The translations under genes and the position numbers were made by a program. A DNA stretch of 64,000 nt from Psammoneis japonica (taxonomy: Eukaryota): NCBI GenBank assembly GCA_008632985.1, contig QPGO01000138.1:62001-126000 (forward strand), read 5' to 3'. The notes beneath the pieces are model-generated. The model was given only the letters and a program-made list of their open reading frames with translations. It had not been told where the DNA came from and searched no databases. Positions 1 to 64,000 of the stretch are shown here, piece by piece; positions within the stretch are counted from its first letter, which is position 1, and each line of letters begins with the position of its first letter.

Positions 1-4
1 CCCG

Positions 5-541
5 ATGTACGAGAATGTCAAGGGCTTTGTAGGCACTCCGACGTTCACTCATCGTGAAGTGCATAAGAATTCCGAATGGATATCTGCCCCACAGTATGAC
101 GATACAAACCTTGGTTTCACATTAATTGTGATTCTTGAGGGTGGCGTCGTTCCTTGGAAGGGTTTGAGTGACAAGGGCCCACAGAAGGGCACTGATGTGT
201 ATGATAAGCGAATTGAACAGGCGAACCTTTGTTTGCAGGAGAATGTACAGAACAAGAAACTGGACGCCGATCTAGCGAAGTGCATCAAGGATCTGTTCCT
301 GAAGGATAAGGAAAAGTTTCGAAGTGCTTGTGGCTGCAAAAAAACACAATGCAGAGGCGGCCGTTGCAGCTGCAGTAATACCGAAAACGGTTGCTCCATT
401 TTGTGCGCTTGTTGTTATGACAAGCAGAAGGCGGCTTTCTCCTGTTTAGGCAAGCACAATGGTCCGCAGAAGGGGAGCGTCGACGACGTCAAGTTTGATG
501 CCCCTATCGGAAGGATTACAGCTGCTGACCAGCAAATTTAG
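5..541 (+). CDS. 3' end of a protein-kinase-like protein (CK1/FunK1-like C-lobe) followed by a Cys-rich CXC-type module; 5'-truncated by the window edge
   Basis: GTPTFTHREVH...DDTNLGFTLIVILEGGVVPWKGL resembles kinase subdomains VIII-X (CK1-like GT..Y.S...H...DD.ESLGY.L...G.LPW.GL); then CGCKKTQCRGGRCSC.....CSILCACC. Confidence 0.55.
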   Translation: MYENVKGFVGTPTFTHREVHKNSEWISAPQYDDTNLGFTLIVILEGGVVPWKGLSDKGPQKGTDVYDKRIEQANLCLQENVQNKKLDADLAKCIKDLFLKDKEKFRSACGCKKTQCRGGRCSCSNTENGCSILCACCYDKQKAAFSCLGKHNGPQKGSVDDVKFDAPIGRITAADQQI

Positions 542-799
542 GTCCTCGAACTTTGCGGTAGACATACTCGTAGTGACAATTACAACAAGAAGTCTTCAAA
601 GATGTAACGCTTATTACTATGACTTTTCTGAAGTTGCCTTTGTGCCCTAAATGGGGTAAACTGGTCACGCTGTCAGAGACTAGATAGTCACTCGATGTGT
701 TCGAATTCTTCTTGCAGCGCCCCGCTCTGCGAAAAAGTAGAAGTTGATGGCACAGTGCTGCTATCCGGCCCACCATAGTGAAGTCTACAGTAGCTCCTC

Positions 800-2335
800 T
801 TATTTTTGATCTATTTCTTTTTGTTTCTGCTTTTGAGCTTTCTTCTTGACAGCATTGAGCTGACCCAAAAGAGTATTGGCCTTTACAAATCGGCCCCTGC
901 GATCATGCAGCTGTCGTTGCTTGTTGTTTGCTGTGTGATAGATTAAATGTTTGGAAAAGTGCTCTGGCTCCAAGACAAGGATTCTTTGCAAACCACACGA
1001 ATGCTTTGATTGTGCCAACTGAAGACCTCCGGACCACCACTCTACATTTCGTAAATCTAAACCGTCATACCCATAGTGTGGTGCATCATACGGTGGAAGG
1101 AATCCTCCCGAACATTCTTCGGTGTGCCATCGCCATATTTGCTCTCGACTCGCCATCCACCCACCCTGATTGTTTATAAACTTGGGAGTGTGCCCCGGTG
1201 GTCGATTCGCAAGGTCGGTAAAGGCTGTGCCTGCCCAGTAGTCTCCAATAATTTTATCTCGGTCAATGTTAAATAGAGTGGGGCCCGTCTGAAAGGCGAC
1301 CCAATCAAGCCACGACGGCTTGGGCATTTCTCTAACTCCCAATGCAATGATATCCGTCTCCCACAAAAAGAGCTTGTCAGATAAGGAGCGTTCTGGTAAA
1401 TGCGGTTTCACTGTTTGGTTAGAGACATGGCAGCATGTTTCGGGATTGACATGCTTTGGAACCAGCGTTCCGTTTGAAGTGAAATTCAGATCTACTGGTA
1501 CAGGTGCAAGCCGTTCTTGGGTACCAAACTTTTCCTCATCCAACAGTGATTCGACTCGTATGAATCCAGGAATCAAACGACCCAGTTGTTGTTTTCGCAG
1601 TGACCCATAAAACCCAGTATTCAAATCCGATTTCGAGCCTCCCGCCGGCGCGGGTTCGTCGGAAGCCTCCTCTCGAAGCCTCGAAATTTCGTTGCTTACT
1701 TTCATAAAGTATGCTACATGCTCTCCCTTGATGAGCATGTCATCTTCAAATACCACAAAGAAATCATAGTCTAAGAACTTGTCCTTGATTACAAACCGGT
1801 GCTGCCGTGCTAGGGATCGTGCAAGAGGAACAACCTTGTCCTTCAATTTTTGTCGGCCCCAATCTCGCGCCAAGGGTATGGCATCGTTCCATACTTCAAA
1901 TCCTACAGAAGATGGTAGTCCTTCTCGAATCAATGCCAGTCGTTCTGGTTGGAGAGTATATCCGAGAACCATGTAGACATCTACATGATAATTGTATGGA
2001 GGTGCAATCATGCTTCTCACGCCTTCGGTCAAAACTGGAAGAGCCACATTCAAAAGTCTATCCGATCCTCTTGAAGTGGCGCGTCTACCAGTATCATACT
2101 CGGAAAGAGTTGTTACAATGTAGAGTACGCGGAGAGGACCATCGTCGGTTTGATTTTGTGCAGTGCTCCTCGAGTATGTCGTGTTTGCATTTGGAGCGAC
2201 TTGCCCGCATTGAAGAAGCATAACTAACACTGAAATCCATAGTCTAAGGAGCACATTTTTCTCAACTAGTGTTTTGTGGCGTTCCCACCCTGCTGACAAG
2301 AGTGGTAAGTGACAGCGGTTGCGCTGAGCCGTCAT
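800..2335 (-). CDS. Hypothetical membrane-anchored/secreted protein, possibly GT-A glycosyltransferase-like
   Basis: Uninterrupted ~510-codon ORF with normal composition; hydrophobic stretch LLRLWISVLVMLL near the N-terminus; FFVVFEDDM resembles a DxD-type motif. First ATG at 2335. Confidence 0.7.
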   Translation of the reverse strand: MTAQRNRCHLPLLSAGWERHKTLVEKNVLLRLWISVLVMLLQCGQVAPNANTTYSRSTAQNQTDDGPLRVLYIVTTLSEYDTGRRATSRGSDRLLNVALPVLTEGVRSMIAPPYNYHVDVYMVLGYTLQPERLALIREGLPSSVGFEVWNDAIPLARDWGRQKLKDKVVPLARSLARQHRFVIKDKFLDYDFFVVFEDDMLIKGEHVAYFMKVSNEISRLREEASDEPAPAGGSKSDLNTGFYGSLRKQQLGRLIPGFIRVESLLDEEKFGTQERLAPVPVDLNFTSNGTLVPKHVNPETCCHVSNQTVKPHLPERSLSDKLFLWETDIIALGVREMPKPSWLDWVAFQTGPTLFNIDRDKIIGDYWAGTAFTDLANRPPGHTPKFINNQGGWMASREQIWRWHTEECSGGFLPPYDAPHYGYDGLDLRNVEWWSGGLQLAQSKHSCGLQRILVLEPEHFSKHLIYHTANNKQRQLHDRRGRFVKANTLLGQLNAVKKKAQKQKQKEIDQK

Positions 2336-3774
2336 TGCCGAAAAGTCTTGAGGCACGGTTGGTCAACGGTAGATAGGCCCTCGAGTCAAAACGCAACGGT
2401 CATCACGCACTGCGGCGCGCGGCTGCGCGCGGCGGCCTTTTGTGGTGCTGCCGACAGAATGACGAAAACCTGGAAGTGAACGTCGCGCCACAGCTCTCTG
2501 CTCTCTCCACTGCCAGCAGAGCAACTGTGCACTTCTGTCTACTGTATTCCAGCTACTTTAGAGTGTAGCCCACCGCAGCCACTCTCTAGAGCCATGGCTC
2601 TTGAGAAGTTGTGCAAATGAAGAGGAACCAGAAGGCCGCAAAAAGTTGCAGGAGGGCTCGGGGCTCCCAGCGCATCTTCTCCACAGCAGGGCAGAGTGTG
2701 AAAGCACAAAATGACAAGTGCTTGTCAGACTCCTCCTTTTTGCAAAATCATGATGATCACAGGCAACAGCACCAAAACCAAACAGGGGTTGCAAGGCCCA
2801 TGGAATCTCAATTTCCTCTTGTCTCTTTCACTGCCGGCACTGGGGCGCACTGTGTGTGTCCGCCCAGAGCAGCACCGCCAAGTGCTCCGTGCCCATGCTT
2901 CATTGCAACCTGCAAGCATGACCCCAAAAGTCACAACTGAGAACATTTCTCATGGCGGTGAGCTTGTTTCATCAAACTGGTGCCAGGCAAGAAAACTGTG
3001 GTGCATGTTGAAATTGATCTGCGGGATGTCGTCAATTGCCAGAATGGCTTTGTCTTTTTGCTCTGCATGTCATGCCTCTGGCTTCTGTTTTGCTTCTTCT
3101 TCTGTTCCACAGTGACTCTGAAAGCACTGTCTGGCACCACTCTCCAACATGAGTTTCACACTGAACTGATGAATCAAAGCACATGACAGGTTGTGCGTCT
3201 TTGTGGTTGGGGTGTTGACAGCAAGAGCGCAATTCTGAGGTGCTGGTGGGTGCTTTGCTGCCCCATGCATGTGGTGATTGCAAGGTGTTCATTCAAAGGA
3301 TTTGTCAACATGACAAGAAACCTTGTTTGGATGTGCTCATTTTTGTGCCTGTTTCTTCAATTTTTGTTCTTTGGCCTTCTTCTTTAAACACTCAATTGAC
3401 CCAACAGAGTGTTGGACTGTTTGATGACCAAGTTCTTTGGAGCAGTGCATCAGCCAGTTCTGGGTCTGGTGGATCATCAACAGTTTTCACAAAGGCAACA
3501 ATCATGGCAATGACAGAAACAACAATTCCAACAAATTTGTCACAATGCAGCCTGCTGAATCTGGGTGAAGCTGGAGTCCTCTTTGGACATCAGGGCTCCA
3601 AAGCACAAGAAACCAAAATTTAAGTTCTCTGCAGTGGCACCTGCCACCATCAAGAGTGCTGACATCACCAAACCCTCAATGGCAGGAAACACACCAGATG
3701 ATGGTGCCAATCTTGGCCTCCCATGGATTGGAAGTCAACTCAACACAACTCAAAATGTGCTCTGGAGACCACCA

Positions 3775-4610
3775 CATTTCTGATGCCAAGAAAGGGGGTG
3801 ACAAAATTTGGGTGCCAGTCCAGCCTCAATGGCAACTTTTTCATGCATTGCAAGGATTTGAGTTGCTCTCTAAACCTCTGCAATGTGCTCATGGGACCAG
3901 ATTTGGAATTTCCAGCCATGCCGTGATGATGGATCTCACACAAGATTTGGATTCCATGTCCATGTTGTGGAGTGAATGTTGTCATCTTGAATGCTGGAGT
4001 CACACAGCATGGGAATCATGCTCAGAATGAAAAAAACATTTTGATGTGTGGTTTTCAGTGTTTCAAAAGTCATGAGCAATTCTCAATGACCAGCTGGAAA
4101 GTCTCTAGCTGGAAACCCTTGTCACCAGAGAAACACAACAGCAACAAACAAGAAGCCAAAGCTGGAGAAAAATGAGAGCAAGATGAGGTTGGAAAGGATG
4201 GTGCACCACAATCAATAACAAAGCTCATCATGTGCTTTTTAGAATCTGTGTTTTTCATCACTGGAGAATTTGGTCTCTTGATCACCATGCATTTTTTGTT
4301 TTCCATGTCACTGTCCATTTAAATTTTTTGCTTGCAGTTGCAGAAGCACCTGCTGCAGCAAGAGAGCAAACCTGCCAGTGCTCAGACGTCACTTGCACAG
4401 ATGACTGCACTGTGTTGTCAACCTAGAATGATGAACCATGAATCAGAATGTGTTGCTCCATTTGCAAGGAATTGTGGTTGAGCATCAGTGCAGTCACACA
4501 ATGCGGGAACGTGACAAATCACTGAGACAGCTCATCACATGGCAAAGGATCATCTGTGAACTCCTTGGTGCTCCATTGCCAGGTGTCTCATCCATTGCCG
4601 CTTGTGAACA
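3775..4610 (+). repeat. Dispersed repeat, copy 1 (homologous to ~28085-28865)
   Basis: Collinear matches, e.g. gagcaagatgaggttggaaaggatggtg (~4176) vs gggcaagatgaggttggaaaggatggtg (~28485); tgtcaaccta...gaaccatgaatca in both. Confidence 0.9.
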
Positions 4611-5709
4611 CAATTGCATTGTTGTCCATCTCAACAACTCACAAACACAGAAAACGAATGTTGGCAACACAAAATGCAAGCGCAACAAACAAAAACAGTG
4701 AAGAGTGGTGCACCACATTTTTTGGGGGAGCAGGTTTTTCTGGAGGTTCTGGGGTGTTGGTTTTGTCAGCACCATCGTTGCCATGGTCATCGTCATTGGA
4801 AAGGCAAGTGCTGTTGTCAATGACTTTTTGGAGAACTCATCATCCGCAAAGGGGGAGAACATGCAGCGAGTCGCACTGCGGCCGGAATCTGTGGAACAGA
4901 TGGAATCGTCATCATCAGAGGATTCTTCATTGGCACCTTCAGCAAGACTGCCAGAGACACCAGATGATTTGTCCTCCTCTTTGCTGTCAACATCTGCCAG
5001 GCAAGAGTGCACCCTGGGGAGTGATCAAGGCGGGCACATGCTTTCTCTGAAGACAATGATGGAGCACCAACAGCAGCAACCACACATCTGCGGAGTGACA
5101 GGTTTGTCTTGGGTGGGTTGGACTGGTGGAGGTGATGCAATGGGCCTCATCATTGCAACAAAAAAGGGCCATGGGGTTGTGCCAAATCTGTGCAGATTTC
5201 ATCATGTCAAATGCGGCAAAAACAAAGTGAGCAGAAGTTGACAGGGTGGAAAAGCCACAGAAACATTGTAGAAAGGACAAAATAATTGCAGAACAAGTTG
5301 TTTGACTCAACGCACATTGTGCGTTTGTGAGCGAATTGCAGCTCTGGGTGCCACTGGCATGTGTCATGTGCGACACGACATGAATCACTCAATGCACCAA
5401 TTTTGATCAGGTGAGAAACACATTGCTGAACACAACAAACAAGGGCAAAATCCATTTGGGCAACTGTGTGTTCCACAAACATGTGCATGTCAGGTGTGCC
5501 AATTGTCAAGTGCAAGTCGGAAGATGAAAAATGACACAAATGTGTTGGGGGGGCAGTGGATTGGGTGGATGACAAATGTGGGCATGTGCAAATGAACAAA
5601 AAAGGTGGGACACCAATAAGAGACTGTGCAAATCAACAAGTGAGGGGGGTGACGGAATGCACGGAGAAGTGTGCCCAATGGTTCACGGCGGGGGACAATG
5701 ACCTGTGAT

Positions 5710-7000
5710 TCATGCAGCTTTTTTCACCTTTCTGATGTGCTGATCTTTGCCCAGTTGTTTTCCTTGGCAGCCAGCTGGCAGGGATTGTTGACCCAGTTCA
5801 GGAGTTGAAAGCAGCACAACTTTGAGCCAACTGGTGCAGCACAACATTTTGTTGGCAATGTCATTTGGTTCTCTAACAAGCCAGTGCAGTGGCACACAAG
5901 GCACCGCTGCAGCACTGGCATCATTTGAGGTTGTGTGTGTGCCATTTGAGAAGGCAAGGAGTCATCACAAGACCGCTGCCAGAAAGAATCATTGGCTTGT
6001 TCACAGGATGAATTTTGTTTGCAATTGTGGGCATTGTTGTCTTTGCAAAGAAGCAGCTGTTGGAGATGGCACTCTTGGTGTGCACCCAGAGCTTGGCTCA
6101 AGATGCTTTCCATTGTGACATTCCAAATGCTTTGATTTTCCCAGAGGCGAAACAGGCTTTGTGTGTCGGTGCTTGTTGATGTCAATGAAATGCAATGCAT
6201 TGACCTGCATTGGTCGTCACACACCAACAATCTTTTTCATCAGACAAATGAGCACAACAAAACATCAGGAACACTCCACACAGATCCATGTGTGCAAAGT
6301 TGCTGCTGTCACAGCAGATGCCTTCATTGTGCTTTCTCTCTTGAGGGAAGTTTTGTTGGTTTGTCAAAGAAGATTCTGCAATGAGTCATTCTCAGGTCAA
6401 AACAAATTTCAACTCAGGCATCATGACGGGGATTCATTTAAAGGGCAGTGCAATTGCTTGAGAAAGATTCTGCAATGGGTCATTTTCACGTCAAAATGAC
6501 ATCAAGCTCAGACATCATGACAAGCACTCACTTTTAAAGTGCAATGTTGTCTCAAGTTCATGGAACTTCACTGGCCCCACAAAGCTTTCATGGGACAACT
6601 GACATGAGAGACTTGCTCAGGAGATTGGGACACCTTCCAATGGATCCCTGAATGACCATCACATTGCCGTCACAACCAGTCAGCTCTCACTTTGTCCAAT
6701 GGCCAAGGTGTCGACAATCGGTTGTTTGTCAGATTGTTGCCAAAATGAATGTCACATTCATGGAAAATTGGCACACCTCCATTGGGGTTGCTTCACATTG
6801 TCCTCCATTGCTTGCACATCACATCCATTGTGTCAACTCATCACATGCATGACATTGCTGTCTGCAATGGGAACAACCTTAAAAACACTTTTTCAGAATC
6901 ACTCATTGGCCAACATCAGAATCAACAGCACCCAAAGTGGCGCAATTCATTTGGCCATTTTATGAACACCCAAACACCCCAATGATTGATGCAACTGCAG
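5710..7000 (-). pseudogene. Decayed intron-containing gene of unknown function
   Basis: Over ~6750-6530 the minus strand reads as one frame if TGA stops are restored to CGA (SFWQQSDKQPIVDTLAIGQSES*LVVTAM*WSFRDPLEGVPIS*ASLS...LHFK), ending at a gtgagt donor, with ttgcag acceptor-like sites downstream. Confidence 0.4.
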
Positions 7001-8227
7001 TGACGTCAAATTGCAACCAAAAGCAGTCAAAAACCCCCAAAACGGCAACACAGCACCTTGAAAATGAGATCATGAAGGTGCGCTTTTCTCTTCACTGAAC
7101 AAACCACCATAATCATTTGCAATGAAAAAAAAGTGTCACAAAAATTCCTGGCCTAGTTTCATTTTATGGTTGAAAAACCCTGTTTTTCATTTGGGGTCAC
7201 GCACTCATGAAACTGCGATTCGGTGCCAGCTTGGAGTTGCATTAGATTTCAGACTGACACTGGGTCCCTCCCTGCCGGCGTCAACCTGTCACATGGCTGA
7301 CCCACAGAAGCCATCAGGAATCATTCGAAAATGTTGCATGAGTCACAACTGACATTTTGCGTGTGGGGAAAAACACAAAATCGTGTGAAAATGCAGACAC
7401 ATTCCAGGTCTAGGTGGGACCTCGTACTGCTAAACTGTGACATCGACAGTTTTTTGAATCGCGTCGCATGTCGCGCACGCACATTTCTACGTGATTTTGG
7501 CAAAATTTTGCATCATTTTACAGTGCAATTGTCAGGCGATCCATTCAACAACTTTTAACATTTTTTTCTTCTGTGCCATTCTCGAGTGTCTCAAGGGTGG
7601 TCGGTTGCTGCTTTTTTAGCTCGAATTCGGCCGAATGGCTCGTGTTTTGCATGATTTTTCCTGAATTTCACCGTGCTTCACCGTGGTGAAAACAACAAGC
7701 CACAAGTCTGTTGCAGAGGTGGTCCATCTGCCAACTCTCATTTATTTTATGTTTGTCATGTGTCAAAGATTGTGTGCACATGAAAAGTTGGCAGACGGCA
7801 AACTGCGTTTTTGAGAAATGTCGATGATTGTCATCATCGTCGTGCTTCGATCGCGGTGTTGATGGTTCTCGTTTTCGTGCGCGATTGGGTGTGACTGTGA
7901 ACAATTCTTGTGTTCAAAAACAAACACTGTAAAAAACCTTGTTCAAATGCAATGGCAATTTTGGGACAAACGCGGGGATGACCCCCCCTCAAGAATGGCA
8001 TGGGGCAGGCGCACTGTCCAAAACTTCGAGTGCGAACAGAGACATGTGCACTGCAAACTTGGCCGTTCATTTTATGTCGAAGACAAATGTGTCCATTGAC
8101 CAGAGTACAAACCACAGAGCTTGCACGCAGAATTCTACGGGGCAAGCTGTCACAAAAAGTCCCACCCAGGACTGGAACCCCGTCTTCACACGATGTCATG
8201 CGAGAGAGTGATTGGAGCTAACAACTT

Positions 8228-8328
8228 TTCGGGAACTGAGTTGAAATGCCATCTGATTGATGGCATTGGCCTTCACCATGTGAATCAAAATGCCATTGAT
8301 CAGATGGCATTTCAATTGATTTCCCGAG
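8228..8328. repeat. Imperfect inverted repeat (27-bp core arms 8241-8267 and 8289-8315)
   Basis: Left arm ttgaaatgccatctgattgatggcatt vs reverse complement of right arm ttgaaatgccatctgatcaatggcatt; outer tcgggaa/ttcccga extend it. Confidence 0.85.
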
Positions 8329-9478
8329 AAGTCAACATTCATGCATGGATGGATGGACAGACTGACAGCAATCTGTTTTGGCACTCTCCCACACAATTTC
8401 TGCACAATGACTCTCAGGACCCAAATGATGTCCAACAAGCAGATCATGGTCAGATTGAGTTTAAGAGAGATGAGTCCATCTGTTGTTCACAGTGATTCTT
8501 CACCTTCAAGTGGTGGGGAGATGCGACAGCCCACATCTGATCCCAGCTCCATCCTGGACACAGACAACCACATGACACACCCAACATTTTCACCACAGCA
8601 AGAGGCACCTGCATCAATTTGAAAGCTCATGGTTCTCAGGTTGCCATTTGCAGTGCTGCCAAAAGAGACATTGAGAGGGGCATTCCGAGGATCTGGAGCT
8701 GCGCCAGGACCGGCATCTGCTGGCTCCCAGAAGTGGCCCAATGTTGCCAGACTTTCCTCTGGTCACAAATGAAGCCTTTTTGGATGTGAACATCACAATT
8801 GATGCAGCTTGATTTGAGGTCATTGAGACCCAGCATCAAGAGGAGGTTCCTTTCCCCACATGACACGTTGTTGAAGGACGAGTGGGGATGGGTGTGTCAA
8901 AAGCAAGAGCAGCGAGAGAAAAAATGGGGGCGGCTCACATGCAAAATGAGCAGTTGCATGCATGTTGCAAGAAAAGAAGAACAAGACTCATGGTCACACA
9001 AGTGACCTCACGCAAGCAGCAAACAAGTCACTGACAGGAGTGTGCGGCCACTGGAGTGACACATCTGCACACGAAGAGAGTGCTGCCAAAAGAAGAACTC
9101 ATCGTCGCTGTTGCTTTCGTGAGATTCTGAACGGTTTCGTTTGTGTGGCATGCACAAAAAATCATGGTTGGAGTGAGAATGAACGCATCCTGGTTTAAAT
9201 TTTAAACATGTTACACTCGTCCGCGTGTAGCCTGTGTTTTAACACTGTGCAAACAAAGTGATCGATCTTCCTTCGTACGTCAAGCAACTTCAACTTGAAG
9301 CCGGGGAGCGCGCACGATTGGATTGGCCTTTGACACCTGATGGTTCTTTTCATCATGCTCTAGAGTAGAGATCGAACAAACTCTGCTTGTTGATTATTCT
9401 TCTTCAGTCTGATGAAGCGAATGCGGATTAGAAAACATGACAACTTCGCTTTTGTAACTACTTGAGATTGCGCTCACC

Positions 9479-11305
9479 ATGAACTACTTGTATTCTAGCA
9501 GCAGCAAACGGGCAACCGCAAGCCACAGGAATCTGGTGGATGGCGGCGAAAGCAAACCTGCAAGTGCAATGACAAGAAGGAACCCTGAAGAGGGGGCAGG
9601 AGGCCAAGAACGACTCCCAGATTTGGAAACGACGACAAGGCAAACTGGTGGAGGAGCAGCGGAAGGCGAGGCACATCCTAAATCAATTCACGAGAAACAG
9701 CTTTTCGACATGTTAACAAATTTGGGCTTCGAAGGAGAAGATGTGGAACAGGCACTGCAGGCTAACGAGTGGAAATTTGATGATGCTCTTGAGCAGCTTC
9801 TTGCTATGCAGCTCGTGAAAGATGATGAAACTCAAGTTGCTACGTGAATGAAAGCTCAGATGACACGAACAAGACAGAGACAATCCCTACCGGCGTGACG
9901 GGTGCTCAGTCCGGTGTTGATACAAGTCGGATTGATACACGCCAGGGCATCCAGCATAAGAAGCAAACTGGCTACGTTTCCGAGAGGGAACAAAAGCCGT
10001 GTCAAGTCGTAGCCTCAATGCAAGAGCTTCTGCTGATGAGGGCGGCATCGAAGCGGAAGGAACACCAATGACCGTACCGGTAGCGCCCAACCCAGATGGA
10101 TTCTGCCAATCATGTGGAACTAAGATATGCAATGTTGATCAAAGAGGACTGCTCAGGAAGAAAGTTTTCACCCCCCTTAACATACCTGGAGTAGTCACCA
10201 TGGGTCGGTGCCTCCACTGCCATCCTAATACACCCGCCGACGACCTGCAGCAGCAAGCAGCCGCACCGAGTGATGCGAATCGCGACGGCGACGCAGCTCT
10301 TCAAAGAGCTGCTGGGAACGTGGGCGCATATCCAGTTCATTATTCCAGTGGTGCAGCTGATGACCCATCTGGAGTGGTGTCCAGTCAAGCCCTACCTGAG
10401 GCCGAAATTGAGTCCCCTGCCGGATCTCAACAACGAGAGCATGTGGTTCCTAATGCATGGGAAGTACGAAGCATGATCGAGGCTAGAGCGATTCCCATAT
10501 CTTCTCCCGAGGGGAATCCGCCTGAGAGTCATGTTTCCAAATAGGCACGGAGGGTGAAGATACAAAATCTTGTTGGTTGGGAAAGAAAAAGTTCCTGACA
10601 ATGGCCGTTGTGTGCCTGTCGGGTGTGGCAGCAGGCGTTGCTCTCGCTCTCGTTGTGTCCACGAACTCCTCCAGTAGTTCCGGCGACCAGAAGAGTGTCA
10701 CAGTCGCTGGAGGAGTAGAGAGCAGCTTAGCGCCAACAACTCTCGCACCCACGCTACCTCCGAGTCCAGAGCCCACCGCGGCACCCGTGATTGGTCCCAC
10801 GCCACCTCCAACCCAAGAGCCCACGAGAAATCCAACGCAAAACCCGACCGGGGCACCTACACCCCCTCCCACGCGACACCCAACGAGGAACCCAACGAGG
10901 AACCCGACAAGGAACCCGACGAGAAGACCTACAGCTCGTCCCACACCCCCTCCTACACCATGGCCAGCTACACCGCCTCCAACTCCATCGCCAACGCCCG
11001 GTTGTGGTTCCATCTGGCAGCACGAAACGACTCGGAGCGAGATAGTTACAGGAGTCGGTCAATCAGCGTGCGATAGCTGCAGTCCCGCAGTTGTGTGTCC
11101 CAGTGAATACGATGGCACCGCTGAAAAAAGCGTCGAGGATTCAATCTGGGACAAATGCCGCCAAGCGGCGAGCTGCAATGTTTTTGAGAGGGTCCTGATA
11201 AGTGACCTGATGTGCAGTTCCAAATTCTGTGATTGTATTTCTGAATGTCATTGTGAGCAGGACTGCTCTGGCAGATGCCGATATCGAGTGACATGTACCT
11301 ATTAG
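9479..11305 (+). CDS. Probable single gene split over four frames: UBA domain, CxxC...CxxC zinc-ribbon, TM helix, Pro/Thr mucin-like repeats and Cys-rich C-terminus
   Basis: LTNLGFEGEDVEQALQANEWKFDDALEQLL (UBA-like); CQSCG...PLNIPGVVTMGRCLHC; TM MAVVCLSGVAAGVALALVV; PTRNPT repeats. ORFs 9479, 9844, 9999 and 10577 each step by -1 frame. Confidence 0.6.
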
Positions 11306-11450
11306 ATGTCGAGACGTCAGGTGTTTTCAGAGAAAAGGAAAAAAGCACCCAGAGGCACCCCAACCAGAGGCTGCATGATAGCCCTATTTCTCGAGAAGGC
11401 GCGTCGGAGAGTAACGGCTGCTCGTAAATGAGCACATCTGATCTGACGCT

Positions 11451-12614
11451 CTATCCATTTTGAACACTCCGTGTTTCACAATCATGCATCAATGGCTCTC
11501 GATCCGTCACGCCAATACGAGCTTGTTTCATCTCACCTGTCCTCCTCCCGAAAAGCCAGCGAGTGTTGTCGAGGATAACCTGAATTGCATACCAAAATCC
11601 GTATTGTATGAATGTTTCTGATACATCAGGCTTCATAGGTTTGAACGTTGTATCCACTGGGTTGCGAGAATGGATTATTATATCTGGTATAAACATAGTA
11701 AGAAGCAAATTAGCCCTCTGCGTCATGAACGCTGCACGCCTGGAATTCTCCACAACCATGTGTCCTCGCTCCAGTTTGTTCCGTTGATAATCCTCGTCTT
11801 CTTGTTTCAAAAACTATCAACATTGACATGAGGCAATTTCTTCCCTCGCTTGCGTCATGACAGCGCACCCTCCTCGTGTCTCAATTGGTCATTTAAAATC
11901 CCAAATCACGAGTTCTTTCCACTTAGGCGCCGTTCTTTTAGTTGAGAAGGCAATCTGTCCCTAAAGTTCAAAAACTTGAACGATTTCCCTTTTATCAAGA
12001 GTTACAGGCATTTGGAGCTCATAGATTGGTTCACCGCAGTCCGTGTATTTCTTTTCAAAATTGGTCCACAGAACTTTGCATGTATCGCTCTTGGACACTG
12101 GAACTGGTTCTCTCGACAAGGAATGAACGTATCCTTGTGCATAGTCTTCGTCACTGTCTTGCATTGCATCACTTGCGTATATTGGATGGAACAGTGCAAA
12201 CTCTTGCAGAAATCCCTCCCAATTGGAACGAACCATAATGTCTATCCACCGAGTTTCAAAATCAGCGGCATTGCTGGATGCGCATACCAACGATGATTCT
12301 TGAGTCTAGCCTTTTACGGATAAGGATTCGGATGCAACAGAAAATGCTTATCCAAGGTCCATCTTTTGTCATTGACACAACATCTCCAAAAGTCAGACAA
12401 CTCGGCTCGCACCAAAACCACGCATTGGGTAAACCCGACACACGCTGTACTGCTGCAGCGGCAGCTGGAGTAGCAAGCATCAGAATATCTTGAGCTTCAA
12501 AGTGTTCATTGCGGCTGAGCCGTGCAAGAGATTTGTCGTCAATTCCAATCACAAAATAGTCGGGATACAATTTTCCCAAGACGAGTGTGGATTTTGCCGC
12601 ACCACATCCGCCAT
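11451..12614 (-). pseudogene. Fragmented hypothetical coding region (three ORF pieces)
   Basis: ORFs 12262-12579, 11961-12290 and 11451-11810 have protein-like composition on the same strand; no recognised domain. Confidence 0.3.
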
Positions 12615-13358
12615 CATAGCATGAATGGTGGCAATAACCTGGTAACCAACATTATCGCCATTTCACATTGGCCGCGCAGTACGAACGGTGGCAACTTGGT
12701 AACCTTATCGCCATTGTGGATTGTGGATTGGCGGCTTCTCCGTACGTGTATGTGTCGTGTGTGTGTCAAGGCGGCAGAGGCGCGCGCAGCGGATCGCGGA
12801 CGGGCGCGCCCGCGGCGCGGAGGAACAGAGGCGGGCGTACGTCCGTCAGGCGCGCGACCCATCCATCGTGGGATTCATTCATTCGTGTCAGAAAAGCGTT
12901 ATTCTGTGCCGTTGGAAACGGTCTTACTATCAAAGAATACAATTGATTTATATTAATTAACTTATACATATCGAAAACAATTTTTCATGTGTAAAGCTTC
13001 TACAAAACTGATATTGTCCGTAGGAGTCGTACTGGGATCTACGGGGAGTGGTCTTCTCAAACCGTTTTTCTGTCACACATGACAAGAAACGTTGCCCACA
13101 TTTTCGGCGGACGGGACCACACGCACGAGAGAGGTGGTGTGGTGTTGATCACACACGACAGCAACAACGGGCGATTTCACTTCTTGCCATCACAAACACG
13201 CAACAGATAGGATTGATCAGCTGTAACCGACGTGGTGAATCCTTGTTAGCGATATTGGTGAGAGTATTTGTCTTCGTCATTGCCGAGTGACAGCGACGTG
13301 ACAAACGACAAGAGCACAACCGCAACGCCTGTGTCAAGATAAGCAGAAACGACTCGTC

Positions 13359-14852
13359 ATGACGGAGAGTCTAGGTTCCAATCGTCCTTCGGGATTTGCA
13401 CAGATTTGGAGAGTTTGGAGACATTGTTGTTGTGTCTATGGATGGTATCCCATTATTGTAGCGCCCATTGTAACGGCAGCCGCTCTGTTAGACGTTTACT
13501 CGACAATCGGATGCAAGTTTATAAATCTCGATGTTGGATTCACGCCATCCAACCTCGCATGGAATCAAAGTACTGTGGATCTGGGATTGTTCTCTCTAAG
13601 CATGGACGATGTTGTAGAGGAGAACCAAGCATTGAAGGACGTATTTGCTGAAGGCTGTCACGACTATCCATCGGAGTTTGAAGACTTTTTCATCAGTGGC
13701 GACAAAACGTGGACTGCAGCACGAATCATGGCAATCATTTCGGCTAGTGCTGGACTTCTCGCAACGGTAAGTCATGCTCAATTCACTGATACCATTTCCT
13801 GTTTCCTGTTTGCCAGTTCGATTGCACGTCTTTCATCTGTTGCACATTCAATCTCATGTTTGCCACTACTCGCATTGACACGACTGCAGTTGACAGCGTG
13901 GTTGATTGTCATTACGCCGCTCCCGGCTCGCTTCTTCTGGCCTGCAGTATTACTACCTTCGATCATGGTTGGGTTCCTTGCACAGGGTTCAAAGTTTCTC
14001 TTCTTTGATACAAAGATTTGCCAGGGGTACGTGTGGTTTCCATTTGGCGAAAATGCAATCCCACGAACGGCAAATTCTTGTACGCTTGGTAGTACTGGAA
14101 TCTATGCCATTGCTGCCGGAGCTGTGTACTTTGTGGCGCTGCTTTTCGTCTGTCTAAAGACGCCTGAAAAGAGACACCTGCTGGAATACTATGGGAAAAT
14201 GGACAATGAAGTGGACGACGACCTAAGATTGGAGCCCGAAGCCGTTTCGTCCGTTGATGCTTCCAGTGACGAAGAATCTCCGTATTTCGCTCCCGTTGTT
14301 CCACTTCCACTTGACTTGGCTAAAACAGATTCCAGCAAGGAGGAGATATACGAAGCATCTGATGGGATCGGCAGTCTTCGAAGCGAAGAGTTCTTAACGA
14401 AGAGTTCGGATTCAAACGTTTCAATGCCAGAGATCGAAAAGAACCTTACAAAAAAAGAAAGTGTAAGCGACTACGACTGTGTTCCTGGAACGATGGATGC
14501 AATTACCGACGACGATGAAGACAATGAGAATGAGCCAGACACACGAGATGACGTTGTGAGCGGTGTGACAGGGAAGTCGGAAAAGCGACTGGACTCTGAC
14601 GCGGATGGCCTTTCGCCTAAGACAATCTCCGAGGAAGGAGAAGAAGAAGATGATGATGATGAAGAAAGAGGATACTTACCCCGCAAAACCGAGATGAAGC
14701 CATCAGAATCGCGACTGTCGAAGAGAGAGAAGATGGAAGCAGAAACGGCAAATGAAGAGCTAATTGACAGGTTTGTTCTCGAATTCGATAAGTCTTTTGC
14801 AGCCGACGATGACTCGGCGCGTGAAAGCATCTCAACCATGGCAAGTTTTTAA
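13359..14852 (+). CDS. Multi-pass (about 4 TM) membrane protein with an acidic disordered C-tail; one probable in-frame intron ~13767-13889
   Basis: Hydrophobic segments (IIVAPIVTAAALL, IMAIISASAGLLA, AVLLPSIMVGFLA, IYAIAAGAVYFVALLFV); gtaagt donor at 13767 and ctgcag acceptor near 13889. Confidence 0.8.
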   Translation: MTESLGSNRPSGFAQIWRVWRHCCCVYGWYPIIVAPIVTAAALLDVYSTIGCKFINLDVGFTPSNLAWNQSTVDLGLFSLSMDDVVEENQALKDVFAEGCHDYPSEFEDFFISGDKTWTAARIMAIISASAGLLATVSHAQFTDTISCFLFASSIARLSSVAHSISCLPLLALTRLQLTAWLIVITPLPARFFWPAVLLPSIMVGFLAQGSKFLFFDTKICQGYVWFPFGENAIPRTANSCTLGSTGIYAIAAGAVYFVALLFVCLKTPEKRHLLEYYGKMDNEVDDDLRLEPEAVSSVDASSDEESPYFAPVVPLPLDLAKTDSSKEEIYEASDGIGSLRSEEFLTKSSDSNVSMPEIEKNLTKKESVSDYDCVPGTMDAITDDDEDNENEPDTRDDVVSGVTGKSEKRLDSDADGLSPKTISEEGEEEDDDDEERGYLPRKTEMKPSESRLSKREKMEAETANEELIDRFVLEFDKSFAADDDSARESISTMASF

Positions 14853-15009
14853 ATGAACGAGCTTTGATCGACACTTTTCTATTGTGCTGCGAACAAGAAT
14901 ACTTATCTCACATAATCACAGAATGGGAAATAGACAATCACTCTCACTAGTATGGCTACATTCCATGATGTACCTTTTAGTAGCAGCTGAACATAAATTA
15001 CGTATCAAT

Positions 15010-16184
15010 CTAGTACAACGCGCGAACACCAGTGTCATCGTATTGTTCACCTGGCATCTTGATAACCTCCCCGTCATCATCAATAAATTCGCTCTTTTTC
15101 TGAAGAATGAATCTCTCAAAGAACTTTGTCAAGATTCTATCTGTTGTGAGAAATTCAACGCTGCCACCGTTCGTCGTGGTTGACAGAATCTTTGGGACGA
15201 GATCCGCGGCAACCTCCTCTGGCTGAGCAGCCAATACTCCAAAGGGAAATTTGCGAAGCTCAGGTGTGGAATCATCCAGGAGAAGCTTTGTAAAGACCAT
15301 ACCAGGCGAGAGACTGTGGACCTGAATCGTGCCGGGGAACTCCTTTTTCTCGTACCCTTGCACACCCTTGTCCAATTCATCCACAAGACTAGCGGTAAGT
15401 TGTGGAAGACCACGTTTCGTAGCCCCATAGCATGCATAACCGGGGGTTCCTCCTCCTTTAACACCACTTCCCACGGTATTGAAAATGTGACCCGTGACTC
15501 CAGCCTATAAATGAATCAAAAGACAACGTTCAGATTCAGTGAAGAAGCAAAGATGAAAAGGCTTGCAAAATACCGCGTTCAGGTGATTAGGCGCAAAGAG
15601 GCCAGCATGTAACAAAAGCTCTGCTCAAGAAAGAAACGTACCTGTTGGGACATAATGTCCATTGCAACTTTGGAGCAGAGAAGAGTTCCAAGTAGGTTAA
15701 CCTTGACGACGAGCTCCACTTGGTTGACAGGAACATCCATCAATGCTCTTCTTCCGCCGTTTACTCCTGCATTGTTGATCCAGTAACCAATGGTACCTAG
15801 TTTTTCCTTGGCAAAACTTCCGAGCTTCTCTACACTTGCGTTATCCGAGACGTCGCACTTGGTATGGAAAACGGCGCCGTTGGGGTGGCGATCCGTGAGA
15901 GCCTTGGCTGCAGCTGAGCAATCTTTTACATCACAAATGACAACGTTGTAGCCACGATCCATGAATTCACCCGCATAGGCAAATCCCACGCCTCCAGCGG
16001 CACCTGTAATCACCACACCAGGTTCGCTCGCTGACATTTTCAACAAAGAATCGCTACGAGACGACCCAAAGGTTCGCTTGGAAAACAGTGGCTTGGACGT
16101 CGTGACGAATGCATGAGCCCGCTCTGACGACAACGCGACAACGACTGAGATGACGGCAAGTAGAACACGGGAGGATTTAGTCAT
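15010..16184 (-). CDS. Plastid-targeted short-chain dehydrogenase/reductase, chlorophyll(ide) b reductase NOL/NYC1-like; intron 15505-15641
   Basis: VVITGAAGGVG Rossmann motif, WINNAG, YGATK (YxxxK), LSPGMVFTKLL; signal peptide + AHA|FV presequence; gtacgt...ttatag intron joins the two ORFs in frame. Confidence 0.85.
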
Positions 16185-16683
16185 TGTTTTTTACAATTTC
16201 GCTGCCTGCTAATCGACACTACTGTACGTTCTCTGTGGCATAGGCGGTGTTTTCGAGAAAGGGATTTGAGATTGATCCAGCGAATGAGGCGTGATTGATG
16301 ATGAGGATGCGGCTGTGATTGATCGGAGGGAACGGCCGGGGAGCTGCAAGTTCAACTTGCCGCCGACAATTGAAAACTGGCCGTATGTTCTCTACAGAAG
16401 GCAAGGTACGCAGCATCTACTGGCCACGTGTACTGAGTCCAAAGGATACCGCAAAGCTACACGAGGAACGTGAGAAGTACAGACCGTATGTAGAAGCTAC
16501 GTTGGATGCCAGTACAGACCTGCCGTTACCGGAGGTCTGTCTTAAGTAGGGAATTTTGGCGGGAAAGCAAACCATGACTGAACCAAGTTGTCTTCAAAGT
16601 TCAGGTGGGACTACCCGCCACGATATCATCCATCATTGCAAGCATCACAAGTTCACTCATCATTGCGACTGCTCTACATCAAG

Positions 16684-17833
16684 ATGAACTATTCGAAGGA
16701 CTCCAAGAGTAAGCCTCAATTGGACCCGATGCCACAACTTCTCTTCCCAGTGAGAACTTTCAATGGCGAAGAAAGTGAAACGGCAGCGCTCTCCCAGGGA
16801 GACAATGGTAACAGAGAGAATAAATCCGTTTCTTGGGTGGGAATGAATCCCCTTGAAATGATTGAGAGCCTTGCTGCCGCTACCGAACAACGCGAGAGCC
16901 TCCAGTGGGGCTACACGACCCCTCTCGTCGTCGACCAGGTTCAGCTGTCGTCAAAGCAACCAGTTCCGCTCACGCCCAAAGCCCACACAAGAAAAGCATC
17001 TGCAACTTTCGACTTTAATGTGTCCAAACGCGAGGTCGAAGACAGTCACAAACGCCGCAGGCTCCTGGATGGCTTGGTTTCAACTCAGGAAGTGCAGCCT
17101 CGGTTTTGGGTCCATGGGACCTATCATTCATCCAGGAGCGTGATGTGGATACAGCCGCATTGGCCGGTAGAATTCTCTTTCTTGGTAGGACTTTGGAGTC
17201 CATCTCTACGTTCCAGGATGTCGCTCTGTCGTATGGTCGCGTACGAGACCATTTTGCAGGCTCGTACTATGGAATCCAGCACCACTACTCTCAGCCGGTG
17301 TACGGAAACTATGCCACGCACCAAGCATTCGAGAAGAAGGTGCAACTAGAACGGTTGTTTCATGAAACTTCTCGAAAGCTGGAGGAAATTATTGACATGG
17401 CACGCAACAGGGAATCGTATAAAGCCTTTGCTGCTCAAGCCGAAACATCCCACTTTGTCAGCGATCCGCCACCTCAGCCATTCCCAATGGTTCAAAGCGC
17501 CAACCTCAGAAAAAGGGAGAGCTCAAGGAGTACATGACGAATTGGCTCCGCGATAATTGGACCAATCCTTATCCGGACGAGGCGTTGCTCGAGAGCATGG
17601 CCCGTGACTGCGGTGAATCGCCCAAGATTGTCAACAACTGGCTTATTAATAACCGGGTTCGCAAGTGGCGAAAGGCGATCGAAGAAGCCATGGCTTTGAA
17701 ACGGCCCGCTTCGCTCTTGCTGGAAGACTCCATTAATATCTTTGACAAGAAGAAACTCCGCCCGTTGCCACCAGGTACGACTATGTCGTCTCCCACGGTT
17801 CACAAGAACGACTACCCGGGCAACGGTCATTAA
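16684..17833 (+). CDS. TALE-class homeodomain transcription factor (two apparent -1 frameshifts)
   Basis: WLRDNWTNPYPDE...IVNNWLINNRVRKW has the PYP loop and W-x-x-N-x-R of TALE homeodomains; upstream ORFs join through frameshifts near 17105 and 17500. Confidence 0.8.
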
Positions 17834-18080
17834 GAGAGCGAGAGTGGCTACCTAGGGATAAGGGTCAGAGCCATAGTTTGTGATTGGATGCGTCCACCAC
17901 TGTTGACACGTGATAATAAGTTTGTAGCGGATGAGTAACGTCACACAAGAAGAGGGCGACAATACATGATAACATAACGTACTTTAGTGTCGGTTACGGG
18001 GTTTGACCTCACGTTTACCACATTCTCGAAATCTAAACGAGTTTCTTCGAGGCATCTAATTTTCTATATTGAGCGCCACT

Positions 18081-19473
18081 TTAGCTCACCCACAGTCCAG
18101 AATCCACGCAGTTTTTCATGTGACGTTCTGCTTCTTCCGGATCCATTTCCATCAACGCTGCCTTGAGCTGTTCCACGTCCCGGGATTCGAAAGCCTCCTG
18201 CATACTTTCCGGAAGGGTTTCAATCACTTCAAGCGGATCCAAACCTCCAGGTCCTAATCTTTCCTCGCGCGGAATGTCTTTCAAATCCACAGCATCTTCG
18301 TCAACAACAGCCCTGCTTTCTCGCTCTCGATCAATCTCTTTCTTCTTGGTTACGGCACGGGCAATGATTTTTTGCACAAACCCCTCGACTCCCTGCGTAA
18401 ATCCCGCCAAGAATTCGGGTTGTTTCATTCGTTCAAAAAAGGGCACAATGACATTACCGGGATGCTGTCCAAGACTCTTGGCCAGCTCGGCAATGTTGGA
18501 AATGATTTGCGATTGTCGTGCCGTGAGTCGCATTTTCTCGCGTTCTCCATTCATTTCATCCTCCAACGAGGCCAAGAGCAAGTAGTTGGATGCATTCTCT
18601 TGCATTAAAACGTCACCGTGCAACAGCATAAAGTCCTTGCACTTTTCATAATCCCGGATCTTCATGAATTCTTCCAAGAGATCCGCGTACTTGTCGGTAA
18701 ACTCGGGATACGTCAGCATCACGCCCGCGTCCACATCTGGCCCGACTTTCATTTCCATTTCACTAGCCTTTATAATTTCGGCGGTCTTTTTGACTTTGGA
18801 TGATACCGCTGGCGCTGCGGCAGGCTTTTTGTCTTCCTCCTCTTCTTTAATTCAGGCGCTGCTGCGGCTTTCTTAGTTTCAGCAGCAGGTTTTGTGGCTG
18901 CAGGTTGCTTTTCATCATCATCCGGTAGAGCATACCCAGTAGATGAGAATTTCTTTTCCGCTGCGTGTGGATTAATTATAGTGCGTTCTTCTGCGACATG
19001 GCAAATGTTATCCACGTTCCACTTTTTGTGCTTTTCATAATCATCCAACTTCTCACGTCGTTTTTTGTTTTCGTTTTTCAATTCCTCCAGCTCTGCTTTA
19101 AGACCTTCTTGATCATCAATATCTTCATCGTCGTCATCATCATCACTATCGTCTTGAGCTGCCTCCATTAGCTTCTTGAGACGAAACTCAGTTCCTTGAT
19201 GCGCTGATCGTTCTTGGCCATCTGAAAACAGCCATAAGAAAATTGTGAAGTGTAAACTTGAATTTTTCGTATTCAACATCAACATTCAATAGAAAATAAA
19301 GCATACCTCTCCTCGAATCTTCGTCTTGTCTGCTTCTTCCTTTTCTTCTCGTTCGACACGGCTGCGATGCTTGAGTCGAAACCATGATTCACGATCAATG
19401 TTGGATGGACATCCTCCTCATCATCACTGAGTTCGATGTTGTCCCACTTGGAATAATCAAACGGCTTGCTCAT
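18081..19473 (-). CDS. CDC37: Hsp90 co-chaperone Cdc37; intron 19222-19306; three apparent single-base deletions
   Basis: MSKPFDYSKWDNIELSDDEEDVHP(NIDRESWFRLKH), KWNVDNI and GPGGLDPLEVIETLP...AFESRDVEQLK...CVDSGLWV are Cdc37 hallmarks. Confidence 0.93.
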
Positions 19474-19539
19474 GGTGGCGAATGCTTTCTGCTCTTTTGT
19501 GTGCGGTGCTGTTTTTTTTTTGCGCAGGAAAACGCGATG

Positions 19540-21620
19540 TGATCGCGCGTTCACGTGCCAGGACAAACGTCCCACACACACATCCATGATGACGCGACAT
19601 GCATGTGAATAAAAGAAATGGATGCATGCACTTGGCATGCATCGACGTGGATAACGTCAACAGCATGAGTGAAACAAAATGCACATTTAATTCTTGATGT
19701 TCATGGGCTTGCAAAGACTTTCAAAAATTGCCAGATGTCTTGAGACATCTGAAGAGATCACAGCATCTGCCTCACACAGCGAGATCTCTCGTCAAAGCAA
19801 TGGGCGAGGTGGTCAAAGTCGAGAGGCAAGGGGGTGAGGGGTTGGGCACTCAGAGTGTTGAATGACATAAGTCCCCAACCTGTGCTGAACTGTTGTGCTT
19901 GCACATCACCTGTTGCTGGAGAGACAGCCAAAATGCAAGAACGCAGCATGTGCTGGTGGCAATGTTTTCTCTCAAATGTCCGCAGACTGGACAAAGGAAA
20001 ACAGTGGATGTCACAAAAACAGAGCAGCTGTCAACAAAATGGAGCTCAAAGATGAGGAGTCAACACCATTGAAGTTTCATTCATGATGCAATGTCACTGC
20101 TTTTGTTGGCAGTGACAAAGTGCAAGAGACGCTGCCACTGCTTCTGCAAAAGCTGCTGTTGTGGGTGACAAGCAAGAGCCTGTCAAAAATTCTTCCACTT
20201 TCTGCCTTGAACATGAGCACTCATATGCTGGAAGAAATGCACACTTCACACACACCAACACACAACTGAAGAAGTTCCCTTTTGCCATCCTGAATTCTCT
20301 GTTTGACTCAGTGACCAACTTTGGGTTGTTGACCTTGAACGACCCACCTGCCAGCACAGAGCAAGCAAAAGTGAAGAATTCTCCAGCACAGCAGCTTCTT
20401 AAGTCAATTGGTGTTCTGAAGTGCGCTGCAGCTGGCTGCCCACAGCACACTGGTTCTTTCTGTGGTTCTTGTGCAGCTGAGACAGGAAACACCTCACTGA
20501 GGAATGGCTGGGGGCACTCAAATCAAATCAACTCAAGCTCACCAGGCAAGTTGCCAAGAAGACAGTGGCTTTGGATGCAGCAGCCAGCTGCTGCTTGTTC
20601 TCTGAGTGTGTGCACACTGGAGTGGAAGAGAGGCTTGTCCCAACTTTGTGCCTTTGCTGCCCTCACCTGCAGCAAGAAGCAACTCAGCTGCCATTGCCAT
20701 GCAACATGACAGGGAGCCAATGACCACACTTGAGACAAAACCCATGCTCAAGGAACAAGAAAAATGCAAATGAGTGCCAGCCACACCAGCGCACCTGACT
20801 GCAACCATTTCAAGATGCTGAGATCCTTGTCAGCAAATTTAAAAGTGACAAATCTCTTTTTTAAATGCGCCAAACAAAAACCATTCCATGCCTTGGATGG
20901 TCCAGAGTGGAGCATCCTTGAAACAACAACAACAAACTGGCAAACACAACACACGGCAATGACCCAAAAATGAGCAACAAAACAATTTTTCATGATGCCA
21001 AGAGAGCCGTTTGCCAAGCTCCAGCACATGCACAAGATGAACAGGACAAAATGGATGTGCGATTTGGCGCTGCCTCTCCATCAAAAAACAAGAACAAATC
21101 AAGAAAGAATGGGAAACCCCTCTCTGAAAGGCTGGGCATTTGAGTTGAACCAACTTGTCGGGCAAGTCACCAAGAAAACAGCAGCGTCAGATGCAGCAGC
21201 TGCTTCTGAAATGTTGTGTGCATTAGAATGGAAGAGGGAACTGCCTTTGTGCCAACAAGGAATGAAACATCCTTCAACAGGAAAGCTTTTCCTTTCAATT
21301 GGAACTTTGACAAGAACACATCTGCAGTTGTTTGGTGCCTGAAATGGAGTCAAGGCTGCTTTGATGTGGCCTTCCATGCAAAAAGACTCTGGTGATGCTG
21401 CAGTTTACAAGACAGGATGATCACTTGCTGCAGCTCCAGTTCATTGTGCAGCTTCGCAAGGCCATCTTTTACATGTCAAAGCCAGTTGATAACACAGTGC
21501 ACACTGCAGTCCTTGAGGGCGACGTGAAAAAGTTCAGGTTCAAGGCTGCTGAAGGGACCGGAAGCAGCAACTGTGAAATGGAGCACAGTGTAAAGATTTG
21601 TCACACTTTGCACATCACCA
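19540..21620. other. Hypermutated domain B (CpG/TpA-depleted)
   Basis: TA and CG rare; grades back to normal composition at ~21.6-21.8 kb. Confidence 0.8.
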
Positions 21621-21835
21621 ATGTGAACAACGGTTGGATGTGCAGTCGCCCTTTTGTGTGCTGGCGAAGATGCGACCTTCAACTACGGGCAGAATACAGG
21701 AAAGTCTTGAGCTTTCTAGATGCTACACGATTGCCACAAACAATGATGCAAGGTTTCCACCGGGTTCTGCTTTGTCTACCGCGCGGAAGAAGAGGAAGGA
21801 ATAGACATGGAGTCTCTGTCGCCCATTGTCCTTGA
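20850..21835 (+). pseudogene. Decayed Crinkler-like / restriction-endonuclease-fold gene
   Basis: Remnant motifs GWAFELNQL, VWCLKWSQGCFDVAF and LLQFTRQDDHLLQLQ resemble the W...NQ..FD...Q.T....H pattern of CRN-type REase domains; split across frames. Confidence 0.4.
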
Positions 21836-22254
21836 GTCGATCAACTCTTTTGCCGTGGTGGGTTGACGGGCTTTGGCATGAAGTATAGCAAAATTTTGAT
21901 GCACCAAAACGTGATACGCGTACTACAGTCTGTGCATGCGTACTTGCTTACAGAATGACTGTAGTCTACTTCATTTCAACCATTAGTATTATATCTATAC
22001 CAGGTAAGCTCTAGAGATGGAATGGGCGTGGGGAACAGCCGATTACGGCCATGAGAAGGGGATAAGCTTACTGTCATACCGTAGATCATCAGCGACTATG
22101 AGTCCAGCAGGTTCAGCGGCCACTCGGATGGATTTCTTTAACAATTCTGTATCATGGAGAGATTGTCGCCGTTGTCAACAACACTTGCCACAACAGGCTC
22201 CCATCTTAAACTGGTGTCTTGTCAATTCGTACATGCACCTGCATCATACATCTT

Positions 22255-25200
22255 CTATTTCTCAATCACTATGCATGCACCTGGTGGTTGAGGAGGAGCA
22301 ATATTTGAGGACGTGACGGTCGCCGGTGACAGATTTGGGCTTCCCTTGTTGCTAATTGCACGAGCCCGAGATCCTCCGCCGTGCGTCCGACAAAGTTGTA
22401 GCTTGCCAATAGCTACGCGATTGCAACCCTCCAACTTGCACCGTATACCACCCCCATGCTGGGAAAACAGGGAAAAGAGCAACGTGAGGGAACTGCAAAG
22501 TAGAACACGGACAAGACGCAACGAACGTATCATGAGCTTACCGAAGCGCAAAACATTGTTCGACCGCGAGCAACTTTCTCACAATTGGCATGGGCGCACT
22601 TTTTACCACCTCCATGCTTAACACAAAATTTAGTAGAAGACTGAGCTGATTTGTTGCAGCCTTCCACTGAGCAACGGCGGCCACCTCCGTGACTTGTGCA
22701 CAAATTTGATCCGCCAACAGCTGATTTCGTACATCCCACATGAGTGCAACGTTTTCCGCCCCCGTGACTATAAAAACAAGAAGTAACCAGAATAAGATGG
22801 GTTGCAAGGAAAAGACACCGGTATTTCGATCAAGGAAAACTTACGCAGCGCAAAAGAACTTGTCCCGTGCCCCTTTGTCGCACCCAGGATAGGTGCAACG
22901 CCGTCCACCTCCATGTGCAATGCAGAACCGAGTTGATCCCTGGGCACATTTTGTGCATCCAGCATGCTCACACGATCGATTCCCACTGTGCCTCAAACAA
23001 TACGGCCTTCGTGATACGGCTACCTCGTTGCAACCTTGGATACGACAAGGCTTTCCGGTTCCAGCGGCTGGAGCAGCTACACCTGTACTAGTAGACGCGG
23101 TTGTTGGTGCGCCAAACTTCCTAGACAACGACTGGTCGGGGAAAATCATATGCTCCTGCCCAGCTGTAGGGACAAGGATGGCTCCGGCTTGCGAAGAGGA
23201 ATGGACCTGGTAAGGAACACTCGGCGGTACAACTGCAGTAAGCGAGTCAGACTCTGAATGCTCTGGTTCGACGTGTTCAAAAATGGGTTGGTGGAGCCAA
23301 GGGGAAGGCAAAGAGGCTGTGCAACAAAACTATTGCTCTGAATACCTTGCTGAGTAGACAGAGGATTCTGCTGTTGAGGTGCAGTAGGAACAAATGTTTG
23401 TTGGTGCAGGGGTTGAGATTGGAACGACGCCCCTGCAAGTTCCCTTGCTGCGGGTGCTGGGTGTAGAGCGGGGGCTCCGGAGATGGCGATGGTGAGTAGA
23501 CATGAGCCCTCTTTGTTCCCTGCTCATTTGTAACAACGTGGTGATGACCAGACCAGGGCACTGCTTCTCCAATGGATCGAAAGGCATTTTGTAAGTGGTA
23601 CTGTAACGCAGCTGTCTGCTCATTGCTTACTCCTTGTATCAGTTGCCCGTTCGCCTCAACCCCTCCCGCAGGGATCTGCACCGGGGTAGGATCGTCAGTC
23701 ACGTCTGAAGCAGAGAAAGCACGATCGGAACTCATTCCAAGCGACTCAAGCTGATACGAGAGCGAAGAGCTCCTATCGCGAATATTTGCAGATGCAGATG
23801 AGTTCAGAGACGGCAGGGACTTTTCCTTCAACAGAAAGGAGGAAAAGAATGTCAATAAAAAAGATGATGCCCGAGAAACATTGTTACAAAGCACTTACAG
23901 GAGACGTAGTCATCGCATCGTGTGGTCGTTTCTTCTTTGTCAGAAACTCTTGTTGCATTTCAAGTCAGCAGCCATTTCACCCAAATCCGCGGGACCAACG
24001 CCCTTCCATATTGTCTTTCCAACGCTTTCATGCGGCACCACTTGTTCCAGACCATCCCAAAGCAAGCGTAGCGCTTGCTGTACGAACCGCAATACGAATG
24101 GTACCGAGTCTGTTCGAACCAGAGAATAACAGCATAGGACACAACTCGGAGACAGAGTTCCAGCAGATATAATCGGAACAGCCAGAGCCGTTTGTATCTG
24201 TGCACTCTTGAAAGCAGAAGCACGTTCGGTGTCAACAATCACGTCCGAGTTGGCGCTCCAAACGGGGTTACCCGAGGCAAAAGCTCTACCCACTGCGCCG
24301 GACCACATTTTGATTTTGGTGTATCCCGATACTCTTTTGAAATTGTTCAGGTTGTCATTGTTTCTCGTGCTAGTTACCGACGTCACATGCCGCAGCGTGT
24401 TGATTGAATCCGAAGAGGTCGGAACCCATACGTCAGCTGCATCAAACACTGACATTCCCAAAAACGCAGAACAAAATTCCTCTAGTCTCACTCGTTTTGA
24501 AGGAGATATATTGGGTTGCTGTGGAAGAGACGCTAGCGTTTCGGGAAGAGAATGTCTCGATGCATCTGCAACATCCGCCCTAGAGTCTAGAAGAACGTCC
24601 TCCAAGGCTGATGTGGTGGGAATAGGGGGCGCTGATGCACGTCCCTCCACAGATGTCTCCATAATTGTTGTCCATACCCCATACGATGCTTCGTCAAACG
24701 CATCAGAACCAGTGGCCGCTGGTACAAGAGCGCACCACCCGGCGGGTCTGCATCTGACGAGACGGTGTTTCCAAGTTCAGCAAAGGAAGGCAACATTGGT
24801 ATCCCAAAACAATCCTTTGGAGCATCAGAGAGTTTATGATCCTAACGGAAGTGATCAATATCGAGTAAGAACATGTCACTTTGAAGGAAGCCACACTTGT
24901 TTTTCGGTGACTACACCTGCACTTACAGTGTGAATCTCCGCCCATGGATCGATCGTCCCATCATATTCTGTCGCGCTCTCTAGTGGTACAAAGCGAGTGG
25001 TCACGCCTTCGCCCAAATTCTGCATTGTAACTTGATGAGCTAGATCCCTTTCGCTGCTATTCATGAGACTGTTGTCCGAGCGGCATCTGTTCAACGGTTT
25101 GATCGAGGGGTGCTTCTCATCAAAGACAGGGAGCAAGCACGGAATTGAGGACGATGTTGCGCTCCTACTGATAAACTGAAGATACTCCATTGCTTCGTCT

Positions 25201-25979
25201 GTACTCTGAACATTGTTTGGTGAGAACATCACAACAACACACATGTTTCCCTTATCGTCCATGGCTACAGGCATTCCAACAGCAGTCTGCAATCGCACAT
25301 CAGATCGTCCCAGAAGTCCTTCTTGCTTTTGACAATTGGCCCAGATAACCTCGGTCGAATTGGAAATGGCGTCAACCAACTGAGGAGAGAGCGCATGTTT
25401 TTTTAAGTCTTCTGTTGAGTTTCGTCGTCGCAGTGGCTGAAAACGATTGTCTTCTGAAGGCGGGCTGAGGAGCTTTGACCGTTGGTCAGCATAGGAGCGC
25501 GATGTGTAGAGCTGCACAAACCGAAGCTTTTTTGATTTCGACTGCACGACATCCGAACTGGAACCAGCGTCTCTTTCTTCTGTAAAAAAGTGAAAATCAA
25601 AAACGAAAGAGCGGCGACGGCATCAGAACGCCATGGTGAGATTCAAAAGGATGAAACGAGTGGGCGACACATCAGGACACGTGTACTAGCATGTGACGCA
25701 ATGTCAGAAAGCAGTTCGCGCAAATCCATAAGTAAATTTGAACAAATCCGTGTACACGTCACGCGCCGTGATTTTCCACCAATCAAAACGCACGTTTTCA
25801 ATTAGGGTTCCACTTCCCTCCGAGGGAACGGAAGATTGTGAAGCGATGCGAATCAACGTACCGATTGCTGCAACTGTCGAAACCCCGCTCTGATTTGATG
25901 TCCACCACACCTCGCCAATGTCAAAGCCAAGACCCGCACATGCGACTTGTAGGTAAGAATGAACGCGTTCAGGGTCCAT
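22255..25979 (-). CDS. Multi-exon protein: N-terminal NIN/NLP-type GAF-like region plus C-terminal WRKY19-like C-x4-C...C-x2-HGGG zinc-finger repeats
   Basis: GFDIGEVWW, FDAADVWVP, GAVGRAFASGNPVW, IQTALAVPI (GAF-like); CEHAGCTKCAQGSTRFCIAHGGGRRC-type repeats over several exons; some frameshifts; exon boundaries not all resolved. Confidence 0.8.
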
Positions 25980-26289
25980 TTTGTCGCAACAAGCAACGCG
26001 ATCGTGTGAGGCAAACTTCGAGAAGAAAATTTTGCTGAATGCTGGATGGCGCAGATTGCAGGGATCGCGGTTCGCACGTTTTGGTAGTCATTTGCGTAAG
26101 ATTCTACATGCGAAATATGTACGTGAGAATCTAGTACCCAGCGCCATGTACAGTACATACCGGTACTGTAGTCACATGCTTCACGTTTAGGCATTCGGAC
26201 TATTTAGACACAAAACTGACACGCACGCACAAGAGAGCAGCACGACTTGGATCAGCACCACCGCGATGAAACCGCTAAGTGCACTGGCT

Positions 26290-28540
26290 CACATGCTGTG
26301 GTGATACAAGTGAAGAAAATATTTCTAGAAGTGTGGTGATTGACGTGAACCTTTCAATCTTCAGTTTGCCCCATGGTCTGACTCTCTCTCTCTCTCTCTC
26401 AAGAGCAAGGAGAGGAGAAGCAAGGAGAAGCGGTGCTGCCACTTGACAACAGGCTGGCTGGCCAACTTGATGTTGCCGCTGTTCTTTGCAGGCTGCTTGG
26501 TGTGGACAGCACACCTTTGATCTGGCTCTTGGTGTGTGTGTGTGTGTGCTGGGAATGTGCTTTGCAGCATGATGTGGTGATGACAGGCTTGATCATGTTC
26601 TTTTTTTCAACTGGTGCAGGAGAGGGCGGGGTGTGTGTGTTTTTCTCCTCTTTGCATTTGAAAATGAATGTGCGATGACATGATTGCAGCAACACAATGC
26701 AGGGTGCCACCAAAGAGCAAGAAAACATGGTGCAAAGCTTTTGAAAAACAGGTCTCTGAGTCGGGTGCTGTGTGCAGTGACCAAGCATGTCAAGAAAGTG
26801 TTGGCCACCTCTCTCTGTTTGCCTCAGATGAGATGTCATGACAAAAACAGTGCACACCACAGGCATCACAACAAGGAAGAAGAACACAGCAGAGATCTGG
26901 TCACTGGTTTTGGGTTCATTCAGAAAAGCATCAGTGTGTCTGACTCTGCATGTGTCCTGCCCATTCAGCAGCAAAAAAGAGTGTTGCTGCTGACAATGAC
27001 GAGCAAAGAAAAGAGCCCCACACAAACAGACACAGACAGGTCAGCAATGCTTTGTTTGCAACAGCTTTGACATTTGCACTGCTGTGGATGCTTTGCTGCT
27101 GATGCTGTGGCCAAGAAACAGGGAACAAATCTGTGGATCTGGCTCATCCATTTTGTTCCCTGGCACTGTGTGAGCAGACCATCTGGCTGCCAATGCCTTC
27201 TGCAAAGCACAGTGTGCATGCCAATGCCATCAGAGACATTGCAGCCAACTAGAAAAAAGGAAAACAGGGTTTAAACCACAACTCACAACCCCAAGAAAAT
27301 GGTGACAAGGAAACTTGCACATCTGCAGAAGTGGGTGTGAACACACTGTGAGCCAGTGCAAATCCCTTCAGCCAGCGGTGTCAAGAAAATTGGTGACTGA
27401 ACAGCCAGCTCCAACTGCAAAGGTTGAACACAACAAAAGAAGATTGAACACACACACAAGTGCAGGCAAGCAATGTGAAACTTTGAATTTTGAAAATTTT
27501 CAAAATTTGGAAAAGGTGTTGCATGACCGCACAGTGGTCGTCCAGAGCTCTCTGCTGGTGATCTGTGAAGAGGGCAGAGTTCCTCAAGTGTGCCACAAAA
27601 GTCACAAGCTTCCATTGCAAGAGCAGTTGGATGGACTCTCTGGGCTAAAACTCATTTGGTGGAGCATCGTGCAAGCTCCAACATGGAGAGAGCAGGAAAA
27701 CCATCAGTCAATGAACTTTTTGTCCTTGACCAGATGGAGCTGGTGGAGCTTTGTGGGAACTTCACACATGTGCTTTTCAATTTCTCAGGAAGTGATCAAC
27801 TTGACATCACCACCAGCTGTCTCGCAGAGGTGCCATGGGGTTGTTGCATCCAATTCCCTGCAAATGTGAACAAAGCACATTTGGCAACATGGCACGCTCT
27901 GGTTTGACCAAGTCAAGACCTCCTTCCCAAAGATTCAAAGTGAAGAGCTTCTCTTTGCCATGATTGCCACTCTCTCAAGTGCCCCAAACAACCCACACCT
28001 TGGCAACAGATTCAACTGGTGAGTGGACAAAACAACATCCATGCCACTGAGATGTTGGCAATTGATGCCAGCCAGCAACAATGCACCACGTCTCTGATGC
28101 CACAAACAGGGGTGAAAAAAATTCAGATGCTAGTCCAGCCTCTATGGCAAATGCTTTTTTTTTGTGTGTTGCATGACTTTGAGTTGTTCTCTGAACCTCT
28201 ACAATGTGCCCACAGGACCAGATTTGGAGCTTCCAGCCACACCCACCATGACAAAGATTACATCTGTGTTGTTGAGTGAATGTGTTCATGTTGAATTCTA
28301 GAATCATGTGCTATGGGAATCATGCCATGCTCAGAAGGAGAACAACATTTTGATGTGTGCGGTGTTTTCAGTGTTTCAAAAGCCACTGGCAGATCTCGAT
28401 GGCTGGCTGGAGTCTCCAGCTAGAAACCCTTGTAAGAGAACACACATCAGCGACAACCGAGAAGCTGAAGCTAAAGAGAAATGAGGGCAAGATGAGGTTG
28501 GAAAGGATGGTGTGCCACTGTCATTAATGAAGCTTGTCAT
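26290..28540. other. Hypermutated domain C (CpG/TpA-depleted)
   Basis: TG/CA-rich and nearly TA/CG-free; includes (CT)n at ~26382-26400 and (GT)n at ~26532-26548. Confidence 0.8.
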
Positions 28541-28865
28541 TTGTTTTTCAGAATCTATATTTTTCGTTACTGGGAATTGGTCTCTCGAGCACCACACAGT
28601 TTCTAGTTTTCCACATCACTGTCCATTGTAACTTGAGATTGCGTAAGTACCTGTGCTCACGCGTTACTTGTACGGACCACGGTACTGCGTTGTCAACCTA
28701 AAATAACGAACCATGAATCATAACGTGTTGTGCTATTAGTGAGGAATTATAGTCGACTGAGGGTGTAGTCGCGAAATACGGGAACGTGATAAACCACCGG
28801 GACAGCTCATTGCCAAGGATCATCTATGAATGCCTTGGCACTCCATTGCCAGGCATCTCGTCACT
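28085..28865 (+). repeat. Dispersed repeat, copy 2 (homologous to 3775-4610); right half retains TA and CG
   Basis: Collinear with copy 1, e.g. attatagtcga (28746) vs attgtggttga (4471). Confidence 0.9.
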
Positions 28866-29869
28866 GGGACAGGAATCTACACTCCCAGCGGTAGCACCTG
28901 TCGCAGAGACACTGTTGCTTGGATGCATCCCCTCGACCTCATCGCCCTGAGACAGAGCGGAAGATGCTCCATTAGAAATGCGAGAGAGTCCAGCACGAGG
29001 ACGTTCACTCCAAAGGTGGTCATCGTCGCCCTCACTGGACAAGTCTGAAACCGATTCATCATCTTTACGGCGGTAGTCCAATAGAACTTGATCGGAAAGG
29101 CCATCCACAAACGCAGCCGCTCCTCTGTCGCCAATCCACTTCTGGAGTTTAAGTCTGCAGAACACCCTCACATCAGGTAAATCACCGGGAGTCAGCAGCA
29201 AATGATGTATGCTTTCTTTTTGCTTTTCGGTGAGACCGTCCAAGAGACATCTCAGCGGATCTACATGAAGAGGCAACGCAAAGCAAACACACGTGTGAGA
29301 ACACGACCACACAACACAACCTATGAACGGACAACCCGCTCTTGCGTTTACTACTTACCGGGAAGGGGGCGTTGATAAATGCTATTTGGAACCTCCATCA
29401 TGAAGGGAAAGTGAAAAAAAGTGAGTTTTTGTCTTTCGAAACTGACGCCGATTCTACAACGGTCAAATTTTGATTTTTACAGCCCAGCGGCAAACCACTC
29501 ACCCGTTTCCTCCTTCTCCTCTGCTTCTTCCAGTTGAATACCTTTACGGTTCGAGCAGTCGGGCACACCGATGGGTCAGTGATGATGAGAGTATCATTCT
29601 CGGGGATCAAACGTAGGAGATTTGTTGTTGTCATTCTTGTTCTTGTCATCGTACTAACATGCGGGTGCTGGGGCTTTCAGCTTTCGCGGGAACGACGATC
29701 GAGCGACGACCATAAAGGAATCCTGGAAACCACACGAGCCTCAGAGGGCAAGGCAAACCACGCAAGTAATAGCTGCGTAGAGTCTCGCGAGAAACAAATA
29801 ATCACCGTCGGTCGAGCTTTGTTAACAGTAGTACGAACCGTGACAACCTGTCGCCGTTTTGAATTGGCT

Positions 29870-29897
29870 GCTCCGTGCTCCGTGCTCCGTGCTCCGT
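29870..29897 (+). repeat. Tandem heptamer (GCTCCGT)4
   Basis: Directly visible perfect repeat. Confidence 0.9.
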
Positions 29898-30230
29898 TGC
29901 CGTTGCTGGTCTTGCTGGTCCAGGTTGCTGGTGGGTGTCGCCACAACATACATGCAACATGCAACACGCAGTGACGGTCTGTCTGTACGATTGATTTACG
30001 TATATTTTGTAATTTCGTCCGTCCCTACCACCTCCAGCCCGATCCAAAATCTTATTTTGGTCTGTCTCTCCATCAGGAGCTCCTCGGTTTCCTTTCACGC
30101 CGAAACCCGAAACGCGAACATTCGCGAACAACCATGAACACACACCAACTGCGTTCATTGAACCCCGGCTGCACCATGACGCATGCATTTATATCGAACG
30201 CAAAAGGATCCATCTCATTTACTTCTAGTA

Positions 30231-30602
30231 ATGTCGGCTTGTGACAACATTGAGTCGCCCAAGTCTTCTTCTTTTGCTCCTCTTCCGGATCCGCCGTATT
30301 ATGCTGTGATTTTCACGTCTCAGCGCAGCAACAACGACCATCAGTGTTATTCTGTTATGGCCAATCAAATGGTGAAAATGGCAAGGGATCATTCGGGATT
30401 CATTGGTATGGAAAGCACGCGGGATTCGAACGGTTTTGGAATTACCGTCAGCTATTGGCGTGACGAAGAATCGGTTCTGGAATGGAAGGCAAACGCCAAG
30501 CATCTTGTGGCCCAACAGCTCGGAAAGGAATATTGGTACACGCATTACACACTACGAGTATCAAAAGTTGAACGGCACTATGAAGGACCCATGGGTCGTT
30601 AG
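30231..30602 (+). CDS. Antibiotic biosynthesis monooxygenase (ABM; HmoA/YqjZ-like), intronless
   Basis: PPYYAVIFTSQR...GFIGMESTRD..GFGITVSYW..EES...WK....H..AQ..GK..WY..Y.LRV.KVER.Y matches the bacterial ABM subfamily pattern. Confidence 0.88.
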   Translation: MSACDNIESPKSSSFAPLPDPPYYAVIFTSQRSNNDHQCYSVMANQMVKMARDHSGFIGMESTRDSNGFGITVSYWRDEESVLEWKANAKHLVAQQLGKEYWYTHYTLRVSKVERHYEGPMGR

Positions 30603-30739
30603 GAGAGTTCATGTCTTGTGTGAGAGACAAGCAACATCATGTTCACGAGCAAGGTGGGAAAACCGCGTGCAATGAACCCTGGAACCCTGGAAGCTTTACA
30701 GTACAAGTTTTCTATTTTTTGAAAGCCATCGAACAGTGA

Positions 30740-33700
30740 CAGATTGATTCCCTATTTTGCTTTTGAGCTCGCACAAATCTAGAAAGCAAGTGACTGCCAT
30801 GCACCGTGCTGTTACTTTGTTTGAAACATGCGTGTTCCATCTTGTGTTGCAACAGGAAATTGCAGCGCAGTTGCCGCATTGCCTTCCACACATCAACCCC
30901 CCCCGCAGCACCTTCCTGTCTCACCATTGCGCGATGACTACAAATTCGTTCACCTTCCTGTCTCACCATTGCGCTAGTAGTAGTGACTGCAAATTTGATC
31001 GCATCCACCAGCATCGAAGGATTTTCGGCGTGTGAGCTCTCACCTGCGCGCCAAAATGAGCAATTCGTACAGTACAATGCATGTGAATCATCAACATGCA
31101 CAAGCCACGAATGACTCGAGGTCGGATGCCAAGGTCAAAAAATGCCAATTGAAAACCCAACCCAACCCATCTCTTTCTTTTGCTGCAATGACGAACTTTT
31201 GTGTCATTGTTGCTGTGCACTGGTGTGTCGCCATGCAGAAATGAGCTTTAAGCAGAAAGCAGGGAGTTGAGTGACAAGGGAGTCAGGTGGAATGGAAATT
31301 GAAGGTGGCAGAGTCACGTGGGATTTCTTGCAGGGTTTTGGGGCACAGGGTTCCTTGCAGGGTTGCAGGGTTTTGGGGTGAAAAAGGATGGACCGACAAC
31401 CTTGCTGGAGCCAACAGAGTTTCCAAGGCAGCCATCAATGTGCAAAAGAAAGTTTTCAAAGGAGAGAAGGGATGAAAGAAAACAAAGAAGGAAGGGGAGG
31501 TTTGCTGTCAGCAGCACAATCAGCTCTTGTGTGCAAGTGCTCTTTCTTCTCTCCTGTTTTGTTGCAGTGTGAGTGCAAGCAAATCAACGATGTTGTGGTC
31601 AGCTGGAACTCAGCAGCCACATGTCATGCTGGGCAGTGAGTTGTTTCAAGAAGACAAAAGCTGAGATGAAGCCAACAACTCATGGTGCTGCACATTGTGA
31701 AACTCTGCAGAGTTGCAATGGAAAACACCAATGAAGATCCTGTCTTTCCCAAGAAGCCTGCCTTGGAAAGGTGCCCCACATCAGCAAATGAGCACGCAAG
31801 CAAAACAAGACATCTTGAAGCCAGCATTTCAATCAAGAAGCTTTTTGAAGACTCCAGCAGAGCAGGCACAATGATGATGAGTGCCAGCTTCATTTTGACA
31901 CCCAGGGTGTGTCAGTGCAAAAAAAGTGCCGCAAGAAGGCACTCAAGCAGTTTTGGAGTCACTTGCTGGGGTGACAAAGAACAGACACTGGCGCAGTGGC
32001 TTGAAAGGATCACTGGCACATGCGCTGCACTTTGCATTTGCCAAAGGTCAAATGGTGCTGTGAAGGGCCCATGTGATTCACCAGAGGAGAGTTGATGTTT
32101 TTGTGAGACAAAAAGAGTGTGCAGAGTGAAAAATGCCACTCACAGCAGATTGTGACAGAGCAAAATCATGTGGTGGCTGATTGACCAAGGCCCCATGGCA
32201 CCACAACTTCTCTGCAACTCTGCATTTTTGCCACATCCAAAGTCCACAACAGCCACAGCCCTGCCAACCTTTCACACTGGCCTCACATCAAAAAGTGTGA
32301 GTGCACGGGGCAGCAAACTTGACCCACATGATGCATCAACAACATGGCAAAAAGACTTGAATGTGTGGCAGATTTGGCAGGCTTGTTTGTGCATGGTTTG
32401 CTTTTAGAGCAGGGGGTCAAAGTGGCCCATGAAATGCACAAAAAGGCTTTTCATTTGATTGAAAGTTTCTGAAACATCACCCCACAAGTGCACTGCCATG
32501 ATTGGGCTAAACAAAAAGAGAAATGACACCTGCAAACTGAGCAAAATGTTTTTGTTCTAACAACTTTGTCTTTGTTCTCAGAAAGATGAAAGCAACTGCT
32601 GCTGCCATGTGCAGTCAATGTTGTGGCAGACGTGCTGTTGTGGGGAGCAATGATGTGCAACAATCTCAGACATGGGTGCTGCACAAAAAATGTGACACAA
32701 ATTTAATGCTTTTTTTTACAACCACACAGAATGGATGGCAAAAATGCTTTGGCAAAGTTGGAAAATTGTTGGCATGTGACTTGCCGCAATGCAAACATTT
32801 CCAGAAAACCAACAATGATGTTGATGACAAAAGCTGTGATGCTTTGTCAAAGTGCACAGGACCACCTCAATGTTGCACTTCTAAATCTGCCTTGCCAAGA
32901 GAATGAATTGCAGCAGCAACAAAAAGGATCAGTGACATGGGCTTCTGATTTGCACACTCCAATCTCTGTCAAAAAGTGGCATGACTTCCCAATCCAAGAG
33001 GTGACACACCACAATCAACACACAACAATGGACTGCTGAGCCAAAACAGAAAGAAACAATGCAGCTGCAAGCACAAGGCATGAGCAACACAAGCCTGCTC
33101 TGAAGAAATGAGTGGATTTGCTTCTGATGTGTTTTTGTGTGGGACTGTGAGCTGGTCAATTTCAACAGCAACAGCCAACATCTTTCCAGCAAAACAAAAG
33201 GGCTCATGTGTTCTCATTCAAATGCTGTGCAACACCTGGACAGAACATGTGGTGGAAGCAATGCTGATGCAGGAGGCATTGATTGTGCAGCAAGCTCTCT
33301 GAGGAGAACCCCAGCACCTGCAAAGCATTGCATTGCCAAGATCTGTAGATTCAGCATGCATCTTAGAGCTCCCTTTGTGTTTGAGAAAGGAAGGTGTCCT
33401 TCTTTTGATGATGCTGGTCTTAAAAACATTTCTCTTGAGCTGCAAGCATTGGCTGTGGGAAGTGTTCATCACTTGAGTAGAGCAGCCAGCCTTTCATGCG
33501 ACAATCTGGATCTCTGAAATATTTTTTTCAGAGCAGAGAGAATCTCAGGCATGCCAAAATTGTCCATTTTGGCCACTTTGAATTCTTGGATGACACTGTG
33601 AGCTGCGGAAGGCTGCGGCAAAGCACCTGAAGTCCCTCTTGAAACTTCCGGGTGAACTGGGTTGATTTGGCAAAGGAGCTGTCTTAGATTTGGCATGCTG

Positions 33701-34470
33701 TGGTGGTGTTTTGGCATTCTGCAAAGTGTCCGATGCAGTGGCTTGCAGAGTCAAGTGTCGTTGAGGCTGCCAAACCCAAATTTCAGCTCTCCAATCATTG
33801 AAGAGATTTGAGTGTCTGCTTGGTGTGCATTGCAGTCTGCTGTGTGTCATTTTCATTGGTTTGAGGTGTTCAGGCCAGTGCAAATCAGCCCAAGCAGTTT
33901 TGTGCAAGTGGCTCTGGCACTGCATGTCCAGAATGGAGGTGCACCATCTGTCTTTGCATTGCCCCACTTGGTCCACTGAGCTTGTGTCCTTTGTGTCCCT
34001 TGTTGTTGGAGAACTTCTCATGCCAACCTCAGCCAGCCCTGCAGCAAACTCACTTCTGCTGCTTTGTCATCTTCCAGCAGCTTCTTGCACACACCACCAC
34101 TTGTTGTTCCAGTCATCCTGCTGTCTCTTTGTGTTTGAGCTGTGCAGTCTCTGGAAGCACTCTCTGTTGTGGAGTGCATTGCTGCTGTCTCCCATTGACC
34201 CCCCCCCCCCCCCCAAGCAGCGTTGGAGAGAGAGGCTTGAGACCAGTGAGCCACATGGCACATGGCAGATGGCCACTCAACCTCCCTGGCTCCCCTCACA
34301 AAAAAAATCAACACGATTGAGAGGTTGCAGCCCTGCACAGCAAAGAAATGGGTTGTGATTGCTTTTGCAGCATTGGCTGCTGAGCTGTTTCTTGGCAGGA
34401 GAGGGGAGGGGATGCTCTGGCCCCGGCTGCAGGAAGCTTGAGTTTTCCAACTGCTGCACCATCTCTATGG
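30740..34470. other. Hypermutated domain D (CpG/TpA-depleted)
   Basis: TG/CA-rich; includes a 24-bp direct repeat (30909-30932, 30951-30974) and a poly-C tract at ~34199-34214. Confidence 0.85.
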
Positions 34471-34476
34471 CACACA
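34290..34476 (+). pseudogene. Degenerate partial duplicate of the 5' end of the gene at 34885
   Basis: cagcaaagaaatg...gattgcttttgcagcattg...cttggcagg...cccggctgc...ggaagcttgagttttccaactgctgcaccatctc vs gene cagcaaggaaatg...gattgcgcttgcagcattg...cttggtagg...cccggctgc...ggaagcttgagttttccaacttctgcgccgtctc. Confidence 0.85.
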
Positions 34477-34884
34477 AATTATCTACACTGTCTCGATCGC
34501 ATCGGCGGGCACCGGGACATGAAAGCTGAAAGCTGGTGACCTCACGATCGTCTTTGTGGTTGGACGAAACGCGCGACCGTGGTGCGGTGGTGCAGACGTT
34601 ACAGAATTTCGCGCCAGCATGTCAACAAATCATATCATTCAAAAATACATGTGCTTCATTCAGTATCACATTCTTTACATCGTGCCATTTAAACATGTTA
34701 TACGGCTTTAAAAATAAAATATTTCTTAAAACTTTATTCATTAATTTTAACTAACCAAATGATCACGTTGAAGTCGATTTAACCGTTTGTGCGATCAGCG
34801 AGCCAGCAATCGCTAAGCTCCGGTTCCTCACAAAATAACTCTCACAACTCACAATCCATCAAAGGGAGGTAGTCCAGCAAGGAA

Positions 34885-35538
34885 ATGAGGTTCACCAGCA
34901 TCGCGATTGCGCTTGCAGCATTGATTGAGCCATCTCTTGGTAGGGACGTTCTTGATTTCAAACTCGAAGAGGATGACAAGGATTTCTGGTCCCGGCTGCT
35001 TCAGGAGGCGGGAAGCTTGAGTTTTCCAACTTCTGCGCCGTCTCCATGTCCCACATACCCTGTTGATTGTTCCGTTCCTGCGGATTGTGGACCTCCTCGT
35101 CCTCTCATCACACCTTCTCCTACTCCTGATACTCCACCGCCTACTGGTTTCACCCTCCCAAGGCCAGAATGTACCAGTGACGAAGATTGCTCATATTTGG
35201 ACAGAGATGAGGACCCAAAGATGCCCGGTGACATTATCAGAGGAGTCTGTCCTGAAGAAGATGTTCCGGGGCTCGGTATTCGTGCCTGTGAAGGTGAAGT
35301 TATTGACGTGGAGACTACGTTCATTCCTTTTGAGTGTGCTGATGGAATTTGCCAACCTGAAACCTCTGCCGCAACGAAATCAGTCCCTTCATCGGCGCTA
35401 CAGAGGCAGAGGAGAGGAAGATGCTGTATAATTAGGTGCCCAGGAGGACGCTGCAGATACACTAGATGCTGCAGAGGGGGGTGCCCAGTTAGATGTGGTA
35501 GGGTATTTAGAACAATCACTGGTCCAAGCCGAGACTAA
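34885..35538 (+). CDS. Small secreted Cys/Pro-rich protein with an Arg/Cys-rich cationic C-terminus
   Basis: Signal peptide MRFTSIAIALAALIEPSLG; FWSRLLQ...SL (RxL-like); Pro/Thr linker; QRQRRGRCCIIRCPGGRCRYTRCCRGGCPVRC tail. Confidence 0.8.
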   Translation: MRFTSIAIALAALIEPSLGRDVLDFKLEEDDKDFWSRLLQEAGSLSFPTSAPSPCPTYPVDCSVPADCGPPRPLITPSPTPDTPPPTGFTLPRPECTSDEDCSYLDRDEDPKMPGDIIRGVCPEEDVPGLGIRACEGEVIDVETTFIPFECADGICQPETSAATKSVPSSALQRQRRGRCCIIRCPGGRCRYTRCCRGGCPVRCGRVFRTITGPSRD

Positions 35539-35757
35539 GTCGAGGGAGTGAGGAAAGTGAAGATAGGACCGACTCTAGTTTCTACTTCACTAATAAATTT
35601 TGTTGAACATTGAAGAATAAATGAAAGAGAAAATAGGTTGTTTATGTTATGAAGGGACTTGTATGTAGGCAATGAAGTCGCCTCATGGTCGTGGCTGCGA
35701 CATACTGCACACGGTTGAATCTGACATGAAAGAATTGCACTCCTCTCAACGTAGTAT

Positions 35758-38700
35758 TCAACCAGCTGTGCCTGTTGAGGAGCAGGCTCCGAACTCAACA
35801 CTCTCGGAACTCCCGAACTCGGCTCCAGACGCAATCTCAACGCCGTCCAGGAACAACGCGTAGCCACCATCGCCTGAAAAGCCGTCCTTGTACTCATCAT
35901 GAATGGTGAAAACGATACAAGCATCCTCTGGGACGCAAACCTCTGCAACATTTTCTGTCTCAGGTGCATCCGGATCGGGAGCCCCTTGTATAAAGTCATC
36001 GCCATCTACAGTAAGCTCCCAGGATGTATCTTCGGCATATGCATCTGTAGTGATTTCGATTCGAAGCACACTACTGGAGTCATCGCACTCAATAGGAGTG
36101 GGAGCTATGGTTGGCGCTTCGGTTGGTGCGCACGCAACAAGTCCTTGTGACTCAAAGATATCTTCGAACTCTTCGACCACTAGCGCCTCTTTACCATCTA
36201 CAAATACGGTGTAACTTCCGAAACCGAAGTCGCAACAAATCCCGTTTCCTCCAGAATCATGAACTCGCAGCATAGCGCATGTTTCACTTTTAATGCATCC
36301 TGTCTCCGTAATGTCCGTGAACACGTCGCTAGACTCATATGGACCCCCGCTGAGGATGGTTACGTTGGAGTCGCTGTCTATAAGCTCCCAAGAAGTTTCT
36401 TGGGGTTTCTGATCAGTGACAACTGCCACTTGGACGAAGGTTTCATCTGATTCACAACCCGCTGGTGGCACGAGGATCGGACCACACGCGTCGGCGCAGC
36501 AGCGACACGAAGCGCTGCACCCAATCTCCAGCGTTTCGAGTGTGCCTTCTCTCAACGGGCATAGATGATCGACGGATCCGGTGATATCAGAACCCACCAG
36601 AATGAGGCTTTGAAGCCCTGTCAATGAAGAGAACTCGTTCGGTATACTGCCATCGAATCTAGAGAAAAGAAGACTTAGGGTCCGAAGGCTTGACATCATG
36701 CCAAGCTCTGTAGGCAATGATCCATTCAAGGCACTTGCAACAGGGTCTTGAATTACAATGAATTCAACCACGTTGGAAAGTAGCCCAATCTCAGACGGCA
36801 ACGAGCCCTCGAAAGTGCCCCCGAGGAACAAGAATTCTGCGAGGAAACAAGAATAGAATTAGCTGTACAACCGGGAGTGATAGAGATGTGTAAGGAAAAA
36901 TTACGCACCTAAACCTGTGACTTGACTAAGCTCTACCGGGATAGTTCCGTTGAAGTCATTTCCAAGTAGTACGAGCTGCTCGAGATTATCAAGAAGGCCG
37001 ATTTCTACGCAATAAGCAAGAAATAATGAGATATCCAAGAACAAAAATTACTGCGTAAAGTTTACCAACAAGCACGATACTCACCTGACGGTAGCAACCC
37101 CGAGAGGAAGTTGGTCTCGGCTTTGAACACCTCCAGGTTTTCAAGAAGGCCGATTTCAGTCAATAGAGATCCAGATAGGCGATTGTCTGCGAGTAACAAG
37201 GTCTCCAACCTTGTCATCATTCCAAGTTCTGAAAAAAGCTGACCCGTGAGAGAATTGTTCTGTAAATTGAGAGATTTAAGATTTTCCAACATTCCCAGTT
37301 GGCTAGGAATCGTTTCGTTCAGGCCGAGGCTTTCTAACTCAAGTTTCTCGAGTTTTTGTAGCATGCCCAATTCGGACGGAATAGGACCAACGAGTTCTGT
37401 GTTTGAAGAGATGGTAAGAGTTTCGAGATCGGACAACATGCCTAATGGAGGAATAGTGCCAATCAGTTGGTTACTCTCGAGCTGCAGCGTTTTGAGAGAA
37501 GAGAACATCTCAAGCGCCGGCGGGATAGAACCTAAACGAGCACTAGCGGTAAGAAAACAGAAAACATACCAAGAACGAAAAGCACACAAAGAAAGAGCCG
37601 TACCTGTCAAAAAGTTGAATCCCAATTTTAAAAGCTCGAGTGGCCGAGAGCTCGGCATTGTTCCGTTGTCGGAAATTGGGATCACTCCAGAGAGAGCATT
37701 CTTCTCGAGTGACAACTCCCCCAAGCCGTCCAAAAGAAACAACCCACTAGGAATCTTGCCTTCCAACCTATTATCCGATAGTTTTAAAAAGACAAGGTTG
37801 GAGAGCCCTTCAATTGAAGTGGGTATTACTCCGGAAAAATCGTTCCTGTGCAGCTCCAATTCGCGAACCTGTTGAAGTAGCCCAAGCTCAGTTGGCAAGG
37901 TCCCTTCGAATCCATTTGACGCAAGAAATAGACTGAACATGTTCGACATCACTCCAATTTCTAAAGAAAACGCAAATGGATAAGACTGTGGAGGGAAAAA
38001 GTTAAGCGGTGTAAGATTTGTAAACAAGAGGCTCACCTGATGGAATGGTCCTGATGACGATCGAGTTTCCCACGCAAGACAAAAACGGAAGGTTGAGCAT
38101 TTCGAGGCAAAATTACGAGTACTACAATATTAACACTTACCCGGAAATACTGTTTTCAGCCAAATTTAAAACCTCTAGATCTGTCATAGCCTTAATCTGA
38201 GTGGGCAGCGATCCGTCAACGAGATTTTTGGAAAGATCCAACTCTGTCATGTGGGTTAGAAGAGCCAATTCCAATGGCAAAGTGCCCCTCAACCGATTGA
38301 ACGGCAAGTGCATCTGGCGCACTGAATTTTGATTTTTCTCATCGCAAACAAGCTGTTCTGGCGACCATTCGCATTCATTCTCTTCTGACAACCATGTTCC
38401 GTTACGAATCCAAGCCGTACCACCTGTACTGAAAAAGAAAGTTGCAAGAGCAAATCGTTGCAAAATTCTAGATTCAGTATCTGGCAAGGACCCAAGTAAG
38501 CTGGCGTTGTCTCGTTCAAGCCAGGCCAATGCTTCAGACTGAGGAGAGTTCGAATCATCGAATGCAGAAGCTGAATCTGGGGAGAGCTCTTCAATGAGGA
38601 CTTGTACCATTGTTGTCGGAGCTGCTGTAGGAGGATCAGTTTTTTCTCCGCCGGACTGATCATCCTTCACGAGCACGACGCTCAAAACGATTGTAAGAAT

Positions 38701-39648
38701 AATGGCTATCAATACAAAAGCTCCGCCGGCAAAAACGATGCGACGCCTCCTTCTCAATGTTTTCTCTGAAACGGCCTCTGCTTCCGTGATAACAGGTTCT
38801 TCGACTTTGGTAGCCGCAATCAAATCCATAGAGTCCTCTTGTGCGGCCTCTTGAGGAGGAACTGGTACATCTGCATTTCGCCTTGTAGAAGCGGGTAGCC
38901 AGGTCTGAGTTGAGTCCCAATCGTTACTTGAATCCCTTTCTCTAATCCCTTCAACCCGTTCTGCCCCAGGGGTTATTTGTGGTTCCAATGCAGGGCCAGG
39001 CACAGTCGAATCATCTTGCTGGGATGCTGAGCCCATCTTTTGTGCACTCTTGCTGACCATTACGCTAGTACGAGCCTGCGTACTAAGCGAGCCCATTGGA
39101 ATCTTCCCATACGAGGTTTCGTCGAAAGGATGGGCATGATCCCTCTCAAAACCATCAAGGTCGCTCTTGATATCAGCTTCTAGACCAACCGGTACCGCTC
39201 CAGGTTTCGTCGCCCGTGGAGCTCCTTCTCTCTCAAAGCCGTCTAGGTCTCTCTTGATGTCGGCCTGTAATCCAACCGCCACTGCTCCTGGCTTATTTGC
39301 GCGGGGAGCTGCTTCTTTCTTATCTTCGTCCAAATTCCGTTCTGGCGTGACAGTCGCTCTGCTCGTCTCGGGAGTTGTTGGCTCAAAAAGGCTATCGGGT
39401 CCAATCGTATGGCCAATATCTATGCCTGCCATTGCAAATTCCTCTTTTGGATTGGTGCTTCTGACACTGTGGTTCGTAGACACCAGCGAACGTACCGCGC
39501 CTTGGTCTGTTTCTTCCCCATACTTGCCTGCGAAACTGGACTGCTTAGTAGGACGATTGTAGTCGTCGTCATAAGCTGATTCCTCATCATCAACAGACAC
39601 CGACCAACTCAGTGGTGCCGCATATTCCTCATCTCTGTTTTCACTCAT
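35758..39648 (-). CDS. Type II membrane LRR receptor-like protein (multi-exon) with two C-terminal beta-rich repeats
   Basis: Disordered N-terminus with PGAV motifs; TM after RRRRR; PQSEALAWL...QRFALATFFFSTGG..W cap; many LxxNxLxGxIPxELG repeats; two TD....TSWEL...DxxGxG/DG repeats; several GT-AG introns. Confidence 0.9.
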
Positions 39649-40072
39649 TCCTTCGCTTTTTATTTCTGTATCCTGTTCGAAACATACAAGATTGAGCACG
39701 TGGTGCTTCTCATTTTCCTCTGATGGGCGAGATTCAAGATGGGAGCAGGATTGAATGTGCAGATTTTCGGAAATTTCTTGTTGACACCGATCGATCGTTA
39801 CAACGCTTGAGAACACCTATTTTCAATACGTGCATGAATAGGTTTATATCGATCCCAACAAAACCATCAGAATAAATATAATATTTCTTCAATCGTTTAG
39901 AAAACAATACAGCCTAAATCACGCGGGCCAAATTGAATTTTCAAAATAATGCTCACAATAACTTTTTGATTTTTGAGGGTGGCCAGTTGCTACTTTTTAA
40001 GCTCGAATTCGGCCGAATGTATCTTACCTTCACTTCCGTTCTGTGCTGATTGTCGTCCAAACCCGAACCACC

Positions 40073-41670
40073 ATGATGGATCAAGCTTCGATCGGCGATC
40101 CCTGTTGCGACGGTCGACCGCATCCAGTGCCAAAGAATGAGGTCAATACACGTCCCAAGACATGTCGTGAAGCTGAATGCCTTTCAACTTGGCTCGGTGG
40201 AAGATCTGTCTTTTTGACCGGATTGACAACGAATCCAGAGCTCAACGATGAAGTGTGCTTTACCGTTCGTTTCATGGTCAATAAGCAGCGCTTTGAAGTG
40301 GAAGTCATCCATCAAAATATGCGCCAGATTTTAGTCAAGTTTGAGAATATTGAAATTTTGACCGAGTCAGAAAAGGAACGAATCGAAAGAGACCATCCTG
40401 ATAGAGTCCGACGCATGAAGGCGCACAATCAACAAGTCACGGAGAAGAATAGGCGACGAATGATGGAAGAGCGCGTTTCATTCAAAGACCCGAGCAAGGT
40501 GAAGAAGAAGAGACATGGTGGATCGCGCAGGGGTATTAACCCTGGCATTTGCCCATGCTGCAACAAACCGATGGAGGCTTGCGAGGGAGAACCAGAGACA
40601 GTTCTTATCAGAGGTAACGCTGGAATGATTGAATGGCTCGCCGAGGATGGAGGCCGTGGCTCAGACGGGAATATGATTGCTGATTTCGTCAGCTATGCTA
40701 CGCACTCGGCATATTCCTATGGATATGGCAGCATTCTTGGCTGTGATTGCAATATGTGGCTTCGAGATCCTATTTCTCAGCAATTTCCTCGTCGTTCTGA
40801 AGGCGGTTGTCGTCATTGTGGAAATAACCCGGACAGTTACGCAATCAAGGAGATGTTTGACTCTAATCTATCAGAAGCCATGCTGAAAGTAGCCTGGCGA
40901 GATGACGATGCGACCCGATTCCATTCGCAGCAGTCGAGTTGTTTACGCTGGTAAGTCCAAGGAGTATGTATTGCTGAGCGATTCTGCTTCTCTTTTCTAA
41001 CACTCTCGTACCTTTCTTGTCATCAAAGCTTATTGTTGGGATGCCTCCACCCCAGTACATTTACACTTTGGAGTTTCCTCATATCTTTCGACAGCTCTCA
41101 GAAGTGTTGGGAGCGGGAAGAACCGACACGTCTTACGCGGCTCAAATGACTGCCATGATGGTGTATAAATGTGCCATGGGATCTCGCCCCTGCGACTACA
41201 ACATTGCGTGTTTTCGAGAACACTATATAGTACCGCTCAAAAATGCTGTGTAACCAGGAACGTACCGCCAAATGTTCGAGAGGCGGCAGGGTTTCTTTGC
41301 TCAAGGGTTTGCTCCTACGGGCAAATTTGAGGACGTCCATGGACGTCGCCTTGGTCTCAAGATGAAATGTGACGAATGCCAAAGGCTAGAGTCAACTCTG
41401 CACAAGAAACTCTCCAAGTGCAGTCGGTGCTCGCAGGCATTTTATTGCGGTTCGGACTGCCAAGTAGCTCACTGGAAAGCAGCTCACAAAAAAGTCTGTA
41501 AGAAACTATTGGAACTCTACATCAAGAACAAATCATTAGCCTGGGAGCCATCGACTGGCAAGATGTGTTGTGCGCAATGCGGACTCGGCCCTGTCAGCCA
41601 GAAAGATATGAAGATGCACATGGGATGCACTGGCCATGACGTTCACGATGTATCTATGAGCGTGTTGTAA
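40073..41670 (+). CDS. MYND-type zinc-finger protein (exon structure uncertain, possibly disrupted)
   Basis: CDEC...LSKCSRCSQAFYCGSDCQVAHWKAAHKKVC is a canonical MYND finger; N-terminal V.LTGLTTNPELN motif; donor gtaagt at 40951. An in-frame stop at 41251 could not be resolved by simple splicing. Confidence 0.7.
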
Positions 41671-42076
41671 TGTGGCTACTCTATGTTGCGGCTATGTGCA
41701 TTGTTAGCCTTGTGGGTTGTGACTGCGTACGTATGCATAATAATAACATTTAAACCCTAGACCAGAGTAAGAGTAGTTCACCGGGTAATGCTAAGTTATA
41801 AGAGGTCAGAGGAGACCCATTATCATGCGGTACGTCGACTAGAGTAGCAGCTGTGCAGATCCGACGCCTGGTCTCCTCTCTACCTACCGGAGGGCCTACG
41901 TATCTTTTTGACACCGATTGTTCCAAGAGGTTATTTTATTACGTATACGGTACATGCCATCAGATCAGAATAAATCTTTCGAATACAGCCTAAATCACGC
42001 CGGCCAAATGAATGCAAGAGTCACGGATTGGAACGACTTTTGCTATCGACAGAACGCTGAAGACAGTAGTTTAGGT

Positions 42077-44654
42077 CTAATCAACACGACAAACACCATC
42101 CCAACAAGCGGGTCCAGCTGCAGGAACAACACGAATGATATTTGCAGCTCCAGGGGTTCCAAAGCTTCAACATCAACAGCAGAAAGGTTAGAAAGTAGAG
42201 AGCAGCGAACATCCACAAAGTCTTGCACAGAAAGTGAACTTACGGAACTCCCGCTGTCACGACTAGCAAATCGTCGGGATCAGAAACCAGACCCTTTTTC
42301 ACTGTAAAAGAAATTTTGTAGGAGGAACAAAAAACTACCGGTTAGCAAAAACAAACGCTGCGTTGCGACTATGCACAACGAACTCAACAACTTACGGGCT
42401 GCGCGACAAGCATTACGAAGAACGAGATCAAAGTCATCAACGTCCTGTTCCAACAGTGCTGCGCATCAATACAAAAGCAAGACGGATAAAGATGTTAATA
42501 AATTTGTAATAGAAATACACAACAACACGAACTTATACTACTCACGTTCGTCGTAGTCAAACATGTCTTCCTCATCCACAGAGAAACCATAGGAACCAGC
42601 CTTTGGAAGGTCTGAAGCGCAATCAAGATAGATAGCAGTCAAAGTTTAGAAAATGAGGTCACGCAAAAAGTCACACAACTACGACAGAAAGCAAGAGAAA
42701 AACACTCATACCTGGGTAAACTCCCCAGCTGAGTGCTAGCTGACGGGAAGTCTCCTTGAATGGGCAAAGCGCCATGATGGGTACACGCGGCCTTCCCTTG
42801 GAGGCTCGTAGCACGGTCGAGCCTCGGAGAGAAAACGAAACGATAGCCTTGGCCTTAATGGTGTGAGCAACCTGCCGAGCCGCGACAATGATTGCGTCAG
42901 TTGGCGTGTTGTCCGGGACGGGTACGTTCGAGTCCATGAGAGACCTGTAATGGTTATCGCTTTCGACACGGTTGATGATTCGTTGCTGCATTGCCACAGA
43001 CTCTTCTGGGTACTGTAGATTGAAATAGATATTGAGAAGCAAAGAGAAAGCAGCGGATACAACGTTATCGGAGCTGGTGGTTTCACACTGAGAAAAATGT
43101 CACATTTCGCCTACCTGTCCAGCGGCTGACTCAGCACTAAGCATGATTGCATCTGCTCCATCGTAAATAGCGGTAGCGACATCACTGGCTTCGGCCCTAG
43201 TAGGTGTCGGGGCTTCAATCATGCTCTCAAGCATTTGTGTGGCAACGACAACTGGCTTGCCTTGTTCTCTGCACTCGTCAATAATTTGCTTCTGAAGAAG
43301 AGGAACGTCTTCTGGTGCACACTCGACGCCAAGATCTCCACGAGCAACCATTATTCCATCGCATTTGTCAACAAGCTGCTCAAGGTTGTCGTCAAGGAAG
43401 CAGGAGGGCTTCTCGATCTTCGCCATGACGCTCGGCCTGAACTGCTCGGGCGGGAGCTTCTCATCGATAAGACTATTGATCTCATCAATATCAGCAGGAC
43501 GCTGGACAAATGATAAAGCTATCCAGTCAACGCCAATACCAAGCATGTCTTCAAGAGAAAATAGACGAAATCAAACAGAAAGTCAACAATCACTGCGCGT
43601 GACATGGGCGAATGATAGAACGAAGTACAAGGCAACTCACATTCCAAATCCGAGCGATCCTTTGGTGTCAGTGGACTAATGTCAAGGACCGAGTCGGGAG
43701 TGTTGACACCCTGATTAATGTAGACGGGAAAGTTACTCGTTAGCAATAGGCCTTGGGCTTTCAACACAGTCCGTCAACAAATACACACGAACAACGAAGT
43801 AAATTCTCACCTTGCGATTGCTAATCTTTCCAGCGACATCCACATTGCAATCCAGATACTCCCCATCTTCACCCTTGCCTGTAACGGTTAGCTTGACCTT
43901 GCCGTCATCGACCATCAAGGTATCACCGACTTTGGAAGCCTTGATAATCTCCGGGTGAGGAAGCTGAACACGCTTATTATCACCCTTGGCTTCGTCGAGA
44001 TCAAAGCGAAACGTTTGTCCCGCCTCTAGGAATTCGCCCTTTTCGTTTGAAAACTCACCAACCTACAACAGTAGATAGCAACGAAACGACACGTAAGAGA
44101 ATGAAATCACACAGCTACACGATATTAACATTGCGGATGAAACGAGGGAAAGAAATCAAACACAACTAGACATAACTGATGCAATGGATTCTTACCCTCA
44201 GCTTGGGACCTTGAAGATCTCCTAGAATCGCAATAGGATGAGAGTACTTTTCTTCCACTTCACGAATCATAATCAAGAGTTCCTTCTTTTGTTCTTGAGA
44301 GCCATGACTAAAGTTGAGACGAAAGACATCCGCACCAGCCAAGAAGAGCTTCTCGATCATTTCCTTGTTGCTTGATGCAGGTCCCAACGTTACAACTTGC
44401 TTGGTGTGCTTGCGCCACCGTTGAGCCACCTTTGGGACGGCAGCCACCGTTGTCTCGGAGGCACTGGGAACGCTGCTACTAGTAGTACTAGTAGCTCCGT
44501 TGGGTTGAGAAACAACCGACAAGGTGGTGGTGCGAGTCGTTGTACTGGCAGATCCAGAACGAAAAGCGGGATTCAGAGATCCAGGGACAAAGGCGTCGCC
44601 AGTTTGGGACGCCAAGCCCATGACAAGTCCGAGAAAGGAAGAAGATACCTTCAT
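42077..44654 (-). CDS. PYK: Plastid-targeted pyruvate kinase, many introns
   Basis: [76 protein letters not shown]; signal peptide + GDA|FVP; last exon [13 protein letters not shown]...CRVD*. Confidence 0.96.
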
Positions 44655-45279
44655 GGTTTTCAAGAAACAAGCTTTCTCACAAAAAGATATGAATGAGGAG
44701 AAACTTTTTGTTGTTGTTGCCACAAACAAAAAGTGAAGTCTTCTGCAAGAGAATTTTTCTAAAAAAATCAATTCCTCAAGACAACAACGACAATGAGAGA
44801 CGTGTACTTGTTCGGATGCCGACAAAATAAGGCACACAGACACAATCGCTCCTCCAGTTGTCACACGACATCATCAACCAATCAGGTGCAAATTTTTTCG
44901 CGCGCGATGAGCCGTTGAATTTCGAAAAGTGGGTGATGTCGCCAGGGAGAGCTGTGATTGGCTCGCTGGCTGGACTTGAAAGAAACCGTGACGTCAATGC
45001 TTCCCGTCTGTCCATAGCCCGTGAATGATTTCTGACCATTGAAGAAAAACGCGCAACGAAGGATTATTCCGCGCACGTCCGCAATCAACGAGGACCAAGG
45101 ACCATCGTTCATGAAACGACGCCGAGTAGACCAACGACAAGCCGCGAGGCCGCGAGGCAAACGTGTTGCTTTGCGCTTATTCGTTCGATTGTCATCAAGC
45201 TTCACAGCCTTACGATTACTGCATTAGACGTATCGGCTTGTCAGTTACGAAATAAGTGACACATAGACTTACAACAAAG

Positions 45280-45822
45280 ATGCGTATTGAAAAGTGCTAC
45301 TTTTGTTCGTCGCCGTGCTACCCCGGCCACGGCATGCTGTTTGTCAGAAACGACTCGAAGCAATTCCGATTTTGCAGGTCCAAGTGTCATCGAAACTTCA
45401 ACAAGAAGCGCAACCCCCGAAAGGTGGCGTGGACCAAGGCATATCGTAGAACACGTGGCAAGGAAATGGCGGTGGACTCAACCTTTGAATTCGAGAAGCG
45501 AAGAAATCGACCCGTCAAGTACGATCGAGATCTCATGGGAAAGACAATTGTCGCCATGCAGCGTGTCCAAGCAATCAAGGAAAAGAGAGAAGAGCGTTTC
45601 TTTGCCGACCGAATGAAAGATGCCAAGGTGGAGAAGAAGATGCAGGCACGTGTGGAAATCGAAAAGAGTATCGAAATTCTGGCACCAGCTGTGGCCAAGC
45701 GCGAGGAGGTCATGAAGAACGTGGTGGACAGCGCAAGGGCTCGGATTGCAGCAAGGAAGAAGGCTTCTGGACAAAGAATTGCTCTTACCAACAAGGATGG
45801 AGGGGATCAAATGGAAGAGTAA
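45280..45822 (+). CDS. RLP24: Ribosome biogenesis protein RLP24 (RSL24D1, eL24 family)
   Basis: [56 protein letters not shown]...[18 protein letters not shown]. Confidence 0.96.
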
Positions 45823-46319
45823 TTTTGTTGTTGCTTGAACGATTGTCGGTACGTGGTATCTATTCTCAACACCATAACAACACACCGGTAGTTTTCGTCT
45901 TTTAAAAATGTAACTGATCTGTTTCACTTGGACAAATGATAAATGATGCTGAGTTATGTTCAATCCGTACTCTATTCCATACCCCATCGATCCCTTTTTT
46001 TTCCTTTTTCGAACACTACTTTGAAATCCAGTGGCGATTTGGGTTGCGGTGAAGTTGCCATAGTGCGCCTTGTTTCTTGGTCATGTTGTCCGTCAAAGTG
46101 AGAAAGGCGAAATAACATTCGCCACTTGTCCCAGCTTGTACGTGCCATGAAATGCAATTCCTCTCGTAATGTGAACGAATCAAGACCTAATCCACCTACC
46201 GGTATATGATAGTAGCAGGATTCACTTTCTAGATAGACTTATTTTTAACAATTGGTGTGCTTGTGCGGTTGAGTCTCGGAGTGCTGTAGCTGTCGCTTCA
46301 AAGTCATTCGTCTTGTCCA

Positions 46320-48640
46320 CAAAGTTTCATGCATGTGCAGCATTAGAGCTGACAGAGGTTGTGCTTACGGCATGTCTCTCCATCCTGCTTGCTCGAACTG
46401 AAATCTTTTTTTCATTCGTGGTCGTGCCCGCCCCTCACCCTTCAAGGCTTGGACGACGACGGGCCAGCAAAACACACACTTGAAATCTCATTCAAAATTT
46501 CCGTCAGAGAGAAAGCTTTCCGTGAACTTTGTAAACAAATTATGCTGTGACACGCTTTTGGTCTCGATGAACAATTTTGCCAAGGTAAAATGAAGAAGGT
46601 CTTTGTTGTCATCACAGTCCTGCATTTTGAGGTTGGAGGACATCAGAAAGCCGATGGAGATGAAGACAACCTTTTCCATTTGGGCCGGCCATGACTTTGA
46701 TGCTTCAAGCAAGGTTGATCAGTTTGTCCCTCTCTCCATCTCTCTTTAAAAGTTTTCTTTTCCTGTCATCTAAAACTCTTCTGTGCATTTCCATGTGCTG
46801 CCCTCTCTCAACTCCAGAGTCGGCCTCAACAGCTCCGGAAGCAAGGCAGAACTCATCTGCTGCCGGCCACTTTCACCTTTCATCATTGGCAGAAATCATG
46901 CAGAGAAAAACAGGTTGCTCCCAATGATGTCATCTTGTCTGCAGCTCATTGCTGCAACAAATTCTGAGAATTTTTTGTTGGCATTGGCAAAGACAGGAGT
47001 TTGGCTGTGAAGACAGTTTTGAAAGATTTGGGGTTGTGGAAGCAATCGCTCACATCTGCAGCACAACCAGTTTGCCCTTGAGAATGATGTCATGCTGACT
47101 CAACTGCATGGCATTTCCACAGCCTCTCCCATCACCATGAAAAATGTCAAGAGCACACTCTCCCACTGCAGGAACACATCCAACTGTGTGACAGGGTCCA
47201 GCACTGAAGAAGAGGTCCCCATTTCAGACTTCTCACTGGAGGCATCTGTCAGATCATTGCAAAACAAGGCACGCTTCAAGATTTTTGATGAGGTGGAAAA
47301 ACACCTTCTTCCTTCTCTCACACCACAGCAGCAGATGTCGTCCAAGTTGGAGTGGTTTTGAAGGGTGCCCACAGCTGCACTGCTGGTGCCCAAGTCTGTG
47401 TCTGCACAAGTCATGCACTCATCTGGATGAATAAAATGACATGCTGTGTGACTGAAGTTTTTCAGATGCAACCAAGTGCACCTCCACTGAGCCTCAGCCC
47501 AACTGTGCTGATGCCAACTCTGGTTCCTCACATTGCCCATGACTTTGAAACCAAGCCTCTCAAGCCCACTGCTTTGTTGCTGACACTGAGCCCCACTTTG
47601 TCACCCACAATTCTGCCAAGCCTTGGGCCCACAGCTGGGGTGCAAAATGTGCAAAGAAAAGCCAACAAAGCACCCTGGGGCCACTCCGCCACCAACCATG
47701 CTGCCCAGCCCCAAGCCAGTGCACACCCTGGCACCAACAACAAGGGCTCCAACAGTGTTTCCTGGCCACCCCCAAATGCTCTGTTCAGCCCCAAGCTGAG
47801 TGCACTGTGGCAAAAACAAGGAGGCACCCACACTCTGAGGCAAAAAAAGTGACCTGCCCACCGGCAGAGATCAACCCAAACTGACACCCATGGCACAACA
47901 AGGCTGTGTGCAGCCCAGCACAAAAAAAACATGTCAGCCCACAAGGGTCAACCCAATTTGGTGATCATGGCACACAAATGATCATCATTGGAAAACCCAA
48001 AAGGCCGGGGATGCAGCAGGAAAGCCAGCCAGAAATCCCAAGCATCGCCCTCATTGGAAAAAACACATGCGAGCTGTTTGGGAAATCAGAGCTGACATTG
48101 CCCATGTCAGCCAAATGAGGGGCCTGTAAAGAAACACCACAAACTGATGCAAGCGGCCTTCATGTTGCAATTGTGGCTGTTCACTTCACTCGGTTTGTCA
48201 ACAAAGCAGCGCCAGGTGTTTTCTCAACAGCGGGCGGCGCTGCCCAGCAAATGTCAGCCCCAAGCAAATGTGCCATTGCAAGCACAATGAAGTTGAAGAT
48301 TTTTTTCAATTGATGATTTGTGGCCAGCTACTCTCTGCCACCAATGTGATGCAAACAGCTGGGTTTTTTGCTTTTCAATGCTTTGATGTCAAATCGAGGA
48401 AAACACAAAGCGGGGCAATGCTGCAGGGGAAACACTCTTTAGCCTGCCCCAGTCATGTGGCCTGGGTGCACTTTCAGCTTTCAACAGCTCCATGCTCTCT
48501 TCACTGCGGCATCGTTGAATTATCTCGAGAAGTGGAAGTGGATCATGGCCACTGGGGACATTAACACAGCATGTCGAGAAGAAGAAGAACTGAACAGACA
48601 ATGATTGACACAATGTGTGGTGGTCACACTTTGGACAAAA
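46320..48640. other. Hypermutated domain E containing a decayed Pro/Thr-repeat gene on the + strand
   Basis: CpG/TpA depletion; remnant LSLSPT...LSPTLSPTILPSLGPT at ~47480-47640. Confidence 0.75.
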
Positions 48641-48986
48641 CCGTACAGCCTATTATGACTAAAATATGTCAAGAATGGCCTTTTATCATATTAGATTTTG
48701 TCCGAGTATAAGTCATTTCTGTTCGAGGTGGCGAAATTATGGTAAATCCGAAAGCCTCATATTTTTCCTGGGTCGAATCGAATCCTTGCTTGTTCCTGTT
48801 TGCAGTTGCGCGATGCAAGTACTTGTTTGAAGGGAGGAGGTGCGAAAACGACTCAAGCTTGAACAGAGCGCATATAATCTCTCCGCAGAGAAAGTGTTTT
48901 CGAGAACAGTGTGAATATAATTACGGCATTGCTCACTGCTTCGCTAGGAGAGTCTCGCATTATTGTTCGGCCCTGATCACAACAAA

Positions 48987-50464
48987 ATGAAGCAGGTCTT
49001 TCTTGGTGCTATCGTTCTGTATTTTGTGATAGGAAACCATAACACAAACGGCGATCAAGATCGTTTTTTGCGTTTAGGAAGGCCACAAAGCCTTAATCAA
49101 TCAAAGCAGGTCAGCTCTGGCAAATCCATTTTTGAAATGTTCACTTGCGCTTCCAACTAATTTTTGTTCAACTCCAGGCTCATTCTCAGCATAGGAATCA
49201 TCCATCACAGGTAGCATTTATCATTGGCGGAAATCAAGCGGAGGGAAATAGGTATCCTTATTTCGCATCTTTAGAAGACAAAGAAGGCGATGCCTTTTGT
49301 GGAGGATCACTCGTCGCTCCCAATGTTGTTTTGTCCGCCGCTCACTGTAACGCGAGATTCTTGAAGTTCGTGAGCATTGGCAAAAACAGCGTGCTTGACT
49401 CTGAAGACAGTTTTGAAAGATTTAGAATCGCAGAAGTGATCCCTCATCCACAATATAACACTTCCACCGATGAGAACGACATCATGTTGATTCGACTTCG
49501 AGGTATTTCTGCAGCTTCACCTGTAGCCGTAAATCAAGATCAAAATACACCGACGGCTGGAACAGCTCTTGCTATCATTGGCTTTGGAAAGGCGGAAGCG
49601 GCTTCTTTTCCAAAATTCTTACTAGAGACATTGGTTCAGTCATTGTCAAACGATGATTGCTCGGAGGTTTTCGACACGATAGGTTTTTTCTACTCTGATG
49701 ACATGATGTGCACTATCGCGAAAGAGAAGGGAGCATGCGAAGGTGACTCTGGTGGGCCTCTAATCATTCGAGGACCTAACCCAGCAGCAGACATTCAAGT
49801 CGGGGTCGTTTCGTGGAGCGTCAACGGTTGTCCTGACACAAGTGAGTTTCCGCAAGTCTTTGCAGATGTCAGCTATATGATGGAGTGGATGTATGAAACG
49901 GTTTGCGACATGACTGATGGAGTCCTGGACCAGAGCAAGCAAAGGACTTGGTGTTCAGATATCTCGATTCCGAATGTGACGCCGAAAACGCGTCCCACCT
50001 CTAGGCCGACTTCTTCGCCAAGCCCCGAGCCTACACGGATGCCAATAACAAAAAAGCCTACAACACCTCCAACTCCATCACCATCCGCTCAACCGAGCCC
50101 CGTGCCAAGTACCCCAGCGCCAACATCACAGGCCCCAACTCTCCAGGACGAGCCGAAGACGCGTCCACCCACGAGGATCAACCCAAACTGGCGCCCTTGG
50201 TACGCAGATCGTCGATGGAAAAATCAAAAAGCTGGACAAAAATCATGGGCAAACCGGCGCCCTTGGTATGAAGATCATTGCTGGAAAAATCAAAAAGCTG
50301 GCCAAAAATCATGGGCATCTGCTACCCAGGAGGAGAAGACCCGTCCGATCTCAAGGATTAACCCAAACTGGAGCCATTGGCACAAAAATCCTCGCTGGAA
50401 AAATCGAAAAGCTGGACACAAAAGAAATATGGACAAGCATCATAAGCATCCGCATTGGAAGTAA
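48987..50464 (+). CDS. Secreted S1 (chymotrypsin-fold) serine protease with a Pro/Thr linker and basic Trp-rich repeats; intron 49110-49177
   Basis: Signal-peptide exon splices in frame; IIGG, CGGSL, LSAAHC, DIML, GDSGGP, GVVSW. Confidence 0.93.
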
Positions 50465-50806
50465 CCCGCAAGGGGAAAGAAACTATCAATGTCGGCGGCG
50501 CTGAAACCAAAAGGGCGCCGTGGTGACCTACCGGTATCTTCAAGCCATAATTGTCCCTTTCGATCATGTTCCACTCGCCTCTACGTTGCCCACTCTGTTG
50601 CGTGAAGGCTGTTGTCTTTAAAACTTGTTTTAAAATATAGTTTTGGTCGGGAGAGTCTCCCAAGCTCTCTACTACGACTGGTTTCAAATTGAGGCAATCT
50701 CTCGTCGTTAGACTTATCGTGTCTACATTGTGGAGAACATTCATAACCGGGCGCTCGTATTACTTCAGCTCGGAAAATACCATTGAACAACAACTTTGAC
50801 TACATT

Positions 50807-53177
50807 TTAACGTGCCTGCTGGGACTCAGAAAATGGAAAGCCGTACGTGATGCTGTCAAAATGCTCCCCCCATGCCTGCTGCCCACTCTTATTTATCTTG
50901 AAGGGGTGGTACATAGCGTACACAGTGGATGAGTCGTTTCTGCAATGTTCCAGCATGGATTCTTTTCCACGATCCGAATGGTAGGTCCAATCGGTGCAAA
51001 GTTTGATCCTCTTAACCTGTGTTTCCTCTTTTTCTCTTAGTATCTGCACAATGGACGAGAAGCCGCATTCGAGAAAGACTTTGTGGTCAAAAAATAACCG
51101 AGACACATTGCAATACGTTTCCTGAAATTTCATTGGGACAAAAAGAAAGTCAGCCTGTACTCTAGATGGAACAAGGAAGCTACCATCAGCTTGCTTGTAC
51201 GGTGTACTTCTGATATCAAACGTAACATTCTGTAGCTGCCGAATACAATGCTTTTTGTGATGTGGCCAATGCTCGAGGCTTTCCTCCAGCTCCTCCCAAG
51301 TGAAAAATCGTTCTCCGTTTGGTTTCGAAAACGTTCCATCTTTCTGTATGGAGTATATAAAGTCGGAGGCAAGTTCGTCGTCAATCCTTTTGGGATTCAA
51401 AAACGAGAGTGGCACTCTCGGCCCCACGGATCCAATCACGGCTTCGGTTGGGAACATGAAGTTACCGTCAAGTAGTGCTGTCATATTCAAGTATGCGTCG
51501 TCATGCAGATACAGAACTCCATCAATGCCAGCTACGCCATGAAACTGTTGAAGCGTCTCAGCCAAATGAATCATGGGTGAGACAAAGCCACGATCATCGG
51601 AGCTGCTTGCTATCGCCTGTATACCACGGGAGTGCAAATCATCAATCTGTTCCTCGCTAAAAGGACCACGTATGACGATGTTTGGAAAGACTTCCCTCCA
51701 CTTCTGATCCCAAAATGGTACATTCTCAAACCCTTTGGCAAAATTAAACTGACCCATGAGAACAACGTTTGGATGTCGCGAGCGAGTGACTTGGGGAAAC
51801 TCGTATCCACTCTCGACAAGAGCTTGCAACCATGCTTGCACGAGCCCCACGTCACTGATTTCAATGTAGCCTCTCTCGTACAAGTCAATCCATAATTCCT
51901 CCATTCGTTCAACTATAGTCAACGAAGTCGATGTCCACGTGTTTAAGAACTTGATAAGCTGGGAGCCCTTAAAGTACAAATCCAGTTCAGCGTTCATGTC
52001 CGCCATGTAGTTGTGCTCGTTTCGATCCTGTATAACCCTCGGAGGTAACATGGCGACATTAAGATCAACGTCCCGAAACAAAGCTTTGCTAAAGTATCCT
52101 CTCCAAATGTCACTGACACGACCAGGAACGGTGAACGGAAGTAGCGCAGCCCATAGCGCCTGGCGTGTGTGAACCGTGGCTTGGGCATTGTATGGTATGA
52201 ATGCATGTAACGGCACCATGAGTGGCGTTTCGTCGGCATTGAACGTCATTGGAAGAGGCTTGATGAGTCGATGTATGGCATCAATATCTGGATTTAGATC
52301 GGCACAAAATTGCATTACTGCAATCTTCTTCATGTCGACAGCTTCTTTCTTGAATGCTACAGAACCTTGGGTGGAATTGTCTTGAACCAATTCTAACGGA
52401 AAGCCTCGTGGGTAAGAGTTCTCAATAGACGCACCCATGAGGGGATGATGATTCATGACGTTCCTATTCATAACGGGGATTCGAACCNNNNNNNNNNNNN
52501 NNNNNNNNNNNNNNNNNNNNNNNNNNNNNNNNNNNNNNNNNNNNNNNNNNNNNNNNNNNNNNNNNNNNNNNNNNNNNNNNNNNNNNNNNNNNNNNNNNNN
52601 NNNNNNNNNNNNNNNNNNNNNNNNNNNNNNNNNNNNNNNNNNNNNNNNNNNNNNNNNNNNNNNNNNNNNNNNNNNNNNNNNNNNNNNNNNNNNNNNNNNN
52701 NNNNNNNNNNNNNNNNNNNNNNNNNNNNNNNNNNNNNNNNNNNNNNNNNNNNNNNNNNNNNNNNNNNNNNNNNNNNNNNNNNNNNNNNNNNNNNNNNNNN
52801 NNNNNNNNNNNNNNNNNNNNNNNNNNNNNNNNNNNNNNNNNNNNNNNNNATCGTGTTACCACGGACCATTTCGTGCAGTCGCTCGCCTTCTTCTTTTCCT
52901 GATTGCGGGGACCGTCTTGCGGCTGCTTCCACCCTTGAAACACTCGCTTGCCTTGATACTCACGAAATGGGTTTCCGAGAAAGAGGCTGCCAGTCGCTGA
53001 GTTAACATCATCTGGATGTTGTGTGTGTTCTGAAGGCGAAACGGCATGTGCTGATATGGGGGCTGCCAGGGACGCGGTTCTGAGCTCGTCCATCCACCAC
53101 GCGAGCGTGCCAAGGCTAAGTAAACAGCAGACCAACAGGCCAATCCGTGGAAAAGATCTGTTCCTTCCGTGCCTCAT
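50807..53177 (-). CDS. STELLO-like (DUF288) glycosyltransferase-family type II membrane protein, interrupted by an assembly gap
   Basis: N-terminal TM and KWSVVT before the gap; YPRGFPL, PDIDAIHRL, PYNAQAT, FTVPGRVSDIWRGYF after it; C-terminal LYLHDDA...ADF...HPFK region. Confidence 0.82.
52488..52849. other. Assembly gap (N run)
   Basis: Run of n characters. Confidence 1.
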
Positions 53178-53539
53178 TGTGAAGTGAATGTAGTGCCGTT
53201 GTGTTACGTACATATGATGTTGTGTGATGCGGATGTTGCGTTGTGATCGTTGTTCGTTCAGTCGTTTGGACCACGACGACAGTTACATGCCGGTAGACCT
53301 AGGTACCGTATGATACTATAGTAGAAGTAGTAGTTACGAGCTCCGCCGCGACTTCTTTCGTGATTTTGTGACCGGCTCGCGTCTTTTTATATTTCGCCGT
53401 TAAAGGCTTCGCTTATTTATTCAGACACTAAGGCAGTATCAAAGTTATTTGAATTTAAATATTTATTCAGAGTTTAAAATTAAATAATAAAAATTTGAGT
53501 TTTATGTTGTTATACAGGACTTATGGACTTTCCTAAAAT

Positions 53540-56500
53540 AATGTGGTCGCACTGTCCGTCCATCGCCAGACATCCGAGGTGCAAAAAATCTGACGCAGTG
53601 AATCTCAAATCCCCCCCCCCCCCCCCCCCGCTGCTGTTGCACCACGCCATTTTTAAAAGAGTCAGAAAGAGACAAGAGACCACATTCAATTGGCATTTTA
53701 AGAGACTCGGCCACAAGCCTTGGTCATCCAATGCAAGCTCCGCCCTTCTCACCCGCACTCGAAAAAAGTGGGAGGGGGGTGCAGCTCCACAAGCAACACT
53801 GTCGGCGTGCAAACAACGGGCAAACAATGCACGCAGCATGCTGCATGTTGTTTGTCCTCTGAGTTGTTTTCAGAAGATGTTTCTGTTTCTTTCACTCTGT
53901 CCTTTCTCAAACATTTTGCCATCAGGAGCATCATGAGGAGTTTTTTTGGTCAGCAGCATGTTCTTGAGTCTCGGGGCGCGACAAGTGCATGTCACCACGT
54001 CAAACAACTCTCTTGACTGCCCATTTTTGCTCCTCTTGCAAATTGGGTGCTTCTGATGCGATGTGAGACAATGCAAGTTTGAGTCTCTCTCAGGAATCAA
54101 AAGGCTCCAGCTTTGCAATCCTCTCTCGTGCCGGTGTGCCTGTGCAGAAGTGTTTCCCAGTCACCCAGGAAAACAAGGAATCTGGCACTGTCCTTCAAAT
54201 CAAACTTGGCAACAAATGACAAGGTTCCATCATCAAGTGAGAGATGGACTTGGACAGCTGATGACATCATGGTGAGTGTGTTGTTGACTCTCCATCCTTT
54301 TCAGCGCACACACAGAGAAAGGGGAGCAGAGCTTCATTTTGCCCGCCATTGTTGTTGCTTTTCTCAGAGGGTGCACCAATCTTGCCATCAAGAGCTTTCC
54401 TTGGCTCAGCTTGGGTGAGGAGTGAAGTTGGGTTGGCCTCAGAGGGCAGCATTGGCCAGACAACCACACTGAGCACAGAGATTGCTGTCATCTTTTGCAA
54501 ATGATGTGCACATGCAGAACTTGTCCAGGTGGAGCGCCTTTCATCTGTCACAAATGTGCAGGATTGCTCTTGAAGCACCGGGGCAAACAAGTGATGAGTC
54601 GCTCTCCAGCCTGGCAGATTCATGGGCAGCTCAGCTCTGTTGCTTGGTGGTTGCAGCATGCTCTGCAGCGGCATTGTTGGCAGATGCAGTCTCATTTTTT
54701 TTTAGCCGCTGCCAAGCTGGGTGCATTGCTCTCAGTTGCTGCACTCACCAACATTTGCCATGGACAGCCCAATGGTGTCACAGCAAAATGCAATGGCCTT
54801 GCTGACTGCAGTTGCAACAGGAGCAATGTCTCCAATTGTGCATGTCACTGCTTTCAGCAGCAGCGATGTGTCACTCCGATGGTTGAGAAATTTCTGGCTT
54901 TTTGAGTCCATGGTCTGATGGATGGACAGGCCAAGTGTGAACACTTTTTCAGATCACCATGATCCATTGCATGTTGGCTGACCAGGGTGCGGGGCAGGGC
55001 ACTCTCCACCATGAGCAAGGGTTTGCAGTCTGTCAGGGTGTGCAACGTGCAAGCTCTCCAGAACAAATCCATGCATGAGCCTGTTGCCATGTGTGGCATG
55101 CAAGCACCATTGAAACTTGTGCTGGGTTTTGCAGAAGGCTGCACAGGGCTTCTCACTTTTAAGAGAATGTGGCATTTGTGAACAACCATGTGCCAATGTC
55201 ACAGATGCCTCAAAGACAAAATGCTGTTGGCTTGTTGGGAACAGATGGTTTGAAACATGATGGAGGGTGGGGGGCAACAGACGCAGCATGAAAAATGATG
55301 GCGGGGGTGGAAGACAGATGAAATGGAAATTTAACTGGAAAATCTGCCACCAACTGCCAGTTGACCCTGCGGTTGATTGATTGTTGTGATGATGAGTGAT
55401 GTGATGTGTGCTCCTGTGATGGTTTGCCAAATTGTTGCATGTTTCAACAAGTGCTCATTCATGCCAGTGATTCATTTTTGGGTCATCCACTGGCAAGGAC
55501 ATGATGTGTGAGGCAAAACACAAGATGCAAATGTCTTGTCAAAAGAATTGTCTGTTGTTCAAAGCCCATGCAAAGCACTGGGCATCATGTGCTGCCCCTC
55601 ATCACTGGTCAAGATCATGACTCCTCCTGCAACATCAAGCAACAGTGGGTGTTTCCATTTTCTTTCAAAGAAGCAAGCTCTTTCAGTGCAAACAACAGCT
55701 GTGGCACTGTCAACAATGACAAAACAATCTTTGTGCAAGCTCCTTGCTGCAAACACAAAGTCACATCAGCTTTCATTGACACAACCCATCCTCACCAGCA
55801 CAAGCACCACAAGAGCTGCAAGTGTGCACACTTTTGCCAAATGTTTCTTCCATCACTGCTGGCAATGCAAATGGCATGCTGTCCATGTCAACTCCCCTCA
55901 CAACTTTTGAAATGCCAGATGCCAAGAAAGGGGCTTCAACAAACTTGTTCAACTGGAACAAGGTTTGACTCTTCTTTCTCCAAGTTCTGTCAAGACAACT
56001 TGCACAGCTCCATCATCAAAGTGAATGATGTCTCTTGACACAACCACAAAACTGCTCATGAAGCTGTTGATGGAAAAGGAGACCAACAAAGAAAACAAAA
56101 ATTCAGAGCCCAGTCCTGTCCAAATCATGCCCAGCAAGAGTGAGCAACATCAATCACCCAACAATCATTTCAACTCATGTTGCACTGGCACACAAAATGG
56201 AAGACTTGCTGAAAGATGTGTGGCACCCCCTCAAACAAAAGGAAACTGCCTTGAATTCTTTGACTGTGATCAAAAGAGAAATTCATGGCACAGCATTGAC
56301 TGTGCAGGTGTGGTGTCTCCAAAGAGCACAACTTGGCAGTGTGACAAATGTCACCATTTCTCTTGATTGAAGAGCATTCCACACACAAGAGCTGCTGCTG
56401 CCAATTGATCAATCAGCTTTCAAACTCAAATTCTCTTGGAAGTCATCTGACAAGAAGATGTGTCAATTTTTCTGAACTCATGGGAAGCAAATCAACTCCT

Positions 56501-57522
56501 TCACTTGTTGCACCTGCACAAAGACAGTTGCTTCCCAGCAGAGCTCAAGAAAGGATTGCTCCTCCATCAACACAGTGAGCAGTGATTGCCCAACTGAGCA
56601 AAATCACCTTTGCCTTCTGAAAGAACCCAGCTCCAAAACAAATGAGTGCTCTTCTTGCAACAAGAACATTTTGTGAATTGAAGCATGTCAAATCAAGCAA
56701 AAAGAAAGCAGCTGCAAGCAGCAAGAAACTGTGGGCAACTCCAAAACAAATCTTTGCTTCTTGAGCCCTGAAGAAAAAGATGAACATCTCTGCAATGTGC
56801 AAAAAGAGAAGAAGCAACAAACAATCAAACTCAAGCAGTCAGAAGCCAGACAAACAAGTGTTGAGTGACAAGATTGAGGTGCAGGACAGTGATGAGCAAA
56901 CAAAAGGGCAACAAGCCAGCATTTTTTAGAAAAAGATCATTTCAGTCTTGATGGTGGATTCAATAAACTTGAGAAAGTCATGGCCCTTGTGTTGGATGAA
57001 ATCACAAAGCACAGTGGCACAAAAATGGCCAGCAATCACATGGCTGTTGAGTGCTCTTCAGGTGTCTTCTGAATGGCTCTGTTGCTCTGGCTCATGTCTC
57101 TTGGTGCATGAAAAGAAGAGTTTCAAAAAATGCCTTTTCAGCTGAACAAGACAAAAATGGCCATGATGTGCAGTGGTGGGTTTGCCCAGAAGCACACATG
57201 GAAAAATGACAAAGCTGTTCAAAATGAGCCAGGGAAGCATCTGGATGGCCACACAATGTGTGACAAATTTCACACAAAGCATGGCATCACCTGGAGTGCA
57301 ATGACTCACCACATGGTGGGTTTCACAAGCAAGTCAAAAAGTTTGACTGTCAAAGAAGAGCTCAGAAACATGTTGTCGGTGAGGAATGACAAAGAGCACT
57401 CACCTCAAGATGATCAGGGCTGGAAGCTTGCTCCTGTGCCAGCATTGAGCATCAATGAGTGGTTGCTCTGGTCCTTTTGTGACAACACACTGAGACCCAC
57501 AATGCCAAGCACTTTGTTGTTG

Positions 57523-57553
<31 letters not shown>

Positions 57554-60500
57554 TGAATGAACAAACTCCTCTCTCTCTCTCTCTCTCTCTCTGGTGGCAA
57601 CAATCTTGTGTGCCAGCTCATGAATGTTGTGCTTCTGCATGAAATGGTCAGCACACACATTCATGGCTTGGTGCACAGTGCAGGAGAAATCAATGCCCAA
57701 TTGCTCAAACCATTGAGGCAGGGTCAAGTGGTGCCAGACCAAGGGTGGCTTGCCATTGATTTTGTGTCAGCTGTTCATCTGGTCAACAAACCTCTGTGGA
57801 AGATCATGCGGCTGTGGCATTGCAGCAACCACAACCAAAGGCTGTGAGGAATGCTCTCAACAAGAGCAGACCTCCCAAGGTGCTTCCTGCTCCCAAAATG
57901 AAAAAGAGCAAGAGCAGGAAGAGAGTTGGCAAGAGGTCAACAGACAAGGCAATGAATGCCAGACAAAGAACCTTGAAGCAATGCTGAGACAAGTGGCTGG
58001 AGCTGATGTCTCAAGCAACCACTGCCAAAGAGCCAAAGCCACCTCTGCAGAAGCTGCTGTTGTCAAGCAAGTTGTTGCCACAGCTGGGAGCAACACAGCC
58101 ACCAAGAAAGTGGCTGATGTGAGTGTCAGAGAGGCTGAGGCCAAAGGGCCCAATGACAGTGCACCAGCCATGATGATGATGGCTTCTGCAAGAAAAATGG
58201 GGGACACAAGAAATGCTGAGTGCACTTTGGCATTTTGAAATGGGTGGTGGCACCAAGTTTGCTGGCTGGGCACGACAGGTGGAAAGTGCTTGCAAACAAG
58301 ACAGACAGACCTTTGCAAATCCTTCACACACCCAAACAACAAGTGGAGGCAATGCAATGCTGTTGGGAGCACCCAAGCAATGTCCAGCAAGACCAAGAGG
58401 CTCCCTTCTCCTGTGACACAATCATCACAAAGCTGGCGACTTGCCTTGGATCCAAGCTTGGCTGTGTGAGTGACCTCATGACAGAAGGTGACATTGGCGC
58501 AGATGTGGGGAACGTTCAACTCATGCAGGATTGATGTGTGCACCTGCCAACCTGTCTCACTCTCTCCACTGCGCCAGCTGCCAGAGCAGAGAGTCTCTAC
58601 GAGCACAACTGAGGGGAGGCAGACAGACTGTGTCAGCTCATTTTGGGAGACGTCTCCAGCCAGCCAGCTGCTGGCTGAAAAAAGTCTGCCTTTCAGTGCA
58701 AATTCCACACAAGATTCTTCAGCCAGCAGCTGGCTGGATGCTTCCCCCAATTGTTCACTCCACATTGGAAGAAAACAAAAAACAAAACCCAAAATCTGTG
58801 TTCAAGGTGCTGCCACACTTCCACCCTGCAAATCCGGCATCAAGCCAGCCCACACCCCCAGTGCGCCAATGGGCGGCAGGGGCACACAACAATTGGCCAA
58901 CATTGGCACCACCTGGTGGTGGTGCCAAGCCAAAGCAACCAGCAACAGCACAAGTGCCTCTTGAAGCAAGACGTTTTGCTTCCCGAATGCTGGACTTGAA
59001 CATGGGGCAAACCATCATCAACCAATTTCTCAGTCTGTGTGTTGAATGGGCCAGATGTTCATCAACCAAGTCAAACAAATGTGCCTTGTCTTTTGCCAAA
59101 CAGTCGTTGACTCTGGAGCACACAGCCTTGACTTCCAGCACTTTGGCACCTCAATGCTGGGATGACTTCCTGGTTTCCGAATTGTGTCTGTGCACTGCAT
59201 CATTGTGCAAGTCCCACAGTTCTCACCATTGGGACCAAACATGAGAACCTGCGGCAGCTGCTCAATCCAGTCTTTGACCATTGTCCACCTGCACCAGAGA
59301 TCCGCCAGTCAATGAGCGTGTTTGTTGAGCAATGTTCCATTCTGTTGAGAACCTGCCATTGAAAATTTGTCACCACCCTGTCCTCTCTTGAGAATGGAAG
59401 ACTGATCAGACGCTGTGGTGCACGTCAACTGAGCAAACAATTTCTTCATGAAACCATGATTCCAAACACAACAACAACATGTCTCTCAACAAAGGAGAAG
59501 TGGACACATCGTCACACTTCTTGCACAGGCCTTGAAGAAATGTCCTGCGACATTGTTTGTCATGGGGACATGGTGGAATGTGGTGCCCATCTTCCATGGG
59601 ATGCTGGCAATGGATGCAACAGTCCAGTTGAGTGGGGCCACATCTGTGGACATTTTTGTTTGCAGGCAAACAGTCTTGAACCAACTTCACAGTGCTGACC
59701 CACCGGTCAATGTTTCTGGACATCAACTTCACATGGACCTGCCAATCCATGGAATTGAACATTTCATCAGACCATCCACACTTCTCCATCATGTGCACTC
59801 AGAGTGCTGGAGCTGATGCTTTGCAATGCAATGCTGGTTTGAACTCAGTCACAACTGACAAGTTGTTGACAACAAGATTTGCAGCACAGTGTGGAAATCG
59901 TGGTGCCAACCGCACTGCCTCCAAGCACGTTCTGTGGTGCCCCATCCCACCAAGCAGTCTGCATGAACATTTGACTGTGTGGGCAGAGGAAGATTCTCAT
60001 GTGGGACAGAATCATCTTGATGACTCTTAACCCAAATCACCTCCACTTGAACACCTCCTGAATCACAGACAAAGAATTCTGAAAGCTGTTGGAAAGAATG
60101 GAAGATTTTGTGCAGAAAATCCCAGTCTAGAGACATCGTGTTTACAATGTGATGTCAATGAGCACAATCACTGTTGTGATCCGGGGAAGCATCTGCATTC
60201 ACCATTGGAGGCAGCGTTTGAAACAAAGAGACATTGCGGACCAAAGATGAGTTGTCGCAGTGCAATGCAATCTCCAAGGGGAAACCCGTCCTGGTGCATT
60301 CCACAACTTGGAGCAGAAATCAGAGAATGGACAAGAGCCCACAAGCTTCAGCTCTGTGAGAAGAAGGCCGGAAACCAAACACTGGACCCATGCAATCAAC
60401 CAAGGGAGTCCCATTGATGGACAAGGTCCATCCAAAGGATGCATTGAAATCTGTCACTGAGCCGTCACTCCCTGCCACAGCCCTGTTGGTTCACAAAACA

Positions 60501-63500
60501 TCTGCCAGTTTGAACACAGACACATCAAGGTAAGATCATCAAACAAAGTTGACTCCCCAAGGGGGCAGAGACTCAAGCATCGCCATGAAGTTGTTGGAGA
60601 TTGGCGCAGTTGCCGGGACAGAAACAGCTGTCCCACAATTTGCAATGTGCCGCTGTCCATTGTCGGCAGTGTCCACTGTGATGGGTGCGCCAATGGGGAA
60701 ATGTCAGGTGCAGTTTTGAGGGATCCAACAGTTTTGGCTGTGCCATCACACACAGGAAACACCTCAAATTTCTCCAAGGACTGAATGTACAGAGGTTCTT
60801 CAGATGGCTCACAGCATGCTGCGAAAGTCATTCTCATCCTGTTTGCAGGAACCAGCCAGTCCCCCAGTGAAATTGCAGTTCCAGCATTCCTTCCAAACAA
60901 AACAAAGAACAAGCCTTGCACCATTGTGTCCATGCATGAGTGGACGGGAGAGCTTGCTCTGCTGGGTTCAAAGCAGACACACTGAACCTGCCATCAGGTG
61001 AGGTGATGTCAGATGCAGTGAGAACTTGAAGGAACAGCTGGCGACAATTGGCAGTCAGACTTCTCTGTCTGAAAACATCCCCAACACGACTGACACAGCA
61101 TCCATCACACAACAGCAGTCTCCCTTGTGTTGCAATGGCAGGACTCTGGATTCATCCACCTTGATGCAACCGTTCACCCGGGCCAGAAAGGAGCACAACA
61201 ATGTGAACCATTTTGACTTGGAATGAGGAAGTTTTGTGTGAATGTCCTGCAGGAAGCTGACCCCAGCACCTGGTTGAAACTGAATCCAAGCCACTGCAAC
61301 ATGTGACAAAATCCAAGGTTGACCTGATCCTCTCCAGTGGCGGAAAATTGCAAGACTTGCAAAGTTCTTTGTTCAATGTCTGGAGATCAGAAGCCACCTC
61401 CACCCAAAGAGCAAGGGCCATGTGACACGTCATGCTTGGCATTGTAGTTGCAGCCACACTTTGCAAACATTGCCCTCGTGGCTTTCCTTTAGATGTCATG
61501 AAGTTCTTTCAAAGAAAAGTGAGCATTGGGAAGGACACAGGTCACAGAGGCCAAACAGCAGGCGAAATGGCATGTCCAGGTGTCATCTTGATCCAGCGGG
61601 CACAACCAAAGAAAGACAGAAACATCATTGCTCTTTGTCTTCAGTTTGATGAATTGTGTCTTCTGTGTTCCAGCAGGTGATTTATGATGGTCGAGCATCT
61701 TGTGAGCCAAGCAAGCTGAAAGCTGGCAACTGTCCCGTTTCAACTGTCAATCATTCCACAGAGGACACCTTGATGCATGTGTCTTCATTGTAAGTTTGCA
61801 GGTGTGGTTTGCCATCATCTGCAAACAGCCATTCAATGGCATGAAATGAACACTTGAGAAGCTCAAGTTTGTGTCCCACAGAATCCAGCAGGTTGCACCA
61901 GAGTTGGTTGTCCTCCTGCATGTGCAAAGACAAATTGAAGGCAGAAGGTTGAGGAGAAGCACAAAAATCATTGACTTGAGTCAATGTGTCATTGACACAT
62001 CCTCTTTGAAACATGCGCAGAGACATTGATTGGTCAGGAGTCTCGAAATGTGCTCTGTGTGCCTGCTGGTCGAACAAGCAGAACAGGCTGTTGCACAACT
62101 GATTCCAAAAAAGGAGAGTTGCCACCACCCTGACTAGTGCCGTGTGGGGGGAAAGCCTCAGAGTGGGAACAGGAAGATGAGGACAAGCCGAGGACGGTTT
62201 TGAGCCAACATCTGGCTTCGTGCAATGTGGCACCAGCCACTTTTGTGACTTCAGCAGGCATGCCATTGCTCCAACTCTGCACGGAGGTCAACACAGGCAT
62301 GTTGTGATTGCAGCACAAGGTGTCATCGCCATTGCTGTGGATCGTAGATTTCTGAGACACCCAAATGGTCTCGAGCACAAGTTCTTCAAGATGGACCAGA
62401 GTGTTGGCATTTGGGAAAGGGCATGTGCCGCACATGCCGGGATTGTGGGGCCAACAGTGTTCCACATTCTGATCCAAGAGATGCCACTTGATTCTGGACA
62501 TCAGTTGAAAGTCTGCCTTGTAGATTTGAATGACTCAAAGGCAATGAATCTTGTCATTGCTGGGCTCTTTGAAAATCACAACATTCACAATGTCCTTCCA
62601 GCAATCACAGGAACATCCCAATTTGAGGGCACAGTTCAACAAGTTCAGCCAGATGGCGGTCAGGCACTGTTGCACCTTGTTCAGTCAGACTTGGTCTTGT
62701 GCAGGATTCTTGTCAGAATCTGTAGCCAAGGAGTAAGAATGTGGCACAAACATTGCTCTCTGGTGGCCCAAATGCAATCCAGAACACAATGAAGTTGAGG
62801 CAGATTCCTTCCACTTCTTGAATTTACCTTCCAATTTAGTTTTGGTTGACAAATTTGACACTGACACTGGTGATTGTCTTTGTAAGAATTGAGCAAGTTG
62901 AGCGGTGGCATCGTTCAAGGCCGACGTGTCATGTTCACCATCAAGCATGAGATCAGCCATGATGGTGTCCCCTTTGCATCCCAAATCAATCAACAAGGGA
63001 GGAACAGTTGGAGGAGTGCTGTGCGCTTGACCAAAGTGTTTCTGATTGTGGCAACAAAGGGCCATGGCCACCTCTTCTGGAGCATCGACAGTCACCCAAT
63101 CCTCACACTTGTTTGGATTCATGGCTGCTGGATTGCAAGGTGCTTGAACACTGCCAATGCCCACATCTCTTTGCGTCTTGCAGGACTGGATTTCCTTGAA
63201 CAGTTTTTGGACTTCCTTGGCTTTCCAGATGTTGCGGAGAATCTTCACTTTGCATTTAGAATCCTTGGTGCCTTTCATGTCTAACTTTGCAATGCATTCC
63301 ACCAGCTCCCATTCTTGGTGGACAACGCTCTCCTTGGCCACTTGTCTGCATTTGGTTTGGGCTTGTCACAGAGCAGTTTGAAAATCTGCGTGAGACTCAG
63401 AAATGATGAAGGACCCCTGCAGCTTGTTTTGCACATTACGAACTTGAGACACACAATCCAATCCGGTTTGCATCATGGCCACTGTTCTTGCGAGGACATG

Positions 63501-64000
63501 CACTTGATGCCAAAGGTCTGCCAGTTCCATGGACCATTCCGGCTCTCAACAATTCCAGCATTGTTTTGTGGCTGCCAGTGCAAACTGAGTCATGTCACGA
63601 TCCAATCTCTCTGCAAGCGAGTGGTCTGGAGCCTCCAGGCACAAGAGTTGCCATGACCATTCAAGCACATTTCTGCTGTCAATCATCAGACCAATCACCT
63701 TGAGATGGGACGTCACCTGAGGCTTGGAGGAGGCTTGAATGTTGCAAAAGGTGGCCTTGGGGAGGTCAACAGTTTGGTTGCCAAACAACCAAACAGCGTC
63801 AAAGACAACGTGGTGGGTGCAGTGGCCGGACATCACCCTGCAGCCAAAGGCCTCACACCCTCCAAGACGGGCAGCCGCCAGGGCACCTGGCATTGCCAAT
63901 GCACAGTCAAGCCTTTTGGAACCTCTTGTGTGTGTGGAGAAGTCTGTCTCACCAGCAAGGTCAAACAAAACATCCGACAAGTTGAGTCGTTGAGCCATCA
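53540..64000. other. Hypermutated domain F (CpG/TpA-depleted), extending beyond the window
   Basis: Only a few dozen TA dinucleotides in >10 kb by eye; poly-C at ~53611-53629; (CT)n tracts at ~57525-57592. Confidence 0.9.
59330..64000 (-). mobile_element. Degenerate non-LTR retrotransposon (APE endonuclease-RT-RNase H; diatom Ambal-like LINE)
   Basis: Motifs in the expected order on the minus strand: THTRGSKRLDC and SGHC (APE end, ~63935-63820), KWKESASTS..SGLHLGH (~62815), GTSQGGGNSP (RT, ~62140), WVKSHQD (RNase H, ~60030); many stops and frameshifts. Confidence 0.8.

Follow-up and report, generated by a model that had tools for sequence, protein, structure and literature searches.

The 64-kb stretch of diatom nuclear DNA analysed here (the window) raises the question of what could have removed TA and CG from discrete blocks and left the adjoining genes untouched. 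The organism is a diatom, as the original prediction had supposed. Our survey covers this one window, in which six domains had been predicted to be depleted of TA and CG, saturated with TG and CA and nearly devoid of Tyr in their open reading frames (ORFs), next to genes of normal content. Delimitation with sliding 1-kb windows and 100-bp counts reproduced all six close to their predicted positions, as sharply bounded blocks with edges approximately 100–400 bp wide that together occupy approximately 27 of the 64 kb (~42%).

The depletion is real and far beyond chance. In the pooled domain cores (24,097 nt), TA occurs 74 times, at an observed/expected ratio (o/e) of 0.045 versus 0.558 in the background, and CG 258 times (0.188 versus 0.945), while CA and TG reach 1.775 and 1.844 (background 1.15 and 1.18). 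Arithmetic on these values gives approximately 1,884 missing TA and CG against a surplus of approximately 1,926 TG and CA. The longest TA-free runs measure 1634, 1595, 1430, 1156 and 1004 nt, and a run of 1634 nt has a probability of 7e-28 at background TA density. G+C content is 47.8% in the cores versus 48.1% in the background, and AA and TT are not depleted (1.215/1.222 versus 1.149/1.155). Since background DNA outside ORFs of at least 120 aa (5,591 nt) has TA at 0.73 and CG at 1.04, the domains are also unlike ordinary intergenic DNA. The predicted TG/CA saturation (~1.8) next to flanking DNA of normal composition (TA 0.56, CG 0.95) was borne out, as was the near-absence of Tyr, which makes up 0.11% of domain ORFs versus 2.07% of background ORFs (stop-to-stop, at least 60 aa). 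The joint depletion of TA and CG was confirmed as uniformly deep for TA (0.01–0.18 across sub-blocks), whereas CG loss proved patchy, ranging from 0.03 to 0.87.

Homology within the blocks suggests what was hit. Domain 6 (53700–64000), which extends past the end of the window, contains at least two transposon relics. One is a near full-length APE-type non-LTR (LINE) retrotransposon on the reverse strand (58917–64000; TA 0.06, CG 0.27) with its 5′ end outside the window, homologous over residues 15–1957 to four proteins of 824–1966 aa (P0121–P0124) that carry Exo_endo_phos domains and weak RVT_1 and zf-RVT matches. Compared with P0122–P0124, the relic retains Tyr at 6 of 160 sites (3.8%) and Arg at 52 of 336, alongside 49.6% of Phe, 77% of Trp and 53% of Leu. 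Among the 51–57 Tyr sites per homologue, 16–18 now read Cys and 10–11 His, and a count of Cys 20 versus His 10 at Tyr sites shows that both strands of the LINE were mutated; where the homologues have Arg, the relic reads Gln, His, Cys, Trp or stop. In the metagenomes, 15 of 15 related LINE loci keep TA at 0.49–0.78, and no 500-bp window within these 15 loci falls below 0.25; two of the relatives, L010 and L013, have lost CG (0.42–0.43) with TA normal. The other relic lies on the forward strand (56977–57492) in the most depleted zone (55300–57640; TA 0.017, CG 0.026) and resembles the TNP-like RNase H N-terminal region of a P-element/THAP9-like DNA transposase. A phmmer search against 1.84 billion representatives returned seven matches (E 1e-8 to 2.7e-5), four of which reach the PF21787 cut-off and three of which match PF21787 below it, and tblastn yielded E values down to 5e-15.

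Domain 5 (46500–48580, starting at about 46600 in window counts) contains a decayed tandem duplicate of a host gene. This trypsin-like pseudogene (46575–48008, forward strand; TA 0.044, CG 0.127) was recognised by tblastn and by alignment in purine/pyrimidine space to 48972–50301, part of a locus (48972–50464, forward strand) that comprises an intact gene for a trypsin-like serine protease (Pfam Trypsin, E 1.6e-42) and the region upstream of it. The intact twin, 400 bp away and untouched, provides an unmutated reference (TA 0.45, CG 0.89). Its 47 TA correspond in the decayed copy to CA at 18 and TG at 14 sites (32 of 47), with two kept, and its 77 CG to CA at 22 and TG at 20 (42 of 77), with four kept. 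Dinucleotides other than these are kept at 27–54%, AA being among the best retained (70 of 155), and the upstream region of the duplicate is equally affected.

A dispersed repeat yields the same polarity. Copy A (3770–4592), fully hypermutated (TA 0.09, CG 0.10), is the sole named content of domain 1 (2590–9200; TA 0.076, CG 0.35 overall), where none of 17 tested ORFs of at least 100 aa matched a Pfam family. Copy B (28084–28862) straddles the edge of domain 3 (26330–28500; TA 0.026 and CG 0.13 in the core at 26400–28100, with a right edge graded over 28150–28500), and is depleted at 28084–28500 (TA 0.29, CG 0.24) and normal at 28500–28862 (TA 0.80, CG 0.94). The copies align at 72% over 841 columns with 124 transitions and 44 transversions, and 22 of 31 TA and 16 of 21 CG in copy B are TG or CA in copy A. 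Outside the domain, copy B retains TA or CG at 27 sites that read TG or CA in copy A; a block boundary can cut through a repeat copy. TG and CA are swapped between the copies at 20 sites, as would be expected if new TA or CG were re-resolved at random.

Domain 2 (19400–21550, with limits at about 19400/19700 and 21500 in window counts; TA 0.052 and CG 0.18 in the core at 19700–21400) adjoins the 5′ end of a CDC37 gene and was assigned no content by ORF Pfam search, and a six-frame read-through Pfam scan of domain 4 (31100–34470; TA 0.057, CG 0.11) found no match. Homology searches of the window's blocks left more than half of their DNA without an identified ancestor. Judged by these searches, the blocks appear to consist of dead repeats, namely a LINE, a P-element-like DNA transposon, a protease duplicate and a dispersed repeat, together with DNA whose decay hides its identity; the four recognisable elements suggest that the blocks are silenced repeats. 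As anticipated, it is dead repeated DNA that was hit, beside genes that were spared.

Because the LINE has exchanged Tyr for Cys or His while its relatives are TA-normal, and because the trypsin copy and the dispersed repeat change alike, the composition of the blocks results from mutation rather than from ancestry or selection. The original prediction of domain-restricted conversion of TA and CG to TG/CA thus finds support in all three comparisons, which show its polarity. Both strands were mutated: TA→TG and TA→CA outcomes are balanced (11:11 in the dispersed repeat, 14:18 in the trypsin copy), and no TG/CA skew by region was found. Leftover TA is enriched in YTAR, and trinucleotide gains offered a further clue to extended context, which two direct product-direction tests did not confirm. 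In domain 1, the sub-block at 7000–8100 has lost TA (0.18) and kept CG (0.87), while L010 and L013 present the converse, so that the two losses are separable. From the sub-blocks, we estimate TA loss to be approximately an order of magnitude faster than CG loss, with an inferred excess of at least ~37-fold over ordinary transitions.

These features probably reflect two processes directed at silent chromatin, namely TpA-type hypermutation and the decay of 5-methylcytosine at CpG; the target is suggested by the sharp edges and the identity of the elements hit. The first would be a TpA-specific A:T→G:C hypermutation of the Bigelowiella natans type, most likely through an enzyme that deaminates adenine; the resulting hypoxanthine would be read as G, and, TpA being palindromic, attack on one strand or the other would produce TpG or CpA. 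TpA-specific adenine deamination, one of the mechanisms originally put forward, thus remains plausible. The second would be the decay that methylated transposons usually undergo, in which 5-methylcytosine at methylated CpG is deaminated. Of the two, the TpA process would be the faster, saturating even where CpG has barely decayed. Together they would cause irreversible coding loss (Tyr→Cys/His, Arg→Gln/His/Cys/Trp/stop) with G+C unshifted.

Repeat scrambling of this kind is so far known only from one unrelated alga. The original prediction knew of no description; this holds for diatoms, for which our literature search found none, but the same change is described in an unreviewed preprint on a different supergroup lineage (Mettrop et al. 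2026, bioRxiv 10.64898/2026.01.13.699255), in which NCLDV and virophage DNA integrated in the chlorarachniophyte B. natans is reported to undergo TpA→TpG/CpA hypermutation de novo. According to its available text, mutation-accumulation lines acquired 231 mutations in two integrated viral regions, of which 230 were A→G or T→C, all of these on TpA and at ~1000 times the genomic rate, and TpA-poor, CpA+TpG-rich clusters are enriched in reverse-transcriptase and DDE-endonuclease domains. There, as here, both strands are changed in discrete tracts of non-host or selfish DNA beside a normal genome, and a mutational genome defence is proposed. On the other hand, B. natans is a rhizarian rather than a stramenopile, its targets are giant-virus inserts whereas those identified here comprise two transposons (a LINE and a P-like DNA element) and a duplicated host gene, and depletion in its viral region (TA 0.45) is far from the near saturation seen here (0.045). 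CpG is also lost here, whereas CpG effects go unmentioned in the available text of the preprint, and the measured mutation rate is that of B. natans.

For the CpG component, published accounts include CG methylation of diatom transposons via DNMT5 and, in Phaeodactylum, depletion of methylation and de-repression of young transposons upon DNMT5a loss (PMC9998398, available portions). Decay of 5-methylcytosine in silenced transposons similarly turns CG into TG/CA with a matching TG/CA excess, in repeats only, and the residual CG here is likewise clustered and enriched in GC-rich contexts; such decay accounts for only approximately half of the conversions and would leave TpA in place. Fungal RIP creates TpA from CpA, lowers G+C and hits both copies of a duplication. 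It shares with the present case irreversible transitions that wreck transposons and duplicated genes in sharp tracts beside intact genes; here, in contrast, TpA is destroyed, as had been predicted, G+C is unchanged, the intact trypsin twin is spared and one block ends partway along a repeat copy. The process would be a functional analogue of RIP with the opposite dinucleotide result.

Fast TA and slower CG loss could equally reflect a single enzyme working at two rates, namely a chromatin-directed deaminase (or deaminase complex) that attacks A in TpA and, more slowly, C or 5mC in CpG. The two losses share block edges, both are transitions amounting to loss of an exocyclic amine, the sub-blocks, constant in their TA loss, fall into an order of CG loss that fits two rate constants, and the B. 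natans preprint points, through its citations, to ADAT2-type enzymes reported to deaminate A and C in DNA (10.64898/2026.01.13.699255). We nevertheless consider it unlikely, as no C→T component is reported in the available B. natans spectrum, L010 and L013 show CG-only decay, and clustered leftover CG in GC-rich contexts is usual for methylation-dependent decay.

Somewhat less likely again is a premutagenic base modification at TpA, such as 5-hydroxymethyluracil made from thymine by a TET/JBP-type enzyme or N6-methyladenine, with mispairing or error-prone excision repair giving T→C or A→G. A strand-symmetric signature on a palindrome is what a maintenance-type mark on two strands would leave, an A→G change cannot be told by sequence alone from a T→C change on the opposite strand, and in dinoflagellates 5-hydroxymethyluracil is said to occur preferentially at TpA and TpC. 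Both modifications are, however, only weakly mutagenic lesions, at odds with the large rate excess, and our searches yielded no sign of such marks in diatoms.

The other mechanism originally put forward, in which T:G mismatches derived from 5mC are processed by mismatch repair and Pol eta then introduces A→G at WA motifs through error-prone synthesis, is disfavoured and was not supported. TpA is the preferred Pol-eta hotspot, and the TA and CG losses do co-localise. Such a process should also mutate AA, which is neither depleted in the cores nor poorly kept in the trypsin alignment, and the deep TA loss with CG barely touched at 7000–8100 argues that TA loss is independent of mismatches from CpG decay; TA loss would also outpace its own trigger. 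The B. natans preprint, in its available text, describes pure TpA mutation free of CpG mutation (10.64898/2026.01.13.699255). Phase-2 somatic hypermutation (MutS-alpha/Pol eta, WA motif) and ADAR hyperediting (5′ U) resemble the present change in producing A→G after T; each of them also targets AA, a dinucleotide unaffected here, and ADAR acts on RNA, whereas DNA-only targets are mutated here.

RNA-level hyperediting of transposon transcripts (ADAR-like A→I, APOBEC-like C→U), fixed by reverse transcription and integration, is rejected as highly improbable: a LINE is among the targets and ADAR prefers a 5′ U, as noted in the preprint (10.64898/2026.01.13.699255), but a DNA transposon relic and a genomic tandem duplicate with its upstream region are equally affected, the LINE is mutated on both strands, and the blocks exceed recognisable elements, one ending within a repeat copy. 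Equally remote is an origin with no mutator at all, whether the blocks are foreign DNA that inherited a TA/CG-poor composition, have been shaped by selection against UpA and CpG, or are artefacts of assembly or sequencing. This would suit the scarcity of homologues for most block DNA but not the replacement of conserved Tyr and Arg and the new stops, which destroyed function, the normal composition of relatives, the host-like G+C or the reproduction of the sequence by contigs from a public run. In this last comparison, run X1 supplied a contig of 3,206 nt that matches domain 4 with 0 differences; independent assembly of the public DNA run, possibly the source of the genome assembly itself, agrees with the assembled bases throughout 31012–34214.

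Six blocks of the window, at 2590–9200 (domain 1), ~19400–21550 (domain 2), 26330–28500 (domain 3), 31100–34470 (domain 4), ~46500–48580 (domain 5) and 53700–64000 (domain 6, which runs off the window end), are nearly devoid of TA and strongly depleted of CG. Together they amount to ~27 kb, or 42% of the window, as delimited by sliding windows, TA-gap statistics and 100-bp counts, and all six lie near the coordinates of the original prediction that CpG and TpA both converge on TpG/CpA in discrete domains. In the pooled block cores (24,097 nt), TA occurs 74 times, at an observed/expected ratio (o/e) of 0.045 versus 0.558 in the 33,093 nt of the window compared as background, and CG 258 times (0.188 versus 0.945), with CA (2,833 copies; 1.775 versus 1.15) and TG (2,596 copies; 1.844 versus 1.18) in excess. 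Base composition is equal (G+C 47.8% in blocks versus 48.1% in background), and the longest TA-free run, of 1,634 nt, has a probability of 7e-28 at background TA density.

Background outside long open reading frames (ORFs) has a TA o/e of 0.73 and a CG o/e of 1.04, so the blocks differ from ordinary non-coding DNA. By our arithmetic, the block cores lack ~1,884 TA and CG sites and carry a surplus of ~1,926 TG and CA, the near equality expected under conversion; CG to TG/CA accounts for ~1,043 of the ~1,884 lost sites. The deficit extends to the encoded residues, tyrosine making up 0.11% of block ORFs versus 2.07% elsewhere. The gaps between blocks hold ordinary genes, among them a trypsin-like protease, a STELLO-type glycosyltransferase, leucine-rich-repeat proteins, pyruvate kinase, a short-chain dehydrogenase and CDC37, whose best named relatives are in Ditylum, Trieres, Pseudictyota and Eucampia (66–71% identity). 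The DNA of the window comes from a diatom nucleus.

The direction of change can be read where a block sequence has a less altered counterpart. An intact trypsin-like gene (48972–50464) lies immediately downstream of domain 5, which is itself a decayed tandem copy of that gene, upstream region included; 46575–48008 aligns with 48972–50301 with scores of 218 and 77 in purine/pyrimidine space, where the null maximum is 69. At the 47 TA sites of the intact gene the dead copy has CA 18 times and TG 14 times and keeps TA twice, and at the 77 CG sites it has CA 22 times and TG 20 times and keeps CG four times, versus 27–54% unchanged for the other 14 dinucleotides. The intact copy itself has a TA o/e of 0.45 and a CG o/e of 0.89. 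Its end carries a 66-bp tandem repeat (50184–50317 / 49995–50461) encoding a repeated basic Trp-rich motif, still discernible in the dead copy with Tyr to His, Arg to His and Arg to stop changes.

A dispersed repeat, 72% identical between 3770–4592 (copy A, domain 1) and 28084–28862 (copy B, at the edge of domain 3), behaves in the same way: TG or CA stands in the other copy at 22 of the 31 TA and 16 of the 21 CG sites of the less-mutated copy, with 124 transitions versus 44 transversions. Self-comparison of the window in purine/pyrimidine space returned nothing above the null maximum of 69 beyond these two repeat pairs, and no long-terminal-repeat or terminal-inverted-repeat pairs were seen. 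A 176-aa ORF beside copy B (28824–29354) has no homologues among proteins of 309–2000 aa.

The third comparison comes from domain 6, where an ORF on the minus strand (62688–63365) matched four long proteins. By tblastn, 58917–64000 is an almost full-length APE-type non-LTR retrotransposon (LINE) relic, collinear with residues 15–1957 of proteins of 824–1966 aa and broken by about six frame breaks and 13–14 stops. In the relatives there are matches to Exo_endo_phos and, weakly, to RVT_1 and zf-RVT, and their content is ordinary (Tyr 3.4–3.9%, Arg 6.7–8.7%). The window copy keeps Tyr at 6 of their 160 Tyr positions and Arg at 52 of 336, with retention of 49.6% for Phe, 52.7% for Leu and 77.4% for Trp. 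Tyr has mainly become Cys (TAY to TGY) and His (TAY to CAY), and Arg has become Gln or His (CGN to CAN) or Cys, Trp or stop (CGN to TGN). TA o/e is 0.49–0.78 in all 15 related elements recovered from metagenomes, none of which has a 500-bp window below 0.25; as the search patterns favour intact copies, this establishes that normal copies exist, not that hypermutated ones are absent elsewhere. In these comparisons the pattern is one of mutation, not of ancestry or selection, and all three (LINE, trypsin pair and dispersed repeat) support the domain-targeted mutator originally proposed.

Both strands are mutated. TA to TG versus TA to CA changes number 11:11 in the dispersed repeat and 14:18 in the trypsin pair, the corresponding CG changes number 6:10 and 20:22, and no sustained TG/CA skew runs along the blocks. 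The dispersed repeat pair further contains 20 TG–CA swaps; each must have gone through a TA or CG intermediate that was resolved anew at random, which indicates a long-lived process. What the comparisons show, then, are transitions on either strand that depend on a TA or CG context and stay within blocks of dead, repeated DNA.

The two losses differ in depth. TA loss is uniformly deep across sub-blocks and CG loss is variable: o/e values for TA and CG are 0.017 and 0.026 in the zone around a P-element-like relic (55300–57640), 0.06 and 0.27 in the LINE (58917–64000) and 0.18 and 0.87 in a sub-block at 7000–8100. The last of these suggests a decay roughly ten times as fast for TA as for CG; from near-equilibrium frequencies we infer rates of at least ~37 times the ordinary transition rate for TA loss and at least ~10 times for CG loss. 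We consider it probable that two processes act at silent chromatin, a TpA-specific A:T to G:C hypermutation and 5-methylcytosine (5mC) deamination at CpG, with both the chromatin targeting and the methylation being read from the sequence pattern. The TpA hypermutation would probably proceed by adenine deamination, and CpG loss by deamination of 5mC. A single deaminase with specificity for both dinucleotides is an unlikely alternative. No sliding window across the 64 kb has lost CG without losing TA, and TA is lost in places where CG is not. CG loss alone is seen in two foreign metagenomic relatives of the LINE (L010, 2599–8238, and L013, 80–1336), in which CG o/e is 0.42–0.43, TG 1.44–1.62 and TA normal (0.50–0.59), a CpG-only decay in another organism.

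The bases flanking TA may bear on the chemistry of the TpA step. YTAR contexts (TTAA, CTAA/TTAG, CTAG) make up 43 of the 74 surviving TA sites versus 209 of 1,242 in background (Fisher p 1.7e-14), and ATAC/GTAT and ATAG/CTAT, with 186 and 142 background copies, have no survivors. Trinucleotide gains in the blocks (TGC 695, TGT 546, TGG 350, TGA 337) fit a TAY-directed model (600/633/267/388) better than a context-free one (477/524/385/502). Product direction is at chance (RTAR to CA 6 and TG 4; YTAY to CA 7 and TG 6), and the Cys or His outcome in the LINE is independent of the preceding base (p = 1.0). With both tests of direction at chance, a preference for the A of 5′-TAY-3′ is no more than tentative; TG–CA swapping over time would blur product direction. 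A TadA/ADAT2-like adenine deaminase would be expected to favour 5′-T-A-pyrimidine, the native context being UAC; TadA and early base editors prefer YAC. The TpA changes could also originate in base modification at TpA (5hmU or 6mA, for example) rather than in adenine deamination, a reading we rate slightly less likely again than a dual-specificity deaminase.

Mismatch repair followed by synthesis by Pol eta, one of the causes offered in the original prediction, is very improbable. Pol eta mutates WA motifs and would have to produce A to G changes at AA as well as at TA, yet AA and TT are unaffected: AA has an o/e of 1.215 in blocks versus 1.149 in background and is kept at 70 of 155 sites in the trypsin pair, among the highest of all dinucleotides. 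Repair-coupled mutagenesis is also at odds with the loss of TA without CG loss. RNA editing before retro-integration, of the ADAR hyperediting type, can scarcely be entertained, as the mutated sequences include the relic of a DNA transposon and a tandem duplicate, and ADAR-type editing affects the sense strand only, whereas conserved Tyr sites of the LINE went to Cys in 20 cases and to His in 10. Descent from foreign DNA, selection or artefact is just as improbable, given the polarised changes and the support for the assembled bases in public reads. Among the sequencing runs listed, one public DNA run (X1) and no RNA run contains the stretch; 88% of sampled words of 54000–60000 are present in X1, and among contigs examined over 25000–35000 a 3,206-nt Logan contig equals 31012–34214 with 0 differences; because the assembly may itself derive from X1, the match rules out an error of the assembler but not one of the library. 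On the points most open to refutation the original prediction stands: block TA is unlike that of intergenic DNA, intact copies of the affected sequences are not TA-free, and the X1 contig reproduces the assembled bases of 31012–34214.

X1 also holds variation. Word depth is ~33 over domain 4 (31012–34214) versus ~58 in flanking genes (25000–26000), and its contigs skip 61 nt at 28339, 84 nt at 32429 and 113 nt at 34494; domain 4 may be hemizygous, or the two haplotypes may be strongly diverged. Across 26762–28917, variant letters in other X1 contigs mostly interchange among TG, CA, CG and TA, including adjacent double changes of TG to CA at 27744–27745 and CA to TG at 27786–27787. Two origins are conceivable for these variants: alleles, in which case mutation would still be under way, or paralogues at other genomic loci; since X1 does not separate the two, neither the variants nor the half depth over 31–34 kb is counted as evidence of ongoing mutation.

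Block edges are ~100–400 bp wide and adjoin active genes, CDC37 and the intact trypsin gene among them. Copy B of the dispersed repeat straddles the edge of domain 3: it is depleted within the block, and beyond the block it retains TA or CG at 27 positions that read TG or CA in copy A. The extent of the block is therefore not fixed by the extent of homology, unlike in fungal repeat-induced point mutation (RIP), and the edge looks like that of a chromatin state. Short CG-rich clusters (9–14 CG in 100 nt) remain within TA-depleted blocks or at their borders, at 7400–7900, 19500–19600, 2400–2500 and 34500–34600, and may be unmethylated island-like patches or gene 5′ ends.

Fungal RIP differs further in its chemistry and targets. 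RIP changes C to T at CpA, creates TpA and lowers G+C, whereas in the diatom blocks TpA is at 0.045, CpA at 1.78 and G+C unchanged; it also mutates both duplicates over a tract equal to the duplicated segment, whereas here the intact trypsin copy is spared and an edge falls inside copy B. A closer parallel is the chlorarachniophyte Bigelowiella natans. According to the accessible text of a 2026 preprint (Mettrop et al., 10.64898/2026.01.13.699255), two integrated regions, one of a giant virus and one of a virophage, took 231 of the 302 nuclear mutations in mutation-accumulation lines, and 230 of the 231 were A to G or T to C, all at TpA. The rate, ~6e-7 per site per generation, was ~1000 times that of the rest of the genome and was seen in some lines only; the genome holds 124 clusters of TpA-poor, CpA- and TpG-rich windows, and an ADAT2-like DNA adenine deaminase was proposed (10.64898/2026.01.13.699255). 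The same text mentions neither diatoms nor CpG nor flanking context.

As in B. natans, the diatom substitutions turn TpA into TpG or CpA on either strand and are confined to discrete regions, which hold the LINE and P-like relics, beside a normal genome. One diatom target is a host gene duplicate rather than foreign DNA, and the blocks also show CG to TG/CA changes, unlike the almost pure A:T to G:C spectrum of B. natans; these may reflect a second, superimposed process. The diatom blocks resemble the B. natans process carried to saturation, with CpG decay added to it. In Phaeodactylum, CG methylation of transposons by DNMT5 is established (PMC9998398, accessible text), and the CG deficit matched by TG/CA excess in repeats resembles CpG decay by 5mC deamination.

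Literature on diatoms, hypermutation, RIP-like processes and diatom retrotransposons yielded no description of the pattern in diatoms, and it goes unmentioned in the accessible parts of two diatom transposon papers (PMC2806351 and 10.1101/2025.10.24.684338). The original expectation of novelty thus holds for diatoms, but the TpA process itself, reported in 2026 in another alga, is not categorically new. As far as our searches reach, the depth, the targets (transposons of classes I and II, and a duplicated host gene) and the coupling with CpG loss are also new.

Diatoms rank among the major primary producers, their genomes are rich in transposons and evolve fast, and the literature searched contains no RIP-like mutational defence in them. 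As the long-term end state of TpA hypermutation of the B. natans kind, the window suggests a process that is widespread, old and able to reshape large genome fractions. RIP limits gene-family growth in fungi; with a host gene duplicate hit here, the process may do likewise. A broader reading, doubtful but conceivable, joins the two algal cases in an ancient defence, perhaps SAR-wide, that is RIP-like yet chemically opposite: a chromatin-guided deaminase system, common to diatoms and chlorarachniophytes, would act on both self-complementary pyrimidine-purine steps (the A of TpA and the C of CpG) in any silenced DNA (transposon, virus or redundant host copy), erasing coding potential at unchanged G+C and rapidly pseudogenising duplicates. 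A natural enzyme making A to G changes at TpA in chromosomal DNA, if such exists, would be of interest for its mechanism and for biotechnology.

TA o/e below 0.15 with TG/CA above 1.6 offers a simple marker for silenced DNA and ancient transposons in algal genomes, where hypermutated relics escape homology-based repeat annotation. Pfam searches of 94 block ORFs (≥100 aa) found no transposon family; the sole match above threshold was CDC37_N, in a block-border ORF, with three more below threshold. Read-through Pfam searches (stops as X) in six frames of 53600–59001 and 31000–34601 returned 0 families, and all three identifiable relics were missed by Pfam. The searches put no name to the remainder of domains 1–4 or to 53.7–55.3 kb. 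A purine/pyrimidine-coded Markov coding model was dropped for its weak leave-one-out separation of true and antisense frames. Read-through translation of 55300–57639 gave seven protein matches (E 1e-8 to 2.7e-5), placing a P-element/THAP9-type transposase relic at 56977–57492 on the plus strand; the TNP-like RNase H N-terminal domain reaches the Pfam cut-off in four of the seven matched proteins and lies below it in three. Upstream of the relic, a Cys/His pattern in the read-through frame at ~56240–56340 (plus strand), not called by Pfam, resembles a PHD-type zinc finger. Elsewhere, a gap of 362 N (52488–52849) adjoins the 5′ end of the STELLO-type glycosyltransferase ORF. On the minus strand at 22258–23329, neighbouring ORFs with common internal repeats (40–50% amino acid identity) form a repetitive coding gene whose dinucleotide content is normal. 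Domain 6 is preceded, ~70 nt to the left of its edge, by 22 consecutive C (53612–53633), which follow an AT-rich, promoter-like stretch (53390–53540).

What the first reader, a model, noticed from the sequence alone, without database searches (positions are those of the whole stretch)
28085..28865. Two repeat copies give the mutation direction, and the domain boundary cuts through copy 2
Seen: copy 2 (right half, outside the domain) vs copy 1 (inside domain A): aaataacgaa 28701 / gaatgatgaa 4426; attatagtcga 28746 / attgtggttga 4471; gtgtagtcgcgaaatacggg 28763 / gtgcagtcacacaatgcggg 4488; gtgataaa / gtgacaaa; catctatgaa / catctgtgaa. In these segments most differences are TA->TG, TA->CA, CG->TG or CG->CA. 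The left half of copy 2 is largely converted while its right half is not. Inference: targeting follows a chromatin domain with a border rather than the extent of homology, unlike RIP.
Basis: seen in the sequence. Interest (0 to 1): 0.8.

Follow-up and report, generated by a model that had tools for sequence, protein, structure and literature searches.

The report
Hypermutated silent domains in a diatom
In this diatom DNA, sharply bounded stretches have had almost every CG and TA step mutated to TG or CA, and one edge runs through a repeat copy, showing that position in the chromosome rather than sequence similarity decides what gets mutated.

Summary
Observation confirmed. 3770-4592 and 28084-28862 are two copies of a ~0.8 kb repeat (72% identity, E 3e-127). 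In the right part of copy 2, 27 sites keep TA/CG where copy 1 has TG/CA, against 1 the other way. The best change point is 28549/28556 (support 28421-28662). The window is diatom nuclear DNA. 25 of its 64 kb lie in seven "converted" domains where (TA+CG)/(all pyrimidine-purine steps) is 0.04-0.07, against 0.37-0.40 elsewhere. Pooled over 13 borders, the switch happens within about 100 bp.

A second, independent pair fixes the direction. A tandem pseudogene (46591-48636) of an intact trypsin gene has lost 38 of 67 aligned CG and 30 of 42 aligned TA to TG/CA. Its homologous upstream ~95 bp is unconverted, and so is the functional copy.

So targeting follows position, not homology, unlike RIP. 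"Chromatin" remains an inference. TA loss and CG loss have partly different edges, which suggests two processes. The TpA part matches a 2026 preprint on Bigelowiella natans. I found no report of it in diatoms, or of its coupling with CpG loss.

The parts
3770..4592 (+). Repeat copy 1, wholly inside converted domain 2673-7405. Fully converted: 5 TA and 4 CG left, against 94 TG and 95 CA.
28084..28392 (+). Repeat copy 2, left part, inside converted domain 26346-28390. CG almost gone; some TA kept (28131-28393: 6 TA, 1 CG, 35 TG, 25 CA).
28393..28641 (+). Repeat copy 2, transition zone. TA is back to normal (rank 0.39 among interior windows). CG is still low (rank 0.002). The pair-based change point 28549/28556 lies here.
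28642..28862 (+). Repeat copy 2, unconverted right part. 22 sites keep TA/CG where copy 1 has TG/CA, and none show the reverse. It overlaps the last 12 codons and stop of the minus-strand ORF and its presumed 3' UTR.
2673..7405 (.). Converted domain A: 80 TA+CG among 1168 pyrimidine-purine steps (0.068).
26346..28390 (.). Converted domain whose right edge runs into copy 2: 23 of 494 (0.047).
28824..29312 (-). 162-aa ORF ending 38 bp inside the right end of copy 2. No Pfam family. Two contigs of run X2 lack 29261-29358, a segment bounded by GT..AG on the minus strand.
46591..48636 (+). Converted domain that is a tandem pseudogene copy of the trypsin gene. The alignable stretch is 46496-48174, with the pseudogene ATG at 46590-46592. 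The homologous upstream stretch 46496-46589 is not converted.
48987..50464 (+). Functional trypsin gene, the unconverted partner. ATG at 48987 with a hydrophobic N-terminus. The main ORF 49145-50464 matches Pfam Trypsin at E 1.6e-42.
8237..9070 (.). Converted domain (12 of 202). It is separated from domain A by island 7411-8230, which is TA-poor but CG-normal.
19658..21628 (.). Converted domain (32 of 468). A TA-only depleted shoulder, 19327-19656, reaches towards the Cdc37 gene.
31127..34460 (.). Converted domain (34 of 784).
53834..63999 (.). Converted domain running to the window end (139 of 2424). A TA-only shoulder lies at 53542-53833.

Best explanation
SHOWN:
- The window is diatom nuclear DNA. 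Discrete 0.8-10 kb domains have had nearly all CpG and TpA steps turned into TpG/CpA by transitions, in place.
- The ~0.8 kb repeat was duplicated while still unconverted. Each copy was then converted independently, according to where it lies.
- Copy 1 sits in the interior of a domain and is fully converted. Copy 2 lies across a domain edge, so only its left part is converted.
- The same logic holds for a tandem trypsin duplicate. One copy is converted from about its start codon onward. Its upstream homologous DNA and the functional copy are untouched.
- The mutated region is therefore set by chromosomal position, not by the extent of homology.

INFERRED:
- Two region-targeted processes overlap.
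- (1) Deamination of 5-methylcytosine at CpG in methylated, silent DNA.
- (2) A TpA-specific A-to-G (T-to-C) process, of the kind measured in Bigelowiella natans and proposed there to be DNA adenine deamination.
- Both act on silent DNA and stop near active genes, leaving about 300-500 bp of unconverted flank. In copy 2 the edge would then be the 3' end of the minus-strand gene whose stop codon is at 28824.
For: Domains:
- A two-state HMM finds 7 converted segments, 25,129 of 64,000 bp. (TA+CG)/YR (YR = all pyrimidine-purine steps) is 0.043-0.069 in them and 0.37-0.40 in the normal segments; the island 7411-8230 is 0.27.
- Total YR density is the same in both states: 239 and 233 per kb normal, 238.5 and 235 per kb converted. 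Only the partition within the class changed.
- Pooled over 13 borders, the ratio jumps from 0.063 to 0.341 across one 100-bp bin.
- The same HMM finds 0 converted segments in 241,157 bp from 31 environmental diatom-like contigs of 3 kb or more, out of 80 loci fetched.

Direction:
- In the right part of copy 2 the asymmetry is 27:1.
- In the trypsin pair, of 67 aligned functional CG, 19 became TG, 19 became CA and 1 was kept. Of 42 aligned functional TA, 12 became TG, 18 became CA and 1 was kept. Only 8 sites show the reverse.
- The functional copy is an intact Pfam Trypsin ORF at E 1.6e-42.

In-place, independent conversion:
- In 28084-28392 there are 63 shared YR sites: 46 identical, 9 TG-vs-CA, 6+2 one-sided. 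This is what independent conversion of about 40% ancestral TA/CG predicts.
- A second 95%-identical copy or allele in run X1 differs from the window at 27710-28087 by TG/CA, CA/CG, CG/TG and CA/TA swaps.

Not homology:
- Borders lie inside homology in both pairs.
- The converted domains share no detectable similarity with each other: best score 56 against a reversed-sequence null maximum of 50.5.

Not an artefact:
- Independently built contigs of run X1 match the converted DNA with 0 differences over 506, 427 and 489 nt.

Precedent:
- The B. natans preprint reports 230 of 231 mutations in two silent integrated viral regions as A>G or T>C, all at TpA. One of the regions is single copy.
- Diatom methylation is predominantly at CpG (passage in PMC5124317; PMC9998398).
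Against: - No methylome, histone or transcript-end data were available, so the link to chromatin, methylation or transcription is untested.
- The origin of the domains is unknown. Pfam finds nothing in 105 ORFs, nor in stop-read-through frames. It also misses the known trypsin pseudogene, so that search is blind here.
- Only two informative pairs exist in the window.
- The copy-2 edge is graded. 12 of 30 informative sites left of the change point are still TA/CG.
- The TA and CG edges disagree by 300-500 bp at 5 of 13 borders. A single shared mark is therefore unlikely.
- None of the 31 related environmental contigs shows such domains. The trait may be lineage-restricted, or such regions may simply not assemble in metagenomes.
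- X1 may be the sample the window was assembled from, so it does not check the sequencing chemistry independently.
- A third copy, ~92% identical and unconverted, covers the right part of copy 2 plus the gene. It could have served as a donor for gene conversion.
Confidence: 0.72

Rival explanations
1. A RIP-like, homology-triggered defence. Duplicated DNA is recognised by pairing and then mutated, and the domains are simply repeats.
For: - Both informative converted stretches are duplicates.
- Diatoms carry DNMT4 enzymes related to fungal RID, with unknown function (passages of PMC9998398).
- Several X1 contigs pile up at 27104-27287, so part of domain 26346-28390 is multi-copy.
Against: - Only one partner is mutated in the shared segment in both pairs.
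- The borders lie inside the homology.
- TpA is destroyed, whereas RIP creates it. A>G changes are also involved.
- The converted domains show no similarity to each other in this window.
- The B. natans target is single copy.
Confidence: 0.05
2. Copy 2 is a chimera. It was once converted along its whole length, and its right part was later overwritten by gene conversion or recombination from an unconverted paralogue or allele. The "border" would then be the end of a conversion tract.
For: A third, unconverted copy matches 28673-28970 at ~92% identity and continues into the gene and leftwards. Its loose end carries CG/TA where copy 1 has CA/TG.
Against: - 92% identity is not a recent tract.
- All 13 borders in the window have the same step shape.
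- The trypsin pseudogene shows a border inside homology with no such donor needed.
- The edge is graded, and the TA and CG edges are offset. A single tract end would not produce that.
Confidence: 0.1
3. Editing before insertion. Mobile-element copies were hypermutated as RNA or cDNA (APOBEC- or ADAR-like) and inserted already converted, with partial editing along copy 2.
For: - Conversions in the two copies are independent.
- ADAR favours a 5' U, as the preprint's discussion notes.
Against: - The converted domain continues leftwards from copy 2 for 1.7 kb into DNA that is not homologous to the flanks of copy 1.
- A collinear tandem gene duplicate, including its upstream region, is converted in place.
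- Two haplotypes or copies differ by further conversions at the same locus.
Confidence: 0.04
4. An untargeted, genome-wide mutation bias filtered by selection. Conversion is seen only where DNA has no function.
For: Unconverted flanks of about 300-500 bp surround the intact ORFs.
Against: - Normal domains, including their intergenic parts, have (TA+CG)/YR of 0.37-0.40. That equals the 0.34-0.46 seen in 31 related environmental contigs.
- Selection cannot protect dozens of neighbouring UTR sites one by one.
- The step occurs within about 100 bp.
Confidence: 0.05
5. A sequencing or assembly artefact. Modified bases (5mC, 6mA) in methylated domains were miscalled as T and G.
For: - The pattern C>T at CG plus A>G at TA is what such miscalls would give.
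- The window contains an assembly gap.
Against: - Contigs built independently from run X1, at word depth ~35-60, reproduce the converted DNA exactly over 506, 427 and 489 nt.
- The pseudogene also carries indels, transversions and a broken frame.
- A second copy or allele shows different conversions.
Confidence: 0.02

Closest known systems
TpA-specific hypermutation of silent integrated viral DNA in Bigelowiella natans (Mettrop et al., bioRxiv 10.64898/2026.01.13.699255). I read the abstract, Results and Discussion. I did not see the supplements.
   Same: - TpA goes to TpG/CpA only.
- The process is confined to discrete regions while the rest of the genome is normal.
- A single-copy target shows it is not homology-driven.
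- The long-term signature is TpA depletion with CpA+TpG gain, in clusters.
   Different: - Here the organism is a diatom (stramenopile), not a chlorarachniophyte.
- Depletion is near saturation: TA observed/expected 0.04-0.06, against Rho 0.45 in their NCLDV (giant-virus) region.
- It comes with an equally strong CpG loss. A term search of the preprint text finds CpG 0 times.
- The domains are 0.8-10 kb with step-like edges.
- One target is a host gene duplicate.
- No mutation rate was measured here.
CpG decay by deamination of 5-methylcytosine in methylated repeats (general knowledge; diatom repeats are CpG-methylated, PMC9998398 and PMC5124317 passages)
   Same: CG goes to TG/CA, restricted to silent or repeat DNA next to unmethylated genes.
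   Different: It does not explain the TpA loss. Methylation of these domains was not measured.
Repeat-induced point mutation (RIP) of Neurospora and other fungi (features recalled; mentioned)
   Same: Irreversible mutational inactivation of duplicated or foreign DNA by context-specific transitions.
   Different: - RIP mutates both copies over the homologous stretch and turns CpA into TpA.
- Here one copy is hit, the edges ignore homology, and TpA is destroyed.
APOBEC/ADAR hypermutation of viruses and retroelements in animals (recalled; discussed)
   Same: Deaminase-type transitions with a neighbour-base preference. ADAR prefers a 5' U.
   Different: Those enzymes act on replication intermediates or RNA and are strand-biased. 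Here conversion is in place and strand-symmetric: CG gave 19 TG and 19 CA; TA gave 12 TG and 18 CA.

Membership tests
RIP (fungal repeat-induced point mutation) | C:G to T:A transitions, mostly CpA to TpA, so that TpA rises | tested here: not met
   TA observed/expected is 0.04-0.06 in converted domains against 0.54-0.58 in normal ones. A>G/T>C changes at TpA are present.
RIP (fungal repeat-induced point mutation) | Both copies of a duplication are mutated | tested here: not met
   The functional trypsin copy is intact. The right part of copy 2 is unconverted at 27 sites against 1.
RIP (fungal repeat-induced point mutation) | The mutated tract follows the extent of homology | tested here: not met
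   Borders lie inside the homology in both pairs. The domains extend far beyond the 0.8 kb repeat.
RIP (fungal repeat-induced point mutation) | Depends on a RID-type DNMT and acts before meiosis | not testable with these tools
   No genome is held for this window.
Bigelowiella-type TpA hypermutation | A>G/T>C at TpA giving TpG/CpA | tested here: met
   30 of 42 aligned functional TA sites are TG/CA in the pseudogene, and 1 is kept. 15 TA sites in the right part of copy 2 are TG/CA in copy 1.
Bigelowiella-type TpA hypermutation | Confined to discrete regions while the rest of the genome is normal | tested here: met
   7 domains with step-like edges.
Bigelowiella-type TpA hypermutation | Targets are silent DNA of viral or foreign origin | tested here: inconclusive
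   One target is a host pseudogene. The origin of the others is unreadable, because Pfam misses even the known pseudogene.
Bigelowiella-type TpA hypermutation | A raised per-generation mutation rate measured in the region | not testable with these tools
   This needs mutation-accumulation lines or population data.
Bigelowiella-type TpA hypermutation | Independent of copy number and homology | tested here: met
Methylation-driven CpG decay | CG goes to TG/CA | tested here: met
   38 of 67 aligned functional CG sites are TG/CA in the pseudogene, and 1 is kept.
Methylation-driven CpG decay | The region carries 5mC | not testable with these tools
   No bisulfite or long-read modification data were found. 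Only 3 coded runs were listed.

The most novel reading that the evidence does not exclude
Diatoms have a Bigelowiella-like DNA-editing defence directed at TpA. It works alongside CpG methylation to make silencing permanent: every CG and TA in a silent unit is erased to TG/CA. Neighbouring active genes set the edges at nucleosome scale. The system also hits the host's own gene duplicates, so it drives pseudogene formation as well as acting against invaders. It may be ancestral to the SAR groups.
Probability: 0.4. Interest if true: 0.85.

Novelty: new variant of a known kind. Interest (0 to 1): 0.72.

Why it matters
- Localised TpA hypermutation has so far been reported from one alga, in one 2026 preprint. 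This window suggests that a stramenopile carries the same signature, and carries it to saturation.
- The signature is joined here to CpG loss. It has edges sharp enough to map, and natural controls that show targeting by position rather than by homology: a straddling repeat copy, and a gene next to its pseudogene.
- This gives concrete coordinates for testing which mark defines the edge (5mC, a histone mark or a transcript end), and whether one enzyme or two do the editing.
- There is a practical consequence. Converted DNA has almost no TAA/TAG stops, so it yields long spurious ORFs. It is also invisible to profile searches, which affects the annotation of such genomes.

Tried and rejected
- Whole genome: none is held for this window. 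I could not collect other copies or search for deaminase or DNMT genes.
- Earlier findings of this scan: two look-ups returned nothing.
- Sequencing runs: no RNA holder is listed, only three coded runs of one sample.
  - X2 covers only 28576-29863 and 30232-30783. It has contigs lacking 29261-29358, a segment bounded by GT..AG on the minus strand.
  - That would fit cDNA, but the run's kind is only a guess ("DNA?"). An intron-less paralogue would look the same, so I do not count it as proof of expression.
  - I did not use depth as a copy number.
- Pfam:
  - 105 stop-to-stop ORFs of 90 aa or more in converted domains gave only two sub-threshold hits (DUF4675 at E 0.0062, DUF5541 at E 0.0074).
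  - Six frames of 26346-28393 read with X at stops gave 0 credible families. Three frames of the known trypsin pseudogene also gave 0, so the method is blind here.
  - Two earlier attempts failed: stops not accepted; too much to print.
- Repeat class: no terminal inverted repeat or target-site duplication is shared by the two copies. The ORFs that run into each copy share only their last 12 residues (9 of 12 identical, E 5e-4).
- Converted domains compared with each other, both strands, with transition-tolerant scoring: nothing above the null.
- Strand bias: none in the polarised pair (19/19 and 12/18). A transcription-strand deamination model is not supported.
- tRNA genes or Rfam families as boundary elements: 0 and 0.
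- Related loci: the first metagenome scan with the single protein found none. The second, with an alignment, gave 80 loci.
- One search was a faulty run, because overlapping ranges aligned to themselves. One search replaced it.
- Literature: searches found no diatom report of TpA or joint TpA+CpG hypermutation. The passages from the SPLASH paper were irrelevant.
Full report
**1. What the window is**

The long ORFs carry eukaryotic domains: Trypsin, STELLO, LRR, Cdc37 and bHLH-MYC_N. The Cdc37 ORF 18081-18758(-) found 383 relatives. The best is 79% identical, and the named ones are from the diatoms Attheya and Cylindrotheca. So this is diatom nuclear DNA. No whole genome is held for it. The scan's earlier notes hold nothing on it.

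**2. The observation**

The quoted strings are at the quoted coordinates.

- blastn aligns 3770-4592 with 28084-28862 on the same strand, at 71.8% identity over 841 columns, E 2.9e-127 (alignment; repeat families).
- I also scored the flanks with transitions penalised only lightly. They show nothing: 32.5 and 31.5, against shuffles with mean 34.1 and maximum 36.5. The repeat is therefore a discrete ~0.8 kb unit.
- I could not classify the unit. The two copies share no terminal inverted repeat or target-site duplication.

Dinucleotide tabulation:

| Part of copy 2 | Copy 1 TG/CA, copy 2 TA/CG | Reverse | TG vs CA |
|---|---|---|---|
| Right, 28541-28862 | 27 (15 TA, 12 CG) | 1 | 6 |
| Left, 28084-28540 | 11 | 3 | 14 |

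- The binomial p for 27:1 is 2e-7.
- A single-step likelihood scan puts the change between 28549 and 28556. 18 of 30 informative sites are converted to the left and 6 of 37 to the right (Fisher p 3e-4). The support interval is 28421-28662.
The qualification is that the left half is only partly converted and the edge is graded.

**3. The larger pattern**

Per-kb observed/expected values are bimodal. In some stretches CG is ~0.1, TA ~0.05 and TG/CA 1.6-2.2. Elsewhere CG is ~0.9-1.0 and TA ~0.55.

- A two-state model on pyrimidine-purine (YR) steps gives seven converted segments: 2673-7405, 8237-9070, 19658-21628, 26346-28390, 31127-34460, 46591-48636 and 53834-63999. Together they cover 25,129 of 64,000 bp.
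- (TA+CG)/YR is 0.043-0.069 in these segments and 0.37-0.40 outside. The island 7411-8230 is 0.27.
- Total YR density is the same in both states, at 233-239 per kb (counts). The only large difference is how YR steps are split between TA+CG and TG+CA. Transitions confined to these steps would give exactly that.
- Pooled over 13 borders, the ratio goes from 0.063 to 0.341 between adjacent 100-bp bins.
- As a control, I ran the same model on the 31 loci of 3 kb or more (241,157 bp) among 80 environmental loci encoding Cdc37 relatives. It finds no converted segment, and their overall ratios are 0.34-0.46.

**4. Direction, from an independent pair**

Self-comparison found that converted domain 46591-48636 is a decayed tandem copy of the neighbouring trypsin gene.

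- The transition-tolerant alignment covers 46496-48174 against 48876-50554.
- The functional copy has an ATG at 48987 with a hydrophobic N-terminus. Its ORF 49145-50464 matches Pfam Trypsin at E 1.6e-42. It serves as the ancestral-like state.

| Functional site | Aligned | Pseudogene TG | Pseudogene CA | Kept |
|---|---|---|---|---|
| CG | 67 | 19 | 19 | 1 |
| TA | 42 | 12 | 18 | 1 |

- The remaining sites are other dinucleotides, in a 63%-identical alignment.
- The pseudogene has CG or TA where the functional copy has TG/CA at only 8 sites.
- There is no strand bias.
- A third copy seen in the sequencing runs also keeps CG/TA where copy 1 has CA/TG. Only 16 of its 24 differences were listed, so I treat this as weak support.

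**5. Conversion happened in place and independently**

- In 28084-28392, where both copies are converted, there are 63 shared YR sites. Of these, 46 are identical, 9 are TG-vs-CA, and 8 have only one copy converted.
- If about 40% of sites were ancestral TA/CG and each copy chose a strand independently, about as many concordant as discordant conversions are expected. The numbers fit that.
- A 95%-identical second copy or allele at 27710-28087 differs from the window by TG/CA, CA/CG, CG/TG, CG/CA and CA/TA swaps. Conversion therefore continued after those two copies split.
- Contigs built independently from run X1 match converted DNA with 0 differences over 506, 427 and 489 nt. A base-calling artefact is therefore unlikely, although X1 may be the source sample.

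**6. What sets the edge**

It is not homology.

- In copy 2 the edge lies inside the repeat.
- At the trypsin pseudogene the combined edge is at 46591, beside the pseudogene ATG at 46590-46592. The ~95 bp of homologous upstream DNA keeps its CG and TA.
- In both pairs the partner is untouched in the shared segment.
- The converted domains have no detectable similarity to each other.

Intact ORFs keep about 300-500 bp of unconverted flank. The unconverted part of copy 2 overlaps the last 12 codons and the stop (28824) of a minus-strand ORF, and then what would be its 3' UTR. I could not map the transcript end. The hint that run X2 is cDNA-like is weak (see Tried and rejected).

**7. Two processes rather than one**

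Separate change points for TA and for CG agree within about 15-105 bp at 7 of 13 borders. They differ at 5, and the remaining border (7408) is poorly resolved.

- TA loss reaches further out than CG loss at 19327 vs 19658, 46249 vs 46568, 53542 vs 53834 and 9196 vs 9072.
- At the border in copy 2 the order is reversed: the TA change point is 28131 and the CG change point 28642.
- The TA-only shoulders 19327-19656 and 53542-53833 have a lower TA fraction than all 917 interior 330-bp windows of normal domains, with normal CG.
- 28393-28642 has normal TA (rank 0.39) but low CG (rank 0.002).
- So the footprints overlap but can be separated.

**8. Comparison with what is known**

Six literature searches found one close precedent: the preprint 10.64898/2026.01.13.699255. 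I read its abstract, Results and Discussion. I did not see its supplements.

- In Bigelowiella natans mutation-accumulation lines, 231 of 302 nuclear mutations fell in two integrated viral regions. 230 of the 231 were A>G or T>C, and all of those were at TpA.
- The larger region is single copy and transcriptionally silent.
- 124 genomic clusters are TpA-poor and CpA+TpG-rich.
- The authors propose an ADAT2-like DNA adenine deaminase.
- The text does not contain the words CpG or diatom.

Diatom methylation is mainly at CpG (passage). DNMT5a loss de-represses young transposons. Diatom DNMT4, which is related to fungal RID, has no known function (passages). I found no diatom report of TpA loss, or of joint TpA+CpG loss, in those searches.

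**9. Verdict**

The conclusion that targeting is positional rather than homology-based is supported twice over.

That the position is a "chromatin" domain, that 5mC deamination and adenine deamination are the chemistry, and that active transcription units set the edges are all inferences. The case is best filed as a new variant of a recently described kind of localised hypermutation. It occurs in a new lineage, is saturating, is coupled to CpG decay, and also acts on a host gene duplicate.

Noticed in passing
46496-48174 vs 48876-50554: A tandem duplicate of a secreted-type trypsin gene. The upstream copy is a fully converted pseudogene and the downstream copy is intact. It works as a polarised natural control for the mutation process.
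   Followed up: yes
19327-19656; 53542-53833; 46249-46589; 9071-9196; island 7411-8230: Zones depleted in TA but with normal CG, lying beside converted domains. Two of them have a lower TA fraction than all 917 interior control windows. TA loss and CG loss are therefore separable.
   Followed up: partly
19658-21628; 26346-28390; 46591-48636: Three converted domains have nearly the same length (1971, 2045 and 2046 bp). They share no detectable similarity. This may be coincidence or a unit size.
   Followed up: no
converted domains generally, e.g. 57860-58801(-): TAA and TAG are almost absent, so converted DNA yields long stop-free frames of up to 314 codons with no family match. These are a likely source of spurious gene calls. 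Pfam also fails to recognise the known trypsin pseudogene.
   Followed up: partly
50143-50422: Imperfect tandem units (spacing 66 and 114 bp, 61-90% identity) lie inside the C-terminal part of the trypsin ORF. They are mirrored, in decayed form, at 47851-48008 in the pseudogene.
   Followed up: no
29261-29358; run X2: Two X2 contigs skip this ~98-nt segment, which is bounded by GT..AG on the minus strand. X2 covers only the ORF-bearing stretches 28576-29863 and 30232-30783. The run is labelled "DNA?" but behaves like cDNA.
   Followed up: partly
27104-27287; 29864-30047: Short stretches where many X1 contigs pile up (summed depth ~450, against ~50-150 around them) with loose ends on both sides. 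They look like small multi-copy elements, one inside the converted domain and one in the normal domain.
   Followed up: no
52488-52849: An assembly gap of 362 N, between the STELLO-like ORF and the next normal stretch.
   Followed up: no
35758-39816 (-): A run of three leucine-rich-repeat ORFs that hit one another in tblastn. This is a small paralogous LRR cluster in unconverted DNA.
   Followed up: no
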